A stretch of 64,000 bases of DNA from Botryllus schlosseri (taxonomy: Eukaryota), in assembly GCA_051294905.1 (NCBI GenBank), contig CM119373.1, positions 19,344,001-19,408,000 of the forward strand. Reading direction: 5' to 3'. Positions within the stretch are counted from its first letter, which is position 1. The number at the start of each line of letters is the position of its first letter. The translations under genes were made by a program, and so were the position numbers. Below are positions 1-64,000 of this stretch, piece after piece. The notes under the pieces are model-generated. The model worked only from the letters and a program-made list of their open reading frames with translations. It did no database searches and was not told where the DNA came from.

Positions 1-1614
1 GTGAAATCAGTCTAAAACGACTATTGTACTAATTTGAAATATATAAATCATAATCCTGTCAGTGTACTGCCGCCTCTCACAATTTGCTCTTGAAATTGTA
101 AATCGGCGGAGTTCTGAACAATCGCCGCTTCACGTCTCGATTGTGATGAGATTGAGCGTCTCATGGAAGCGACGGTAGTAGGTCATTGTATTGCGTAGCT
201 TCGATTGTTCGGAATACTATAGATTTCTGACTTGACAGGCGATTTCTGGAGGGTCCTTAGCCCTGACCAGATTATAATATATGTTTTTGTAATCAGTCCG
301 GTAGTAGCTTTTGTTTGAAGCGAGTTATAAAAAAATTGCGCCCTGTTCACTATCTGTAACATCACCATAAGACCACCTGTTACCCATCCATCGGTAGTTT
401 AGTTATGTATAGTATTATGAACAGTGTGTCCAAAGTACTTGTTGTTTACGTATCAACTTTCATGTTGCTGGAATTGTCTGGATATTTGGTGACTCCAGTG
501 ATCAACATACGGCATAGCTCCAGTGGATAATATTTTCTTTAGATGATCCAGTGATTTCTTTGCTATCGATTTAAATCAATCCTCCTAGTATAACAGTTAA
601 AATTTGCTTGATAAGTCGGTTGCAATACTTACAGAATGGTATGAATTCGTTTCCTATTTCAGATTGACGGCTTCTAGCATGATTTACCACGGAATCATAT
701 TTTACGTTTGTAACTTCACACCTGCAGAGATTCATCGGTCGAAAGATTGAATCTCTCAATTTGAAATTTATGCAAATGATTTTGACCCCTCAAAGCTTGC
801 CATGGTCATAGCATTTTTACTATGCTTCCTAATTTCTTACAGCTGCTTTCATGCTTGACTATTTTTTTCATTTCTGTTAATTGAACACAACCTTAATAAT
901 CGCTAAAAGATAATGAAGGCCTGGATATTGTTTTCTGAATTTTCATACCTATGCTGCTCAATCTTTTTTTGCTTCTTGCCGATATGTTGTACCGTAACAA
1001 TTTGTAGCCTTTCTACGGACAAAATTCAAAATTCCCCTTTTTTTCAACATCAACCCTATCCTGAATGAAGTCAGGAACTGGGTGCATGTTAAAATGTTGA
1101 CTAGTGTTACAGGTTACTGGCAAGGCGAAATTGGATATTCTGTGCGTCCTAGTGCATTATTTAGCGCTTCTCATAACTACATTTCTTACTCGGTACCCAC
1201 CAAGTTATCTTGATACCTTATTTGATAATCCTTAACAACTAGATCACCAGCGTTGGTAATCGGTCGCGAAGATACAACCTGCAATTTTAAAAGTGGCGCT
1301 GCCGATTAACTGCTGAAATTATGCAGCCATTGAACAAATCTACTTTTGAAACAACTCCGGTAGCCTACTTTTCGTTGAAATTTCTACTTCCATTTGTAAT
1401 TGAGTCGAAATTTTCCGCTTTGTACTTGAGGAGAAACACTTACTGCTTTGACCACCACTGTAGATAATGACCTACATCTACTGCACTGCCAATGCCTTTG
1501 TACATAACTTCACTTTTACCTCGGTTCGTTTTTACTACTCGCCTTTGTAAGTTTGCAAATGTTTGCCTGTTTCAGAGTCTCTAGTAGACAAGGGTATTAG
1601 GTGTAATTTAGACG

Positions 1615-2535
1615 ATGGGGCATGTGCGTGTCAATACGGAAGAGCATGCGATTAACATGCTCTTGGAACTACGCAAAATGCAATGACATCCTGTCGATTC
1701 TGACTGTTTGATCAAAGTAGAAAATGATGTGTATCGCACTCACAGAAGTCTTATGTCTGCCGGATCGGCGCACATCCGAGACATGTTGGCAAGCAAAAGT
1801 CACACACTCTGGCAGCTTCCTTTTTAAAAACAGGTACAGTGTGTGAAGAGCTGTATTGATCTCATTTATTCGGGCGAATTGGAAATCCCTGACGGAAAGA
1901 TTGTGAACGTTCTGAAGATTGGAACTGGACGGTGTAAAACGGGTCATTGAATGTGGAAAACTACTTTGTGCTACAGGCTGAAAGAAGTCTCGGTGAAATG
2001 TAAATGTTTTTTCAAAGAAAATCTTATGGAGATAGCGAATCGGCCCGAATTCGGAAGAATGGCAATAGCGGAAATCGTTAATCTTTTGCTGACGGAAGAG
2101 GGAAAGTTTACCGAACACGACAAGCTGATTTTACTACTTGAGTGGGCTGAGAAAAAGCCACCAGAAACTTATGTGTTACCTTGTAAACGTCGAGGGTCAT
2201 GTGCTCAAAAGTGTAGCACGGCAAAAGTTGCAAGATGTAATGAAAACTGCCGGAATAAAGCTCTTACGGAAGCCCTGATGAATCTACTGGTAAATAAAAC
2301 ACCCGACGATATTGCAATCGATCACGAAGGATTTGCTTATGTGAAAGATATCCTGAAACGCCGAAGATTCCGAAGATTTTCTTTGTCAGAAAAAGAGGTC
2401 TCTGATTTGGTGATAAATAACATTGAGCGTCGCTTTGCAATCAAGGGCGAAGTCGGCAATTTTCAGATACAAGCGACCTGTGGTCATCCTCCCGATTCAG
2501 AAACTGGTAGCGTGGACGAGAATGGATCGAATTAG
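1615..2535 (+). pseudogene. Disrupted BTB-BACK gene joined by deletion directly to a Tpt1 N-lobe segment (no intron)
   Basis: ATG at 1615 (MGHVRVNTEEHAINML...) with TGA at 1684-1686 and internal deletions. ORF 1951-2535 reads BACK sequence (HDKLILLLEWAEKKPPE) straight into Tpt1-like sequence (ALTEALMNLL...RRFAIKG...IQATCGHP), junction near 2170. Confidence 0.8.
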
Positions 2536-3139
2536 GATTGCAGGGTCACAGAAAGTGTGCCCGGTAGGCCTGAGATGGCTGACGCATGATGCCTTGAGAT
2601 TAACAACTTTCAAAAATTCGTTTTTTCAAGGACCACCCTAGTATGCGTGCATCACTTTTACGATTGAAACCGGGAAATGAGCCTTTGTGTCATGGTGTAT
2701 AAACTTATTTTTAAAAATTAGCCCTATTTGTAGTGTCATTGGTCATTTTGCATCAGTCGCGATATTGACAGTGGCCAATGCCGATAAACTGCTAAAATTA
2801 TGCAGCCATTGAACAAATCTGCTTTTGAAACGACACCATTACCTTTCCGACCTATATTTTCTGCTTCTACCTAATGTACTTTCTGATATGTGTTTCAAAT
2901 TTCTTCTTTCACTTGTAGTTAAGTAGAAGTATACCGCTATACTTGTACTTGAGTAGCAACTGTGACCGCCAATGTAGATAGATAACCTAACCTACAGATA
3001 CTGCGCATGCACAGGCTATGCCTTTGTACAGAACCTTCACTTTTACCTCTGTTTGTTTTTAATTCCCACCTTTACCAGTTTGTTAATCTTTCCCGTTTCA
3101 GAATCCCTAGTGAATAAGGTGGTAGGTGTAATTTACACG

Positions 3140-3921
3140 ATGGTCCGAGTGCGTGTCAATGCGGAAGAGCATGCTGTTAAAATGCTATCGGAACTACACC
3201 GAATGCAACAAGATCGTGTTGATTGTGACTTAATGATCAAAGTTGAAAATGATGTGTATCACACTCACAGAAACGTAATGGCCTCGGGATCAGCCTACAT
3301 TCGAGACATGTTGGCAAGCAAAAGTCACCTTCCGTCGCTTTCCTTTGGAAATGCGGACTCAGAGTGCGTCAAGAACTGTATTGATTTTTTTTATACAGGC
3401 GAATTAGAAATCCCCGACGACAAGATTTCAATCATTCTGAAGATTGTAGCTAAGCTGCAGATGGACGGGGCAATGCAGATCATAGCCGGGATTTTGGCCG
3501 AATCGTTGAATGCGGAAAACTACTTTTGGACGAGAGCAAAGGCAGATCAGTACGGGTTGAAAGAAGTATCTGTGAAATGTCAAAGCTTCTTCGAAGAAAA
3601 TCTTATCGAGATCGTAAACCGTCCCCAATTCGGAAAGATGTCACTTGTGAAAGTTGTTCGTCTTATGACGGAAGGGGGGAAGTGTACCGAACATGATAAG
3701 CTGATCGTACTACTTAAGTGGGCTGAGAAGAATCCGCTAGTAACTGATGCTTTGCTTGACCAGATTCAACAGGTCCGGTTGGACTGCGTGCCACAGGTGC
3801 TTTTGAGATATCTTCTAAAATCCCACCCGATCGTTAGTAACAATTTAGCGATTTATAAGCTAATAAGTGATTACCTTCTTGAGCTTTCGGAAAAACTCAT
3901 TGAAGAAAATGAATCCTACAG
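3140..3921 (+). CDS. BTB-BACK (KLHL-like N-terminus) coding exon 1, clade A
   Basis: ATG at 3140 (MVRVRVNAEEHA). BTB motifs CDLMIKVENDVYHTHRNVMASGS and CIDFFYTGEL, followed by BACK helices. Ends at AG|GTGAGT donor, phase 2. Confidence 0.88.
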
Positions 3922-4380
3922 GTGAGTGTGCTACATCTTTTTTTAACTGTACCAATGTATATTGCCGTGAAAAAGAATGCCAAACAATCCTTTATACTTG
4001 TAAGTTCCTTGAATGTGCCGGTATATTCTGCCCGTTCCCTCATATCACTGTTTATTTCGGGGAGAATGCTCCTGTCCACTATGTCATATATTAATATACA
4101 TACACATACATGTATATAAATTTGTAGAAAAAATAGTTTTTCATCATGCCACACAATTCTGTTTCCGGTCACTTCTTGTCCTCAATTGTCAAACATACCA
4201 TACAAGATTATTTTAGAATGTCGGTTTCTGGTATAGTAATCTTTGAGCTCTTCTGTATTTTAATCACATAGGGATATCAGTCACCGCGAAAAATGGAACT
4301 CGACACTCGATTTTGCCCACTTGTGTAATTATGAGACGTAAAAATATCAACGAATTCATCATTGTTAATTCAATAAACAG

Positions 4381-4945
4381 GAGTGGCCAAGATCAAGGGA
4401 ACTCGTCTGACGTTGGGAATACATGCAACGACAACAACGCACAATTGCATGCAGTCGTTATAAAGAAAGAACAATTAGACACTTTTGCTTTACCTGCAAT
4501 ACTGAATATTCAAACGTTGCACCAACCGTTGCATGTCACTAAAAGTAATGTACTTTCCGAGAATAACAGATGCGTAAATGTCACGACACCTGTCAAGCGT
4601 CGATGCCCATATTCTCGAAAGTGTAGCAAGGTAAAAGTTGGAAGATTAAATGCAAACTGCCCGAATAAAGCTGTTACGGAAGCCCTTACAAATCTACTGG
4701 TAAATAAAACACCCGACGATATTGCAATCGATCACGAAGGATTTGCTCATGTGGATGATATCCTGAAACACCGAAGATTCCGAAGATTTTCTCTGTCAGA
4801 AAAAGATATCTATGATTTGGTGACAAATACCATTGAGAGTCGCTTTGCAATCAAGGGCGAAGTCGGTAATTTTCAGATACAAGCGATCTGTGGTCATCCT
4901 CCCTATTCAGAAACTGGTAGAGTGGAAGAGGATGGATCGAATTAG
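4381..4945 (+). CDS. Coding exon 2: linker plus truncated Tpt1/KptA N-terminal lobe; predicted 448-aa fusion with 3140-3921
   Basis: Acceptor AATAAACAG|G at 4380/4381, phase 2, in frame with ORF 4313-4945. Homologous to the N-lobe of the 16 kb Tpt1 domain (DHEGFAHVDDIL, SRFAIKG, IQAICGHP). No HGT or IHF motifs. Confidence 0.75.
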
Positions 4946-5667
4946 GATTGCAGAGTCACGTAAAGGATGCCCGGTAGGTCGGAGATGGCCGACGTCTGAT
5001 GTCTTGAGATAAACCTCAGATATACCAGTGATGGTTGTGCAGCTGACGATGTGGCATACTGGCCTATCATATGGACATGACTGCCAGGACTATTGTGTAT
5101 CATTAAGCAATGTAATTTTCAGCAAATTACTTCTCGTCAAAAAGGTCGATTTTCCACTACTCGAATATTGTGGAAATGTATACATGAACGTTGATTATAA
5201 ATAATTACATACGGGTGGGTGCAAAGCACGTGACTGCATAAACCTTGCAATTTCTGGTCACTTGGTAATCTCATAGCTGGCGATCGAAACACAAAATTTC
5301 ACTAAATCCATTGAAATCGGTCTTAAAAGACTGTTGCACGGTATTGGAACGTAGCCTATAAATTATAATCTTGTGTCTCGTCAGTGAATTGCAGCCTCTC
5401 ACAAGCTGCTCTTATAATTGTAAATCGACCGAGTTCTCAACAATGCTGCATCGCGTCTTGATTGTGACAAGATTGAGCATCTCTAGGAGGCAACGGAAAA
5501 TAGGTCATTAAATTGTGTATTTCCGATTGTTCAGATTTAGGGAGAGTTTTATGACCTGACCAGATTATAATGTATATTCCATGTAATCAGTGCGGCAGTA
5601 GCTTTTGTTTAAGACCAGCTATAAAAATGTTTGCGCCTGGTTCACCACCATAGCGCCACCTTGTGAT

Positions 5668-5860
5668 CAATGTTCCCTCTAAGCTGCGCACGTGCGCAAA
5701 TGCGTAGTGCTTACAAGGTCTCTGCGCACAGAAAATCTTAGTTGCGCACAAAAAATCCGAAGTGATGATCTTTTTTTAGTCGTTACGCACTGTTGTTCAA
5801 GGGTCTGCGCAGTAAGTTGGTGAGTGTGCGCAGACTCTTCATAAATTAGAGGGAACATTG
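5668..5860. mobile_element. hAT-type MITE, 193 bp
   Basis: TIR CAATGTTCCCTCTAA ... TTAGAGGGAACATTG; exact 8-bp TSD CTTGTGAT (5660-5667 and 5861-5868). Confidence 0.9.
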
Positions 5861-7051
5861 CTTGTGATCATCAAATTGAATCAATTCTAGTATGATAGTT
5901 GAAATTTGCTTGATAAATCGGTTGCAATACAAACCAAGGATTCGTTTCATATTTCGGATTGGCGGCTTCTAGCATGATTTACCTCGGAATCATATTTTGC
6001 CTTTGTGACTTCAAACTTGCAGGGGTTCATGTATTGAAAGATTGAATCTCTCAATTTGAAATTTTATGCCGATGATTGTGTCTCCTCGAAGCTTGCCATG
6101 GTCATACCATTTTTACTATACTTCTAATTTCTTACAGCTGCTTTCATGCTTGACTATTTCGTTCATTTCATTTAATTGAACACAACCTAGTCCTATATGG
6201 TAATGAAGTCCCGGATTTTTTTTTCTGGATTTTCATACCTATGCTACTCAATCTTTTTTTTGCTTATTTTTGATGAGTTGCCACAATTTGTAGCCTTTCT
6301 ACATCAACCCTACCCTGAATGGAGTCAGGGACTGGACGCGTGTTAAAGTGTTGAGTACTGTTACTGGCTACTGGCAATATACTATTGGATATCCTCTGCT
6401 CCCAAGTGCATTATTTAGGTTCTCTCATGAGTACATTTCTTATTACCCACCTTCAACTTGTCTTGATTCCTTATTTGGCCTTAACGACTAGATTTACCAG
6501 CTTTGGTAATGCTCAAGTTTTATCAAGGAAAACAAAGTTTTTCGATGTGCTTGCATCTCTTTCATGATTGAAACTGAAAGTGTCATGACATCTGATAACT
6601 AAATATATTTTTGAAAATTGGTCCTATTTGTAGTGTGATTGGTCATTCTACATCAGTCGTGACGATACAATCTGCATTTTGAAAGTGGCCACTGTCGATT
6701 ACCTGCTGAAATTATGCAGCCATTGAAAAAATCTACTTTTGAAACAACTCCAGTAGCCTGCTTTTTGTACCTTGATTCTCTACTTCTACTTGCAGTACAA
6801 ATGACATGTTGAAATTGCTACTTCCAATTGTAATTGAGTAGAAGTTTTCGGCCATACTGGTACTTGAGGAGCAACACTTACTGCTTTTGCCACTACTGTA
6901 GATAATGACCTACATATACTGCGCTGCCAATGCCTTTCTACAGAACCTTCACTTTTTCTTCGCTTTGTTTTGACTGCTTGACTTTATAAGGTTGCAAATC
7001 TTTCTCAATTCAGAATCCCTAGTAAACAAAGTATTAGGTGTAATTTATACA

Positions 7052-7820
7052 ATGGTGTGCGTGCGTGGCAATGCGGAAGAGCATGCGATTAACATGTTAT
7101 CGGAACTGTGCAGAATGCAATGAGATCGTTGATTGATCGATCAAAGTCAAAAATTATGTATATTGCAGTCATTGAAGAGTAATGTCGGCGAGATCGGTAT
7201 ACATCCGAGACATGTTGGCAAAGAAACTCCGCACACCCTGGCGGCTAGATTTCGGAAAACTGGACTCAGAGTGTGTGAAAAGCTGCATCGATTTCATTTA
7301 TTCGGGCGAATTGGAAATCGCTGACAGAAAGATTGAAAACGTTCTGAAGATTGGTACTATTCTGCAGGTGGACGGGGTAAAACTACTCATAGCCGGGATT
7401 TTGGCCGAATCGTTGAATGTAACAAAACTACTTCTCGACGAGAAAGATGGCTGATTAGTATGGGCTGAAAGAAGTCTTGGTGAAATGCAAAAGAAAATCT
7501 CATGGAGATCGCGAACCGGCCTGAATTTGGCAGGACGGCAATAGCGGAAATCATTAATATTTGGCTGACAGAAGGGGAAAATTTAGCGGACACGACAAGC
7601 TGGTTGTACTTCTCAAGTGCGCCGAGAAAAACTCACCGGAAACTTATTAGTTGTCTGAACAGATACAGCGAATCAGGTTGGACTCTGTGCCACCGGTGTT
7701 TTTGAGAAATCTCCTTAAATCCCACCCTTTTGTTAGCAACGATTTTGCGACTTATAAGCTAATAAGCGATCACCTTCTTGAGATTCCGGAAAAACTCATT
7801 GAAGAAAATGAATCTTACAG
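7052..7820 (+). pseudogene. BTB-BACK exon 1 pseudogene, clade A
   Basis: ATG at 7052, TGA at codon 24 (7121-7123), several frameshifts (fragments in ORFs 7182-7454 and 7502-7705). Ends at the homologous donor AG|GTGATA. Confidence 0.85.
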
Positions 7821-7976
7821 GTGATATCTATTGCTTTGAAAAAATGCCAAGAAATTGTTTGTACTTGTAAGTTATATTCCGCATGTTTCCACATATCACC
7901 GTTTATTGCGTGGATATAGCGTTGAATGCTTCTGTGAACCATGTCATATAATGTAGTAGACCTATATATATATATA

Positions 7977-8884
7977 CCGTAATTTTCCATGTATAATGCG
8001 CAAAATTTTCACGATTTTTTGCCCTAAAATCTGGGGGTGCGTATTATACATGGGTACAACACGCTTGAAAAATATCTCCCTCAATAAAAAACTTGAAATC
8101 ACTCCTTTCTTCATGTTTGTTTCCAATCACTTTCAGCCATCGTGCCTAGTAATTCGTATTATCAGTGTTACGCGCTGCCAATCAGCGAGAAGCGTGTTAC
8201 CAATTAACGAGAAGCACAACAGGCGGTCTCCTGCTGAGTTAGTTTTCCGTTTGTACGCGAGCGAAATTAGGGCACGCAATCCTCGCTAATTCATTGCGTC
8301 AAAGACAGGCCTGAACAATCGCATATACAACAGGCCATGCGCGCAAGATATAATCGCTTGTGTAATCAGTCGCGTCTCTAAAAGACCTGGTGCGCACGAC
8401 ATAACCGTTGGCCTGGGCAATTGCATCTGTAATAGGCCTTGTGCTCATGATGTCGTGTCGCTGGCCTAAACTATCGCATCGCCGGCCTGCTGGCTTTGCT
8501 GCTATCTACTTTCGTTCAGAGACATTGCCGTTAATTGTATGATGATTAGCCATCGCATCTGTAATAGGCCTCATGCTCAAGATTTCGTGTCGCTTTCCTG
8601 AACTATCGCGTCACCAGCCTCGCAGGCTTTGGCTGCTATCTACCATCATTTAGAGACAGTGCCGTTAATTGCATAATGATTAGCGATGGTTATGTCATGA
8701 TTGTGGAACAGTGACATCGCAAAACAGAACAACATGTCGACATAGTATACTGAAACACAGCTATTCGTGTACTGCAAATGCAGGGTGCGTACTATACATG
8801 GGTACAGGCTTTTTCCCAGAATTTGCATGCCATTTTAAGGGTGCGTATTATACATGGGGGCGTACTATACTTGGAAAATTACGG
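7977..8884. mobile_element. Non-autonomous Tc1/mariner-superfamily (Tc2/pogo-like) element, 908 bp, in an intron
   Basis: 25-bp imperfect TIR starting CCGTAATTTTCCA and ending TGGAAAATTACGG. Flanked by TA runs on both sides. Subterminal GGGTGCGTATTATACATGGG repeats. Absent from the paralogous intron 3922-4380. Confidence 0.82.
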
Positions 8885-9154
8885 TATATATATATATAAA
8901 TTAATATGTGTGAAATAGAACTTCTCATCATGGCAAAAAATTCTATTTGAAGGCACTTCTTGTCCTCAATTGTCATACATACCATTCAAGAGTTATTTAG
9001 AACGCCGGTTTCCGACATCATCTTCGAACTCCTTTGCGTTTTTACCCAAATAGGGATAGCAGTTACTGCCCAAAAGAAAACTCAATTTTGCCCACTTGTA
9101 TGATTTTTAAACGTAAAAATATCAAATAATCCATCGTTGTTATTCAATAAACAG

Positions 9155-9732
9155 GAGTGGCGAAGAAACAACGTCACCGGATCAAGGGAACTCATCTGAC
9201 GTTGGGAATACATGCAATGACAACAACACACACTCACATGCAGTCGTCATAAAGGAAGAACAATTAGACACTTGCTTTACCTGCAAAACCCCATGTTCAA
9301 ACCTCGCACAATCAGCGACATGTCCCTAAAAGGAATGTACTTTCTGAGAATGACCCTCTCGTCACTGTTGTGATACCTTGTAAGCGTCTAAGGTCATATG
9401 CTCGAAAGTGTAGCACGGCAAAAGTTGCAAGATCTAATGAAAACTGCCCGAATATAGCTCTTACAGAAGCCCTTACGAATCTACTGGTTGATAAAAAACC
9501 CGACGATATTGCAATTGATCACGAAGGATTTGCTTATGTGGATGATATCCTGAAACACCGAAGATTACGAAGATTTTCTCTGTCAGAAAAAGACGTCTAT
9601 GATTTGGTGACAAATGGCATTGAGAGTCGCTTTGCAATCAAGGGCAAAGTCGGTAATTTTAAGATACAAGCGACCTGTAGTCATCCTGCCGATTCAGGAT
9701 CTGGTAGCGTGGACGAGGATCAATCGAATTAG
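9155..9732 (+). pseudogene. Tpt1 N-lobe exon 2 pseudogene
   Basis: Acceptor AATAAACAG|G at 9154/9155. A 2-nt deletion near 9272 (GACACTTGC versus GACACTTTTGC in the 4381 copy) shifts the frame; the distal part is ORF 9370-9732. Confidence 0.8.
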
Positions 9733-10901
9733 GATTGCAGAGTCACGGAAAGTGTGCCCGGTGGGCCTGAGATGGCTGATGCCTGATGTCTTGAGATTAA
9801 CCTCAGATATACCAGTGATGGTTACGCAGCTGATGATGTTACGAAAGTGGCCAACCATATGGACATGACTGTCAGGAATATTGTATAACATTAATCAGTG
9901 TCATTTTCAGGAAATTACTTCTTGTCAAAACGATCAATATCCCATTTCTCGACATTGTTGAAATGTGTGGATAATTATAGATAATTAACCTACGGATAGA
10001 TGGTAATTGAAACCCTGCATATTGATTTCTGAATTTTCATCCCATGCTACTTAAATCTTTTATTCCGATAAGATGCAACAATTTGTAGCATTTCTACGGA
10101 TAAAATTCATAACTGTATTTGAAACATCAACCCTATCCTGAATGTAGTCTAGAACTGGGTGCATGTTAAAATGTTGAGTACTGTTACTGTTTAATGGCAA
10201 GACACAATTCGGTATCCTGTGCGCCTAAGTATATTATTTAGCTTCCCTCAGAGTTCATTTCATATCACTCTCCTTCAAGTGGTCCTCATACTTATTGATA
10301 AGCCTCAAAGGAGTAGATTGACCAGCTTTGTTAATGCTCAATTTTTGTAGAGTGAAAAGCAGTTTTGGAATATGCTCGCATCACTTTTAAATATCGAAAC
10401 CGTCATAACAACTTGGAACATTGGCTCCTGTATCATGGTAACTAAATATATATGTGAAATTGAACCTGTTTTTAGTGTAATCGTTGATTTTGAATCCGTC
10501 GCTAAGAGGCACCCTGTACTTCTGATAGTGTTCACTACTTATTGGCTGCTAAACTTAGGCGGTTGTTGAACAAATCTAATTTTGAAACAACTCCAGTACT
10601 TTTCGGACGTATATTTTCTACTTCTAGGCTACTTCGAGTACCTTTGACATGTGTTTGAAATTACACTATTGCTTTCACTAGTAATTAAGTATAAGTTTAC
10701 GGCGTTACTTCCACTTCTACTTAAGTAGGAATGCTTTGACCGCCACTGTAGACATATAACCTACAGATACTGCACTGCCAACTTCTTTGTACAGAGCCTT
10801 CACTTTTACCCTAGTTTGTTTTTACTGGCCGTCTTTATAAGTTTGAAAATCTTTCCCATTCAGATTCCCTAGTAATCAAGGCGTTAGGCGTAATTTACGC
10901 G

Positions 10902-11683
10902 ATGGTGCGCGTGCGTGTCAACGCGGAAGAGCATGCTGTTCAAATGCTATCGGAACTACACAGAATGCAGCGAGATCGTGTTGGTTGTGACTTTCTGATC
11001 AAAGTCGAAAATGATGTGTATCACACTCACAGAAACGTGATGGCGTCGGGATCAGCGTTCATACGAGGCATGTTGGCAAAGAAAAGTCACTTTCCTTCGC
11101 TTTCTTTTAAAAATGGTGACTCTGAATGCATCAAGAACTGCATTGATTTTATTTATTCGGGCGAATTAGAAATCCCGGATGGTAAGATTTCAATCATTCT
11201 GGAGATCGTAGATAAGCTGCAGATGGAAGGGGTAAAGCAAATCATTGCCGGAATTTTGGCCAAATCGTTGACTGTGGAAAACTACTTCTTGACGAGTACT
11301 ATGGCAGACCATTACAGGTTGGAAGAAGTGACTGTGAAATGTCAAAGCTTTATCAAAGAAAATCTCATCGAGATCGCAAACCGTCCCCAGTTCCTAAGGA
11401 TGTCAATTGTGGAAGTCATTCGTCTTATGACGGAAGGGGGGAAATTTACCGAACACGACAAGCTGATCATACTACTCAAGTGGGCTGAGAAAAATCCGCT
11501 AGTTACATGTGCTTTGCTTAATCAGATTCAACAAATCCGGTTGGACTGCGTGCCTCCATTGTTTTTGAGAAATCTCCTTAAATCCCACCCGATTGTCAGT
11601 AAGAATTTAGCTATTTACAAGCTGATAAGCAATCACCTTCTCGAAACTCCAGAGAAAGTCACCGAAGCTATTGCATGCGGCAG
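10902..11683 (+). CDS. BTB-BACK coding exon 1, clade A
   Basis: Open frame from ATG 10902, close paralog of 3140 with the same 782-nt length to the donor AG|GTGAGT (phase 2). Confidence 0.88.
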
Positions 11684-11884
11684 GTGAGTGCAACAATCTT
11701 CTCAGAGCAATGTTCTACACCTTGAACAGAGATTGTCCAAGATTTTTTTACATCCAAGTTCTTTGAATGAGTCTGTGTATTCTGATAGTTCAAAACTTTC
11801 ACCCTTTATTATGCGAGAACAGTAATGCCGCCGTTAACTGTGTTACAAAAATAGCTGGCTCGTGGTACAGAACTTGAGTATAGC

Positions 11885-12147
11885 TTTCAATACAATATCC
11901 ATTGTATAATAATATTTATTAACTCGAAGACTTTTCGGGTGCCTCTTTTCAAGAGTTAACGGCACACTAAAGGGATTTAAACAAATTTCATGGTTTGTGA
12001 TTTTGATTGTTGCGTCATACTTTGCCTTTTTGGTTTTGCTTTTAAATCTGTTTAAATCCTTTTAGAGTGCCGTTAACTCTTGAATAGAGGCACCCGAAAA
12101 GTCTTCGAGTTGATAAATATTATTATACAGTGGATATTGTATTGAAA
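11885..12147. repeat. Long inverted repeat (arms about 105 bp, loop about 55 bp) in an intron
   Basis: TTTCAATACAATATCC...GGGATTTAAACA mirrored by TGTTTAAATCC...GGATATTGTATTGAAA with few mismatches. Confidence 0.85.
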
Positions 12148-12752
12148 AAAATGTGTTACAAAAGTTTATTAATATTAATCGAAGCTGGAAAAAAACTCAA
12201 ATTAACACCAGGTTATTTCCAACAGTCTGTTAATGGCAAGGCTTTGTAGCAGGCGAATATGATAAATTCCTCGAGCTCCAGAGCATTCTTTTATGAAAAA
12301 ATAGTTCCAGCTCAATAGCGATGCTCTGCTGTCACATCCCCAGCAGTGGCAGAGTGGGTACAATTCCTAATTTTGAGAATGGTTGTTGATGAATAATTTC
12401 AATTTTGCCGATAGTAGAAATAGCAGGAGTAGGAGTAGCATAGCATCTTATGAAACACATTAGGGCAGGATCTATTTCTTACACAACTGGCCCCAGCTTC
12501 AGTAGAATTTCATTAAGAGCCGCTGCCTTGGCTACATTCAAAATGCACTGCTCCATGTTACAGCTATGTATCAAAAGCCCTGGTTGGTGGTATAACTTCA
12601 GAGCCTTTTCTAGTTTCTACCCATTTGCGAGTCACATAAGGTCAGTAGGTACAGCGCCTTGCCAGATGAAACTAAGCATTCGATATGCCCACTTACATAT
12701 TTCTGAGACATAAAAATATCAACCAAATCCATCATTGTTTTTCAATAAACAG

Positions 12753-13371
12753 GAGTGACAAAGAGATGAAGTCACTAGATCAAGGGAACTCATCTGACGT
12801 TGGGAATACATGCAATGAAAACAAGGCACAATCGCATGCAGTCGTCATAAAGGAAGAACAATTAAACAATTTTGCTTTACCTGTAATACCGAATATCCAA
12901 ACCTTGCACCATCGGTTGCATGTCCCTAAACGGGATGTGCTTTCCGAGAATAACAGACTCGTCACTGTTGCGATACCTTTTAAGCGTCAATGGTCATATG
13001 CTCAAAAGTGTAACACGCCAAAAGTTGCAAGATTAAATGAAAACTGCCCGAACAAAGCTCTTACGGAAGCCCTGACGAATCTACTGGTAAATAAAACGCC
13101 TGATGATATTGCGATCGATCACGAAGGATTTGCTTATGTGAAAGATATCCTGAAACACCGAAGATTCCAAAGATTTTCCTTGTCAGAAAAGGATGTCTAT
13201 GATTTGGTGAAGAATGACAAAGGTAGTTGCTTTGCAATCAAGGGCGAGTTCGGTAATTTTAAGATTCAAGCGACCTGTGGTCATCCTGATTCGCAAAGCG
13301 ATAACATGAACGAGGATGGATCGGATTCGAACTCAGAGTCACAGAAAGTGTGTCCGGTAGGCCTGAGATGA
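12753..13371 (+). CDS. Coding exon 2: linker plus truncated Tpt1 N-lobe; predicted 466-aa fusion with 10902-11683
   Basis: Acceptor AATAAACAG|G at 12752/12753, phase 2, in frame with ORF 12685-13371. Paralog of exon 4381-4945. Confidence 0.75.
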
Positions 13372-14408
13372 CTGAGGCCTGGCATGGGTTATAGCTCCCG
13401 TGGACAAGGTTTTGATTTGATTTTCCAGTTATGCCTTCCCCAGTCATGCGAATCACTCCTTGATGCTAGCAGGATTGTCTGACTTGGCATGATAAATGGG
13501 GCTCGAGCTGCAAATAGAATGGTATGGATTCACTTCCAATCTGGGCAAGTTCCGGCATGCCGAATTCTGATTGACAGCTACTAGCAGGATTTAACGCTCA
13601 ATGCCGATGACTTTTACACCTCAAAGCTCACCGTGGTTACTGGCGGTAGCATTTTTTGGTAATGCTTCATTTTTTAGATCGATGCATTTAGCTGCTTTGA
13701 TGTTTGGATATTTTGTACATCGCTTGATCAATTGATCATGCTATCTGAATGCTCATTTCTGCTGAGTAAGGATTTGAAGTTTTTGCCTGTAGCCTACTTT
13801 GCAGTTTGGCTGGTATTTCTTTCAATCATAATTGAAGACAACATTATTAAACACTTGGCCTACTGTGCTTATTGCCCCGTAGTCGATAGCAATGTCGCAG
13901 ATATTAATTTCTGAACTTGCAGTGCTGTGGTTACCAATGCTACTCAGTGATTTTTTTGCTGATAAGTTTCGACAATTTGGTGTATTTTTAGAGGCAATAT
14001 TCAGCACTGTTTTTTTAACCATCATCAACACTGTCATGAATAAGTCAGGAGTTATGTGCATGTTGAAATGTTGAGTTCTATTGCAGGTTACTTTCAACAC
14101 ACTGTTTGTTATCCCTCGTGTCAATGTACTTTATCCAGCCTATCTTATTACTACATTTCATATCATTGCCCTTAAAGTTGTCTTGATACCATGATACCAT
14201 ACTTGTTACCATACTTTGTAACTGGCTGCCTATTGCTGCTAAGGCTCGTGATGATATTAGAAGGTACAAAGTACTGCCAGTAAGCATGAAGAATTGCTAT
14301 GTCCTTATTAACCCAGTTTCTTTACAAATGCAATGTCAATTTTTATAACTGTGTGAATACATTTCTTTCCAGTGTGACTAGAACTCAAACTATCCCGTGT
14401 AATTTTAA

Positions 14409-15205
14409 ATGATGGTGCGCGCTGCCTGTGTCAATGTCGAGGAACATGCTACAAAAATGCTGTCGGAGTTACGCATGATGAGACAACATCACGACCAATG
14501 TGATTTCGTGATCAAAGTCGAGAATGACGAGTACCACACTCACAAAAATGTAATGGCTGCGGGCTCAGAATATTTTCGAGCCATGTTAGCTCACGACACT
14601 AAAGAAAGCCAAGATGGTCAAATCACTTTTAAAGATGTGGATTCCGGCTGTGTGAAAAACTGTATCGATTTCATTTACTCCGGAGAATTTGAAATACCGG
14701 ACGGGAAGATTAAAGACCTGCTTCACATCGGAATCATGCTGCAGTTGGAGGGAGTAAAACAAGTCATATCTGGAATATTGGCCGAATCGATTAACGCAGA
14801 AAATTATCATTCGACGACAAGTATCGCTGATATGTATGAGCTGCATGACGTGTCATCGAAATGCCAACGTTTTTTCATAGAGAATCTTACGGAAATCGCG
14901 AACCAGCCAGAATTCGGAAATATGGCGATATCCGAACTCGTTGATATTTTAAAAACGGATGACTTGGAATATTCGGAAGAAGAGAAACTGACCATACTGT
15001 TGAAGTGGGCCGAGAATAATCCGAAAGAAAACGATGCCTTGCTCAACGCGATCAAACGACTCGATCTGGTGAAAATACCGTCTCCGTTTTTGAGAAATCT
15101 TCTCAAAACCAACCCGGTCATCAGCAACGACTTCATGATATACAAGCTGATAAGTGATCATCTGCTTGAGGAAAAAGCCGTTATGGTCACGCCTATTCAT
15201 GACAG
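14409..15205 (+). CDS. BTB-BACK coding exon 1, clade B
   Basis: CDFVIKVENDEYHTHKNVMAAGSEYFRAML and CIDFIYSGEF motifs, BACK region. Donor AG|GTATGT at 15205/15206, phase 2. Confidence 0.9.
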
Positions 15206-16114
15206 GTATGTGTATGTGTGACTACTATGGCCGTCCGCAACGATTTGAGTACTCAAGTATGGGCTGGGTAAAGATTCTAGTGGTGACAGTGGTTTCTCGA
15301 ATAACGAAAATATATGCCGTCATTCCAAGAATAATCAATGAAAAATATAGTTTCAATGATACAAATACTCACGGGAATAGCATCTCTTGTCATAAAGCTT
15401 CACAAAACGGAAATGAAAAATTATTTTGGATTACATGTAACCTTGCTCCTTATAGTGCATAAATGTATATTTGAACTTCTTGAAACAATACTACATCATA
15501 ATATGCTCGAATGCGCGACTAGACTTGAAGCTTAATACTCGATTCGTAATCAAACCACCCAGTTACTTGATTTTGCCCAGCCCAGCCCTCAAAAAGTATA
15601 TCCTATTCCGAGTGTAGAGTATTGAAGTGGGGATAGACTTGGAAATGCTCAAATATGTACGTTTCAACTACCACAAAGTAAATGATGCCAGTTATACTTG
15701 ATCCTGACTTATTTTTAAATTACTGACATCAGTTGGTCACTGCAGTTCGGTCACAACTACGCATATCGGTTTTATCTATGTGGGTAGTAGAATTGTGCTT
15801 TGAATATTATAGGGCTGCATATTGAGGTTCAAAGGCTCCCTCGGTCGTAAGAAATTTTCCTATCAACATATTCGTTCAGAATAAAATTCAGGCCATACCA
15901 TATCAGTACTCAAAAACATTAAGTCTCAATACTAGACTCAAATCATCAAAAGTGATAATTGAATTTTAGTATTTGAGTACTGAAATCATTATTCCCGAGC
16001 CTCCTCATTGATATTAAATAATGTAATCGGTCTGGCACCCTACCAACATGATTTTGATCAGCCTTAGCAGTCTAAGCGCACATAAATTAAAATCTTGTCC
16101 TTTATGATTAACAG

Positions 16115-16931
16115 GCAAAACATGGCATCAAAATCGGAAGTGGTAGAGAAATCATTCGATGCAAACGGAACGCTATCACATGCCATAGTCAAATACGAGC
16201 AGCAAGCAATCGCCACCGGATTTGCACCAAACCAGGGTCGAAGCACGTCCAGTCGGTGTTACGAAAGGCCGCGAGATCTTGAGAGCCGCGACAGTGGATC
16301 GAATATCGCCTTCTCAAAAGCGCTAGTGACCCTGCTCAGACATAAGAAGCCACGCAGTATCCCGGTAGATGCAGCGGGTTACGCGTTTGTGAAGCAAATC
16401 TTGAGAAGTCCTCAATTTCGAAAGTTCAACTTGACAGAGCGTGGAGTTTACGATATCGCAATGGATGACGGTAAAAACCGCTTTGAAATTGAAGGCGCGG
16501 TTGGCGTTAACTTCAGAATACGTGCAACGCAAGGTCATTCGTTCAAAATCGAACCGGAAGCTTTTGGACTGCGTTTAATCGAGGACCCTCACGAATATCC
16601 TGTGGTTGTCCATGGGACATACCTACAACACCTACGCGCCATAAAAAGAGACGGATTGAAATGCATGAAAAGAGCTTACATTCATTTCGCCATTGGCCTT
16701 ATCGGCGAAACGTGCGTGACCAGTGGCATGCGGGACACCTGTGACATAGTCATCGTTATCGACATGCCAAAAGCCATGAGAGACGGCTTGAAGTTTTATT
16801 TGTCCCAGAACGAAGCCGTACTCAGTGATGGCGTGTGTGGTGTCGTTTCTCCAAAGTACTTCAAAGCTATCAAGAAGTATGACTCTAAAACGAATCGGTT
16901 CGAGGAAATTGACTTTGTGTTTCAAGCATAG
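16115..16931 (+). CDS. TRPT1-like: Coding exon 2: full-length tRNA 2'-phosphotransferase (Tpt1/TRPT1/KptA) domain; predicted 537-aa BTB-BACK-Tpt1 fusion
   Basis: Motifs SKALVTLLRH, KNRF, IRATQGHS, VVHGT, MKRAYIHFA, SGMR, SQNEAVLSDG, PKYF match the TRPT1 family in order. Acceptor GATTAACAG|G at 16114/16115, phase 2. An internal ATG at 16122 would also allow a stand-alone product. Confidence 0.9.
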
Positions 16932-18737
16932 CTTTGTCCGTCATACGTCACGAGTAGCACCCAACCAATATATTAAGCCAATATACCAAAAATATAATAT
17001 CTGGCTCAAGGCGCGTTTTCAAAACTTTGAGAGCATATATTTGAACAGCTCCAACTCCCTACTGTCATTTTGTGGTGTCACAGTAATTGCCGAAATTTTT
17101 TTGCCTAATTGCTAATACCGATATTGCTTTCAAAGTGTGATATTGACTCTATATTATCAGTGAGCCAATAAACGTTCGGACTCCTGTCAATATTATTTGC
17201 CTGCAATGATCTTCAAATTTGCAGCTTTTTCACTTTCAAATTCTGCCAAGCGCTTCTCATATTGTAACATATTATAACTGGAGTGTCGGCAGATAAGCCG
17301 CTGTTGCTGATCTCCAGTCGAGAAGGGCCAAAATATTGCGAAGATCACTGAAATATGCATATGCTGACTTATCACATGATTATTTTCCACGCCAATTTAT
17401 TTAATCTATTCTTAGTGATTCCTAGTGAATGGGTTGGCTTCTGCGTCTCATTACTGGCAAGATTTTTATTTTCGAAATTGCGGTTCTTCCTGCTTTACTC
17501 TAGATTAGAGAAACCGATATTTGTATAAAACACAATATTCTGATATTTACGGTATGTGGAACAGGCCTGTACAAAGAATTGCAATTTAACAGACCAGTGT
17601 GTCTTATGCCATGTTCTCTGAATCTCACCAAGATAATATATAGGCCTAATCAACTGTACTTGTGAGAGCGATTTAAACCGACACACTATCAACCATTATA
17701 ACACTCAATTGCAGCTTCATAACTATTATGGAAGATATATCAGTCTAAACCTGAAAAGAGTTGATTTAATATCTTCCTGTCCAAATCCCTAATTAGTTTC
17801 GTATCATATGTATTCAGTTAAAGTGCTTCTGAAACTTCTTGCAATACTTGCAATACTAGTTAATCCAACTCCATGCTCATGACTGGTACATTCCCGCATA
17901 TCTTCAATGAAAAGGCATATGTTGTCAGTGAATAGCACTTTCATTCTTCAACTATTTTAGTGTTTGTATATATTGTATGTTTCTATGTACCTTATAGTTT
18001 TATAATCAGTAGTCTGCATTCCATTTGATACTAATTGATTCCAAAATATACTGAATTTCTTTATTGTGTAACCAAGCACTAAAATTTACAGAGATTGTTG
18101 ATGCATGGTATGAATTGAGATTGTCGATAATGAATTTCTTATATGTATGATTACTTAACTAAGTTTGCCTCTGCGGAGTGGCATTCGACTGATCAAGACT
18201 GACTGTTTCAATTTTAGAAGGTAGATCAAATGCTTTTGGATGTTATAACATTGTTCTTGTACATTTGGTTAAGTTATATCATCGAAATCAACTGTTTAAA
18301 AATAAATAACTACCTATTTCGAATTTTAGAACTGTTTTCTAGGCAGGATAACGATGCCTTTTTGGTTGTGAATTAGTCGTATAGCAAGAATATTGCAGTA
18401 TGCTTACTCCACCTTAAAATACTTCACTCACGCCATACCTTATCTGGGTACAAGGAATAAAATATGCATGTTTATAGTTTTTAACCATATTTTGTCAGCA
18501 TATTCCGATTTTATCAGGCTGAGCAGATTTTATATTTTCAAATCCGGTTGTAAATGACAGTTAGTCAAAAGTACTGTAATGTGAAAATTGGAAATGTTGA
18601 ATATTTTTACATCCAAATTCAGTTTCAAAAGAGTTTTTGATCCAACCCATATCGAATTTGTGAACAGCCATATTGTATATACTTTTCTTTTCAGAATCAC
18701 TAGTCTAGAAAACAAACCATTGCTTGTAATTTAAGCG

Positions 18738-19487
18738 ATGGTGCATTGTGCCGGTGTCAATGTCGGAGAACATGCCGCTAAAATCCTGTCGGAACTACAC
18801 AGGATGAGGCAACACCATGACCATTGTGATTTCGTGATCAAAGTCGAAAATGACGAGTATGGCACTCATAAAAATGTTCTGGCAGCTGGCTCCGAGTATT
18901 TTCGAGTCTTGTTGGCTCACGACACGAATGAGCGCCGAGATGAGCAAATCACTTTTGAAGATGCGGATGCTGAGTGTGTGAAAAAGTGCATCGATTTTAT
19001 TTACTCTGGTGAATTTTAAGTCCCTGATGGGAAGATTAGAGATCTGCTTGACATTGGAATTATGCTGCAGTTGGACGGAGTAAAGCAAATCATATCTTGA
19101 AGTTTGGTCACATCGATTAACGTAGAAAACTATCATTCGACCACAAATATCGCAGACATGTAGGCTTACGAGCTAGTGGATGTGTCATTGAAACGCCAAT
19201 GTTTTTTCAAAGACAATCTCATGGAAATCGCAAACCAACCCGAAATCACAAACCCTGACGTATGGCGTTATCTAAACTCATGGATATTTTGAATATGGAC
19301 AGAGAAAAATCCGATAGGAAACAACGTTTTGCTGGACTCTATCAAACAAATCAGCCTGGAACGTGTGTCGTCTACGTTTTTGAGAAACCTTCTCGAAACC
19401 CATCCGGTTATCATGAACGACTCCACGGTATACAAGCTATCATCTCTTTGAGGAAAAAGTTGTCCAATTCGCGGCTAATCATGACAG
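18738..19487 (+). pseudogene. BTB-BACK exon 1 pseudogene, clade B
   Basis: In-frame stops TAA 19017-19019 and TGA 19098-19100, further indels. Retains donor AG|GTATGT. Confidence 0.85.
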
Positions 19488-20151
19488 GTATGTGTGACAA
19501 TCGGGGATGATTACTACTGGGGCTGTGCCTAACGATTCGAGTGTCGTGATTTCTTCGAGTCACAATAATATACGCCTTCACGCCAGTAAGATTTATCAAC
19601 GAAAAATGTAGTTTTAATGCATCTTTACCGCAGTCGAGCCTCGAAACATCAGTTAGCTGTATCTCAGCATCAAAAATCATTTCATATTCATAGAATATAT
19701 CTGGTCACGATGCCTTAGAACTTGTAATAGACTTAAGAGGTGTTACAATATGTACCGTTCAAACTACGGCAAAGTAAATAATGCCAGTTCTCCTTCATAA
19801 TGAATTGTCCTGAATTTATGGACCTTAATAGGTCACTGCAGCGTCTATGAACGTGGGTAACCTCGTGCTCCATGATTTGAATGATATGCTGTCTTGTACT
19901 GAGGTTTAAACGTTACCACAGTCGGAAGAAATATGATATAATGTAATATATTATAGAGTGTCGTGTGTAATATCGGTACTTGAAACATCGGCTCACGTAA
20001 ATGAGTCGAAGCATAAAAAAAAACTCGATTCCGATTCGAGTACTACCAGCCGAATTGGTCGTGCAGTCGATTTTGCCCAGCCTGATTTTGATCAGCCTTT
20101 ACAGTTTCCACGGATGTAGATTCAATTCCTGTCATCTTTTATTATCAACAG

Positions 20152-20972
20152 GCGAAATAAGGCATCAAAATCTGAAGCCGAAAAGAAATCACATGTTGCA
20201 ACCAGTATGCTATCACATGCCGTAGTCCAAAGCAAGCAACAAGCAGCCACCGCCTGTTTTTCAGCTAACCAGGGACGAAGCACGTCCGGTCAAAGTTACA
20301 GAAGGCCGCAAGATCTCAACTGCCGCTATAAAGGATCAACTATAATATACCGGTAGCACAGCGGGTTACGTGTTCGTGGAGCAAATCTTCAGAAGCCCCT
20401 GATTTCTAAGTACAACTTGACACGATCCTAAAAACCGCTTTGAGATTAAATGCGCAATCTTTGAAAATTTTCAACTTCGTGTGACCGAGTCTCATTCATT
20501 CATAATCGAGCCAGAAGCTTTAGGACTGCGTTTGATCGAGAACCATCATGAATTTCCATTAGGTGTTCACCTGCCCTACCATAAACGCCTGCCGGCCATA
20601 AAGCGAGATGCGTTGAAATGCATGAACAAAGCAATTTACATTTATTTCAAAATTGGCTTCATGGGAGAAACCCTCAATACCGGCGGCATAAGCAATAACC
20701 ATGGCGTAGTCATCGTACCGGATATGCCGAAAGCTATGAGAGATGGTTTGAAATTCTATGTGTTGCCAAACGAAGCAGTACTCAGCGATGGCGTATGTGG
20801 TGTCATTTCACGCAAATTCTTCAATGCTATCAAGAAATACCATTATAAAACTAATCGGTTTGAGGAAATTGACTTTGCCGTTTCTGCATTTTGTAACCAA
20901 GCACTGAAATTTTTACTGATATTGATATTGATGATGCATAGTGGAGTACTTCCCATATGTATGATTACTTGA
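20152..20972 (+). pseudogene. Tpt1 exon 2 pseudogene with internal deletions
   Basis: Acceptor at 20151/20152. Relative to the 30462 copy it has deletions near 20345 (removing the R-H helix) and near 20428. The C-lobe remnant is ORF 20481-20972. Confidence 0.85.
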
Positions 20973-21590
20973 TAACGGGGCGTCTACCGAGTGTCCAGTC
21001 CATCCTGCTAAAGCGCTTTTCAATTTCCTAATATTTCTCTCCTGCATTTGGAGTAGGTAAATCATCATAATATACTCTTTTCGAATTTTGAAACTGTCTT
21101 CTGGGCAGGATAATAATTCCTTTTGGTTGCTGATTAGTCTAATACTAAAATTGTAGTACTCCACCTTCAAATATTTCGCTCATTGCATGCTCTCTCTGGG
21201 TGTAAAGCATTAAATATGCATGTATATAGTTTGTAATCATATTTAGTCAGCAAAGTCCGATTTTCTCAGGCTGAGCGAATTTGACATTTCTATCTAAGCC
21301 CGAAGTACATCTAAAATAAATTTCGAATCATTCCCGAATCCAAGACCAACTGCGGTTGTGACTGACATTTACGCAAAAGTAATGTGAAAATTATAAATGC
21401 CGAAAATTTCTGAATCCAAATCCAGTTAAACGAATGAATTTTTAACCCAAATTATGCTAATCTCCAATCAACTTACTAAATGTTGTGTAAAGCCTCTTGG
21501 TGGTATTGATTTTCAGTAAAAAATTCAACAGTACCGTAAACCGGGGAACAATTTTTGACAAATTCGCTTTATATCTTGTAAAGGCTAGAG

Positions 21591-23163
21591 CAGAGGTCTC
21601 AAACACGCGGCTCGCGGGCCGCATGCGGCCCGTCAGAACATTTGGTGCGGCCTGCGAAGGCATTTAGTAATTTCAAGTATTCGACAATATATTCAAGTGT
21701 CATATATCCTTTTTAGATTTAAGAACTTGAAGTTAACTCTAAAACTATACTACAAAAACCTGAAATATAAACAAACTTCACAATCACATCACTTCTAAAA
21801 TCTACCATGCGATGGAAGATCGCTATTACGTCACATTTCAGGTTCATGATGATAAAACATGACCCGTTGATGATTCGTGACTGAAAATTGTGATTTTGTT
21901 TGGTGCGACCTTTCGTCAAATTACTCGATTTTGCATTGACTGGGTGATAAACTAAAAATGACTCGAGTTGAGTCCGGCCAAACGTTCAAATCAGAGAAGG
22001 ACTTGCGTCTCGGAATAGTGACTTGGTCGTCCTACGGACGCAACTATCTATGAAACTGTCGTGGGGAATAGTAATTTATCAAAAGCCCGTAGTGTGCGTT
22101 GCGTAGGGTATATAGATATCGAATCAGGTCTGTCTGGAAACCATTGGAATTCTGTGGCCCCCGTGACGTTTCATTGGTTACATCCTGGGTGTTGTTTGTC
22201 CTCTTTATCCATGTTATTATCGGTGGCGAGTAAGGTAGTGGTACGCTCCACAGCTGTAACACCAATGGATTCTTCGGCGATTGGTCATTTCTATTCCAGG
22301 GGTTCTTAACCAAGGGTCCGTAGCCCCTTCGTGGTACGAAGCACCCCATCAGGGGGAACGAGACGCATTGCGGAAATAGGCCTATATGCTGTGAAATATT
22401 TTCTAGGTCAATTTATTCAACTGGAAAATATTCTTCGCGCTACGCGCGATTTTATGTGGATTGGCTTTCTGATTTTTATATAGGTACCATCAGAAATGGT
22501 GTTGAAAATAGACAGGGGCACGGGAAATCTTATTGAAAGCACAAGGGGTACGATCGCTAAAACAGTTACGAAACAATGGTATTACATGGAACAATAATGA
22601 TTATATTTACGTTGTCATTGATCTGTTCAAATATTAATCGAAGAAAATCTAACGCTGGTTTAATTTGACTTTGGCAATAACAGCAACAATAGCAACAATA
22701 GCCCATACTTATCACGACTATATCAAAAACCCCGATTAGGCAACACCGCTTACATGCTCTGATATCAGATCAATCTTTAGTAAATTCTAAAATATACTAC
22801 ATAAAATTGTGGCACATCAAAGGTCCACTATAGCTGCAATATTATAACCCGACAGATTTGACGATGTCATCATGCGTCCTCGCGCATGATGTCTATAACT
22901 CATTATTTTAAAAAATTATGCCCGGCATAAAAACTATATTATTCATATATTTGAAAATGTGATTTTTTTCGTGCCAAGCGTGAATAATATAATAGTAAAT
23001 TACATTTTCACGATGTTTGTGGAATGCCTGTCTGCAAGGTGCCGTCAAATAATGCCTACTACGATATGATACATTGAATACCTCTATTATTGATGTTGCG
23101 GCCCGCGGCGTCATCAAAAATTAGGAAATTGGCCCGCGAGCACATTTGAGTTTGAGACCTCTG
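21591..23163. mobile_element. Non-autonomous hAT (Charlie-like) element, 1573 bp
   Basis: TIR CAGAGGTCTCAAAC ... GTTTGAGACCTCTG; exact 8-bp TSD GGCTAGAG. Empty paralogous site near 31989 (GGCTGGAG present once). Confidence 0.92.
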
Positions 23164-23857
23164 GGCTAGAGTATATAGGGGTGGCAAGTTTTGTGTTTTT
23201 CTGGGGTTATGGAGCAAAGATTAGAATTAAGTAATCCAAAATCTTCATGATCATACATAGGCCTAAGTACTGTATTTTTGTGAATTATCTGTGTCCAAAG
23301 TTACCCCGGCATATGGGGGACTTTGGATAATGTAACTTTTTGTATGTCTTTACACTTTGATGAGAGCAGTAGGTAAAAATGAAAAGAAATAGTATACGTC
23401 TGGCCTATTGCAGGATTTTTACCTAATCCCCCCCCCAAAAAAAATATTTTTTTTTTAAATTAGGTTATTTAGGAAGGCTAATGCCACCTTATCCATCCCC
23501 TATCTCAATTCCCATCATGTCTTCCCCAATTGAGACTTGAAAATAACATATGGTGACAAGATTATCCCACTGGCGGCGTCAGCAAACATTAAGCTTGTTA
23601 CCATGATTTATTGCTGTCGTTGCTGATATCAAATATTTTACCGTTCTTTAAAATATGCACTTTTCCTTTCCTATGTCGTTTGATGAATATATTTTGTGGT
23701 AATTTATGCCACATTCAGTAGGCGCATCTTCAAGAGCATTTGATAAGTTTTTAAAGTAGTTTCCGCCCGCTTACAATCTCTCGGCTGATTGCCTAATGAA
23801 TAATCATTGCAGACTCAGCTGGAATTATCATTAATATATTACGTATAATTTCTAAAG

Positions 23858-24687
23858 ATGGCACAGGCTGTGCGTGTCAATGTATCCGAACATGCGGCGA
23901 AAATACTGTCGGAATTGCACCGAATGCGGCAAGGCTGTAATCATTGTGATTTCATGATTAAAGTTGGAAATGATGTCTATCGTGCCCACAAAAATGTTTT
24001 GTGTGCGGGCTCGGAGTATTTCCGAGCCATGCTTGAGCATGACACCAAAGAGAGTCGGGACGGAGTGATCACCTTTAAAGATGTGGATTCCGAATGTGTG
24101 AAGAACTGTATTGACTTCATTTACTCTGGTGAATTTGAAATCCCGAATGGAAAGATGAAGGAACTTCTACATATAGGAATCATGTTGCAATTGGATGGAG
24201 TAAAAACAGCCACAGCGGAAATTCTATCGGAATCGATAAATGTGGAAAATTACTATTGGACGGCAAATATCGCAGATATGTACGAACTGGCAGATGTCTC
24301 GACGACATGCCAGCAATTTTTCAAAGAAAACCTCATGGAAATCGCTAATCAGCCCGAATTTGAAAATATGCCGCTGTCCAGACTTGACGATTTTCTGTTA
24401 TCTGATGATTCCAAATATTCAGGAGAAGAAAAACTGACCATATATCTCCGGTGGGGTGAGAAAAACCCCAAAAGGAACAGCAATTTACTCGAATCACTTC
24501 GACATTTCAAGTTGGAAACAGTCTCGTCCACGTTTTTGATAAATCTTCTCAAAACCAACCCAGTTGTGAGCAATGACTTGATGATATACAAGTTCCTCAA
24601 TATTCACCTGATCGAGAATTTGGAAAAAAAGATCAAAACTAACGAAGGAGCAACCAGTCAGGAACCCACACCAATTTCTATGAATAG
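23858..24687 (+). CDS. BTB-BACK coding exon 1, clade C
   Basis: Open frame with BTB and BACK motifs, 830 nt from ATG to the donor AG|GTAAGT (phase 2). Confidence 0.9.
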
Positions 24688-25034
24688 GTAAGTTGGATTA
24701 AAATTTCAATCCTCTTCTGAGAATCGGCACAACCGAGTTTCATCCCTAATTGGTTATTGAGGACGATCAACTTAATATTTGATCTTGTCAGTGTTTCTGA
24801 CGCATGATTGTTATCAACTAATCAATGTTTGGTCTGTTTTGCGTATACTGTACATATATATTGTCGTCATATTTCCTAGTTCACTATATAATTAAATAAT
24901 AATATTATGTTTTAGCTAATAATATGAATTTGATATGTTGCGGCCCACGAATGGACTCAGATGTAGAATACAGCCCTTGAGCCGAAAAGTTTTATCATTC
25001 CTGGTCTAATCCATTCTCTTTGTTTGTTAAATAG

Positions 25035-25452
25035 CGGGAATACAGGAGATGATATGAAAGTTGAAGATAAGCCTTCCAGGCCAGGATCCCCATATGTGAG
25101 AAACACACAACAGCCACGTAAACCTCGGCACCAACTTATGAATCAGTCCCCACCTTTAGTTTTCGACTCACTTTTACTTTTCGACCCACCTGCCCGCTTA
25201 TTTAACGACCCAAGTTTGCCAACAGCACGTTTTCCGAGTGCATCTCCTAGAGGTACGCGAAGTTCATATCACCTCCCAATTCCGTCACCAAATATTCCGA
25301 GTGGTAGAGGCAGAGGCAGAGGTAGAGGTAGAGGTACGCCAAGTGGATCATTTCCCCAGGATCTATATTGTTCACCCGGTGGATCTGGTGAAGATACCGG
25401 GGTTGTGGAGGTGAATTACTGTATCAGCGACTCCTCTGATTCTGACTACTGA
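25035..25452 (+). CDS. Coding exon 2: Pro/Ser-rich tail with (RG)5; predicted 415-aa product with 23858-24687
   Basis: Acceptor TTTGTTTGTTAAATAG|C at 25034/25035, phase 2, in frame with ORF 25024-25452. A paralogous exon at 37299 is also open. Confidence 0.68.
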
Positions 25453-27035
25453 AACTTTGAACACACCCGACTCCAACAATTGTGTAAATATACTCAGAAA
25501 ATAGTATGTTTGTAACATTTTGTAGTTATTAATATTATCAAGTGCATCAACCTATGTTTTTGAAATGTACATTCCTAATCATAGTGATGGTAGTGGTAAT
25601 TATTGCTGATAATAGTAGTGGTAGTATCCACTGCAGTATTCTATTAAAACATATTCATTCTTCGCTTCCTTAAATTTTGTGATATTTCTACAGTACTCAT
25701 GTTACTATTAGGATAGGGTTGCCATAAGTCTGAATTTTCCTGGACATGTCCGGAATTTAGTGTTTAAACTGCATCCGGGAGGAAGTGCTAAAATATGCCA
25801 AAATGTCCGGAATTGTATTTTGGTCCGAGTTTTAAAAGGTTGCCAACTGCCATTTCCCCATATCTTTTTCTAGGTGGCAAACATTCTCAGCTCGCCAAAG
25901 CTGTATGCTTCAAGCTTCTATGCAACTCGTATATGTCATGACTGAAATTGTATCTGCGGAAGGAGTCTATTTTTGTTGATGTTGCTTGAAATGTAAAGTG
26001 ACAATATGCACCGTAGGAGAAAGGGAGAAAGGGAGGGAGTTCGCCAGATGTTGCGTTGATCACCTTGTGGGGGCGAGACCATCGTTTTTTGGGGATGACT
26101 CTGCTGTTTCGGTCCTGGTATCAACACAAAATTGTGCCGACCTAACAGTATTAAAAACATGGGGTCACCAGGGGTCACCAACTCAAAACGGGTCGCGGGC
26201 TACTTTTCAAATTGTGGCCGTGATCCACAAGAATGCAATATAGAGACAAAATAGGCGACACCGTTTAGCAACCACGTTCTTAAAACTTCACGTCAGTACG
26301 GTGCTGTGCTATCTAACGTTGCCGACGGGCATAGTTAGCACAAAAGAAGTAATATTTTAAATACAAATACAGCCAAAATATCCCGAACAATATATTGAAA
26401 CTCGAATTTCAAATTTGTTTGCCATAATTGCTAATACCGAAGTGTGATATTGACCCGATAATATCGGTGAACCAATAAACGTTGATGCTCTAGTCAAGAT
26501 TATCTGTCTTTAATGATCTTCAACTTTGCCGCTTTTTTCACTCTAAAATTCTGCCGAGCATTTTTCATATTGTAACATATGATAACTAGAGTGTTGGCAG
26601 ATAAGCCGCTGTCGCTGATCTCCAGGTGAGAAGTCCCAAAATAAAACTAAGATCACTATGATGTGTATATACTGACTTATCACATGAATGTTTTCTGCAC
26701 ATATATTTGATAATCTGAAAATATGTTCCTCACCAATTCAATTAATCAATTCCTAATGAATTGGTTACAAGTGTGCTTATACAAGAGTGATGCAATATTC
26801 TCTGAATATCACCAAATTGATATATAATCAACTGTACTTGTGAGAGTGATTTGAGCTGACACACACACTATCAATCATAACACTCAATTGTAGATACATT
26901 GCGAACATGTTATAATACATTTTTTTCTTTGCGAATGTGTTATATTTTATTTTAAGTTTCATATTACAGCCATCCTTTCTGGCTGTAGCAGACTTGATGA
27001 TCGCTACAGCCTGGTTCTGAATTGAATTATATGTA

Positions 27036-28168
27036 CAGGGTTGCCATCGTCATGGACCCAAAAAATAAGGACAGTCGAAAAATTAGATTAGCATGAAAAA
27101 TCGTTTTTGTACGTACTTTGTATTTATACGACCTGTGGCATATCACATTCCATACTTTTCACCAGAAACAAACTGCTCCAGCAACTCCTTGATATCAGAA
27201 AGTGCTTCATGGATCTCACGACAGCTTAGGTCTAGGTTTAGCTTTACTCAGGGCCGAAACAGCACTTCGTCAGCACTTATTTGCAATGTTGAAATCGGGG
27301 AATATTGCTTTGACCAATTGCGATGTGCAGTCGTTGGTGAAGAATGATTGCTGGTGTTTGACAGTATGGAGTGCCCAGGTACCCTCTGCAGCAGCTGCCT
27401 TGTAGTCTGTGGTCATTGGTGCTAATCGACTTGTGGAAAAATTATTCATCGAATGGCTCAAATTAATCATCATGACACACGTCTTGTGTTTTGGGGATCA
27501 ATGTGAGTTGAAACAGCGGTCTTTCCTATGGCCTCCAGGTTAATGTCACACTTGCAGATATTGCTATGTGCGAAACACTCGCCCTTCAAGCTTCGTTAGA
27601 TAGGCCTACTTTTGAATTATCTCCCATAATCGTCACAAAAAACGTTTTTAGGCCTATTCATTCAAACTAATCAGATTTAGCCTTATTTGTAGCTGAAACT
27701 ATATGCCCAAGTGCAATATAATCCAGAAAAAATTATCAATGATTTATAGCTTTACTACTTTGTAACCAATGTGTCGACTGCACTGCGCCTTTTTTCACTA
27801 CGCAATAAATATTGCCTTCCCCACACCTTGATCTTATTCTACGGTAGACCAAACAGCAGGAACCGGGTAGTGCTTCTTTACTGCTAAAATGATGTCAGCT
27901 GCAGTGGCTTGGTACAGACGAAACTGCTTTACCACCACTCACTGCCCTAGCTATCTCACCACTTAGAAGTCAAATCTTGTGGTGTGTACATCACTAGAGT
28001 TCCTTTCATTTATGATGTCATAAAATATCGATGAAAAATCATAATTTTAGAATATTATGCAACACAGATAACAGAGGAAAACGATCGAAGTTCTGTAGCG
28101 GTTGAAAATAAGACAAAATAAGGACATTTCTTAGAAATAAGGACTGTTGAGTCGGCATAGCAACCCTG
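27036..28168 (-). mobile_element. hAT deletion derivative carrying a transposase N-terminal remnant
   Basis: Ends CAGGGTTGCCAT ... ATAGCAACCCTG; TSD TATATGTA/TATATATA (7/8). Minus strand near 27270-27595 gives C..C..H zinc-finger-like ICKCDINLEAIGKTAVSTH and AAAEGTWALHTVKHQQSF, which I recognise as hAT transposase-like. Confidence 0.65.
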
Positions 28169-29031
28169 TATATATACTTAGCTTTGTATTCATCTATCTA
28201 TGTATTTTCATTGTTCATAGAACCGAATCATATCTCTCTCTCTCTCTGTAGCTTTATAGCTATTATGGAAAACAGATCAATCCAAACCTGAAAAGAGTTG
28301 ATTTAAAATCCTAATAATATATGTTTCTATGTACCTTACAGTTTAATTATCAGTAATCCGCATTCCTTTTGATAACTAATTGATTCCAAAATAAATTGCA
28401 TTTCTATATTGTGTAACCAAACACTAAAATTTCTACTGAGATTGTTGATGCATGATCTGAATTGAAATGGTCGATAATGAATTTCTTCCAATATGTATGG
28501 ATGTATGATCAGATTGCAGATCAAGTGCTTTTGTATTTCATAATATTTTTCCCGTGTATTTGGAGAAGGTACATCATCGCAACCAACTATTTGCCAAAAA
28601 ATTGCTGCCTATCTCGAATTTTAAAACTGTTTTCTAAACAGGATGTGAGGATAATAATGCCTTTTTGATTGTGATTTAGTCTGATAGCAAAAATGTTGTA
28701 GTATGCCTACTCCACCTTAGAATAGGCCTACTTTGTTCAAGCCATACCCAATCCGGGCACACGGCAATAAATATGCATGATTCTAGTTTTAACCATCCGA
28801 TTTTCTCAGGCTGAGCAGATTTTATATTTTCAAATCATTTTGAGACTGGCATCTAATCAAAAGTACTGTAATGTGAAAATTAGAAATGTTGAAAATTTCT
28901 GAATCCAAATTCAGTTTCAAAATAATTTTTGATCCAAATCCCTATCGAATTTGTGAACAGCCATATTGTATATACTTTTGTTTACAGAATCACTAGTCTA
29001 GAAAAAAAAACTATTCCTTGTAATTTAAGCG

Positions 29032-29796
29032 ATGGTGCATTGGGCCGGTGTCAATGCCTGAGAACATGCCGGTAAAATCCTGTCGGAACTACACAGGATG
29101 AGGCAACACCATGACCATTGTGATTTCGTGATCAAAGTCGAAAACGACGAGTATCGCACTCGCAAAAATGTGCTGGCAGCTGGCTCCGAGTATTTTCGAG
29201 CCTTGTTGGCTCACGTCACGAAAAAGCGCCGAGATGGGCAAATCAATTTTGAAGATGCGGATTCTGAGTGTGAAAAAGTGCATAGATTTCATTTACTCTG
29301 GTGAATTTGAAGTCCCTGATGAAAAGATTAGAGATCTGCTTCACATTGGAATTATGTTTGACGGAGTAAAACGAGTCATATCTTGAAGTTTAGTCACATT
29401 GATTAACGTAGAAAACTATCATTCGACCACAAATATCGCATATATATGACATGCTGGCCTACGAGCTAGTGGATGTGTCATTGAAAAGCCAATGTTTTTT
29501 CAAAGACAATCTCATGGAAATCGTAAACCAACCCGAAATCACAAACCCGGACGTATGGCGTTATCTAAACTCATGAATATTTTGAATATGGACAGAGAAA
29601 AATCCGATAGGAAACAACGTTTTGCTCGACTCTAACAAACAATTCAGCCTGGACCGACGGACCGTGTGTCGTCAACATTTTTGAGAAACCTTCTCGAAAC
29701 CCATCGGGTTATCGTGAACGACTCCACGGTATACAAGTTAATAAGCGATCATCTCTTTGAGGAAAAAGTCGTCAAATTCGCGGCTAATCATGACAG
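29032..29796 (+). pseudogene. BTB-BACK exon 1 pseudogene, clade B
   Basis: TGA at codon 10 (29059-29061), frameshifts, TGA 29384-29386. Retains donor AG|GTATGT. Confidence 0.85.
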
Positions 29797-30461
29797 GTAT
29801 GTGTGACAATCGCGGATGATTACTACTGGGGCTGTGCATAACGATTCGAGTGTTGTGATTTCTTCGAGTCACAATAATATACGCCTTCACGCCAGTAATA
29901 TTTATCAACGAAAAATGTAGTTTTAATACATCTTTACCGCAGTCGAGCCTCGAAACATCAGTTAGCTGTATCTCAGCATCAAAAATCATTTCATATTCAT
30001 AGGATATATCTGGTCACGATGCCTTAGAACTTGTAATAGACTTAAGAGGTGTTACAATATGTACAGTTCAAACAACGGCAAAGTAAATAATGCCAGTTCT
30101 CCTTCATAATGAATTGTCCTGAATTTATGGACCTTAATAGGTCACTGCAGCATCTATGAACGTGGGTAACCTCGTGCTACATGATTTGAATGATATGCTG
30201 TCTTGTACTGAGGTTTAAACGTTACCACAGTCGGAAGAAATATGATATAATGTAATATATTATAGAGTGTCGTGTGTAATATCGGTACTCGAAACATCGG
30301 CTCACGTAAATGAGTCGAAGCATAAAAAAAAAGCTCGATTCCGATTCGAGTACTACCAGCCGAATTGGTCGTGCAGTCGATTTTGCCCAGCCTGATTTTG
30401 ATCAGCCTTTACAGTTTCCACGGATGTAGATTTAATTCCTGTCATCTTTTATTATTAACAG

Positions 30462-31372
30462 GCGAAACAAGGCATCAAAATGTGAAGCCGAAAAGAAATC
30501 ACATGTTGCAACCAGTATGCTATCACATGCCGTAGTCCAAAGCAAGCAACAAGCAGCCACCGCTTGTTTTTCGGTTAACCAGGGACGAAGCACGTCCGGT
30601 CAAAGTTACAGAAGGCCGCAAGATGTCAACTGCCGCTATAAAGGATCGACTATTGCTTTCTTGAGAGCGCTAATGAACCTACCCCGGCATAAAAAAACGA
30701 TTAATATCCCGGTAGACGCAGCGGGTTACGCGTTTGTAGAGCAAATCTTAAGAAGCCCTCCATTTCTAAAGTACAACTTGACAAAGAGAGTCATTTACGA
30801 TTTCGCGATGCACGACCCTAAAAACCGCTTCGAGATTAAAGGCGCAATCAGGGAAAATTTTCAACTTCATGTGACCGAGTCTCATTCATTCATTCATAAT
30901 CGAGCCAGCAGCTTTAGGACTGCGTTTGATCAAGAACCCGCACGAATTTCCATTGGTTGTCCACCTGCCCTACGATAAACACCTTCAGACCATAAAGCGA
31001 GATGGGTTGAAATGCATGTAGGCCTACAATGCAACTTACATTTATTTCAAAATTGGCTTCATGGGAGAAACCCTCAATACTGGCGGCATAAGCAATAACC
31101 ATGGCGTAGTCATTGTACCGGATATGCCGAAAGCTATGAGAGATGGTTTGAAATTCTACGTGTTGCCAAACGAAGCAGTACTCAGCGGCGGCGTATGTGG
31201 TGTCATTTCTCGCAAATACTTTAAATCTATCAAAAGATACCATTATAAAACGAATCGGTTTGAGGAAATTGACTTTGCCGTTTCAGCATTTTGTAACCAA
31301 GCACTGAAATTTTTACTGATATTGATATTGATGATGCATAATGGAGTACTTCCCATATGTATGATTACTTGA
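30462..31372 (+). pseudogene. Tpt1 exon 2 pseudogene
   Basis: Phase-2 acceptor at 30461/30462. N-lobe in ORF 30517-30978; a TTCA duplication near 30890 shifts the frame; C-lobe remnant in ORF 31061-31372. Confidence 0.85.
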
Positions 31373-32689
31373 TAACGGGGCGTCTACCGAGTGTCCAGTC
31401 CATCCTGCTCCATTCCTGCTAAAGCGCTTTTCAATTTCCTAATATTTCTTTCCTGCATTTGGAGTAGGTAAATCATCATAATATACTCTTTTCGAATTTT
31501 GAAACTGTCTTCTGGGCAGCATAATAATTCCTTTTAGTTGTTGATTAGTCTAATACCAAAATTGTAGTACTCCACCTTCAAATATTTCGCTCATTGCATG
31601 CCCTCTCTGGGTGTGAAGCATTAAATATGCATGTTTATAGTTTGTAATCATATTTTGTCAGCAAAGTCCGATTTTCTCAGGCTGAGCGAATTTGACATTT
31701 CTATCTAAGCCCGAAGTACATCCAAAATAAATTTCAGATCATTCCCGAATCCAAGACCAACTGCGGTTGTGACTGACATTTACGCAAAAGTAATGTGAAA
31801 ATTATAAATGCCGAAAATTTCTGAATCCAAATCCAGTTAATCAATCTTAAACCCAAATTATGCTAATCTCCAATCAACGTACCAAATGTTGTGTAAAGCC
31901 TCTTGGCGGTACAGTTTTTCAGTAAAAAATTCAACAGTACCGTAAACCTGGGAACAATTTTTGGCAATTTCGCTTTATATCTTGGAAAGGCTGGAGTATA
32001 GGGGTGGCAAGTTTTGTGTTTTTCTGGCGTTATGGAGCAAAGATTAGAATTTAGTAATCCAAAATCTTCATGATCATACATAGGCCTAAGTACTGTATTT
32101 TTGTGAATTATCGGTGTCCAAAGTTACCCCGGCATATGGGGTAACTTTGGATAATGTAGCTTTTTGTATGTCTGTACACTTTGATAAGAGCAGTAGCTAA
32201 AACTGAAAAGAAATAGTATACGTCTGGTCTATTGCAGGATTTTTACCTAATCCCCCCCCCCAAAAAAAAAAATTAATAAAATAAAAAAAAAATAGGTTAT
32301 TTAGGAAGGCTAATGCCACCTTATCCATCCCCTATCTCAATTCCCATCATGTCTTCCCCAATTGGGACTTGAAAATAACATATGGGGACAAGGTCATCCC
32401 ACTGGCGTCGTCAGCAAACATAAAGCTTGTTACCATGATTTATTGCTGTCGTTGCTGATATCAAATATTTCACTGTTCTTTAAAATATCCACTTTCCCTT
32501 TCCTATGTCGTTTGATGAATATATTTTGTGGTAATTTATGCCACATTCAGCAGGCGCATCTTCAAGAGCATTTGATAAGTTTTTAAAGTAGCTTCCGCCC
32601 ACTTACAATCTCTCGGCTGATTGCCTAATGAATAATCATTGCAGACTCAGCTGGAATTATCATTAATATATTACGTATAATTTCTAAAG

Positions 32690-33519
32690 ATGGCTGAGGC
32701 AGTGCGTGTCAATGTATCCGAACATGCGACGAAAATACTGTCGGAATTGCACCGAATGCGGCAAGGCTGTAATCATTGTGATTTCATGATTAAAGTTGGA
32801 AATGATGTCTATCGCGCCCACAAAAATGTGTTGTGTGCAGGCTCGGAGTATTTCCGAGCCATGCTTGAGCACGACACTATGGAGAGTCGGGACGGGGAGA
32901 TCACGTTTAAAAATGTGGATTCCGAATGTGTGAAGAACTGTATTGACTTCATTTACTCTGGTGAATTTGAAATCCCGAATGGTAAGATGAAGGACCTTCT
33001 ACATATAGGAATTATGTTGCAATTGGACGGAGTAAAAACAGCCGCAGCGGAAATTCTGGCGGAATCAATAAATGTGGAAAATTACTATTGGACAGCAAAT
33101 ATCGCAGATTTGTACGAACTGGCAGATGTCTCGACGACATGCCAGCGATTTTTCAAAGAAAACCTCATGGAAATCGCTAATCAGCCCGAATTTGAAAATA
33201 TGCCACTCTCCATACTTGACGATTCTCTGCTATCTGAAGATTCCAAATATTCAGGAGAAGAAAAACTGACCATATTTCTCCGGTGGGGTGAGAAAAACCC
33301 CAAAGCGACCAGCAATTTACTCGAATCACTTCGACGTTTCAAGGTGGAAACAGTCTCGTCCACGTTTTTGATAAATCTTCTCAAAACCAACCCAGTTGTG
33401 AGCAATGACTTGATGATATACAAGTTCCTCAATATTCACCTGATCGAGAATTTGGAAAAAAAGAACAAAACTAACGAAGGAGCGACCAGTCAGGAATCCA
33501 CACCAATTTCTATGAATAG
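32690..33519 (+). CDS. BTB-BACK coding exon 1, clade C
   Basis: Close paralog of 23858, open frame, 830 nt to the donor AG|GTAAGT. Confidence 0.9.
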
Positions 33520-34079
33520 GTAAGTTTGCAAAATTTTCCGGATGGTCACCAACTCACTATGTAAGCAAAGTTATGGAAAAAATTATGTTTCTTGCAAGGC
33601 CCAAGAAGGCATAAAATAATATTTGAGTGAATGATAAAGAAGGCAATTTATGTTTTCTCATGCCATGAGAACGATTTATTCCGACAGTGCGATTTGTATG
33701 AAAAGTTGTGTCTGACATTTACTGCTAAGAATCACCTTCGAATACTGAAGTAAGTCTCTTACGAGCTAAAATTAATGTTCGAAATAATTCAAACAGTGAA
33801 TGTCTCCTCTGAATCGATCCCTGTTGACTATTTTCTATATGGATACTAGCAGCCAGGTGGAGTAATTGAAACTGCAACTGACATACTTTTCTTGGTCATC
33901 ATGTAAAAGGCACAATATTGAATTGTTCAATGTTCATGCTGCGCTTTACATTGTATATATGAATAGTGCTAGAAAGATCGTCCAACACACTCATCACAAT
34001 CAATGAATCGAATCAGTCCTACGGTCAATTATGCCCTGCCCTCCAATAATTGCACATGAATTATCAGCCTAATCCTGAG

Positions 34080-34596
34080 TAGGGCTGGGCACAATGATAC
34101 GAGTACTCGAATCTGAATCGAGCATTAATGTTAATGATTCGAGTCGAGTAGTAATATACGATTTTTTCGAGTACTAAAATTATACGCTCCTCGTAACTCA
34201 ATGATAATTTATCAACGAGAATTATCGTTTTGATACTAATTTTGACTGTTGAGGCCTTGAAACCTTGATTGACCGTATCGTAGCATATGAAACATATAGA
34301 ACAAAGCCACGAACGTTACTGGAAATAGCACATTTCCGAAGTCATGATCATCCCACAGCATTGTCACCAAATGCAATGAAATCGGTAGGGTCGAAAACAT
34401 ACCAAAGTATCTTTAATGTGATGGATAACAGGCATTATATTCTTTGTGGTCGCATACAAGGTACATATTTGAACTTTGACGTATTATATTCTGCTATGAC
34501 GTCATAATGAGTGATACTCGATTACTCGACTCGACTCGAAGCATATTACGTGATTCAGAATCGAATCACTTAGGTACTCGATTTTGCCCAGCCCTA
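34080..34596. mobile_element. hAT-type MITE, 517 bp
   Basis: TIR TAGGGCTGGGCA ... TGCCCAGCCCTA; exact TSD ATCCTGAG. A truncated relative starts near 59724. Confidence 0.9.
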
Positions 34597-35471
34597 ATCC
34601 TGAGGTGGGCAGACTATGGTCTGCGGGCCGCATGCAGCCCGCAACACCGTTTTGTGTGGCTTAGGAAAGCCTCAAGAAATATTTTAAAAATATTGAAAAA
34701 ATGCACAAACATTGAAATTTGCAACTCCAGGAAGTTTGATACTTTTAGCGCTGCACTTTGAAAAAGCTGATTCTCGATATGTGTAGTAGTGTATTTAATG
34801 GTAACATGGTTATGATGCTGTCAGCATTGTGTGCCGAGTGACAACGCAATCTCACTTTTATGGTATTTTCACCTTACCACCGAGTCAAGTCCAAGTCGTG
34901 GAGCAGATGATCGAGTTTAAGTCACAGCGTTGAGACTTGAGACTTGAGTCCCCCCCCCCCCTCCGTCCCCATTGTTAATTTTCCAGTTCAGGTCATGTTC
35001 AACCCCCATTTTTACAACTCTGATTGTGTGATATCGAATGCATGGCATTCGTACTATACTAATTTTCTCACTCAGTTTCTAGCCCTATTATTCAAGTACT
35101 AGTACTGATAGACGATAAATGGCCGTCTGAGTCTCGAGTCATGTGTGGTCGAGGTATGTGAAATGACCCAAGTACAAGTCGAGTCAATAGACAAACTGAC
35201 TCAAGTTGAGTCAAGTTATTTTCCATATTTTGATCCAAGTCGAGTCATTGCAAACTTGCTTGGAGGTAATGCAAAAGTACAGTCAGCAAAACACGTCGTT
35301 TCCCACATATTAAAATTTCAATCCTGTTCTAAGAATCGGCACAACCGAGTTTCATCCCTAATTGGTTATTGAGGACGATCAACTTAATATTTGATCTTGT
35401 CAGTGTTTCTGACGCATGATCGTTATCAACTAATCAATGTTTGGTTTGTTTTACATATATATACTGTACAT

Positions 35472-37112
35472 TAGGGTTGTCCAAAATTTGAAAAATCTTA
35501 CAAATCATCCGTTGTAATGTCTTTTTCTATAGATTATTGATAAAAAACGACAATGGGCCTAAAAGAAGCTCACACGAAGGCCGTTAAGATTTCGTGCAAA
35601 GCGTTTGAAAGTAGCTGCCGAAGAATGGGCGTGCCACCGACCATAGAACGGCGAGAAGACTAGTAACCACGAAACCACGGCTCTTGATTGGCTTATCGTC
35701 TATGCTTCAGTGACCACGACAGCAGCAGCTTGCTGATTAGGTGATCAAGGAGTCTGCTACCGGCGGCGATTCTGGAAGCGCATTGTATGTAGGTTGGCAG
35801 AAAATGATTTATGATTGATTGAGGGTATCTTGAGGTACGAAATACATGATGAACAAACAACAGCTGCTTCACAAAAACGTCTAAAGCTTGATTGCTTTAT
35901 TGTGAAGGAAACCGTCGTAGCCTATATGCCTTGTTTTCAACAAGGGAAAGCATAGACGCTTATGCAAGTGGCGATGGATTCCCAGTCTCATAAAGGATAT
36001 ATCATTATTGAATACAAATATAAAGCTTAACAATGACACTATAATTTGTGTGATCTTATCGGGCTCAAGCTGTAGTACATATTTGAAGTTTTGAATGCTC
36101 TAGAGATCGGCTGAATCATACGGTTCTGCTTGGCACTTATCAGATGTTTACAGCAAATTAAATTCACTTGTAGTTGTTTTCAAAGTCCCCAATGATACCG
36201 CAGAAACGAGGTGTAAATTAGGCAGAGACTATGCTGGATATGATATCCAAACTATGCTGGATACTATGCACTTTGCAGCATAGTCTGTGCTTACCTTCAC
36301 ATCTATTTTCTGCGCGGTCATTGAGGACTTTGACATATCATTATCCAGCATAGTATGTGCTTACTTTTACACCTCTTTTCTGTGTCATCACTAAGGACTT
36401 TTACAACACTTGCAAGTGAATGCAATTTGATATAAGCATCTGATAAGTGCCAAGCATAACCCACTGATTCAGCCGATCCTTAGAGCTTTCAAAACTTCAA
36501 CTATATGTACTACAACCTGAGCTCCATAAGATCACACAAATTATAGTGTCATTGTTAAGCTTTATATTTGTATTCAATAATGATATATCTTTCCTGAAAC
36601 TAGGAATCCGTCGCCACTTGCATACTCGTCTATGCTTTCCCTCGTTGAAAACAAGGCATATAGGCTACGGCGGTTTCCTTCACAATGAAGCGATCACGCT
36701 TTAGGCGTTTATGTGGAGCAGCTGTTGTTTGCTCATCATGTATTTCGTACCTCAACATACCTCAATCAATCCTAAATCATTATCTGTCAACCTACATACA
36801 ATGCGCTTTCAGAATCGCCGCCGGTAGCAGACTCCTTGATCACCTAATCAGGAAGCTGCTGCTGTCGTGGTCATTGAGGCATAGCCGATTAGCCAATCAA
36901 GAGCCGTGGTTTCGTGGTTACTAGTCTTCTCGCCGTTCTATGGTCGGTGGCACGCCCAATCTTCGGCAGCTACTTTCAAACGCTTTGCGCGAAATCTTAA
37001 CGGCCTTCCTGTGAGCTTCTTTTAGGCCCATTGTCGTTTTCTATCAATAATCTATAGAATAAGACATTACAACGGAGGATTTGTAAGATTTTCCAAATTT
37101 TGGACAACCCTA
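35472..37112. mobile_element. Foldback hAT-type element, 1641 bp, almost entirely palindromic
   Basis: TIR TAGGGTTGTCCAAAATTTG; arms of roughly 770 bp each; exact TSD CTGTACAT. Empty paralogous site near 24848. Confidence 0.92.
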
Positions 37113-37298
37113 CTGTACATGTGTATGATCGTCATATTTCCTAGTTCACTATGTAATTAAAAATTATATTATGTTTTGACTAATAATATGAATTTGATAT
37201 GTTGCAGCCCACGAATGGATTCAGATGTTTAATTCGGCCCTTGAGCGGAATACTTTTATCAATCCTGGTCTAATCCATTCTCTTTGTTTGTTAAATAG

Positions 37299-37683
37299 CG
37301 GGAATACAGGAGATGATATGAAAGTTGAAGATGAGCCTTCCAGGCCAAAGAACCCAGGAACCCCATATGTGAGGAACACACAACAGCCACGTAAACCTCG
37401 GCACCAACCTATGCATCAGTCCCCACCTTTAGTTTTCGACCCTGCTTTACTTTCCGACCCACCTCCCCGCTTACTTAACGACCCAAGTTCGCCAACAGCA
37501 CGTTTTCCGAGTGCATCTCCTAGAGGTACGCCAAGTTCATATCACCTCCCAATTCCATCACCAAATATTCCGAGTGGTAGAGGTAGAGGCAGAGGTAGAG
37601 GCAGAGGCAGAGGTAGAGGTAGACGTCAGACATATGATGATTACTTCATGAATGTAATCGATTGCGATTACGCTTACTTGTGA
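37299..37683 (+). CDS. Coding exon 2: Pro/Ser-rich tail with (RG)7; predicted 404-aa product with 32690-33519
   Basis: Same acceptor context as 25035, phase 2, in frame with ORF 37225-37683. The 3' end after the RG run is unrelated to the 25 kb paralog. Confidence 0.6.
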
Positions 37684-38702
37684 ATCCCGCGATTTCGATA
37701 ACGATTACAGCAAAATCAGGAAGTAGTCGATTACGATTACATTTCAAAAGTAATCACGACTACTCTCAATTACATTTTTTTTGCTTCTTGGAAATAATTT
37801 CGGAAGAAATATTGGAAGACGATATAGGGATTGCGATGAAACGGTCTGATGAGATAACAACTTTCTTTATAAATCAGACGTCATTTGCTTCTTACGCCAT
37901 AATGCACCCATTGCACAACTCTATAGGGGACTATTCGTCGCATTCAACGATTTTCATTCTTGCCAGGTCCCAAACTCCCCACTAGGACCGGGAGTGAGCT
38001 CTAAGGGGACTCAAAAGTATTTCGTAAATCAACATAAATGATATAGACTATTTTCAAGAGATTTGGTTGGTTGGTTGAATAAGGGAAAATTAGTGCATCG
38101 CACCGTGACTCAAGAGCCCATAACGAAGCCCAGATTGTCAAGCAATCAGATGGCTCGCCCGGTGACTTTTATAAATTCCACTACTTTTAAAAACATTCTG
38201 GGGTGGGATAATAAATATTCAATCCTAATCGTAGTGATAGTAGTGGTAATTATTGATGATAATAGTAGTGATAGTATCCACTGCAGCATTCTATTAAAAC
38301 ATATTCATTCTTCACTTCATTAAATTTTGTGATATTTATACAGTACCCATATTGCCATTAGGATATGGTTGCCATATGTCTGGATTTTCCTGGACATGTC
38401 CGGAATCTAGTGTTTAAACTGCATCCGGTAAGAAATGCTAAAATGTGCCTAAATGTCCGGAATTTTTGAATTTTTTTTTAGTCCGAGTCTAAAGAGGTTG
38501 CCAGTTTACACCCCCCTTTATCTTTTTGTTGGTGGCAAACATTCTCAGCTCGCCAAAGCTGTATGCTTTAAACCTCTATGCAACTGGTAGCCTATATGAC
38601 GAGTCCGAAATTGTTGAAATTTTATAGAGGCCGGCGGCCACAAGAATGCAATATAGAGAAAACATAGGCCACACAGTTTGGCAATTACTTAGCTGGCAAT
38701 TA

Positions 38703-39307
38703 CAGCTGGCTCCAAGTATTTTCGAGCCTTGTTGGCTCACGGCACCAAAGAGCGCCGAGACGGGCAAATCACTTTTAAAGATGCGGATTCTGACTGTGTG
38801 AAAAAGTGCATAGATTTTATTTACTCTAGTTAATTTGAAGTCCCTGATGGAAAGATTAGAGACCTGCTTGACATTGGAATTATGCTGCCGTTGGACAGAG
38901 TAAAACGAGTCATATCTAGAATTTTGGTCCAATCGATTAGCGTCGAAAACTATTATTCAACCACAAATATCGCAGACATGTACGGGCTAGTTGTTTTGTC
39001 ATTGAAATGCCAACGATTTTCAAAGACAATCTCATGGAAATCGCAAACCAAGCCGAATTCGGAAATATGGTGTTATCTTAAACTCGTGGAAATTTTGAAA
39101 ATGGAAAACTGATCATACTACTAATATGGACCGAGAAGAATACGAAAGGATACAACGTTTTGCTGGACTCCTTAAACGATTCAGCCTTGACGATGTGTCA
39201 TCTACGTTTTTGGCAAATCTTATCATGAACGACTTCACGGTATACAAGCTGATAAGCAATCATCTCTTAGAGGAAACAGTCGTCAAATTCGCAGCTAGTC
39301 ATGTCAG
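38703..39307 (+). pseudogene. 5'-truncated BTB-BACK exon 1 pseudogene, clade B
   Basis: Homology begins at the AGSEYF-equivalent near 38703; TAA 38831-38833; frameshifts; donor AG|GTATGT at 39307/39308. Confidence 0.8.
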
Positions 39308-40199
39308 GTATGTGCGACAATCGGGGAGGGTTACTACTGGGGCTGTGCATACCGGTTCGTGTACTTGAATCCGAGTGGAGCAGTGAGTGGCCATGAGTAA
39401 TATTTTATCAACGAAAAATGTGGTTTTAATACATCTTTTCCGTTGTTGATACTCGAAACATCGGTTAGTTGTATCTCAGCATCAAAAATAATTTCATATT
39501 CATCGGAACGACGTTTCTGGTCACCAAGCGACATGAAATAGCCGTGGTCCAGAAAGACGAAATTATTCTATATGATGTGTAACTCTCATCATTATCCTAG
39601 CGACTGCAAATAAGATACATTCGCTTTTATCACTGTTACGACGTCATAGTAGGTACTACTCGAATACTCGACTGACTTGAAACTAAATACTCGATTCGGA
39701 ATCGAATCCCTACCCCCTCCATACTTAATGTTGTCCAGCATTCGTAATAAGCAATACTCCAGTAAAAACACAAATATATTTGACACCGAGTTGAACATTC
39801 GAGTACCTCCCATTGTGACGCCAGAACAGTCGAAATAGACTCGGAAGTGTACGCCTCAAGCGACCACTAACTAAACAATGCCAGTTATCATTAATCTTCG
39901 ATTGTTTCGACTAGGGTGGGATCTTGCACTACATGGTTTGAATGACATGCTGCCTAATATTGAGGTTTAAAGGCTCCTGTAGTCAGAAGAAATTACAATG
40001 TAATATACGGCGCATGGTATCAGTATTCAGTACTACTCGAAACATCAACTCTCACTAATGACTTGAAGCATCAAAAGAGATACTCGGTTTGGATTCGAGT
40101 ACTCAATTTGACTCCAATTGGTCGTGCACTCAATTTTGATCAGCCTTCGCAGTTGCAACAGACGGAGGTTTAATTCTTGACATCCTTTATTATTAACAG

Positions 40200-41073
40200 G
40201 CGAAACAAGACATCAAAATCTGGAGTCGAAAATAAATCACATGGTACAAGCAGTATGCTATCACATGCCGTAGTCAAAAGCAAACAACAAGCAGCCACCG
40301 CCCGTTTCTCAGCTAACCAGGGACGGAGCACGTCCGGTCAAAGTTACAGAAGGCCGCAAGATGTCAACTGCCGCTATAAAGGATCGACTATTGCTTTCTT
40401 GAGAGCACTAATGAACCTACCCCGGCATAAAAAAAAACGATTAATATCCCGGTAGACGCAGCGGGTTACGCGTTTGTGGAGCAAATCTTAAGAAGCCCTC
40501 CATTTCTAAAGTACAACTTGACAAAGAGAGTCATTTACGATTTCGCGATGCACGACCCTAAAAACCGCTTTGAGATTAAAGGCGCAATTAGGGAACATTT
40601 TCAACTTCGTGTGACCGAGTCTCATTCAGTCATTCATAATCGAGCCAGCAGCTTTAGGATTGCGTTTGATCAAGAACCCGCATGAATTTCCATTGGTTGT
40701 CCACCTGCCCTACGATAAACACCTTCTGACCATGAAGCGAGATGGGTTGAAATGCATGTACAGTGCAACTTACATTTGTTTAAAAATTGGCTTCATGGGC
40801 GAAACCCGCATGACCGGCGACATGAGAGATAACCATGACATAGTCATCATACTGAATATGCTGAAAGCTATGAGAGATGATTTGAAGTTCTATGTGTCGC
40901 CAAACGAAGCAGTACTCTCTGATGGCGCATCTGGTGTTATTTCTCCCAAATACTTCAAAGCAATAAAGAGATACAATTATAAAAAGAATCGTTCTGAGGA
41001 AATTGACTTTGCCGTTTCTGCATTTTGTAACCAAGTACTGAAATGTTTTTTGGTATTCATGATGCATGGTTGA
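40200..41073 (+). pseudogene. Tpt1 exon 2 pseudogene
   Basis: Phase-2 acceptor at 40199/40200. Split over ORFs 40177-40455, 40476-40685 and 40660-41073 by an A-run expansion near 40430 and an indel near 40625. Confidence 0.85.
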
Positions 41074-41918
41074 GATCTTCCCATAGGTAATGATTACTTG
41101 ATAGCAGTGCCTCTATGGAGTGCCGATCCTGCTCCAATCCTGCCGAAGTGCTTTTTAATTACTTAACATTTCTCTCATGCGTTTGGAGAAGGTGAATCAT
41201 CATAATCAACTCTTCCAAAAGATTGCTACCTATTTCAAATTTTAAAACTGTCTTCTAGGCAAGATAATAGTGCCTTGTAGTTGTTGATTAGTCTGATAGC
41301 AAAATGTAGTACCGTACTCCACCATCGAATACTTCGCTCACTGCATGCCCTATCCGGGTATAAATCATTAAGTATGCATGTTAATAGTTTGTGACCATAT
41401 TTTGTCAACGTAGTACGATTTTATCCCCCTATATGTTCATTACTTCGCATTGTGTATCTTGTATATCGCATTGTACACTGTGTGCGTGTCTTGGGCAGAT
41501 GAAAATATGATCTGACTGTTATTGAATTATTATTGTCAGGCTGAGGAAATTTGGATATTCCTATCTTAGCCGGAATAAGATCCAAAATCCTTTTCGAATC
41601 ATTCATGTAACCAGGGCCAACTCTTTGTTGTGACTGACACTGACATATACGCAAATAATAACTGTCGACATTTTCTGAATCCAAATACAATTTAACGAAT
41701 GAAACTCTTGGAGGTACAAATCGTCAGTATGAAATTGAATAATATATTCATTGAGATAAGCCTGAATATCAGGGGTAATTGTCAGCAACTAGTAGAGAAT
41801 TGAAACGAACATTATATTTTTCAACTGTCTTATCACCAAATATGACATCGCCAGTGTGAATTTTGTGTAAATTTTGATTTTAACCAATTTCAGATTTTAA
41901 AAAGTAAGAACACTTGTA

Positions 41919-42563
41919 ATGTCCGCAGTTCGCGCAACAGTGTGGGGCGCCAAAGGCTTCACGTCGCGTACGCGACCGAGCGGTTTCTTACGCTCTGTGT
42001 TACAAAATGGAACCGGACGGTATGTCCAGCAGCTACAAAGAATAACGCTGAGATTCTGCCAGAAGTCGCCGGACAGCAAACAAACCCGCGACTTTGTGCA
42101 GAACAAAATGGTTGATTTTGCCAAAGATAATCCAGGTGTCGTAGTGTACGTGACTCCGGAAACAGAAGCAGAACCGAAGATTTGCGCTGAATTTTTGAAC
42201 GGCCGCTCGGAAATCGTGCCTCTATCTAAACTAACCGAGGACGAAATACAAGAGAAAATAGTCCAGCTGCGAGATCGGTCAGGTCTGGAGATTATGCGAC
42301 GTCGTAAAACCATACACACCGACTTCCCCTCGATACAAGGAGAGTGGACGCCGTTTACGAATAAGAGAGACTACACCGTTAAATACTATCCGAAATGCGC
42401 GGTGTCTCCGAAAGACGCCTGGGACTTTCTCGAATCGCCGTGGAAACCGTACTACCGCCAACACGAGTTGAACAAACTCGAAAACCGGCAAAGACTTACT
42501 GTGGATGAAAAGGCAGATTTGCCTTTGGGGAAATGGGGCCCCATTTTAAAACCGTGGTACTAA
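41919..42563 (+). CDS. MRPL43: Mitochondrial large-subunit ribosomal protein mL43, single coding exon
   Basis: Motifs SVLQNGTGRYVQQLQRI, DFAKDNPGVVVYV, AEFLNG and HTDFPSIQGEWTPFTN match MRPL43; uninterrupted 214-aa frame. Confidence 0.93.
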   Translation: MSAVRATVWGAKGFTSRTRPSGFLRSVLQNGTGRYVQQLQRITLRFCQKSPDSKQTRDFVQNKMVDFAKDNPGVVVYVTPETEAEPKICAEFLNGRSEIVPLSKLTEDEIQEKIVQLRDRSGLEIMRRRKTIHTDFPSIQGEWTPFTNKRDYTVKYYPKCAVSPKDAWDFLESPWKPYYRQHELNKLENRQRLTVDEKADLPLGKWGPILKPWY

Positions 42564-44837
42564 GTTTGAGTGTATTTGGTTGATTCGAGTGTTTGAATCG
42601 AGTGGTAATAGTTATTATGCGAGTTACAGTAATGTGAGACGATATTTTTGAGGACTGAAATTATCAGGGTTGGTCAGAAAGGAAGTGCGTCCACTTTTTC
42701 GGAGTAGGCTTACTTGAGCCTGATTTGCCGCTACTTGAATAGGTAGTATTTTAGACTACTTTTAACATCTACTTGTTTCGCAGTCAACCGCTTCTGGAAA
42801 TTATAGGCCCCTTTCCACAAAGAGTAATGTTAACGAGAATTATAGTCTCGCCACTGTTTCCCTACCGCGTAAGGTTTGAAACCTTGCATACTCATTTTTT
42901 AGCATCGTAAACATGTAGTAGGCCTACAAAGCTACTCACGTTAGTGCAGTGGATCCCCCCTGGGCAGCAAATCAGGTATAAATGCACCCTAACCCCCTCA
43001 AACTCCAACAAACATATTTTTGGTTCATTGCACAGTCACCACTATATCATGTCTATGGCTTTCTGTGTTAGTCTAATTTTAATGGCAGCCCGATGTACGT
43101 TATGTACACTGTGTCAGACTCATATCTTTGTAAGAACTCTAGTACAGACACAGTCATTGAATTCAAGCGTACAAGGAAAGTCCTCCAAATCTTCGTACTT
43201 CGTTATGGTGTTATATGTGCCTGAAACTTCTTAGTCCTTGTTGTACATGCGTTTGAATGTGTGTCTTAACCTTGCGTTCGTTAAGTATCACTGATTAATC
43301 ATTCTATTCTTTGTTTGATTGATTGTCTGGTTAGTTAAAAAACTCAATGTTGCATAACCATGAACGCAAGCGGAGAGCTCTGGTGACGATTTTCGATGGT
43401 TGTACCTTGTACGACCGCGAACGACGTAACCACATATTCATAAATCTGACTTTGCTGAACAGACAGAGCTATATATTCTCAAACTGTTTCTCGTCATCCA
43501 TGACGTTTTAATATTTTTGCTGTGGTTGATAATTTGCATTGTCTTGTTTGTGATCTCATTTGAGCTTTTATAATCATATATAGGCCTACTCTTATGACAT
43601 CAAAATGACTGATACTCCATTAGTCGTCTCGATGCCTGATTCTCGATTCCGAATCGAATCACTCCCACTCGATATCGGCCTACTCTAATGATATATCGAA
43701 TTATTGGTGCTCTAGCCTCGGATTAAAATTTACAGTGTCGGATGACATGTAGAACAGTTGGTAAGCCCTATATTTTTGAATTGAGGGATTGATTTTCCAA
43801 AGCAGATTGAAATAATTTAAAAAAATTGTAAATAGGGTATTTCGTATTCGTATACACTGGAACCTTCAAAATAGGAAAAATTGTCTTTATTCCACTTTGA
43901 ACATGGTAAATCCGATCACATATTGCATATCCCTCACCCACGCTGCTTTTAGTTCTGCGGATAATCTGACCATTGTGGTTGCCTTATCTCAATCATGTTT
44001 TTCGACATGGGATTGATACTAGTAAGGTAGTACCGGTAACTGTTATGATGCTTGAATATTTTTCGTGTTTGTGTGATAGTTGATATTCCGGTAGCCCGTC
44101 TGACACCAGTAGAATGCAATTTCTGGTTGTGTAACTGCACATGTGCTGAGAAATGTAATTTGATCCCCACAATGACTCATTTCTAAGGCGTATGTTATGT
44201 AGAGAGGTGGTCATGTTGGAAAAATTTACTGCATTTTTATTTGGCGTGAATATTAAGATAGAATCAGCTTATGCCTCTACCTAATTCCATAAGACAGATC
44301 CTATTGAACTGCAGAATTAATTTCCGATAGCATTTTTCATGCTTAGTCTTGGTCCCGGGACACCTTGTGGCTAATGCTATGTAAAGTAGTGAATAGTTTT
44401 GAATTATCATTCCATCATATTTGTTAGTGGAATTGTAGCAACCTGTTGAAAAAGCCCCTGTATCAATATCACGTAATACAATTTTGGAAATACTACCAAT
44501 TTGTAGTTGCGTTGGTCATTTTATGTTAGTCACAAATATGTAGTCTGCAATTGCGAAAGTAGCCACCTTAGATCTGCTACTAAGAGTATGAACGTCTCTA
44601 CCAAATCTGCTTTTTGAAACACGTTACTTTCATATCGTCATTTTCTACTACCACCCAGCTACATGTTGCGTGATGTGACAGCAGACTGCAGCTGTTGTAC
44701 TCGCAAGCTATTTTCGCATTTGCAGTATCCCTGTCATGACTGATTGTTTGAATGACCAACTCTGTCAAGCTTGAAAATGTGTGTTCATTGCAGAATCACC
44801 AGGAATTATCATTATTAATTACGTGTAATTTCTTGAG

Positions 44838-45667
44838 ATGGCACAGGCTGTGCGTGTCAATGTATCCGAGCATGCGACAAAAATACTGTCGGAATTGCAA
44901 CGGATGCGCCAAGGCTGTAATCATTGTGATTTTGTAATAAAAGTTGAAAATGATGTTTACCGCACCCACAAAAATGTTTTGTCCGCGGGCTCGGAGTATT
45001 TCCGAGCCGTGCTTGAGCATGACACTAAAGAGAGTCGGGACGGGGTGATCACTTTTAAAGACGTGGATTCCGAATGTGTGAAGAACTGTGTAGACTTCAT
45101 TTATTCTGGGGAATTTGAAATCCCGAACGGAAAGATGAAGGACCTTCTACATGTAGGAATCATGTTGCAATTGGACGGACTAAAAACAGCCACAGCTGAA
45201 ATATTGGCAGAATCGATAAATGTGGGAAATTACTATTGGACGACAAATATCGCAGATATGTATGCATTGGTCGATGTCTTGACAAAATGCCAACGTTTTT
45301 TCGAAGAAAACCTAATGGAAATCGCAAACCAGCCCGAATTTGGAAATATGCCACTATCCAAACTTGACGACTTTCTGCTGGCTGACATTTGCAAATATTC
45401 AGAAGAAGAAAAACTGACCATATTACTCCGGTGGGGTGAGAAAAACGCCAAAGCGAACAGCAATTTGCTCGAATCACTTCGGCGTTTCAAGTTGGAAACA
45501 GTCTCGTCCACGTTTTTGATTAATCTTCTCAAAGCCGACCCAGTTGTGAGCACCGACATGACGATATACAAGTTCTTCAATGTTCACCTTATCGAGAGTT
45601 TGGAAAAAAAGGTCAAAATTAATGAAGGATCGATCAGTCAAGAATTGAAACCGATCGGTATGAATAG
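44838..45667 (+). CDS. BTB-BACK coding exon 1, clade C
   Basis: Open frame, 830 nt to the donor AG|GTAAGC (phase 2). Confidence 0.9.
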
Positions 45668-45705
45668 GTAAGCACAAAAAAATCTTTTAAATGGATACCA
45701 TAGGA

Positions 45706-46517
45706 CAGGGGTGGGCAAACTTTTGAGCTCGCGGGCCGCATTCAACATCTGAATCCATTCGCGGGCCGCACCAAAACGCAATATTGGTATTTGATCATAT
45801 ATGAAGGACATGGCTCTTATATATATGCTTATTTAAAACAAACCAAACATTGCTTTGACGCGTCAGAAACAGTGGCGAGATTGTATAATCTGGTCGACCT
45901 CAATAACCAATGTGTCAAAACTATAGTGATGAAAGTCGGTTGTCCCGATTCTTAGAACAGGATTGAAATTTAAATCTATGAGCAGCGAACTGTTTATAGA
46001 TTTACTAATTCAACTTTTGGTTTAGTTCCAGGACACATAATGCTGACAGCATCATAACCATGTTAGCAACAAACACGCTTCTACTGTGGGTGGATAAAAT
46101 ATAAATACCCTAATTTTACGCATACAGAGATAGAATCGGATAGTTTGATGGTATGAGAGATGACGACTGTGGATGAGAGATTTTTGAATATGAAATTCAT
46201 ACTGAATACAAAGCAATTACTGAAGATTAGATGTAAATCGCGCGGAGCGCGAAAACAATTTCATTCCAGCTCAGCTTCGCGGCCCCCTTCAGATGCTTTC
46301 ACGACCCAATGTTGGGGGGAGGGAGGCGAGCCCCCAGTTTGAGAATAACTGCCTTAGAATCATCATGTTGAAATATACTAATAAAAAGTTGCATTAATTC
46401 GATTTTTAGTAATCATTTTATCAATATTTTTAACAAGTTTCTTTTCACTCTCGCGGGCCGCACAAAACGGTGTTGCGGGCCGCATGCGGCCCGCGGGCCG
46501 TAGTTTGCCCACCCCTG
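45706..46517. mobile_element. hAT-type MITE, 812 bp
   Basis: TIR CAGGGGTGGGCAAAC ... GTTTGCCCACCCCTG; exact TSD CCATAGGA. Confidence 0.92.
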
Positions 46518-47004
46518 CCATAGGACCTTAGAGGAAATCTCATGGAAAAACTTGTGTTAGTTACAAGAAATGAGAAGGCAAAAAGTTATATTACAGTTAA
46601 TTGGTTATTTAAAAATGAAGTTGACTCACTTTCTCTACAAGTGAATTATTGTCCGGCCATCTTTGTTACATGCTACATGTTACATGCACGGAGGTTTATC
46701 TGGGCTCCTCTTCCCCTGCCATTGCCGTTCTTACGGCGACAAAAAAGCCCAGAAAAAGACCCGACGAAAGAAAGCACTCACAATGAATGGAAAAGAACTA
46801 GTAGAAAGGGCCGCGGCTTCAAAACAGATCAACATCGATAAAGAACTGTGACATCGGGCACTCTAGGCCGAGGTGGATGTTAGAGTAAAGGATCGCTACT
46901 GATGCGTGTCGTTCTACATCCTCCTATCTGTTCATGACATCGCATTGTGTCTTATCGCATTGTACATTGTGTGTGACTTGTTCAGATAAAAATATAACCC
47001 AACC

Positions 47005-47032
47005 ATGTTATGTTATGTTATGTTATGTTATG
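47005..47032. repeat. (ATGTT)n microsatellite
   Basis: Five perfect units plus a partial unit. Confidence 0.9.
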
Positions 47033-47754
47033 CTGTCGAGTGCTTGGATTCACAATCGATTTAGGTGGAAGTAGTTGATTTTATAATTCTCCGATTTCCA
47101 AAGCGAGTTCGATAAGACCAAAAATTTCACGATTGAAATGATTTGTACTGTCGATATCCACTAAAAAGCTGGATACTGTCCGAGGTTCTCAAACTTTTTT
47201 AGACACACTCCCTTTCATGATAGTGAAAAATTTTGTGCCCCCTTATCGTCATTTCACAAAATGTAACCAGAATACTAGCACTTCCAACGGATAGTTTGAT
47301 GGTATGGAAGGTTATGACTGTTGATGACAGAATTCACGAATATGAAATTCGGACTGTACACAGAGCAATAACTATGAATTGGTGGTAAATCGCACTGAAA
47401 TACGAAAAATATTTTTATGTGACGGCAGCTTCGCGCCCCCTTCAGATGCTTTCACACCCGCCCCCGTGTTTGAGATCCACTAGTCTAAACTGTGCGTAGT
47501 ATTCATATTGTGTGATTGAAAAATTACAACAGGCATGCTTTTGTTGGTTGTCGTATAAAAGGTAGAATATCGAATTAGTTGTTGCATATTGTTGCATGTT
47601 ACACTGCTTCAACGGATAGTGCTTGAAAACTGGTCACAAACACTAGTTGCAGTTAATGAATCAAATCAGTCTGATAGTCGCTTCTGCTCAGCCCTCCGGT
47701 AAGTAAGATACCCGAATTATGTCAACCTAATCCATTCTTTTGCTCAAAATATAG

Positions 47755-49246
47755 GAGCGATACTGGAAGGAATGTGAAAGTTGAGGATAAGCGTTCCATT
47801 TTCAGGGAACCGGGAAACGAGTCTGGAAGCAACTCACAACACCGACTCGGATTCGCTTCAGTTTCATTTCAAAAGCAGGGAAACATTGCATGGTATCAAA
47901 TACAAGATGGTAGGAAGAGCATAAGCGGTGAAGATTCCAAAGCTCCAAGTTCATCTGGTGTACTTGGTAATGACACGGCACGTAATTCTAGCTTCTTATT
48001 GTCCCTGGGTCAAAGCTCATCTGGTTTACCTAGTAAAGGCAAAGCAAGTGGTGGCTTTGTCTTCTCAAGCTCATTTGGTGCACCAGGTAAAGACAATTCT
48101 AGTGATTCCAACCCCTTTTCGTACCCACGTCAAAGCTCATCTGATGTACCTAGTAAGGACAAAGCAAGTGGTGGCTTTGTCTTCTCAAACTCATTTGGTG
48201 CACCAAGTAAAGACAATTCAAGCGATTCCAACCCCTTTTCGTACCTCCCTCAAAGCTCATCTGGTGTACCTAGTACAGGTGAAGCAAGTAGTGCCGGTCC
48301 TGTCTTCCCAAGCTCATTTCGTGTGCCTGGTAAAGACGCGGCAAGGGATTCCAGCTCCTTTTTGTCCAAAAGTAAAAGCTCAACTGGTGTACCTAGTAAT
48401 GGTAAACCAAGTGGTGTCGGCCTTGTCTTCTCTAGCTCATTTGGTGCGCCTGGTAAAGTTGCATCAAGTGATTCCAGCTCCTTTTCGTCCAAAAGTAAAA
48501 GCTCATCTGCTGTACCTAGTAAAGGCAAAGAAAGTGGTGTCGGTCCTGTCTTCCCAAGCTCAATTTGTGGATGTAAAGTTGCAGCAAGGGATTCTAGCTC
48601 CTTTTTGTCCCAAAGTAAAAGCTCATCTGGTGTACCTAGTAATGGTAAACCAAGAAGTGTCGGCCCTGTCTTTTCTAGCTCATTTGGTGCGCCTGGTAAA
48701 CACACATCAAGTGATTCCAGCTCCTTTTCGTCCAAAAGTAAAAGCTCATCTTGTGTACCTAGTAAAGGCAAAGCAAGTGGTGCCGGCCCTGTCTCTCCGA
48801 GCTTATTTGGTGGGCCTGGTAAAGACACAGGTCCCTTTTTGTCCAAAAGTAAAAGCTCATCCGGTGTACCTAATAAAGGCAAAGCAAGTGGTGTCGGCTT
48901 TGACTTCTCGAGATCATTTGGTGCGCTTGGTAAAGACCCAGCAAGTTATTCCAGCTCCTTTTCGTCCAAAACTAAAAGCTCATCCGGTGTACTTAGTAAA
49001 GGCAAAGCAAGTGGTCGCTTTGTCTTCCATAGCTCATTTGGTGCGCCTGGTACAGACACAGCAAGCGATTCCAGCTTCTCTGGTGTACCTAGTAAAGGCA
49101 AATCAAGTGACGTCGGCCCTGTCTTCCCGAGCTCATTTTGTACGTCTGGTAAAGACACAGTAAGTGATTCCAGTTTTTCATTGTCCCAAAGCTCATCTGC
49201 TGCACATGGTAGAGACAAAGCAAGCGATTCCAGCTTCATACCCTAA
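47755..49246 (+). CDS. Coding exon 2: Ser/Gly/Lys-rich tandem-repeat tail; predicted 773-aa product with 44838-45667
   Basis: Acceptor AAAATATAG|G at 47754/47755, phase 2, in frame with ORF 47774-49246. The 5' end is homologous to exons 25035 and 56491. AATAAA at 49476. Confidence 0.75.
48010..49200 (+). repeat. Coding minisatellite, about 10 units of 33-41 codons (about 120 bp)
   Basis: Unit consensus SSGVPSKGKASGVGPVFSSSFGAPGKDxxSDSSSFxSKSK; all unit-length changes preserve the frame. Confidence 0.9.
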
Positions 49247-50866
49247 AGTCGAAGTTTATCTGGTGCGCGTGGTAAAGTCCCTGAGAGCGTGTTCACTGTT
49301 CATAGCCGGACATTCCCAAGGTCATATTTGAATGTTAAATTTTAGCAAGTTTCCAGTTGATGTTTAGCTCGACCACATTACAATAGCTGTGTACGGCAGT
49401 TCCTCTTCAATCTTTTTTTGAAGTGGTACACTCTCTATAGTATTTGCTGTAGATCAAACACTCTGTTAGATGCTGAATAAAAACAGGTCACCAGGCCCGC
49501 CGGTTACGGTCTTTGCCAGAAGCTGATTAAGTCTGCCAGCTTCACGCGCAGTATATAAACCACTGTTTTATAGTGTTGTGTTTCTCATACTGCCTTGTCT
49601 GCCCTTTCGTACCGGTGCACCGTGCACACCGGTTGGAGAGCACTTGTATATGGTTCTTGTTGGGAAATTTCGGACAGGGTAAGGTAAGCCTTGATGTTGA
49701 ATAATAAGAAGCAGTGCTTTCGTAAATCGACGAAAATCTCTTCAAGCAGGGGATTCTGTGATTGTAATTTCTTTTAATTTGCTTCAGATCAGTTTTTGAA
49801 CATTGAAGATTTCCATTGCTATTTCATTTGTTAATATTATTAATCAGATCACATTCATTGTGGTATTGTGGCTATGTAGTTACGGTTATTTGTAATGTAC
49901 CATGTATTTTTTTTTTTTTTACTAATGTTGTTAATACTATGGCTTGCTCTCCTATTAAACATATTTGGTATCATGACATCACACGGGTGAAAATTCCTAT
50001 ATTTCCAATATATTTCATTGTACTGCCGACGTTCACTACTAATGAGAGTCAAGTCGAAAGCTTTTCGTGAATAAATTAGCAATTTGAAGTTATTGTTTCG
50101 TGTAACGTTTTGATAGTTGTTATTTTGTGTATCTTTCGATGCTAATGATTCTTTGGAAGCAGTGGTTCCAGGGATATCTAGCCGCTAGACCAGGGGTTCC
50201 CACCCACGGGCCATGAGCCTTTTTCAGGGGACATGAAAAAATGTGTAAAATGACAATTTGTTCGATTTATCGTCTCTAGTTCTACTCTACTATAATTGTA
50301 CAGACCTGTTTATAAATGTTTCCGAAGGTTTGAGAATAATATGGGGTCATTGAGGCTTTGAAAGCTTCAATGTGGCCACGGTGAAAAAAAAACCGTCGGG
50401 AACCCCTCAGGCAGAAAATAACAATAAATGTAATTGGAAATGTGAAGAGATTCCAAACTGGACAATATATAGGCCTATTGCAGTAGTACTACGAACATTT
50501 GTTTTGGTTGCAGCGATCTGAATTATTTTTATATTAGGTCTGGAACCACTGCTTTCAAAAGTGCCATTCTGTCATTGTGAAACGTTACTCTAAAATATAT
50601 CTGATATCCATGTGTGGGTAAGCATCAGCGATATATAGAACTATTCATGGTACGCCTGAACCAAGTTTCTTTTCTGACAGGTGCTATTTAAAGTAGAGAA
50701 TGGAATTTACCGAGCCCCTTCAAGGAATATGTGCTTATGAGAGCTTTCTCAGTTCATACTGCGTCTTGAAAGAACATTTGAGAAAGATTTGGTGGAGAAC
50801 GTATACGGTACAAGGAAAGTGCCCGAGAACAAGGAGATCATGAACATATTCACTGTAACTTCAGAC

Positions 50867-51690
50867 CAGTGGTTCTCAAACTGGGGGCCGTGAAAAATCA
50901 TCTGAATGGGGGCGCGAAGTCGGCTGAGAGAAGTGAAGTTTCTTGAACTCGGAATTAGTTTAATATGTGCTGAAACTTCCAAGTTGAAACAACAGGTATA
51001 ATCCCGATTATACTACAACTTTAAATGACATAGTAAAGTCGTATGATCCATAAAACAACACAAGGCTACCAAAGAAATATATCAGGGTAACTGAATTTGC
51101 CCAAAAATAATTGCTCATTATCAAAAATTACAAAAGAATTAGAGGCATGGTCCCTTTCCCCCTCTGGCTGATAAATATACCACAAGAAATTAGTTCGTCA
51201 CTTTCCGTTTTCGCAATATTATACCAAGTTTAGCATGTTTTTTCTGTTTTGGGTAACTCTTCACTAAAAATAAAGTATGTTCACTTGCGAGCTCTTTGAC
51301 TTGAAGAGATGACGTTGGAATGTTTTGTCTGTATATGAAAAATGTGGACTTGAATATAAGATAAATACTTTCACTAGAGGTCTCGCTGTGATAGATTCGG
51401 CACAACTTTGGCTTCTCAGTAAAAATTTGATTGAGAGTCCGTCGTGGACCTAACAAAATTATCTCGCGAACTGCACCTTTAGCACATCTGAACTAGTTTA
51501 AAAATAAGGAGAAATTTGTAGGCAAAGAAGAATATGAAGTAGCATTTGAACTTACTTCCAGCAAGAAAACAGCCAACAGGAACATAGGCCTACGTTCGGA
51601 AATAACTACTTGACAGTTCGGACATGAAAAATTTGGTAAATCCGTTAGAATTCTGAAGCAAAATCCCCCCCCTCCAGTTGGGAACCACTC
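50867..51690. mobile_element. Degenerate hAT-like MITE
   Basis: CAGTGGTTCTCAAACTGG ... CCAGTTGGGAACCACTC ends; no convincing TSD. Confidence 0.4.
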
Positions 51691-52329
51691 ACCTAAATGG
51701 TTTTGTTTTTAGGCTATTCTTCCCTTTCTACTTGACAGATGGTTGGGAAAACTTCTTCCTCTTTAAACTTTTGATTTGTGAAGCAGTGTTGGGATTACAC
51801 GATCATGACTTCACTCTGGTCAACTATCTCGCATGACCTGACTTTCCTATCTTAGCCTGAATCAGATCCAAAATTCAGTTCTAATCAATCGTGAATGGAA
51901 GCCACACTATGATTGTGACTGATACTTATGCCAAAGTAATGTGACAATTGTAGATGAATCCAAATCCACTTTGTGAATGTATTTATTACCCAATTTCCTT
52001 TCAAATCCAATCAAATGCTTCAAGTTTTTTTTCTAAAACCCAAACCATCTCCAGTAAGCCTATCATTGCATATGCTGTGTGCAAATTTTGTGTAGAGACT
52101 CTGGCGGCACAAAACTTCAGTGTGCAACTGATTAATATATTGATATTGAGATACACTCGAATATTTTCAGCGGGCACTAATCTCGGGAAATTATCAGAAA
52201 CTAATAGAGGATTGAAAAGAATATTGTATATCAACAGTCGTATCACCAAATATGACGTCGCCGGCATGAATTTTGTGTAAGTTTTGATTTTTCACCAATT
52301 TTAGATTGTAAAAGCTAAGAACACTTGCA

Positions 52330-52920
52330 ATGTCCGCAGAGCGCCAACAGTGTAGGGTGCCAAAGGCTTAACGGCACAGGACGCTATGTCCAGCAGCTAC
52401 AAAGAATAACGCTGAGATTCTGCCAGAAATCGCCGGACAGCAACCAAACCCAAGACTTCGTGCTGAACAAAATGGTTGATTTGATTTTGCCAAAAACGAT
52501 CCAGACGTCATAGTGTACGTGGCCCCGGAAACGGAATGTTAATCGAAGATATGCGCCAAAGTTTTAAATGGTTGCTTGGAAATCTTGTCAATATCCAAAC
52601 TAACTGAGGACGAAATACAAGAGAAAATAGTCCAGCTGCGAGATCGGTCAAGTCTGGAGATTATGCGGCTTCGCAAAATCAAAAATACCGACTTCCCCTT
52701 GATACAATGAGAGTGGACACCGTTTACAAATAAGAGAGACTGCACCGTTAAATTCTATCTGAAATGCACGGTGTCCTCGAAAGACGCCTGGGACTTTCTC
52801 GAATCGCCGTGGAAACCATACTACCACCAACGCGATTTGAGCAAACTCGAAAACAGGTCGCGACTTACTATGGAAGAAAAGGCAGTGGGGTCCTATATTG
52901 AAGCCATAGTAGGCTACTAA
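52330..52920 (+). pseudogene. MRPL43: MRPL43 duplicated pseudogene
   Basis: Colinear with 41919-42563 including upstream flank. About 50-nt deletion after AAAGGCTT, frameshifting insertion near 52480, GGA to TGA in the SIQGEW motif. Confidence 0.9.
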
Positions 52921-53011
52921 GTTTGACTGTGTTTCTGCTGGATGACTGTGATGCTTCAAGTGCTTTAATCCGAATCGAATGTTAATTGCAATGATTCGCG
53001 TTGGCTTAGGC

Positions 53012-53785
53012 CAGGGGTGGGCAAACTTTTGAGCTCGCGGGCCGCACTCAACATCTGAATCCATTCGCGGGCCGCACTATATAAAATTGGGATTATAAAC
53101 CAAGACGCAATATTGGTATTTGATTATATGGTGAGGACATGGAGATAATAGTTATCAACCGAAATAATTCGAACTTTAGTGGCCAATCTGAAATCACACT
53201 CGTGATCCGAATTATGTCGAATTATCTCATTTAGGATTCCTGTGATGTTTAGCAGTTGAAACCTTTCAAACAGTGTAGGCCTTGAGAGCGGGCTGTCTAG
53301 CCAGAAATTAAACATGAAAAAATAACATTGAAAGTATTTACGTTGGAACTGTGGTTCCCAGACTTTTTAAGACATGCCCCCCCCCCCTCCCCTGATGATG
53401 GTGAAAGATCGTCATTTCACAAAAGGTAACCAGGATGCTAGCCAACCTATCGGATAGTTTGATGACATGGAAGGTTATGACTATGGGTGAGAGATTTTTA
53501 AACATGGAATCGAGACTAAATACAGAGAAATAATGATTAGCTGGGTGTGAGATCAGCTTCACGCCCACAAGGGGGGGGGGATCGGCCCCCAGTTTGAGAA
53601 CCACTGCCTTAGAATTATCATGGTGAAATATACGAAGAAAAAGTTTAATCAAGCCGCTGCATTATTTCGATTTTTAGTACGCATTTTATCAATATTTTTA
53701 ATAAGTTACTTTAGACTCTCGTGGGCCGCATAGATCGGTGTTGTGGGTCGCATGCGCCCTGCGGGCCGTAGTTTGCCCGTCCCTG
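53012..53785. mobile_element. hAT-type MITE of the same family as 45706-46517
   Basis: Same TIR (CAGGGGTGGGCAAAC) and subterminal GCGGGCCGCA motifs; TSD GCTTAGGC/GCTTAAGC (7/8). Confidence 0.85.
53349..53606. mobile_element. Small MITE nested in 53012-53785
   Basis: Ends CTGTGGTTCCCAGAC ... GTTTGAGAACCACTG; flanks CGTTGGAA/CCTTAGAA (6/8). Related sequence near 46130-46350 and 47205-47485. Confidence 0.55.
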
Positions 53786-55076
53786 GCTTAAGCAAACACG
53801 ATATTTTTGAGAACTGAAATAGTAGTTCACCAACGAAACTACTCTGCTTTTTTGGATTACTCGAGTAGGTTTTGCCTACTTGCACTATCTACTCAAGTTG
53901 GTGGGACGTGGGACTACTTCTAACTTGACTACTTTCACCACCTCTGAAAATTAGAAACCCCTTTCCACCGAGACTAATATCAACAAGAATTATAGTTTCG
54001 ACATTTTTTGCCTACCGGGTGAGCTATCAGACGTTGATTGATCGTATCACAGCGTCTAAAACATGTACTTCAAGGCTTCTCACGTTGGTGTAAATGACGT
54101 TTTGATGAAACCGTGATCAACACAGCATTGCCAAGAATTGTAATGAAATGTGTATGGTCGAAAACTATCAATTTGATATTATTGTGTTGGATAACTTGCA
54201 TCATTTTCTCTGTGATCGTGTCAAATATGTGCAATTTGAACTTTGCAAGTTATCTTACTCTTATGACATCGCAAATGAGTGATACAACTTGAAGCCTAAT
54301 ACACGAATCAGAATCGAATCACTCAGATACTCGCTTTTGCCTAGCTCAAATGACATGTTGAATTTTCAATGCACTAGCCTCCTATGAAATTTTTTGTAGC
54401 AGTTGACATGTAGAACAATTTGAGCATAGCTTTCCAGCTCACTCACTGCTGAAAGTCCTGAGATAATCTTGACAATTGTGGTGGACTTTCTCAAGGATGC
54501 TTTTCGAAATGGAGTTCTAGTAACTAGGATAATGCTTGGATATTTTGAATGTTGTTTTGTTGTTGATGTTTTGTAACTTCTTGTGTAACTGTTGGTGTGC
54601 TTTGAAATGTGATCCTATTTCTAGAACTGCTAGAATTCAGTTCTGGTAGCCTTGTTTGGTATATATGTGCAATATGCATACTCAGCTGCCAATGCTCAGT
54701 CTTGGTCCTGTGATACCCTGCTAATTTCAATGATTATGTATCGTATGTTAATTGTGAATGAAACGAGCGGATGAAATAGCCAGTGTATCACGGTTACTGA
54801 GTCGGCAACTATACCAGGATGTAGCTGTCCTTCACTAACTCTGTAGATGAATATTTGAATATTATACCAATTTTTAGTGGCATCAGCCATACTGTTAGAC
54901 CTGTGGCAACGCTCGGCTATGTAACGGCATCGTGCAAATGCTGAACTGGCAAGTTATCCTCACATTTCCAATATCTTTATCACAAAAGACTGTTCGACAA
55001 ACTTGAAAATGTGTTGTCCATTTCAGAGTCACTTGGAATTATCATTATTGTAGCCTATTACATATAATTTTAAAAG

Positions 55077-55906
55077 ATGGCACAGGCTGTGCGTGTCAAG
55101 GTGGCCGAGCATGCGACAAAAATATTGTCCGAATTGAGCCGAATGCGGCAAGGATGCGATCATTGTGATTTCATAATAAAAGTTTAAAATGATGTGTATC
55201 GCACCCACAAAAATATGCTGTCAGCTGGCTCGGGATATTTTCGAGCCATGTTCGAACACAACACTAAAGAGAGGCAGGACGGGGAGATCACTTTTAAAGA
55301 TGTGGATTCCGAATGTGTGAAAAACTGTCTCGATTTCATTTATTCTGGTGAATTTGAAATCCCGGCCGGAAAGATTAAGGATCTCCTACACATCGGAATC
55401 ATGTTGCAATTGGACGGAGTAAAAACAGCTGTTGCTGGTATTTTGATGGAATCGATAAATGCGGAAAATTACTATTGGATGACAAATATCGCAGATATGT
55501 ACGAACTGGTAGATGTCATAACAGAATGCCAACGTTTTTATGAAGAGAACCTCATGGAAATCGCAAACCAGCCAGAATTTCAAAATACGCCGTTATCAAA
55601 ACTTGACGATTTTCTGCAGGATGACGATTGCAAATATTCAGAGGAAGAAAAACTAACCATATTACTCCGATGGGGAGAGAAAAACCCCAAAGCTAGCAGC
55701 GATTTACTCGAATCAATTCAGAGATTTAAGTTAGAAACAGTCTCGTCTGCGTTTTTGATTGATCTTGTCAAAGTCAATCCAGTTGTGAGCAATGACTGGA
55801 TGATATACAAATTCTTCAATAATCGCATTGTCGAGACATTGGAAAAAATGATCAAAACTAACGAAGGAGCGGTCAGTCACGAATCTACACCTATCGCTAT
55901 GAATAG
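55077..55906 (+). pseudogene. BTB-BACK exon 1, clade C, with a single nonsense codon
   Basis: ATG 55077; TAA at codon 37 (55185-55187) where the 44838 paralog has GAA; otherwise open for 830 nt to the donor AG|GTAGGT. Confidence 0.8.
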
Positions 55907-56490
55907 GTAGGTACTCAAATCTTTTGACGGACACCGGACCGAAAATTTGATAGAAAAATTGTGTAAGCTACAAGATATAAAAATGCAAAAAAGTATATTT
56001 TTATGATAAAAAACGAAGTCAACTCTCTTTTTTCACAAGAGATTCGGTCCCCTTCTATCTTTTGTTATACGGCGTTGTTGATTGCCCACTCGCAAACGAT
56101 TTATGTGGTGGCAGTTGATCTTTTAATCATTGGAAAGTCGAATGCAAAAGCGTACTTCTACGACCGAAAATTACGCTTTAAAAGTGATTGCTATGGTCAA
56201 TATCTCCTTAGAAGTCAGGAACTTTCTAAACGGTGATCTCCAACTGTGTGCCGTGAGTGATAAATTGAAAATGATACACCTTTCTCGTCCGTTTTGTAAA
56301 AGGTAAAATATCGAATTGGGTATTATTTTTTGGCCGTGAGTTATCTTGCTCAAATGCTCAAAAGATCATCCTAAACATTCATCGCCGTCAATGAATCGAC
56401 TAAATCTGACAATGGCTTCTGCCCTGACCTCCCGTAATTACAATACATGAATTATATCAGCCTAATCCACTCTTTTTATTCGAAATATAG

Positions 56491-56836
56491 GACGGATACT
56501 GGAAGGAATGTAAATGATGGCGATATGCCTTCTGTTTCCGGGGGCCAAGGTAAAGACTCTGTGAGCAACAAACAACAGGGGCCCGAAATCGCTTCAGTTG
56601 CATCCCAAATACATAGAAACATTGCACGTGATCAAGTGCAAAATGCTGAGAAGAGTGTAACCGGTGCACATTCCAAAGCGCAAAGTTCATCAGGTGTACA
56701 TGGTAAAGGCCCATCACTCGGTTACATGGCCAGACGTCGCAGAAGTCGATTTTTACTTTCTGCACCTTTACAAAGTCCAAGTTCATCTGGTGTGCCTGAT
56801 AATGAAATGGTCAGTTTGTTCACAGCCGGACGTTGA
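56491..56836 (+). pseudogene. Exon 2 of the 55077 gene: short Ser/Gly-rich tail
   Basis: Acceptor GAAATATAG|G at 56490/56491, phase 2, in frame with ORF 56447-56836. Homologous to exon 47755 but without the repeat expansion. Confidence 0.6.
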
Positions 56837-57353
56837 TTAATGATCATTGATCTGAGGTCAATTGCAAAGCCGGGGGAAATGTCAAATTTGCCCTGTTTCC
56901 GGCTGATGTGTAACAATAACGGTATACAGTGGATGGGAATTCATGACAATTCAAGGTACACCCTGATATTGATTGTATAAAGGCAAGGCAATGCTTTCAG
57001 AAATGGACCAAACTGACTTCAAGTGTGGTATTCTGTGATTGAAATGTAGGCTACTTTAATTAGCTTCACAACGCTTGATGAACATTGAAAATATTCCATG
57101 GCCATATCATATTAGTATTGTTACTTTCACTGATTGAATAACCACAAGATTGTGGTACATTGAAAAGAAGGAATTGAGACGGATTGGAATAGTATATCAA
57201 TCAAACACTCATCTTCTCCTGCAGGCTGCAGGTACTAATAAAAGAAAAAATATTGGTCAGTGACTTTCACTAAATTATGGTGATGCTACAGTGGTATTCT
57301 TTACCACTATTAATTAAACTTGTACAGCTGATCCCAAAATTGCTATGCATATG

Positions 57354-58870
57354 CACTGGCGTAGCAGCATGCGCTGCCGCCCCTGGCTCTCGCATAAAAC
57401 GCCGCCCCCTAAGTAGACCCAGGGCCGTAACAGCACTTCGTCAGGCCCCCAAAACGTTGGTCTTGCCCATCCACCCCCCAGACCCCCCTCACGCTATTCG
57501 CTGTTTACTTTTCGTCTACATTGTGTGTCCGTTCCTGAGTCAGCTTTACTCGCCTATTTATATCATTCATGATTGAACCGGTCAATTTGACGGGGTATTG
57601 CATATATATTGCCAACAATTTTTATCATCTCTCTGCTCACTTAATCTGATTTACCGGTAGAGCTGAGTGAGGTGTGTTTGAAAAGGTAGCGGGTGGATCC
57701 GTTGGTATGACTTCGTTACGTAGGCCTAACGTTATTTCGCGAATTCCTGTCTGCTATATAAAAATATAGAATCGCCCAAACGTACTAAACTATAAGATCA
57801 CACGATTTCAAATTGTTATTTTTTCACTGGCTTATAATTTTTCCATGTGGGATGGTATCTGTCTTGCGAGGTTCAGATTGCCGAGACAGGAACATTCGAC
57901 GCTAGTCATTTAAGCGCCTATGGACAATTAAACCTACATGTATTTTGTATAGGCCTATGACGAAGTTTTTGGTCAGCATAGCTATCTCGGTCTGCTCTAC
58001 CAAATCGTAACTCAAAGTATAGATCACTAACCTGCGGATAGATGGGCTACTTAGTTGTCACACTTGAATACCGAGACAAGCCTACTGCTGTTTATATAGC
58101 TCAGTGGCTGAGACACTTAAAAGCAGCATAATTGGTCATGTTCATCCTATAGTTGGCCAGGCCCTCCGAGCGCTCAAATTTAACAATACTGATCTTAATC
58201 AAAAGATATATAGTTGCCCTGACTCCGGAAATACAATTTAAGTGCTGGTTTGAAAATCGGCATTTCCCCGGATAATCGATCGATATAATTTCCATTATCA
58301 TGGTCAATTGGTCATTGTGTTATGTTGCGGCGCTCCGATTGTTAGGAACAATCGGCCTTGACGGCTATTTTGGATCGGTTCCATTGCCATGTTAATGTTA
58401 ACATATTCGGAATCAGCGTGAAACTAGCTTTCGATTGAGCAGAGGTTGTCAGTAACGAAGTACTTCTACTTTTTGAAGTACTTGAAGTAGATTTTGCCAA
58501 CTCAAACTACTTTTAAGTAGTTATGATTTTACACTACTTCTACTTCTACTTGACAGTTTTCAGTTTTGTAGGCAAAAATAAGCATAGAATACCTACTTTC
58601 TTACTTACTTGTGAACCACCACTTCTACTTCTACTTGAGTAGAAATCCGGCGTTACTTCTGCTTGAGTAGCGATGACTACTTTGACCACCTCTTCGATTG
58701 AGACCAGTTTGATTAAATTTCAGCTCACGGGGTGCCAGCTATAGGACTACCAATTACGCTGCTTTTAGCCGGCTGTGTACAGTATACTGTGCAGCCTCAT
58801 TTTGCCGCCCCCTTGGAGTCTGCCGCCCCTGGCGCAGAGCCAGAACCGCCAAGTGGCTGCTACGCCACTG
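57354..58870. mobile_element. Non-autonomous hAT-type element, 1517 bp
   Basis: TIR CA(C/G)TGGCGTAGCAGC at both ends (14/15); TSD TGCATATG/CGCATATG (7/8). Confidence 0.75.
58440..58694. mobile_element. hAT-type MITE, 255 bp, nested in 57354-58870
   Basis: Ends CAGAGGTTGTCA ... TGACCACCTCTT; exact TSD CGATTGAG; internal ACTTCTACTT motifs. Confidence 0.8.
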
Positions 58871-58883
58871 CGCATATGGACAT

Positions 58884-59324
58884 TAGGGCTCTACAAAAAT
58901 GACTTTTTTTCTCAAATCGTACTGGCTACTTGATAAAATTGTTAGGTTACCTAATTTAAGCCTACACACAAAATTTGGTTCAATTCCAGCTGGTAACCGC
59001 TTTGCTACAGGAGAAGACATTTTCTATTTATTATGTAAAAATAAATAATAAAAAATTTGAAAATTTTCTGTTCACCCCATGAAAGTGTTAGGCTGTCTAT
59101 AGAAACGATGATTACCAAAGTTGGTTCAATTCCAACCAGTGGAAGCGGAGTTATTGCCGTCGAAAAATTTGGATTTGAATAAAATAGTATTTACGGTGAC
59201 CGATTCATTGTTTATTTGTTATAGTTGTGCTCACCGTAAATACTATTTTATTCAGATCAAAATTTTTCGACGGCAATAACTCCGCTTCCGCTTCCGAGAA
59301 AAAAGTCATTTTTGAAGAGCCCTA
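58884..59324. mobile_element. hAT-type MITE, 441 bp, with an internal hairpin at about 59141-59290
   Basis: TIR TAGGGCTCTACAAAAATGACTTTTTT ... AAAAAAGTCATTTTTGAAGAGCCCTA; exact TSD ATGGACAT. Confidence 0.92.
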
Positions 59325-60506
59325 ATGGACATGCGTCAAGGTTTTGTGCCGACACATTTGACCATGGGAGTGGCATTTTTCAATCATGTCTTGGAAATGC
59401 AGTTTATGGTAGCGAGTATTTTGATACTAGATGTTCATGTGCAATGTACTTGTACAGTTTGATCATTATTATTTCGTATCTCTTGATTCTTTAAAGAGTG
59501 CAATTTTTTGATTTGGAAATCTTACACTAAAATCTTGTCTATCTCTCTATGATGACTCATTTTATAATATGCAATGTGGAGAGAGGTATTCAGTGAAAAA
59601 GTATGTGCACTGTTTTATAGTTACTATTTCATGACGCTTTCAGTATCAAGAATATTTGAGTGGGGAAGCCTGAACCAAGTTGTTTCAGATTGCTTCTATT
59701 TAATCTGCATATTATGCTTATGACTAGGGCTGGGCATAATGATTCGAGTCGAGTAGTATAAGGGACGATTTTCTCGAGTACTAAAATTATACGCTTCTCG
59801 CCACTGAAAGTTATTTATCGACGAGAATTATAGTTTCGGTACCATTTCCACTGCAAGCATTGAAACCTTAATTGGCCGTATCGCAGCATATGAAACATAG
59901 TACAAAGCTACTACCGGTACTGGAAATGTCGTATTTCCCAAGTCCTGACCATCCCACAACATTGTCCCAAAGTGCAATGAAATCGGTGTGGTCGAAAAAA
60001 ATATCAAAGTATCTTTAATGTGATAGATAACAGGCATTAGACTCTCCTAGTTAATAGCCACTGTTTTACATAGGCCATATGGAAGTAATTTTTCCTGTTT
60101 TTGGTGAAACTTTTTTGACGATAAAATATCTACTCAACTGACACTCACATATCTTTCCATTGCTCCTGACCGTGGGTTACCGTGTGGCATTATCATCAAC
60201 TATATTCGTTCAATATTTGTAATTTACTCACCGTCTTTACTATAGTGAGGGTCAGCCAAAATCCTTGAAGTAGAATCTGTTTGTTATATGGTTACATTTT
60301 CTTGGAGGAACAAAACTACATTTCACCAACTTCAGAATTTTTCAAAATGGCTGTGAGGCCCTGCTTAAGAGCCACTAGCATAGACGGATTTACAGTATCT
60401 TTGTCATTTCCAATTGTTTGCAATTACAAGTCTTAAGTTCGTAAATATGTGCAGTTTTTCAGATTGTTTTGGAATCATCAAAGATATCATTATCAACCAC
60501 AATTAA

Positions 60507-61336
60507 ATGATGGAGGACGCTGTACGTGTCAATGTGAAAGGATATGCGAATAAGATGCTGTCAGAATTGCAACGTATGCGGGAAGAGCGCATTCAGTGTG
60601 ATTTCATAATTAAAGTCGAAGATGATGTGTATCACGCTCATAAAAGCGTATTGTCGGCGAGCACCAAGTTTTTTGAAGATATATTCGCGCACAACATTAA
60701 TCATATAAGTGAAGATGGAAAAATCATTTTTCACGATGTCGATTCCGAGTGCATGGAGAAATGCTTAAACTTTATATATACGGGTGATTTAGAAATCCCT
60801 AACCGAAAGATTAAGGACCTTCTTCACATCGGTGACAAGTTGGAATTGGATGAACTGTTAGACGCCGTGTCTGTAATTCTGGATAACAGGATGGATGCGG
60901 AAAACTATTATTGGACTAGAGATATTGCAGTAACGTACGGGCTTGGAAAACTCATATGGCATTGTCAGGTCTTTTTCGAAAACCACATTATGGATATTGC
61001 CGACCAGCCAGAATTCGGAAATACCACAATATCCGAACTCTGCGATATTTTAGCTGGGAACGTCTGGTTTGCTAACAGTGAGGACGAAATTACAGTACTA
61101 CTCAACTGGGCTGATAGCAACCCGCTTGAGAAAGAGTTTGTGCTTGAAAGAATGGAGCAGTATTTGGAGTGCGAATTTTCGACTTCGTTTTTGAGAGATC
61201 TTCTCCAATCTAATCCACTTGTCACCAACGACTTTGAGTTATACAGGCTCGTCAGCGATCGTCTGATTGAAACTTTGGAACATATAAACCAAACCACCAA
61301 AAATCGTCACCAGGGAGTTGAACCTTGTTTTCATAG
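60507..61336 (+). CDS. Divergent BTB-BACK coding exon 1, clade D
   Basis: CDFIIKVEDDVYHAHKSVLSASTKFF and CLNFIYTGDL motifs; 830 nt to the donor AG|GTATGT (phase 2). Confidence 0.88.
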
Positions 61337-62771
61337 GTATGTACACAATATTTTTTAGAACCAAGACCTTCAACAGCAGCGCTATTCTTGTTTAAACCCT
61401 TAATAATGGCCATTTCGAAAGCATAGGCACTGCCTGACTGGAATCGTTGGCCGTTTTGCCTGATCAGGTGAGCAACGATGGTTTTCCAAGATAAAGTAAT
61501 TTAATAAAAAATAAAATAAAATATGGTGTGAGCACAGGACACTGATTCCATACAGGGGAACTGCTAGGACCGTTTAGGATTCAAGTTGTAATGAATGAAG
61601 AAGTTCTGCGAGTGTAAACCCCCATTACAAGGAATCAGTATCGAAACAATGTAATTGACACGTAGTAGCGTGTTTTACACTGAGTTGACTGATAAGTAGC
61701 CTAAGCTCTTGAATGCAAGTCCCGAGGTTATTGTCGATTATTTTATTGCCTCAACATTCCATTATCGGCCTCTTATAAGATATCGGATTTTTAAAACAAA
61801 GCAGCTATTCAATTGGCTTGCCACAGATATTTGTGGCCAGATACTTTCAAGACCTAGTCCTAGAGTTACAAGTGAAGCCGTTATAGCAGTTCTTCGCATC
61901 CTGAGTCTACGCACCCGTTGGCGGTGCCAGAATAAGTTGCGGGGTTGCATGAATTCACTGTCAAATTATATGATACGTCACAATGTTTGATTGATGTCAT
62001 GTGCCAAACTATTTCAGTTTAATAATATTGTTGCTGAAAATTAGCTATTCTATGTCCGACATCAATATTCCTCACTGGCTGACACGGCTTCGGTGATAGC
62101 ATTCCATGGAGGAAGAAGTAGCTGATATGAATGGGCATTGTGTATATCGGCTTGATTTACAATGGCCCAGACACTGCCAAGACGGAGACGATCTTTACGA
62201 AGAGATAGTTTTCCGGCAAGTGCCATGTCTAACTAACCCCAAGTTTTGTCAGGTATTCTGCGCAGCTCATAGTTCAAATAGAATGAAAGTGACGATCATG
62301 ATATTTTTCTTTTATTTGTATTTCTTTTACAATTTTTTTTTTGTGGTAACTATGCCCGTCGCCCGTGTCAGTGAGCACAACGTTGTACTGGTGTAGAGTT
62401 TTGAAATCATGGTTGTTACACTGTGTGGCCTATTTTATCTCAATATTAAATCCATGAGGCCCGCGGACTCTACGAAATTTGAATGGTGGCCCGCGACCCC
62501 TGACTTATGGTAACACTAACTAAATCAAAGATCTAATATTGAGGATTTTGACAGAATCAATTTTTTTCATGCTTTGCGTTATGAACTTTTGCACAACTAT
62601 TCTTCAGTTCGATGTGCTGACTACAATATGGTGGCCCTGAGCTGACATTTTGCGGGGAACTGTCACGACCCTGATTGTAACCGTCAATCGCCATATTTCG
62701 CGTACGCTAGTATGGGAAATCTATGCGTGGGCCTATTTTTAGAAATTATTGCAGTCGGTCTTCTGAGATAT

Positions 62772-63165
62772 GTCTGGGGCGATAAAAATGTTCTAACCAA
62801 TTGTTCCATAGACATTAAATATTCTAATCCATATTTATTCAACAGGCCTCAACTCCAAATCGAGTCAGCAGTAAAACAAAGACATGTCGCGACACCACAA
62901 CCCACGCACCCACGAGATGTGCCAACAAACAGAAGGGCGCCTGAAAATCCTCAATCAGTGAGGTCAGTGTCTGGGGCGATAAAAATGTTCTGAACAATTG
63001 TTCCGTAGATATTAAATATTCTAATTAATATTCATTCAACAGGCCTCAACTCCAAGTCGAGTCAGCAGTAAAACAAGAACATGCCGCGACACCACAACCC
63101 ACGCACCCACGAGATGTGCCAACAAACAGAAAGGCGCCTGAAAATACTCAACCAGTGAGGTCACT
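62772..63165. repeat. Direct tandem duplication, period 197 bp
   Basis: GTCTGGGGCGATAAAAATGTTCT...CAGTGAGGTCA occurs twice head to tail with high identity. Confidence 0.92.
62846..62962 (+). CDS. Candidate exon 2 of the 60507 gene (39 codons, Pro/Gln/Thr-rich)
   Basis: Acceptor ATTTATTCAACAG|G at 62845/62846, phase 2, in frame with ORF 62712-62993; possible donor AG|GTCAGT at 62962/62963. Confidence 0.5.
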
Positions 63166-63217
63166 TCGTGCACGTACTCGACGCGTGCCATACAGCAAAA
63201 TGGCCAAAGGCTCATGA
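63043..63217 (+). CDS. Candidate terminal exon of the 60507 gene (duplicate of 62846-62962 plus a basic tail)
   Basis: Acceptor TTCATTCAACAG|G at 63042/63043, phase 2; open to TGA 63215-63217, ending RSLRARTRRVPYSKMAKGS. Confidence 0.45.
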
Positions 63218-64000
63218 GTCGCCTGCTTCAATATTCTGGATGGAACTGCCGTGATAGATTGCCCCTATTTGAAATTGCCAGCATCTCGACACACCGATGT
63301 GGTCATGGCCACAAATGAAGTGCTTTTACTTTCTTGAAGTACTCAAATACGGTTTACTTACATGCATAACCTAAATGGTTATGTTATGAGACTATGCTTC
63401 CACTTCTACTTGCCAGATGGTTGAGAAAAACTGCTTGCTCTACAATTTTGATTTGTGAAGTAGAATTTAGTTTGGGGACTTGCTCGCACCACTATTATGA
63501 GTAAAATTGTCATAACAACTCGGCGAACTTTGGCAATTACAGCTATTTGGATACGTCCTATTCGTCATTTTCCAAAAATAACCACCTCAAGTCGAATCGA
63601 AATAAAATATGTGGCAGTGAAATCTAATTTTTAAAACTCCTTACTGGGTACCTGTCTTACCTTCATTTTATATTTCCACTTGGAGTAGTTTTGACATGAT
63701 TTGGAAGTGGTCATTTCTACTTGTAATTTAGTTGAAGTTGACACTGTTACTTCTACTTGTGCATTGACGCAGGCTACTTGGACATCATGTCATTTCAAAA
63801 GTAACCTATTCACGATGAAATGCACGGCCAGATCTACTTTTTAAGCCTATACTTGGGTAATTTTTATATCTCAAATTTTCTGCTTCTACCTGTAGAATGA
63901 GTAGAAATGCCGACTACCACCTCTGCGGTTCATGTAGGACTTCGTACAGATTGCTTAGTAAAGTGCACCAGTGAATGTAATCGTTCTTTTTGAATTTACT

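What the first reader, a model, noticed from the sequence alone, without database searches (positions are those of the whole stretch)
1615..63217. Array of BTB-BACK exons with exchangeable phase-2 tails
Seen: all 7 intact BTB-BACK exons end at a phase-2 donor at the equivalent position (3921, 11683, 15205, 24687, 33519, 45667, 61336), and the disrupted copies that reach that position retain it. Each is followed by a phase-2 acceptor opening one of at least five tail types (full Tpt1, Tpt1 N-lobe, Pro/RG, Ser-rich repeat, short duplicated exon). No Kelch repeats are seen. Inference: a conserved dimerisation/CUL3 module is being paired with rapidly changing effector tails. All junctions are frame-compatible and on one strand, so exon-skipping splices between units could give extra combinations, and BTB heterodimers could combine tails. 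Birth-and-death turnover (7 intact, 6 disrupted) is typical of conflict or immune gene families, but that role is unproven.
Basis: partly seen in the sequence, partly recalled or inferred. Interest (0 to 1): 0.8.

Follow-up and report, generated by a model that had tools for sequence, protein, structure and literature searches.

The report
Tandem BTB-BACK genes with Tpt1-derived tails
A sea-squirt-like genome carries a tandem array of two-exon genes in which the front half of a Kelch-type ubiquitin-ligase adaptor is spliced (shown by transcripts for two copies) to an RNA 2'-phosphotransferase (Tpt1) or to decayed remnants of it; this domain combination was not found elsewhere, but the idea of freely exchangeable tails is not supported.

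Summary
The window has 13 BTB-BACK exons, 7 intact and 6 disrupted. All intact ones end at the same phase-2 AG|GT donor. Each is followed by a conserved phase-2 acceptor opening one of five tail types. There are no Kelch remnants.

Transcript contigs from two studies show exactly the predicted joins 11683|12753 (u4) and 15205|16115 (u5), with no coverage of the unique intron sequence. No cross-unit join was seen.

The array is larger than the window: at least 21 units over about 170 kb. It derives from a genome-wide expansion of intronless BTB-BACK-Kelch genes (144 copies scored of 461 candidates). The tail derives from an intronless Tpt1 paralogue (T0) at the array's 5' edge. The acceptor lies 6 nt upstream of the ancestral Tpt1 start codon.

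Tail type follows exon-1 clade, so units duplicated whole and the shared phase is inherited.

Pairwise dN/dS:
- exon 1: 0.11-0.29
- full Tpt1 tail: 0.18, catalytic tetrad intact
- RNA-lobe-only tails: 0.3-0.4, tetrad lost
- Pro/RG and short tails: about 1

The Pro/RG and Ser-rich tails have no homologues elsewhere in the genome.

Verdict: a real BTB-BACK-Tpt1 fusion family evolving by birth, death and tail decay, not a combinatorial cassette system. Function is untested. Other first-reader notes on this window (s1-278685, s1-278773) touch the same units.

The parts
1591..2535 (+). u1, disrupted unit. A BTB-BACK copy with stops, joined to a Tpt1 RNA-lobe tail by an internal deletion. This leaves a single ORF at 1951-2535. 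Donor and intron are lost.
3140..3921 (+). u2 exon 1, intact BTB-BACK of 260 codons. Phase-2 donor AG|GTGAGT at 3921.
4381..4945 (+). u2 tail exon: disordered linker plus Tpt1 RNA lobe only. Catalytic Arg-His and Arg are lost.
6992..7820 (+). u3 exon 1, disrupted by frameshifts and stops. Donor AG|GTGATA is kept at 7820.
9155..9732 (+). u3 tail, RNA-lobe type, frameshifted.
10902..11683 (+). u4 exon 1, intact BTB-BACK. Use of the donor at 11683 is shown in transcripts.
12753..13371 (+). u4 tail exon, 205 codons. Residues 1-97 are predicted disordered. Residues about 99-175 fold as the Tpt1 RNA lobe. The join 11683|12753 appears in contigs of two studies. One contig runs on to 14327, which reads as the 3' UTR.
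14409..15205 (+). u5 exon 1, intact BTB-BACK of 265 codons. Use of the donor at 15205 is shown in transcripts.
16115..16931 (+). u5 tail exon: a full two-lobe Tpt1/KptA with the Arg-His-Arg-Arg tetrad intact. The ancestral start codon lies at 16121, 6 nt after the acceptor. The join 15205|16115 appears in contigs of two studies.
18738..19487 (+). u6 exon 1, disrupted by stops. Donor kept at 19487.
20152..20972 (+). u6 tail, full-Tpt1 type, broken.
23858..24687 (+). u7 exon 1, intact. Donor AG|GTAAGT at 24687.
25035..25452 (+). u7 tail, Pro-rich with an RG repeat, 138 codons. The splice is predicted only.
29032..29796 (+). u8 exon 1, disrupted by a frameshift and a stop. Donor kept at 29796.
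30462..31372 (+). u8 tail, full-Tpt1 type, frameshifted.
32690..33519 (+). u9 exon 1, intact, 93% identical in protein to u7.
37299..37683 (+). u9 tail, Pro/RG type, 127 codons. Its C-terminus differs from u7's after the RG repeat. dN/dS against u7 is 1.14.
38699..39307 (+). u10 exon 1, truncated at the 5' end and frameshifted. Donor kept at 39307.
40200..41073 (+). u10 tail, full-Tpt1 type, broken. It lies directly upstream of the mL43 gene, as the free Tpt1 gene does in relatives.
44838..45667 (+). u11 exon 1, intact. Donor AG|GTAAGC at 45667.
47755..49246 (+). u11 tail, 496 codons, Ser/Gly/Lys-rich. It is built from a 123-nt unit repeated 9.4 times. Other frames are open too. It has no homologue elsewhere in the genome. 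Run X1 holds 12% of its words.
55077..55906 (+). u12 exon 1, with one in-frame stop. Donor AG|GTAGGT kept at 55906.
56491..56836 (+). u12 tail. It shares only about the first 215 nt with the u11 tail and has no repeat array.
60507..61336 (+). u13 exon 1, intact and the most divergent copy. Donor AG|GTATGT at 61336.
62846..63217 (+). u13 candidate tails: two tandem copies of a short exon (62846-62993 and 63043-63217). dN/dS between them is 1.19. The splice is predicted only.

Best explanation
The window holds 13 of at least 21 tandem units of a lineage-specific two-exon gene family in a tunicate-like genome.

Origin of the parts (inferred from sequence comparison):
- Exon 1 is the BTB-BACK half of this genome's hugely amplified family of intronless BTB-BACK-Kelch genes.
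- Exon 2 descends from an intronless Tpt1/KptA paralogue, here called T0. T0 still stands alone at the array's 5' edge. In relatives a T0-like gene lies next to the mL43 gene.
- A phase-2 intron runs from the former BACK/Kelch boundary to an acceptor 6 nt upstream of the ancestral Tpt1 start codon. The two genes therefore became one reading frame with Tpt1 in the place of the Kelch propeller.

Shown directly: this splice is used in transcripts of units u4 and u5.

Later history (inferred): the fused unit was amplified by whole-unit tandem duplication. That is why every copy shares donor position and phase. The tails then decayed in steps:
- u5 keeps a full, catalytically equipped Tpt1 tail.
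- One clade keeps only the RNA-binding lobe. It has lost the catalytic residues and also the conserved Thr-Lys-Glu loop of the BTB domain.
- Another clade replaced the tail with orphan low-complexity sequence (Pro/RG, Ser-rich repeat).
- u13 has a short orphan exon.
- Half of the copies are pseudogenes.

How it most likely works (inferred, not shown): the BTB-BACK part dimerises and docks to CUL3, as in KLHL and KBTBD adaptors. In u5 it presents a Tpt1 domain as the working end. That domain either recognises nucleic-acid phosphate ends or carries out NAD-dependent ADP-ribosyl transfer. RNA-lobe-only copies would be catalytically dead binders. Low-complexity-tailed copies would act in effect as BTB-BACK-only proteins, or are on the way to loss.
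For: Anatomy:
- 13 copies, phase-2 donors and conserved acceptors.

Splicing:
- Contigs of runs X1 and X2, from different studies, carry the joins 11683|12753 and 15205|16115 with GT..AG ends.
- Depth is zero in the unique intron sequence; only a repeated hairpin element in the u4 intron is covered.
- One 1789-nt contig covers the end of u4 exon 1, the join, the whole tail and the 3' UTR.

Parent family:
- 144 matches scored of 461 candidates in the own genome. Most are intronless ORFs of about 545 aa, and the three fetched carry BTB, BACK and Kelch.
- The array is one clade against three such outgroups, support 100/100.

Tail origin:
- T0 is 321 aa with an intact tetrad and no BTB within 19 kb upstream.
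- In relatives' contigs a T0-like gene is followed by mL43, as u10's tail is in the window.
- The start Met of T0, P0002, P0003 and P0005 aligns with the ATG 6 nt after u5's acceptor.

Tail class follows exon-1 clade.

Selection:
- exon 1 dN/dS 0.11-0.29
- u5 tail against T0 0.18
- RNA lobe 0.3-0.4
- linkers 0.7-1.15
- Pro/RG tail 1.14

Catalysis and fold:
- The catalytic residues equivalent to human Arg40, His41, Arg86 and Arg150 (PMC10415124) are kept in u5 and lost in RNA-lobe tails.
- The folded part of the u4 tail matches only Tpt1/KptA structures in the top 21 PDB hits.

BTB-BACK:
- u5 exon 1 aligns without gaps to KBTBD2 (E = 1.8e-23), and KLHL3 is the next distinct match (E = 1.8e-22).
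- The u5-u9 BTB pair scored ipSAE 0.83 against a best control of 0.35. This mark was reached by 51 of 78 solved complexes and 2 of 108 mismatched pairs. Runs agree in at least 86% of contacts and partner pLDDT is at least 81.
Against: - Only two of seven predicted splices were tested.
- The runs that show the joins are labelled RNA only by guess.
- Two raw-read RNA runs, sampled at 6% and 13%, showed no expression.
- CUL3 binding, dimerisation and Tpt1 activity are inferred from family knowledge. The complex pass may come from the model's memory of solved BTB dimers.
- The hydrophobic position of the CUL3-contact loop is Thr in this family and in its Kelch parents.
- Only one intact catalytic fusion (u5) exists, so the enzyme-bearing form may be a recent accident rather than the family's purpose.
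- The array was rooted with only three outgroups.
- The RNA lobe of unit c against u2 has dS 0.06 while exon 1 has dS 0.62. Some gene conversion between tails has therefore occurred, so tails are not perfectly locked to their exon 1.
Confidence: 0.7

Rival explanations
1. Two genes, not one. Each unit would be an operon-like pair. The first gene is BTB-BACK-only and stops just past the donor. The second is a separate tail gene, translated from its own ATG after spliced-leader trans-splicing at the same acceptor. The cis-spliced joins would then be minor read-through chimeras, as reported for the two fuhc genes of Botryllus.
For: - u5 keeps the ancestral ATG 6 nt after the acceptor.
- Every exon-1 ORF stops within 1 to 7 codons after the donor.
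- P0002, a relative's 80%-identical copy of the u5 tail, was called from that ATG with 546 nt of non-ORF sequence upstream.
- A relative's T0-like transcripts differ just upstream of an acceptor: L021 against L020 and L022.
- Read-through chimeras between neighbouring genes are documented in a botryllid (PMC3691228).
Against: - The u4 join sits in one unbranched 1789-nt contig at the same depth as its exons.
- No contig runs from an exon into the unique intron sequence.
- The u2 tail has no ATG near its acceptor.
- Phase-2 compatibility and the donor are kept in 12 of 13 copies, including old ones.
- No loose ends were listed at 12753 or 16115, though 32 loose ends were not shown.
Confidence: 0.12
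2. Read-through transcription and exon skipping would join any exon 1 to tails of downstream units, and BTB heterodimers would mix tails, giving a diversified repertoire.
For: - All units lie on one strand with compatible phase-2 junctions.
- The u4 transcript contig reaches to within about 80 nt of the u5 start codon.
- A cross-clade BTB heterodimer is favoured by the model: ipSAE 0.83 against a best control of 0.35, a mark reached by 51 of 78 solved complexes and 2 of 108 mismatched pairs.
Against: - No 11683-to-16115 join appeared in four runs. Contigs can drop rare forms.
- The shared phase is explained by common descent.
- The Pro/RG and short tails tested look neutral, and the Pro/RG and Ser-rich tails are orphans.
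- Half the units are broken.
Confidence: 0.06
3. A mostly dead array. Apart from T0, and perhaps u5, the units would be decaying duplicates whose open frames and splices persist only because they are young. The family would have no function of its own.
For: - 6 of 13 copies are broken.
- dN/dS is about 1 in Pro/RG and short tails and in the linkers.
- Contig depth is low, and there are no reads in two raw RNA runs.
- The Ser-rich ORF lies in a tandem repeat that is open in other frames too.
Against: - Exon 1 has dN/dS of 0.11-0.29 with bootstrap limits below 1, even between copies with dS of 0.4-2.0.
- The RNA lobe has dN/dS of 0.3-0.4.
- Splicing of the RNA-lobe unit u4 is seen in two studies.
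Confidence: 0.1

Closest known systems
KLHL / KBTBD (BTB-BACK-Kelch) substrate adaptors of CUL3 ubiquitin ligases
   Same: Exon 1 has the BTB and BACK domains in the same order and of the same length. It aligns without gaps to KBTBD2 (E = 1.8e-23), and KLHL3 is the next distinct match (E = 1.8e-22). Its nearest relatives in the genome are intronless BTB-BACK-Kelch genes at 50-55% identity.
   Different: There is no Kelch propeller, and no remnant of one in 204 kb. The C-terminal part is supplied by a second exon of unrelated origin. The hydrophobic residue of the CUL3-contact loop is Thr, and the whole loop motif is deleted in the RNA-lobe clade.
Tpt1 / KptA / TRPT1 RNA 2'-phosphotransferase, which also ADP-ribosylates nucleic-acid 5'-phosphates
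   Same: The u5 tail matches the full Pfam model (E = 2.9e-45) and the human and mouse TRPT1 structures. All four catalytic residues are kept.
   Different: It is fused behind a BTB-BACK module. It descends from a fast-evolving intronless paralogue (T0), not from the multi-exon copy on contig C14. Most array copies keep only the RNA lobe without catalytic residues, or only the NAD lobe (unit b, outside the window).
BTB-BACK proteins with non-Kelch C-termini, such as the BTBD1/2/3/6 group with a PHR domain (from my own knowledge)
   Same: The same principle applies: the BTB-BACK scaffold is kept and the substrate-binding end is swapped.
   Different: A Tpt1 end was not found in 20 multi-domain Tpt1 proteins among the 150 best library representatives. 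It was also not found in a full-text search for papers naming BTB with KptA and Tpt1.
Read-through and operon-type gene joining in tunicates (Botryllus fuhc-sec / fuhc-tm, PMC3691228)
   Same: Two neighbouring genes on one strand are joined by splicing across the intergenic region. The acceptor lies just upstream of the downstream gene's start codon.
   Different: Here the join is in frame, is conserved across an amplified family, and for u4 is the only form assembled.

Membership tests
BTB-BACK-Kelch (KLHL/KBTBD) family | N-terminal BTB/POZ domain | tested here: met
   PF00651 matches with E from 4e-15 to 7e-26 in the intact exons scanned.
BTB-BACK-Kelch (KLHL/KBTBD) family | BACK domain directly after the BTB domain | tested here: met
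   PF07707 matches with E from 1.6e-6 to 5.6e-13, all above the curated cut-off.
BTB-BACK-Kelch (KLHL/KBTBD) family | C-terminal Kelch beta-propeller | tested here: not met
   tblastn with three Kelch regions from paralogues gave no hit better than E = 1.4 in 204 kb. Transcripts splice to non-Kelch exons.
BTB-BACK-Kelch (KLHL/KBTBD) family | CUL3-contact loop motif (hydrophobic-x-Glu) in the BTB domain | tested here: inconclusive
   The motif reads Thr-Lys-Glu in the T, P and S clades and in the Kelch-bearing parents. It is deleted in the RNA-lobe clade and altered in u13.
BTB-BACK-Kelch (KLHL/KBTBD) family | Binding to CUL3 | not testable with these tools
BTB-BACK-Kelch (KLHL/KBTBD) family | BTB-mediated dimerisation | tested here: inconclusive
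   The model favours a u5-u9 BTB dimer. ipSAE was 0.83 against a best control of 0.35. This mark was reached by 51 of 78 solved complexes and 2 of 108 mismatched pairs. The pass may come from memory of solved BTB dimers.
Tpt1/KptA/TRPT1 | Two-lobe PF01885 domain (RNA lobe plus NAD lobe) | tested here: met
   The u5 tail covers model positions 3-177 of 177 (E = 2.9e-45). RNA-lobe tails cover only positions 21-82, so they do not meet this feature.
Tpt1/KptA/TRPT1 | Catalytic Arg-His-Arg-Arg tetrad (human Arg40, His41, Arg86, Arg150; PMC10415124) | tested here: met
   The tetrad is kept in u5 and in T0. In the RNA-lobe tails Arg-His is replaced by Val-Asn and the third Arg by Gln, so those tails do not meet this feature.
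Tpt1/KptA/TRPT1 | NAD-dependent 2'-phosphotransferase or ADP-ribosyltransferase activity | not testable with these tools
   This needs an enzyme assay.

The most novel reading that the evidence does not exclude
The intact fusion (u5) would be a CUL3-linked enzyme or sensor. It would couple recognition or ADP-ribosylation of nucleic-acid phosphate ends (cleaved tRNA, viral or damaged RNA) to ubiquitin ligation. It would form one specialised arm of a very large, fast-evolving Kelch-adaptor repertoire used in conflict with viruses. A KptA domain has been reported in a nidovirus of a botryllid tunicate (PMC9503650). The fusion itself would have arisen when the acceptor just upstream of a downstream gene's start codon, possibly a trans-splice acceptor, was captured by a new upstream donor.
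Probability: 0.12. Interest if true: 0.8.

Novelty: new variant of a known kind. Interest (0 to 1): 0.5.

Why it matters
BTB-BACK adaptors and Tpt1 enzymes are both well known, but I found no other case of the two joined. Here the join is shown in transcripts and one copy keeps all catalytic residues. If the protein works as its parts suggest, it links a cullin ligase scaffold to an NAD-dependent nucleic-acid-end enzyme. That pairing can be tested directly in vitro. The locus also gives a clean, datable example of how a new two-domain gene arises: an intronless adaptor loses its propeller and captures the neighbouring gene through an acceptor just upstream of that gene's start codon. The copies along the array then show the new tail decaying step by step. 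On the negative side, the shared splice phase across the array is explained by descent and does not point to a combinatorial system.

Tried and rejected
- Word-index protein search with u7 exon 1: only one weak hit, Branchiostoma belcheri BTB-Kelch at 26%. This genome's family seems absent or withheld there.
- Search with a full Kelch paralogue: only three unnamed transcript-derived relatives at 40-53% identity, the rest at about 22%.
- Context of P0002, the 80%-identical relative of the u5 tail: no DNA was available. Whether the relative has the fusion is unknown.
- Viral links: no close viral relative of the tail. A profile found only phage or giant-virus KptA at 23-33% identity, so there is no sign of host-virus exchange.
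- Protein atlas: generic BTB-BACK clusters only for u5 exon 1, and no usable hit for the fused u1 ORF.
- Rfam on the window: nothing.
- Tail swapping by recombination: whole-unit blastn shows no sharp mosaic, and the tail tree agrees with the exon-1 tree as far as it is resolved. The only departure is a low dS in the RNA lobe of unit c against u2, read as local gene conversion.
- Pro/RG and Ser-rich tails as captured exons of other genes: rejected. There are no homologues elsewhere, apart from RG low-complexity matches.
- Homology of those tails to the Tpt1 tail: none beyond about 73 nt around the acceptor.
- Literature: no paper names BTB together with KptA and Tpt1, none names Botryllus with BTB and Kelch, and no relevant paper on tunicate Kelch-like expansions turned up.
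- Raw-read RNA runs X18 and X19 covered only a repeated hairpin element in the u4 intron.

Full report
**1. What is in the window**

The window is G000:C3:19344001-19408000 of a 495-Mb genome. Its intronless mL43 gene (41919-42563) has Styela clava as its best named match, at 67% identity. I therefore take the organism to be a tunicate, probably a stolidobranch ascidian. This is an inference.

tblastn with the window's own ORFs finds 13 BTB-BACK copies, all on the + strand. Pfam confirms BTB plus BACK in the intact exons.

- Seven copies are intact: u2, u4, u5, u7, u9, u11 and u13.
- Six are disrupted by stops, frameshifts, truncation or deletion: u1, u3, u6, u8, u10 and u12.

**2. The junctions**

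That is phase 2.

Five disrupted copies keep the donor, at 7820, 19487, 29796, 39307 and 55906. u1 lost it through an internal deletion that fuses BACK to the tail in one ORF.

AGGTRWGT occurs 11 times on the + strand of the window, and 9 of those are unit ends.

Downstream of every donor lies a phase-2-compatible acceptor. In P, S, Q and most N units it follows an AATCCA(T/C) motif. The full-Tpt1 units (u5, u6, u8, u10) lack that exact motif but align at the same place. The intron's 3' end is homologous across all tail types.

**3. The tails**

| Units | Tail |
|---|---|
| u5, and broken u6, u8, u10 | Full Tpt1/KptA (PF01885, E = 2.9e-45 for u5) |
| u2, u4, and broken u1, u3 | Disordered linker plus the Tpt1 RNA lobe only |
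| u7, u9 | Pro-rich with an RG repeat |
| u11, and broken u12 | u11: Ser-rich, a 123-nt unit repeated 9.4 times. u12 shares only the first ~215 nt and has no repeat array |
| u13 | Short exon present twice |

For the u4 tail, an AlphaFold model gives low confidence for residues 1-97. Residues about 99-175 form a confident helix-and-strand domain. The 21 best PDB matches of that model are all Tpt1/KptA/TRPT1 structures, aligned over about 75-85 columns at 2-4 A.

No Kelch remnant exists in 204 kb around the window (best E = 1.4).

**4. Transcript evidence**

I laid four runs on 11500-17400.

- Contigs of X1 and X2, from different studies, carry two joins with GT..AG ends. They are reported as 11680 to 12750 (cut +3) and 15201 to 16111 (cut +4). 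That is 11683|12753 and 15205|16115, exactly the predicted u4 and u5 splices.
- Depth is zero in both runs across 12288-12681 and 15243-16030, which is intron sequence.
- One 1789-nt contig of X2 covers the end of u4 exon 1, the join, the whole tail and a further 950 nt up to 14327.
- The runs are labelled RNA only by guess. Spliced joins with uncovered introns are what RNA gives.
- No join from 11683 to 16115 was seen.
- Two raw-read RNA runs, read to 6% and 13%, covered only a repeated hairpin element in the u4 intron.

For the Ser-rich tail the only hint of transcription is that X1 holds 12% of its words. The splices of u2, u7, u9, u11 and u13 remain predictions.

**5. Where the parts come from**

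*Exon 1.* The own genome gives 144 scored matches (461 candidates) to u5 exon 1. Most are on contig C1, inside single open frames of about 545 aa. Three that I fetched are intronless BTB-BACK-Kelch genes. In a DNA tree the array copies form one clade against these three, with support 100/100.

The Kelch-less copies on C3 run from about 19.313 to 19.480 Mb, beyond the window on both sides. There are at least 21 units.

*The tail.* At the 5' edge of the array stands T0, a free, intronless, 321-aa Tpt1 paralogue. No BTB lies within the 19 kb fetched upstream of it. T0 is 66% identical to the u5 tail over the Tpt1 domain.

In transcript-derived contigs of relatives, T0-like genes (P0003, P0005) start with their own ATG and are followed on the same strand by mL43. 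In the window, mL43 follows the broken Tpt1 tail of u10. The pair of a free Tpt1 paralogue and mL43 therefore looks ancestral, and the array grew between the two.

The start Met of T0, P0002, P0003 and P0005 aligns with the ATG at 16121, 6 nt after u5's acceptor. So the acceptor lies in what was the 5' untranslated region of the Tpt1 gene.

In a relative, contig L021 differs from L020 and L022 exactly upstream of an acceptor 35 nt before the ATG. This fits splicing there, perhaps to a spliced leader. Seven bases are too few to say.

**6. How the array evolved**

Exon-1 clades match tail classes:

- (u5,(u10,(u6,u8))): full Tpt1.
- The clade of u1-u4 plus outside units c, d and m1: RNA lobe only.
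- ((u7,u9),u11) with (u12,e1): orphan tails.

The RNA-lobe tail tree agrees with the exon-1 tree as far as it is resolved. Whole-unit comparisons show no sharp mosaic. Units were therefore copied whole, and the common donor position and phase are inherited.

Tpt1-derived tails occur in four separate lineages: the T clade, the N clade, unit a with a divergent RNA lobe, and unit b with an NAD lobe only. A full Tpt1 tail is therefore the likely ancestral state.

The Pro/RG and Ser-rich tails share only about 73 nt around the acceptor with each other, and nothing with Tpt1 tails. They have no homologue elsewhere in the genome apart from RG low-complexity matches.

One departure from strict co-inheritance: unit c against u2 has dS of 0.06 in the RNA lobe but 0.62 in exon 1. 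I read this as local gene conversion.

**7. Selection**

Pairwise Nei-Gojobori estimates with codon bootstraps:

| Region | dN/dS |
|---|---|
| Exon 1 | 0.11-0.29; limits of the three bootstrapped pairs all below 0.6 |
| u5 tail against T0 | 0.18 (0.10-0.28) |
| RNA lobe | 0.28-0.41 in four of five pairs; upper limit below 1 in two of them |
| Linker of RNA-lobe tails | 0.69-1.15 |
| Pro/RG tail, u7 against u9 | 1.14 (0.68-2.21); C-termini differ after the RG repeat |
| The two short u13 exons | 1.19 |

So the BTB-BACK module and the Tpt1-derived parts are constrained. The Pro/RG and short tails cannot be told from neutral. The Ser-rich tail has no intact partner and was not tested.

**8. Function**

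The u5 tail aligns with human and mouse TRPT1 structures. It keeps the residues equivalent to human Arg40, His41, Arg86 and Arg150, which PMC10415124 names as catalytic. RNA-lobe tails have Val-Asn and Gln at the first three positions and lack the NAD lobe.

u5 exon 1 aligns without gaps to KBTBD2, and KLHL3 is the next distinct match. The loop motif reads Thr-Lys-Glu, as in the Kelch-bearing parents. The RNA-lobe clade has deleted it.

A predicted complex of the BTB domains of u5 and u9 scored ipSAE 0.83, against a best control of 0.35. This mark was reached by 51 of 78 solved complexes and 2 of 108 mismatched pairs. Runs agree in at least 86% of contacts, and partner pLDDT is at least 81. 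Because many BTB dimers are solved, this shows likeness, not proof.

From family knowledge I infer a dimeric scaffold that may dock to CUL3 and carries Tpt1 where Kelch used to be. Nothing here measures that.

**9. Comparison and novelty**

The nearest known kinds are KLHL/KBTBD adaptors and Tpt1/TRPT1.

- Membership in BTB-BACK-Kelch fails on the Kelch feature.
- Membership of u5's tail in Tpt1 is met on domain and tetrad.
- I found no BTB among 20 multi-domain Tpt1 proteins from the 150 best library representatives.
- No paper names BTB together with KptA and Tpt1.
- Read-through joining of neighbouring genes is documented in a botryllid tunicate (PMC3691228). This is both a precedent for the origin and the basis of the main rival.

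I class the finding as a new variant of a known kind. It is a real, transcript-supported fusion family.

**10. Limits**

- Only one 5.9-kb stretch could be laid on reads.
- Only three outgroups were used.
- dN/dS values are pairwise estimates.
- The species name is not given.
- Proteins of this genome and its near relatives seem to be left out of the protein searches. Absence of the fusion elsewhere is therefore weakly shown.

Noticed in passing
window 41919-42563 (+) and 52319-52920 (+): An intronless mitochondrial ribosomal protein mL43 gene of 214 aa (PF05047; 67% identical to Styela clava). About 10 kb downstream lies a degenerate second copy. The duplication that made u11 and u12 therefore carried mL43 along.
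   Followed up: partly
window 11880-12100 (u4 intron): A hairpin element with inverted arms of about 60 nt, which looks like a MITE. It has very high depth in RNA runs (contig depth up to 585; raw reads fit only in part), so it is a repeated, transcribed family.
   Followed up: partly
G000 contig C1, about 6.5-7.6 Mb, 13.8-15.7 Mb and 35.9-36.2 Mb; also C14, C5, C4, C16, C17: A very large expansion of intronless BTB-BACK-Kelch genes of about 545 aa (144 scored of 461 candidates). They are 50-55% identical to the array's exon 1. Named public proteins are only about 22% identical to them.
   Followed up: partly
L040 and L041 (G000:C6:25784001-25788000 and 25822001-25826000): BTB-BACK copies whose open frame ends after 325-355 aa without Kelch. 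In L040 a downstream ORF by eye resembles an eIF4G-type MIF4G region. Kelch replacement may have happened more than once in this genome.
   Followed up: no
window, 35-45 nt upstream of each exon-1 ATG (for example 14375-14385 for u5): A conserved pyrimidine-rich CAG acceptor-like site lies just upstream of every exon-1 start codon. It may be a spliced-leader or 5'-UTR-intron acceptor.
   Followed up: no
L025 1166-2131 (G000:C3:19313166-19314131), 30 kb upstream of the window: T0, a free intronless Tpt1 paralogue with an intact catalytic tetrad and a Lys-rich N-terminal stretch. The u5 tail and P0002 have lost that stretch.
   Followed up: partly
G000:C3, about 19331300-19331970 (unit b, upstream of the window): A unit whose tail keeps only the NAD lobe of Tpt1, behind a region that by eye looks coiled-coil. 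This is the mirror image of the RNA-lobe-only tails.
   Followed up: no
window 4664-4897 against unit c (L009 about 3450-3680): The RNA-lobe coding region is far more alike at synonymous sites (dS 0.06) than the exon 1 of the same two units (dS 0.62). This suggests gene conversion between tails.
   Followed up: partly
L021 against L020 and L022 (a relative's T0-like transcripts): The contigs differ exactly upstream of an acceptor 35 nt before the ATG. L021 has TATTAAG there, while the others have intron-like sequence. This may be a spliced-leader junction.
   Followed up: no
window 16938 and 17127-17158: Contigs of X1 and X2 leave the reference here, with 114-255 nt of sequence not found in the window. 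It is probably a structural difference between haplotypes in the u5 3' flank.
   Followed up: no

What the first reader, a model, noticed from the sequence alone, without database searches (positions are those of the whole stretch)
14409..16931. Predicted BTB-BACK-Tpt1/KptA fusion: a KLHL-type adaptor with an intact RNA 2'-phosphotransferase/ADP-ribosyltransferase in place of Kelch repeats
Seen in sequence: the BTB-BACK frame ends GAC AG|GTATGT (15205), and a 909-nt GT-AG intron leads to AACAG|G CAA (16115). Both junctions are phase 2, giving a 537-aa frame. The second exon keeps LLRH, KNRF, RATQGHS, HGT and MKRAYIHF. Established: these motifs hold the Tpt1 Arg-His-Arg-Arg catalytic set and NAD+ site; TRPT1/KptA enzymes remove 2'-phosphates from RNA and can ADP-ribosylate phosphorylated RNA/DNA ends in vitro; BTB-BACK proteins dimerise and act as CUL3 adaptors. 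Inference: this would couple sensing or modification of nucleic-acid ends to ubiquitin ligation, possibly in RNA quality control or innate defence. I do not know of this architecture being described, but could not search.
Basis: partly seen in the sequence, partly recalled or inferred. Interest (0 to 1): 0.9.

Follow-up and report, generated by a model that had tools for sequence, protein, structure and literature searches.

The report
Ubiquitin-ligase adaptor fused to Tpt1 enzyme
A sea-squirt gene really does splice a BTB-BACK module, the part that normally docks proteins to the CUL3 ubiquitin ligase, onto a complete and apparently active RNA 2'-phosphotransferase/ADP-ribosyltransferase (Tpt1); I found this pairing in no database or paper searched, and it hints at a link between marks on nucleic-acid ends and ubiquitin.

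Summary
Window 14409-15205 encodes BTB+BACK and 16115-16931 encodes a complete Tpt1/KptA domain. The predicted GT-AG splice (15205|16115, 909 nt) appears in assembled contigs of two RNA runs from different studies. It gives a 537-aa open frame.

The Tpt1 part keeps the Arg-His-Arg-Arg catalytic residues and the HGT NAD+ motif. Its model matches mouse and human TRPT1 (TM 0.86/0.83). Its dN/dS against sister copies is 0.2-0.3, against about 0.9 for the linker.

The gene is one unit of a + strand tandem array of 13 BTB-BACK units that fills the window. All intact first exons end in the same phase-2 donor. Second exons differ by clade:
- full Tpt1: this gene plus three pseudogenes;
- Tpt1 N-lobe only, with the catalytic Arg-His lost: two intact copies, one shown to be spliced and expressed;
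- disordered RG-rich or Ser/Gly/Phe-rich tails.

I found no BTB-Tpt1 protein in two very large protein searches and no paper describing one.

CUL3 binding, enzyme activity and biological role are inferred, not shown. The CUL3-plug residue is Thr, not hydrophobic. The same scan noted this array and its disarmed clade on this same window. I rate it a new variant of known kinds, interest about 0.6.

The parts
14409..15205 (+). Exon 1 coding part: Met1 to the first two bases of codon 266 (BTB-BACK)
   Evidence: An ORF runs from ATG 14409. Pfam finds BTB at aa 23-125 and BACK at aa 137-230. The best solved relatives are KBTBD2 (1.8e-23) and KLHL3 BTB-BACK (1.8e-22). dN/dS against intact paralogues is 0.10-0.20.
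14598..14606 (+). Thr64-Lys65-Glu66, at the position of the CUL3-contact phi-x-E motif in the BTB alpha3-beta4 loop
   Evidence: It aligns to Leu-Ser-Glu of KBTBD2. In KLHL11 the motif is Phe130-Ser131-Glu132 (PMC3597819). It is kept as T-K/M-E in clades B and C and deleted in clade A.
15206..16114 (+). 909-nt GT-AG intron, phase 2
   Evidence: Contigs of runs X1 and X2 skip it, and no contig covers it. Splice-site sequences were read.
16115..16931 (+). Exon 2 coding part: last base of codon 266, a linker, the Tpt1 domain and stop TAG 16929-16931
   Evidence: It is in frame with exon 1. Contigs of X1 and X2 cover 16111-16938.
16116..16301 (+). Disordered linker, about aa 267-328
   Evidence: pLDDT is about 50 over model residues 1-55. 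Identity to P0001 is 57%, against 86% in the domain. dN/dS is 0.8-1.0.
16302..16832 (+). Tpt1/KptA (PTS_2-RNA) domain, both lobes
   Evidence: Pfam scores 2.6e-45 over the full profile. Human TRPT1 7yw3 scores 2.1e-31. In the AF2 model nearly all 10-residue blocks from residue 61 on have mean pLDDT of 93 or more (three dip to 78-84), and TM to 7yw2 is 0.86. dN/dS is 0.20-0.29.
16338..16343 (+). Catalytic Arg341-His342 (LLRH)
   Evidence: These align to yeast R23-H24 and human R40-H41 (PMC10415124). The columns are invariant in 49 Tpt1 sequences.
16479..16481 (+). Catalytic Arg388 (KNRF)
   Evidence: It aligns to yeast R71 and human R86. The column is invariant.
16611..16619 (+). His432-Gly433-Thr434, the NAD+ adenosine-ribose motif
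   Evidence: It aligns to human H130-G-T132. H and G are invariant and T is nearly so.
16671..16673 (+). Catalytic and NAD+-binding Arg452 (MKRAYIHF)
   Evidence: It aligns to yeast R138 and human R150. The column is invariant.
1630..61358 (+). Tandem array of 13 BTB-BACK units. u1 1630 (pseudogene), u2 3140, u3 7056 (pseudogene), u4 10902, u5 14409 (this gene), u6 18738 (pseudogene), u7 23858, u8 29032 (pseudogene), u9 32690, u10 38699 (pseudogene), u11 44838, u12 55077 (stops), u13 60507
   Evidence: The map comes from tblastn with stop counts and Pfam. The exon-1 tree gives three well-supported clades that match exon-2 type. Phase-2 donors and matching acceptors are conserved.
10902..13371 (+). 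Unit u4 (clade A): BTB-BACK exon (to 11683) spliced to exon 2 (from 12753), which encodes only the Tpt1 N-lobe with Arg-His replaced by Val-Asn. It is expressed, with a 3' UTR reaching about 14330-14348
   Evidence: X2 contig record 9 holds 628 letters between its two laid pieces. That equals 81 nt (11603-11683) plus 547 nt (12753-13299). The residue changes are seen.

Best explanation
**What it is.** This is a real, expressed two-exon gene of a tunicate. It encodes a 537-aa protein: a BTB dimerisation domain, a BACK domain, a disordered linker of about 60 aa, and a complete two-lobe Tpt1/KptA domain.

**Context.** It is the only intact full-Tpt1 member of a tandem array that evolves by birth and death. 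In that array one conserved BTB-BACK first exon is spliced in phase 2 to exchangeable second exons.

**How it most likely works (inferred).** The BTB domain makes a homodimer, so two Tpt1 domains are presented side by side. Each Tpt1 domain binds a phosphate-bearing nucleic-acid site, either an internal 2'-PO4 or a 5'-PO4 end. It then uses NAD+ to remove or ADP-ribosylate that phosphate, as TRPT1 does. The BTB/3-box surface probably docks CUL3. Proteins on the marked RNA or DNA, or the enzyme itself, would then come under ubiquitin control.

**My odds.**
- Gene and architecture are real: about 0.9.
- The Tpt1 domain is catalytically competent: about 0.65.
- CUL3 is engaged: about 0.45.
- The whole chain is true: about 0.3.
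For: - **Splice.** The joint is in contigs of two RNA runs, the intron is uncovered, and the frame is open for 537 aa.
- **Domains.** Pfam finds BTB, BACK and full PTS_2-RNA.
- **Active site.** The tetrad R341/H342/R388/R452, HGT, QGHS and SGMR are kept. They sit in columns that are invariant or nearly so across 49 family members. Their roles are taken from PMC10415124.
- **Fold.** The model is confident and matches mouse and human TRPT1 at TM 0.86/0.83.
- **Selection.** The Tpt1 domain has dN/dS 0.20-0.29 against about 0.9 for the adjacent linker, in comparisons with sister copies. The nearest database relative, P0001, is 86% identical in the domain and 57% in the linker.
- **One gene, not two.** The exon-1 tree matches exon-2 type, so the two exons duplicated together. 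The same donor and acceptor are conserved in all intact units. The paralogue u4 uses them in RNA.
- **BTB-BACK kinship.** The closest solved relatives are CUL3 adaptors: KBTBD2 and KLHL3.
Against: - No contig covers the first 400 nt of exon 1, so a full-length mRNA is not shown.
- Expression looks low, with contig depth of 3-8. Raw reads of two further runs gave almost nothing usable.
- The CUL3 plug residue is Thr64, not Phe, Met or Leu.
- Three of the four full-Tpt1 copies in the array are pseudogenes.
- Differences between the window and the RNA contigs in the coding sequence are 9 non-synonymous to 6 synonymous. That is not clearly constrained.
- No enzymatic, CUL3-binding or phenotypic data exist.
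Confidence: 0.75

Rival explanations
1. Dimeric enzyme with no ubiquitin link. BTB-BACK serves only to dimerise, localise or stabilise an active Tpt1, and CUL3 is not engaged.
For: The hydrophobic CUL3 plug is replaced by Thr64 (PMC3597819). Many BTB proteins do not bind CUL3 (general knowledge). The Tpt1 domain is intact and constrained.
Against: The BTB-BACK exon is closest to bona fide CUL3 adaptors over BTB, 3-box and BACK. It is itself under strong purifying selection, with dN/dS 0.1-0.3. The Glu of the motif is kept in clades B and C.
Confidence: 0.3
2. Tpt1 acts as a binding module only. The domain works as the substrate receptor in place of Kelch. It recognises phosphorylated RNA ends, NAD+/ADP-ribose or a protein partner, and catalysis is irrelevant.
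For: Clade A paralogues keep only the N-terminal RNA-binding lobe, with Arg-His changed to Val-Asn/Asp. They still stay open, spliced and expressed. Other paralogues carry RG-rich tails of the kind that bind RNA (the RNA-binding role of RG motifs is general knowledge).
Against: Every catalytic and NAD+-site residue is retained in the focal gene and in P0001. dN/dS of the whole domain is low. A binding-only role would not need the tetrad.
Confidence: 0.2
3. There are two separate products. The main Tpt1 protein starts at ATG 16122 from a promoter of its own, and the spliced form is a minor read-through.
For: ATG 16122 lies 8 nt into exon 2. The database relative P0001 was called as a 269-aa ORF starting at the same Met, probably because it was called on unspliced genomic DNA.
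Against: Contigs in two runs cross the junction and none covers the intron. The phase-2 donor and acceptor are conserved across the whole family. Exon 1 and exon 2 co-duplicate.
Confidence: 0.08
4. This is a decaying lineage-specific duplicate with no lasting function. It is still open by chance within a birth-and-death array.
For: Three sister copies are pseudogenes. Differences from the RNA contigs are 9 non-synonymous to 6 synonymous. Expression is low.
Against: The 537-codon frame is open. The Tpt1 domain has dN/dS 0.2-0.3 while the linker is about neutral. All invariant family residues are kept. The gene is transcribed and correctly spliced.
Confidence: 0.1

Closest known systems
TRPT1 / Tpt1 / KptA (NAD+-dependent RNA 2'-phosphotransferase and nucleic-acid 5'-phosphate ADP-ribosyltransferase; PDB 7yw3, 7yw2, 7yw4)
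   Same: It has the full two-lobe domain and the Arg-His-Arg-Arg tetrad. It keeps HGT, QGHS and SGMR, and the Ser-Lys pair used for substrate binding. HMMER scores 2.1e-31 and the model matches the human and mouse structures at TM 0.83-0.86.
   Different: It is preceded by BTB-BACK and a disordered linker, whereas canonical enzymes stand alone. Its nearest relatives are not canonical TRPT1. They are a tunicate stand-alone 'TRPT1-like' group with a Lys-rich disordered N-terminus (P0002; P0151 from Styela clava).
KLHL / KBTBD BTB-BACK-Kelch CUL3 substrate adaptors (KBTBD2, KLHL3, KLHL11)
   Same: The BTB and BACK domains are in the same order and spacing. The best solved matches are KBTBD2 (1.8e-23) and KLHL3 (1.8e-22). 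The Glu of the phi-x-E loop is kept.
   Different: There are no Kelch repeats; an enzyme domain sits in their place. The phi residue is Thr, not Phe, Met or Leu. CUL3 binding is untested.
BTB-BACK proteins with non-Kelch C-termini, such as BTBD6 (BTB-BACK-PHR; bioRxiv 10.1101/575910, listed)
   Same: They show that the BTB-BACK chassis can carry a different C-terminal module.
   Different: The known modules are protein-binding domains, not NAD+-using nucleic-acid enzymes.
Fission-yeast Tpt1-Yae1 fusion (PMC12810181, listed)
   Same: It is a natural fusion of a Tpt1 domain to an unrelated module in one polypeptide.
   Different: The partner, order and lineage all differ, and it has no ubiquitin-system domain.
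DELTEX E3 ligases acting on ADP-ribosylated nucleic acids (PMC10810221) and PARP9-DTX3L
   Same: They work alike in concept: ADP-ribose marks on nucleic acids or proteins are coupled to ubiquitin ligation.
   Different: They are unrelated proteins (RING-DTC, not BTB/CUL3). In them writer and ligase are separate polypeptides, and no homology exists.
TRIM5-CypA (TRIMCyp) type domain capture (from my own knowledge, not tested)
   Same: An E3-associated scaffold replaces its recognition domain with a captured single-exon domain, inside a fast-evolving gene cluster.
   Different: The scaffold and captured domain differ. A retroposition origin is not shown here, and no antiviral role is shown.

Membership tests
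Tpt1/KptA (Pfam PF01885, PTS_2-RNA) | Profile match above the curated cut-off over the whole domain | tested here: met
   155.1 bits against a cut-off of 26, profile 3-177 of 177.
Tpt1/KptA (Pfam PF01885, PTS_2-RNA) | Catalytic tetrad Arg-His-Arg-Arg (yeast R23, H24, R71, R138) | tested here: met
   R341, H342, R388 and R452 align to the tetrad. The columns are invariant in 49 sequences. Roles are from PMC10415124.
Tpt1/KptA (Pfam PF01885, PTS_2-RNA) | NAD+-site motifs (HGT; Asn near the C-terminus; SGMR) | tested here: met
   H432-G-T434, S469-G-M-R472 and N498 are present.
Tpt1/KptA (Pfam PF01885, PTS_2-RNA) | Two-lobe fold (winged-helix N-lobe plus ADP-ribosyltransferase-like C-lobe) | tested here: met
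   In the AF2 model nearly all 10-residue blocks of the domain have mean pLDDT of 93 or more (three dip to 78-84). Foldseek's top hits are 7yw2 and 7yw3 at TM 0.86 and 0.83.
Tpt1/KptA (Pfam PF01885, PTS_2-RNA) | NAD+-dependent 2'-phosphate removal or 5'-phosphate ADP-ribosylation | not testable with these tools
   This needs recombinant protein or yeast tpt1-delta complementation.
BTB-BACK CUL3 adaptors (KLHL/KBTBD type) | BTB domain followed by BACK domain | tested here: met
   BTB 6.5e-26 and BACK 5.8e-13; KBTBD2 and KLHL3 are the best solved matches.
BTB-BACK CUL3 adaptors (KLHL/KBTBD type) | C-terminal Kelch beta-propeller | tested here: not met
   There is no Kelch match. The C-terminus is a linker plus Tpt1. 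It is therefore not a KLHL/KBTBD member in the strict sense.
BTB-BACK CUL3 adaptors (KLHL/KBTBD type) | phi-x-E CUL3 contact in the alpha3-beta4 loop | tested here: inconclusive
   The motif is Thr64-Lys65-Glu66. Glu is kept, and the hydrophobic plug (KLHL11 F130, SPOP M233) is Thr.
BTB-BACK CUL3 adaptors (KLHL/KBTBD type) | 3-box hydrophobic groove that takes the CUL3 N-terminal extension | not tested
   The region aligns to KBTBD2 and KLHL3, but I did not model or score the groove.
BTB-BACK CUL3 adaptors (KLHL/KBTBD type) | Physical binding to CUL3 and support of ubiquitylation | not testable with these tools
   This needs pull-down or ITC with the cognate CUL3 and an in vitro ubiquitylation assay.

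The most novel reading that the evidence does not exclude
The array is a host conflict locus. A CUL3-adaptor chassis captured a single-exon Tpt1 domain from the tunicate stand-alone TRPT1-like gene, or from the Tpt1-tailed retroelements that other notes report in this genome. The dimeric protein would recognise or ADP-ribosylate phosphorylated ends of foreign or retroelement RNA/DNA. It would then direct CUL3 ubiquitylation of the attached proteins, or even of the ADP-ribose mark itself. On this reading the catalytically dead N-lobe copies and the RG-tailed copies are decoys or alternative sensors. That would be a natural 'Rosetta stone' linking animal TRPT1 to ubiquitin signalling.
Probability: 0.12. 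Interest if true: 0.85.

Novelty: new variant of a known kind. Interest (0 to 1): 0.6.

Why it matters
What Tpt1/TRPT1 does in animals is unsettled. Tpt1 is inessential in the bacterial and mammalian taxa tested (abstract of PMC6333775, listed), and animals lack the fungal-type tRNA ligase pathway that makes it essential in yeast (my own knowledge). The enzyme can also cap phosphorylated RNA and DNA ends with ADP-ribose (PMC6182162, PMC10415124).

A natural, expressed and selectively constrained fusion of an intact Tpt1 to a CUL3-adaptor-type module gives a concrete, testable idea: nucleic-acid phosphate or ADP-ribose marks may be read out through ubiquitin ligation. This fits recent findings that DELTEX ligases ubiquitylate ADP-ribose on nucleic acids (PMC10810221).

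The surrounding array is also a compact natural experiment in swapping the recognition module of an E3 adaptor. It holds full enzyme, dead half-enzyme and disordered RG tails. If CUL3 is not engaged, the gene remains an unusual obligate-dimer Tpt1.

Tried and rejected
1. **Unit u1 as a retrocopy.** I first read u1 (ORF 1951-2535, with BACK and the Tpt1 N-lobe in one frame) as an intronless retrocopy that would prove the fusion. Alignment to the spliced u4 mRNA shows a genomic deletion from mid-BACK to mid-exon 2. It is not a clean exon-exon junction, so I rejected this.
2. **BTB-BACK exon against the 5.8-billion-protein set.** This found nothing at E<=1e-15 (threshold too strict) and nothing at E<=1e-3. 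Even the window's own ORF is absent, so this genome's proteins are not in that set. The blank says little about other tunicates.
3. **Length limits of that tool.** They exclude 537-aa candidates when the query is one exon. I worked round this by querying with the 346-aa relative P0002 restricted to its Tpt1 region. None of the 27 hits has BTB.
4. **Multi-domain hits.** I scanned 20 hits of the 1.84-billion-representative search with Pfam. Partners were extra Tpt1 copies, Yippee, RNase_T and MPLKIP, never BTB. P0142, and hits below rank 150, were not scanned.
5. **P0001's contig.** The DNA could not be fetched because the file is too large. There is therefore no dN/dS against the nearest relative.
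6. **Raw reads.** Run X16 gave 10 partial reads and X20 gave none, so there are no read-level junction counts.
7. **tRNA and Rfam scans** of the window were empty.
8. **Full-length model.** I did not fold the full 537-aa protein, because a spliced sequence has no reference and I did not paste it.
Full report

Yes. Window 14409-15203 translates to a 265-aa stretch with Pfam BTB (6.5e-26, aa 23-125) and BACK (5.8e-13, aa 137-230). Window 16122-16928 gives a full-length PTS_2-RNA (Tpt1/KptA) match at 2.6e-45, covering profile positions 3-177 of 177.

The BTB-BACK frame runs into GACAG|GTATGT at 15205/15206. A pyrimidine-rich acceptor ttatgattaacag|G ends at 16114. Joining 14409-15205 to 16115-16931 gives 1614 nt, which is 537 codons plus TAG with no internal stop.

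**2. Is the splice used?**

I laid contigs of two RNA runs from different studies (X1 from 2015, X2 from 2021) and raw reads of two others on 13300-17800.

- Both contig sets hold a joint '15201 to 16111, skips 909, GT..AG (cut +4)'. That is 15205|16115 exactly.
- X2 record 10 runs 14829-15201 and then 16111-16162.
- No contig covers the intron, and exon 2 is covered to 16938.
- The contigs differ from the window by about 3-4%. This fits alleles of a very polymorphic animal, although a very close paralogue cannot be excluded.
- No listed contig covers 14357-14810. The RNA therefore links BACK to Tpt1 but does not show the whole mRNA. The raw-read runs gave almost nothing.

**3. The enzyme part**

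HMMER against solved structures puts human and mouse TRPT1 first (7yw3 at 2.1e-31, 7yw2 at 1.4e-30), then yeast Tpt1 (7yw4).

In those alignments LLRH, KNRF and MKRAYIHF supply the counterparts of yeast R23-H24, R71 and R138. PMC10415124 describes these as the residues essential for 2'-phosphotransferase activity. [quoted passage not shown] Other functional residues are also present:
- the HGT pair that binds the adenosine ribose (H432, T434);
- the Ser-Lys substrate-binding pair;
- QGHS and SGMR.

In an alignment of 49 family members all of these fall in invariant or nearly invariant columns.

An AlphaFold2 model built on that alignment has mean pLDDT of 93 or more in nearly all 10-residue blocks from residue 61 to 271 (three blocks dip to 78-84), and a disordered first 55 residues. 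Foldseek returns mouse and human TRPT1 at TM 0.86 and 0.83.

**4. Selection**

Against the three sister copies in the window:
- the Tpt1 domain has dN/dS 0.20-0.29;
- the linker has 0.8-1.0;
- exon 1 has about 0.3.

These values hold even though the sisters are now pseudogenes.

Exon 1 against intact paralogues gives 0.10-0.27. The nearest database protein, P0001 (80% identical), is 86% identical in the domain and 57% in the linker.

The 15 listed coding differences between the window and the RNA contigs split 9 non-synonymous to 6 synonymous. That is too few to decide anything.

**5. The context changes the picture**

The whole window is a + strand tandem array of 13 BTB-BACK units.

- All intact first exons end in the same phase-2 donor, YAG|GTRAGT, just before their stop.
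- Each putative second exon has a phase-matched acceptor of the form aaYAG|G.
- A maximum-likelihood tree of exon-1 DNA gives three well-supported clades that coincide with second-exon type.

| Clade | Units | Second exon |
|---|---|---|
| A | u1-u4 | Only the Tpt1 N-lobe. Arg-His is Val-Asn or Val-Asp and the frame stops after 'GHP' |
| B | u5 (this gene); u6, u8, u10 | Full Tpt1. u6, u8 and u10 have stops and frameshifts in both exons |
| C | u7, u9; u11, u12 | Pro-rich tail ending in an RG repeat (u7, u9); long Ser/Gly/Phe-rich repeat (u11, u12) |

The exons have therefore duplicated together as single genes.

Unit u4 gives independent RNA support. X2 contig record 9 is its mRNA, because the loose end matches 11531-11560. 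The 628 letters between its two laid pieces equal 81 nt to the donor at 11683 plus 547 nt from the acceptor at 12753.

Unit u1, which looks intronless, is a deletion derivative and not a retrocopy.

**6. The BTB-BACK part**

The best solved relatives are CUL3 adaptors: KBTBD2 (1.8e-23), KLHL3 BTB-BACK (1.8e-22), then KLHL11 and gigaxonin.

The alpha3-beta4 loop motif inserts a hydrophobic residue into CUL3. In KLHL11 it is Phe130-Ser131-Glu132, and in SPOP the plug is Met233 (PMC3597819). It reads Leu-Ser-Glu in KBTBD2 and Thr64-Lys65-Glu66 here. Clade A has a 3-residue deletion there.

CUL3 binding is therefore plausible but weakened on paper. I did not test the 3-box groove.

**7. Is the architecture known?**

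- A phmmer search of 1.84 billion cluster representatives with exon 2 returned 3749 hits. After P0001, the closest are stand-alone proteins with a Lys-rich disordered N-terminus: P0002 (59%) and P0004 (46%).
- I Pfam-scanned 20 of the top hits, which covers every listed hit except P0142 that has enough N-terminal sequence ahead of the Tpt1 match to hold BTB-BACK. None has BTB.
- A word-based search of 5.8 billion proteins, seeded with P0002's Tpt1 region and admitting 190-605 aa, gave 27 hits, none with BTB. The nearest named one is 'tRNA 2'-phosphotransferase 1-like' of Styela clava.
- Homology to P0002 extends upstream of the Tpt1 domain into the linker. This points to that stand-alone tunicate gene as the donor of exon 2.
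- Searches with the BTB-BACK exon found nothing, and the window's own proteins are not in that set.
- Full-text searches found no paper that mentions BTB together with Tpt1, KptA or TRPT1 in this sense.

Absence from these sets is not proof. Unannotated tunicate genomes are not covered.

**8. Leads from the scan's own notes (unchecked by me except where stated)**

- The genome is called a sea squirt in those notes.
- It also has a long RWD-DUF504-2H-Tpt1 gene and retroelements whose Pol ends in Tpt1.
- The same window was noted for 'exchangeable phase-2 tails' and for a 'doubly disarmed clade A'. My searches agree with both.
- The focal gene is therefore probably not the animal's only Tpt1. 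A link to the Tpt1-bearing retroelements is an open and attractive possibility that I could not test.

**9. Mechanism**

Shown:
- a spliced mRNA joins BACK to an intact, constrained Tpt1 domain;
- the array has the structure described above.

Inferred:
- BTB dimerisation presents two Tpt1 domains;
- each domain carries out NAD+-dependent attack on a 2'- or 5'-phosphate of RNA or DNA;
- BTB/3-box recruits CUL3, so that proteins on the marked nucleic acid, or the enzyme itself, are ubiquitylated.

The family pattern (full enzyme, dead RNA-binding lobe, RG tails) suggests that the common theme of the second exon is nucleic-acid binding. This keeps a binding-only role for Tpt1 alive as a rival.

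**10. Verdict**

This is a new combination of two known modules in a lineage-specific, fast-turnover gene family. I rate interest at 0.6.

Noticed in passing
window 10902-14348: Unit u4 (BTB-BACK plus a catalytically dead Tpt1 N-lobe) is transcribed and spliced 11683|12753. Its 3' UTR is about 960 nt and runs to about 14330-14348, only some 60-80 nt before the focal ATG. Its contig depth (10-17) is higher than that of the focal gene (3-8).
   Followed up: partly
window 14355-14408: A strong acceptor-like site (catttctttccag|) ends at 14372, 36 nt upstream of ATG 14409 and right after the upstream gene's 3' UTR. In tunicates this layout would fit spliced-leader trans-splicing or an operon-like pair. 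I did not test it, because no read-laying runs were left.
   Followed up: no
window 25035-25449 and 37299-37680: The second exons of units u7 and u9 encode Pro-rich disordered tails ending in (RG)n repeats. They have no Pfam match and dN/dS is about 0.67. Whether they are spliced to their BTB-BACK exons was inferred only from phase-matched sites.
   Followed up: partly
window 47755-49243 (and 56491-56833): This is a long repeat-built ORF of about 490 aa behind unit u11. It is made of Ser/Gly/Phe-rich units of roughly 35 aa (...SSSGVPSKGKASG.GFVFSSSFGAPGKD...). ORFs are open in two other frames as well, and there is no Pfam match.
   Followed up: no
window 41919-42560: A single-ORF gene of 214 aa with a mitochondrial ribosomal L51/S25/CI-B8 domain (7.3e-11) sits inside the array between units u10 and u11.
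   Followed up: no
window 1630-2535: Unit u1 has an internal deletion from mid-BACK to mid-exon 2. It removes the intron and leaves BACK and the Tpt1 N-lobe in one frame, so it mimics an intronless fusion. It also has 3 stops upstream.
   Followed up: yes
window 17115-17158: Several RNA contigs touch only about 30-45 nt here and run on into unrelated sequence on both sides. One has depth 41.6. This is probably a short repeat or mobile-element fragment in the focal gene's 3' flank. The X1 contig covering the end of exon 2 also departs from the window after 16938, into 162 letters that are not found anywhere in the window.
   Followed up: partly
window 60507-61358: Unit u13 is the most divergent BTB-BACK exon (45-47% identity) and is intact, with the same phase-2 donor at 61337. 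I could not identify its second exon before the window ends.
   Followed up: no
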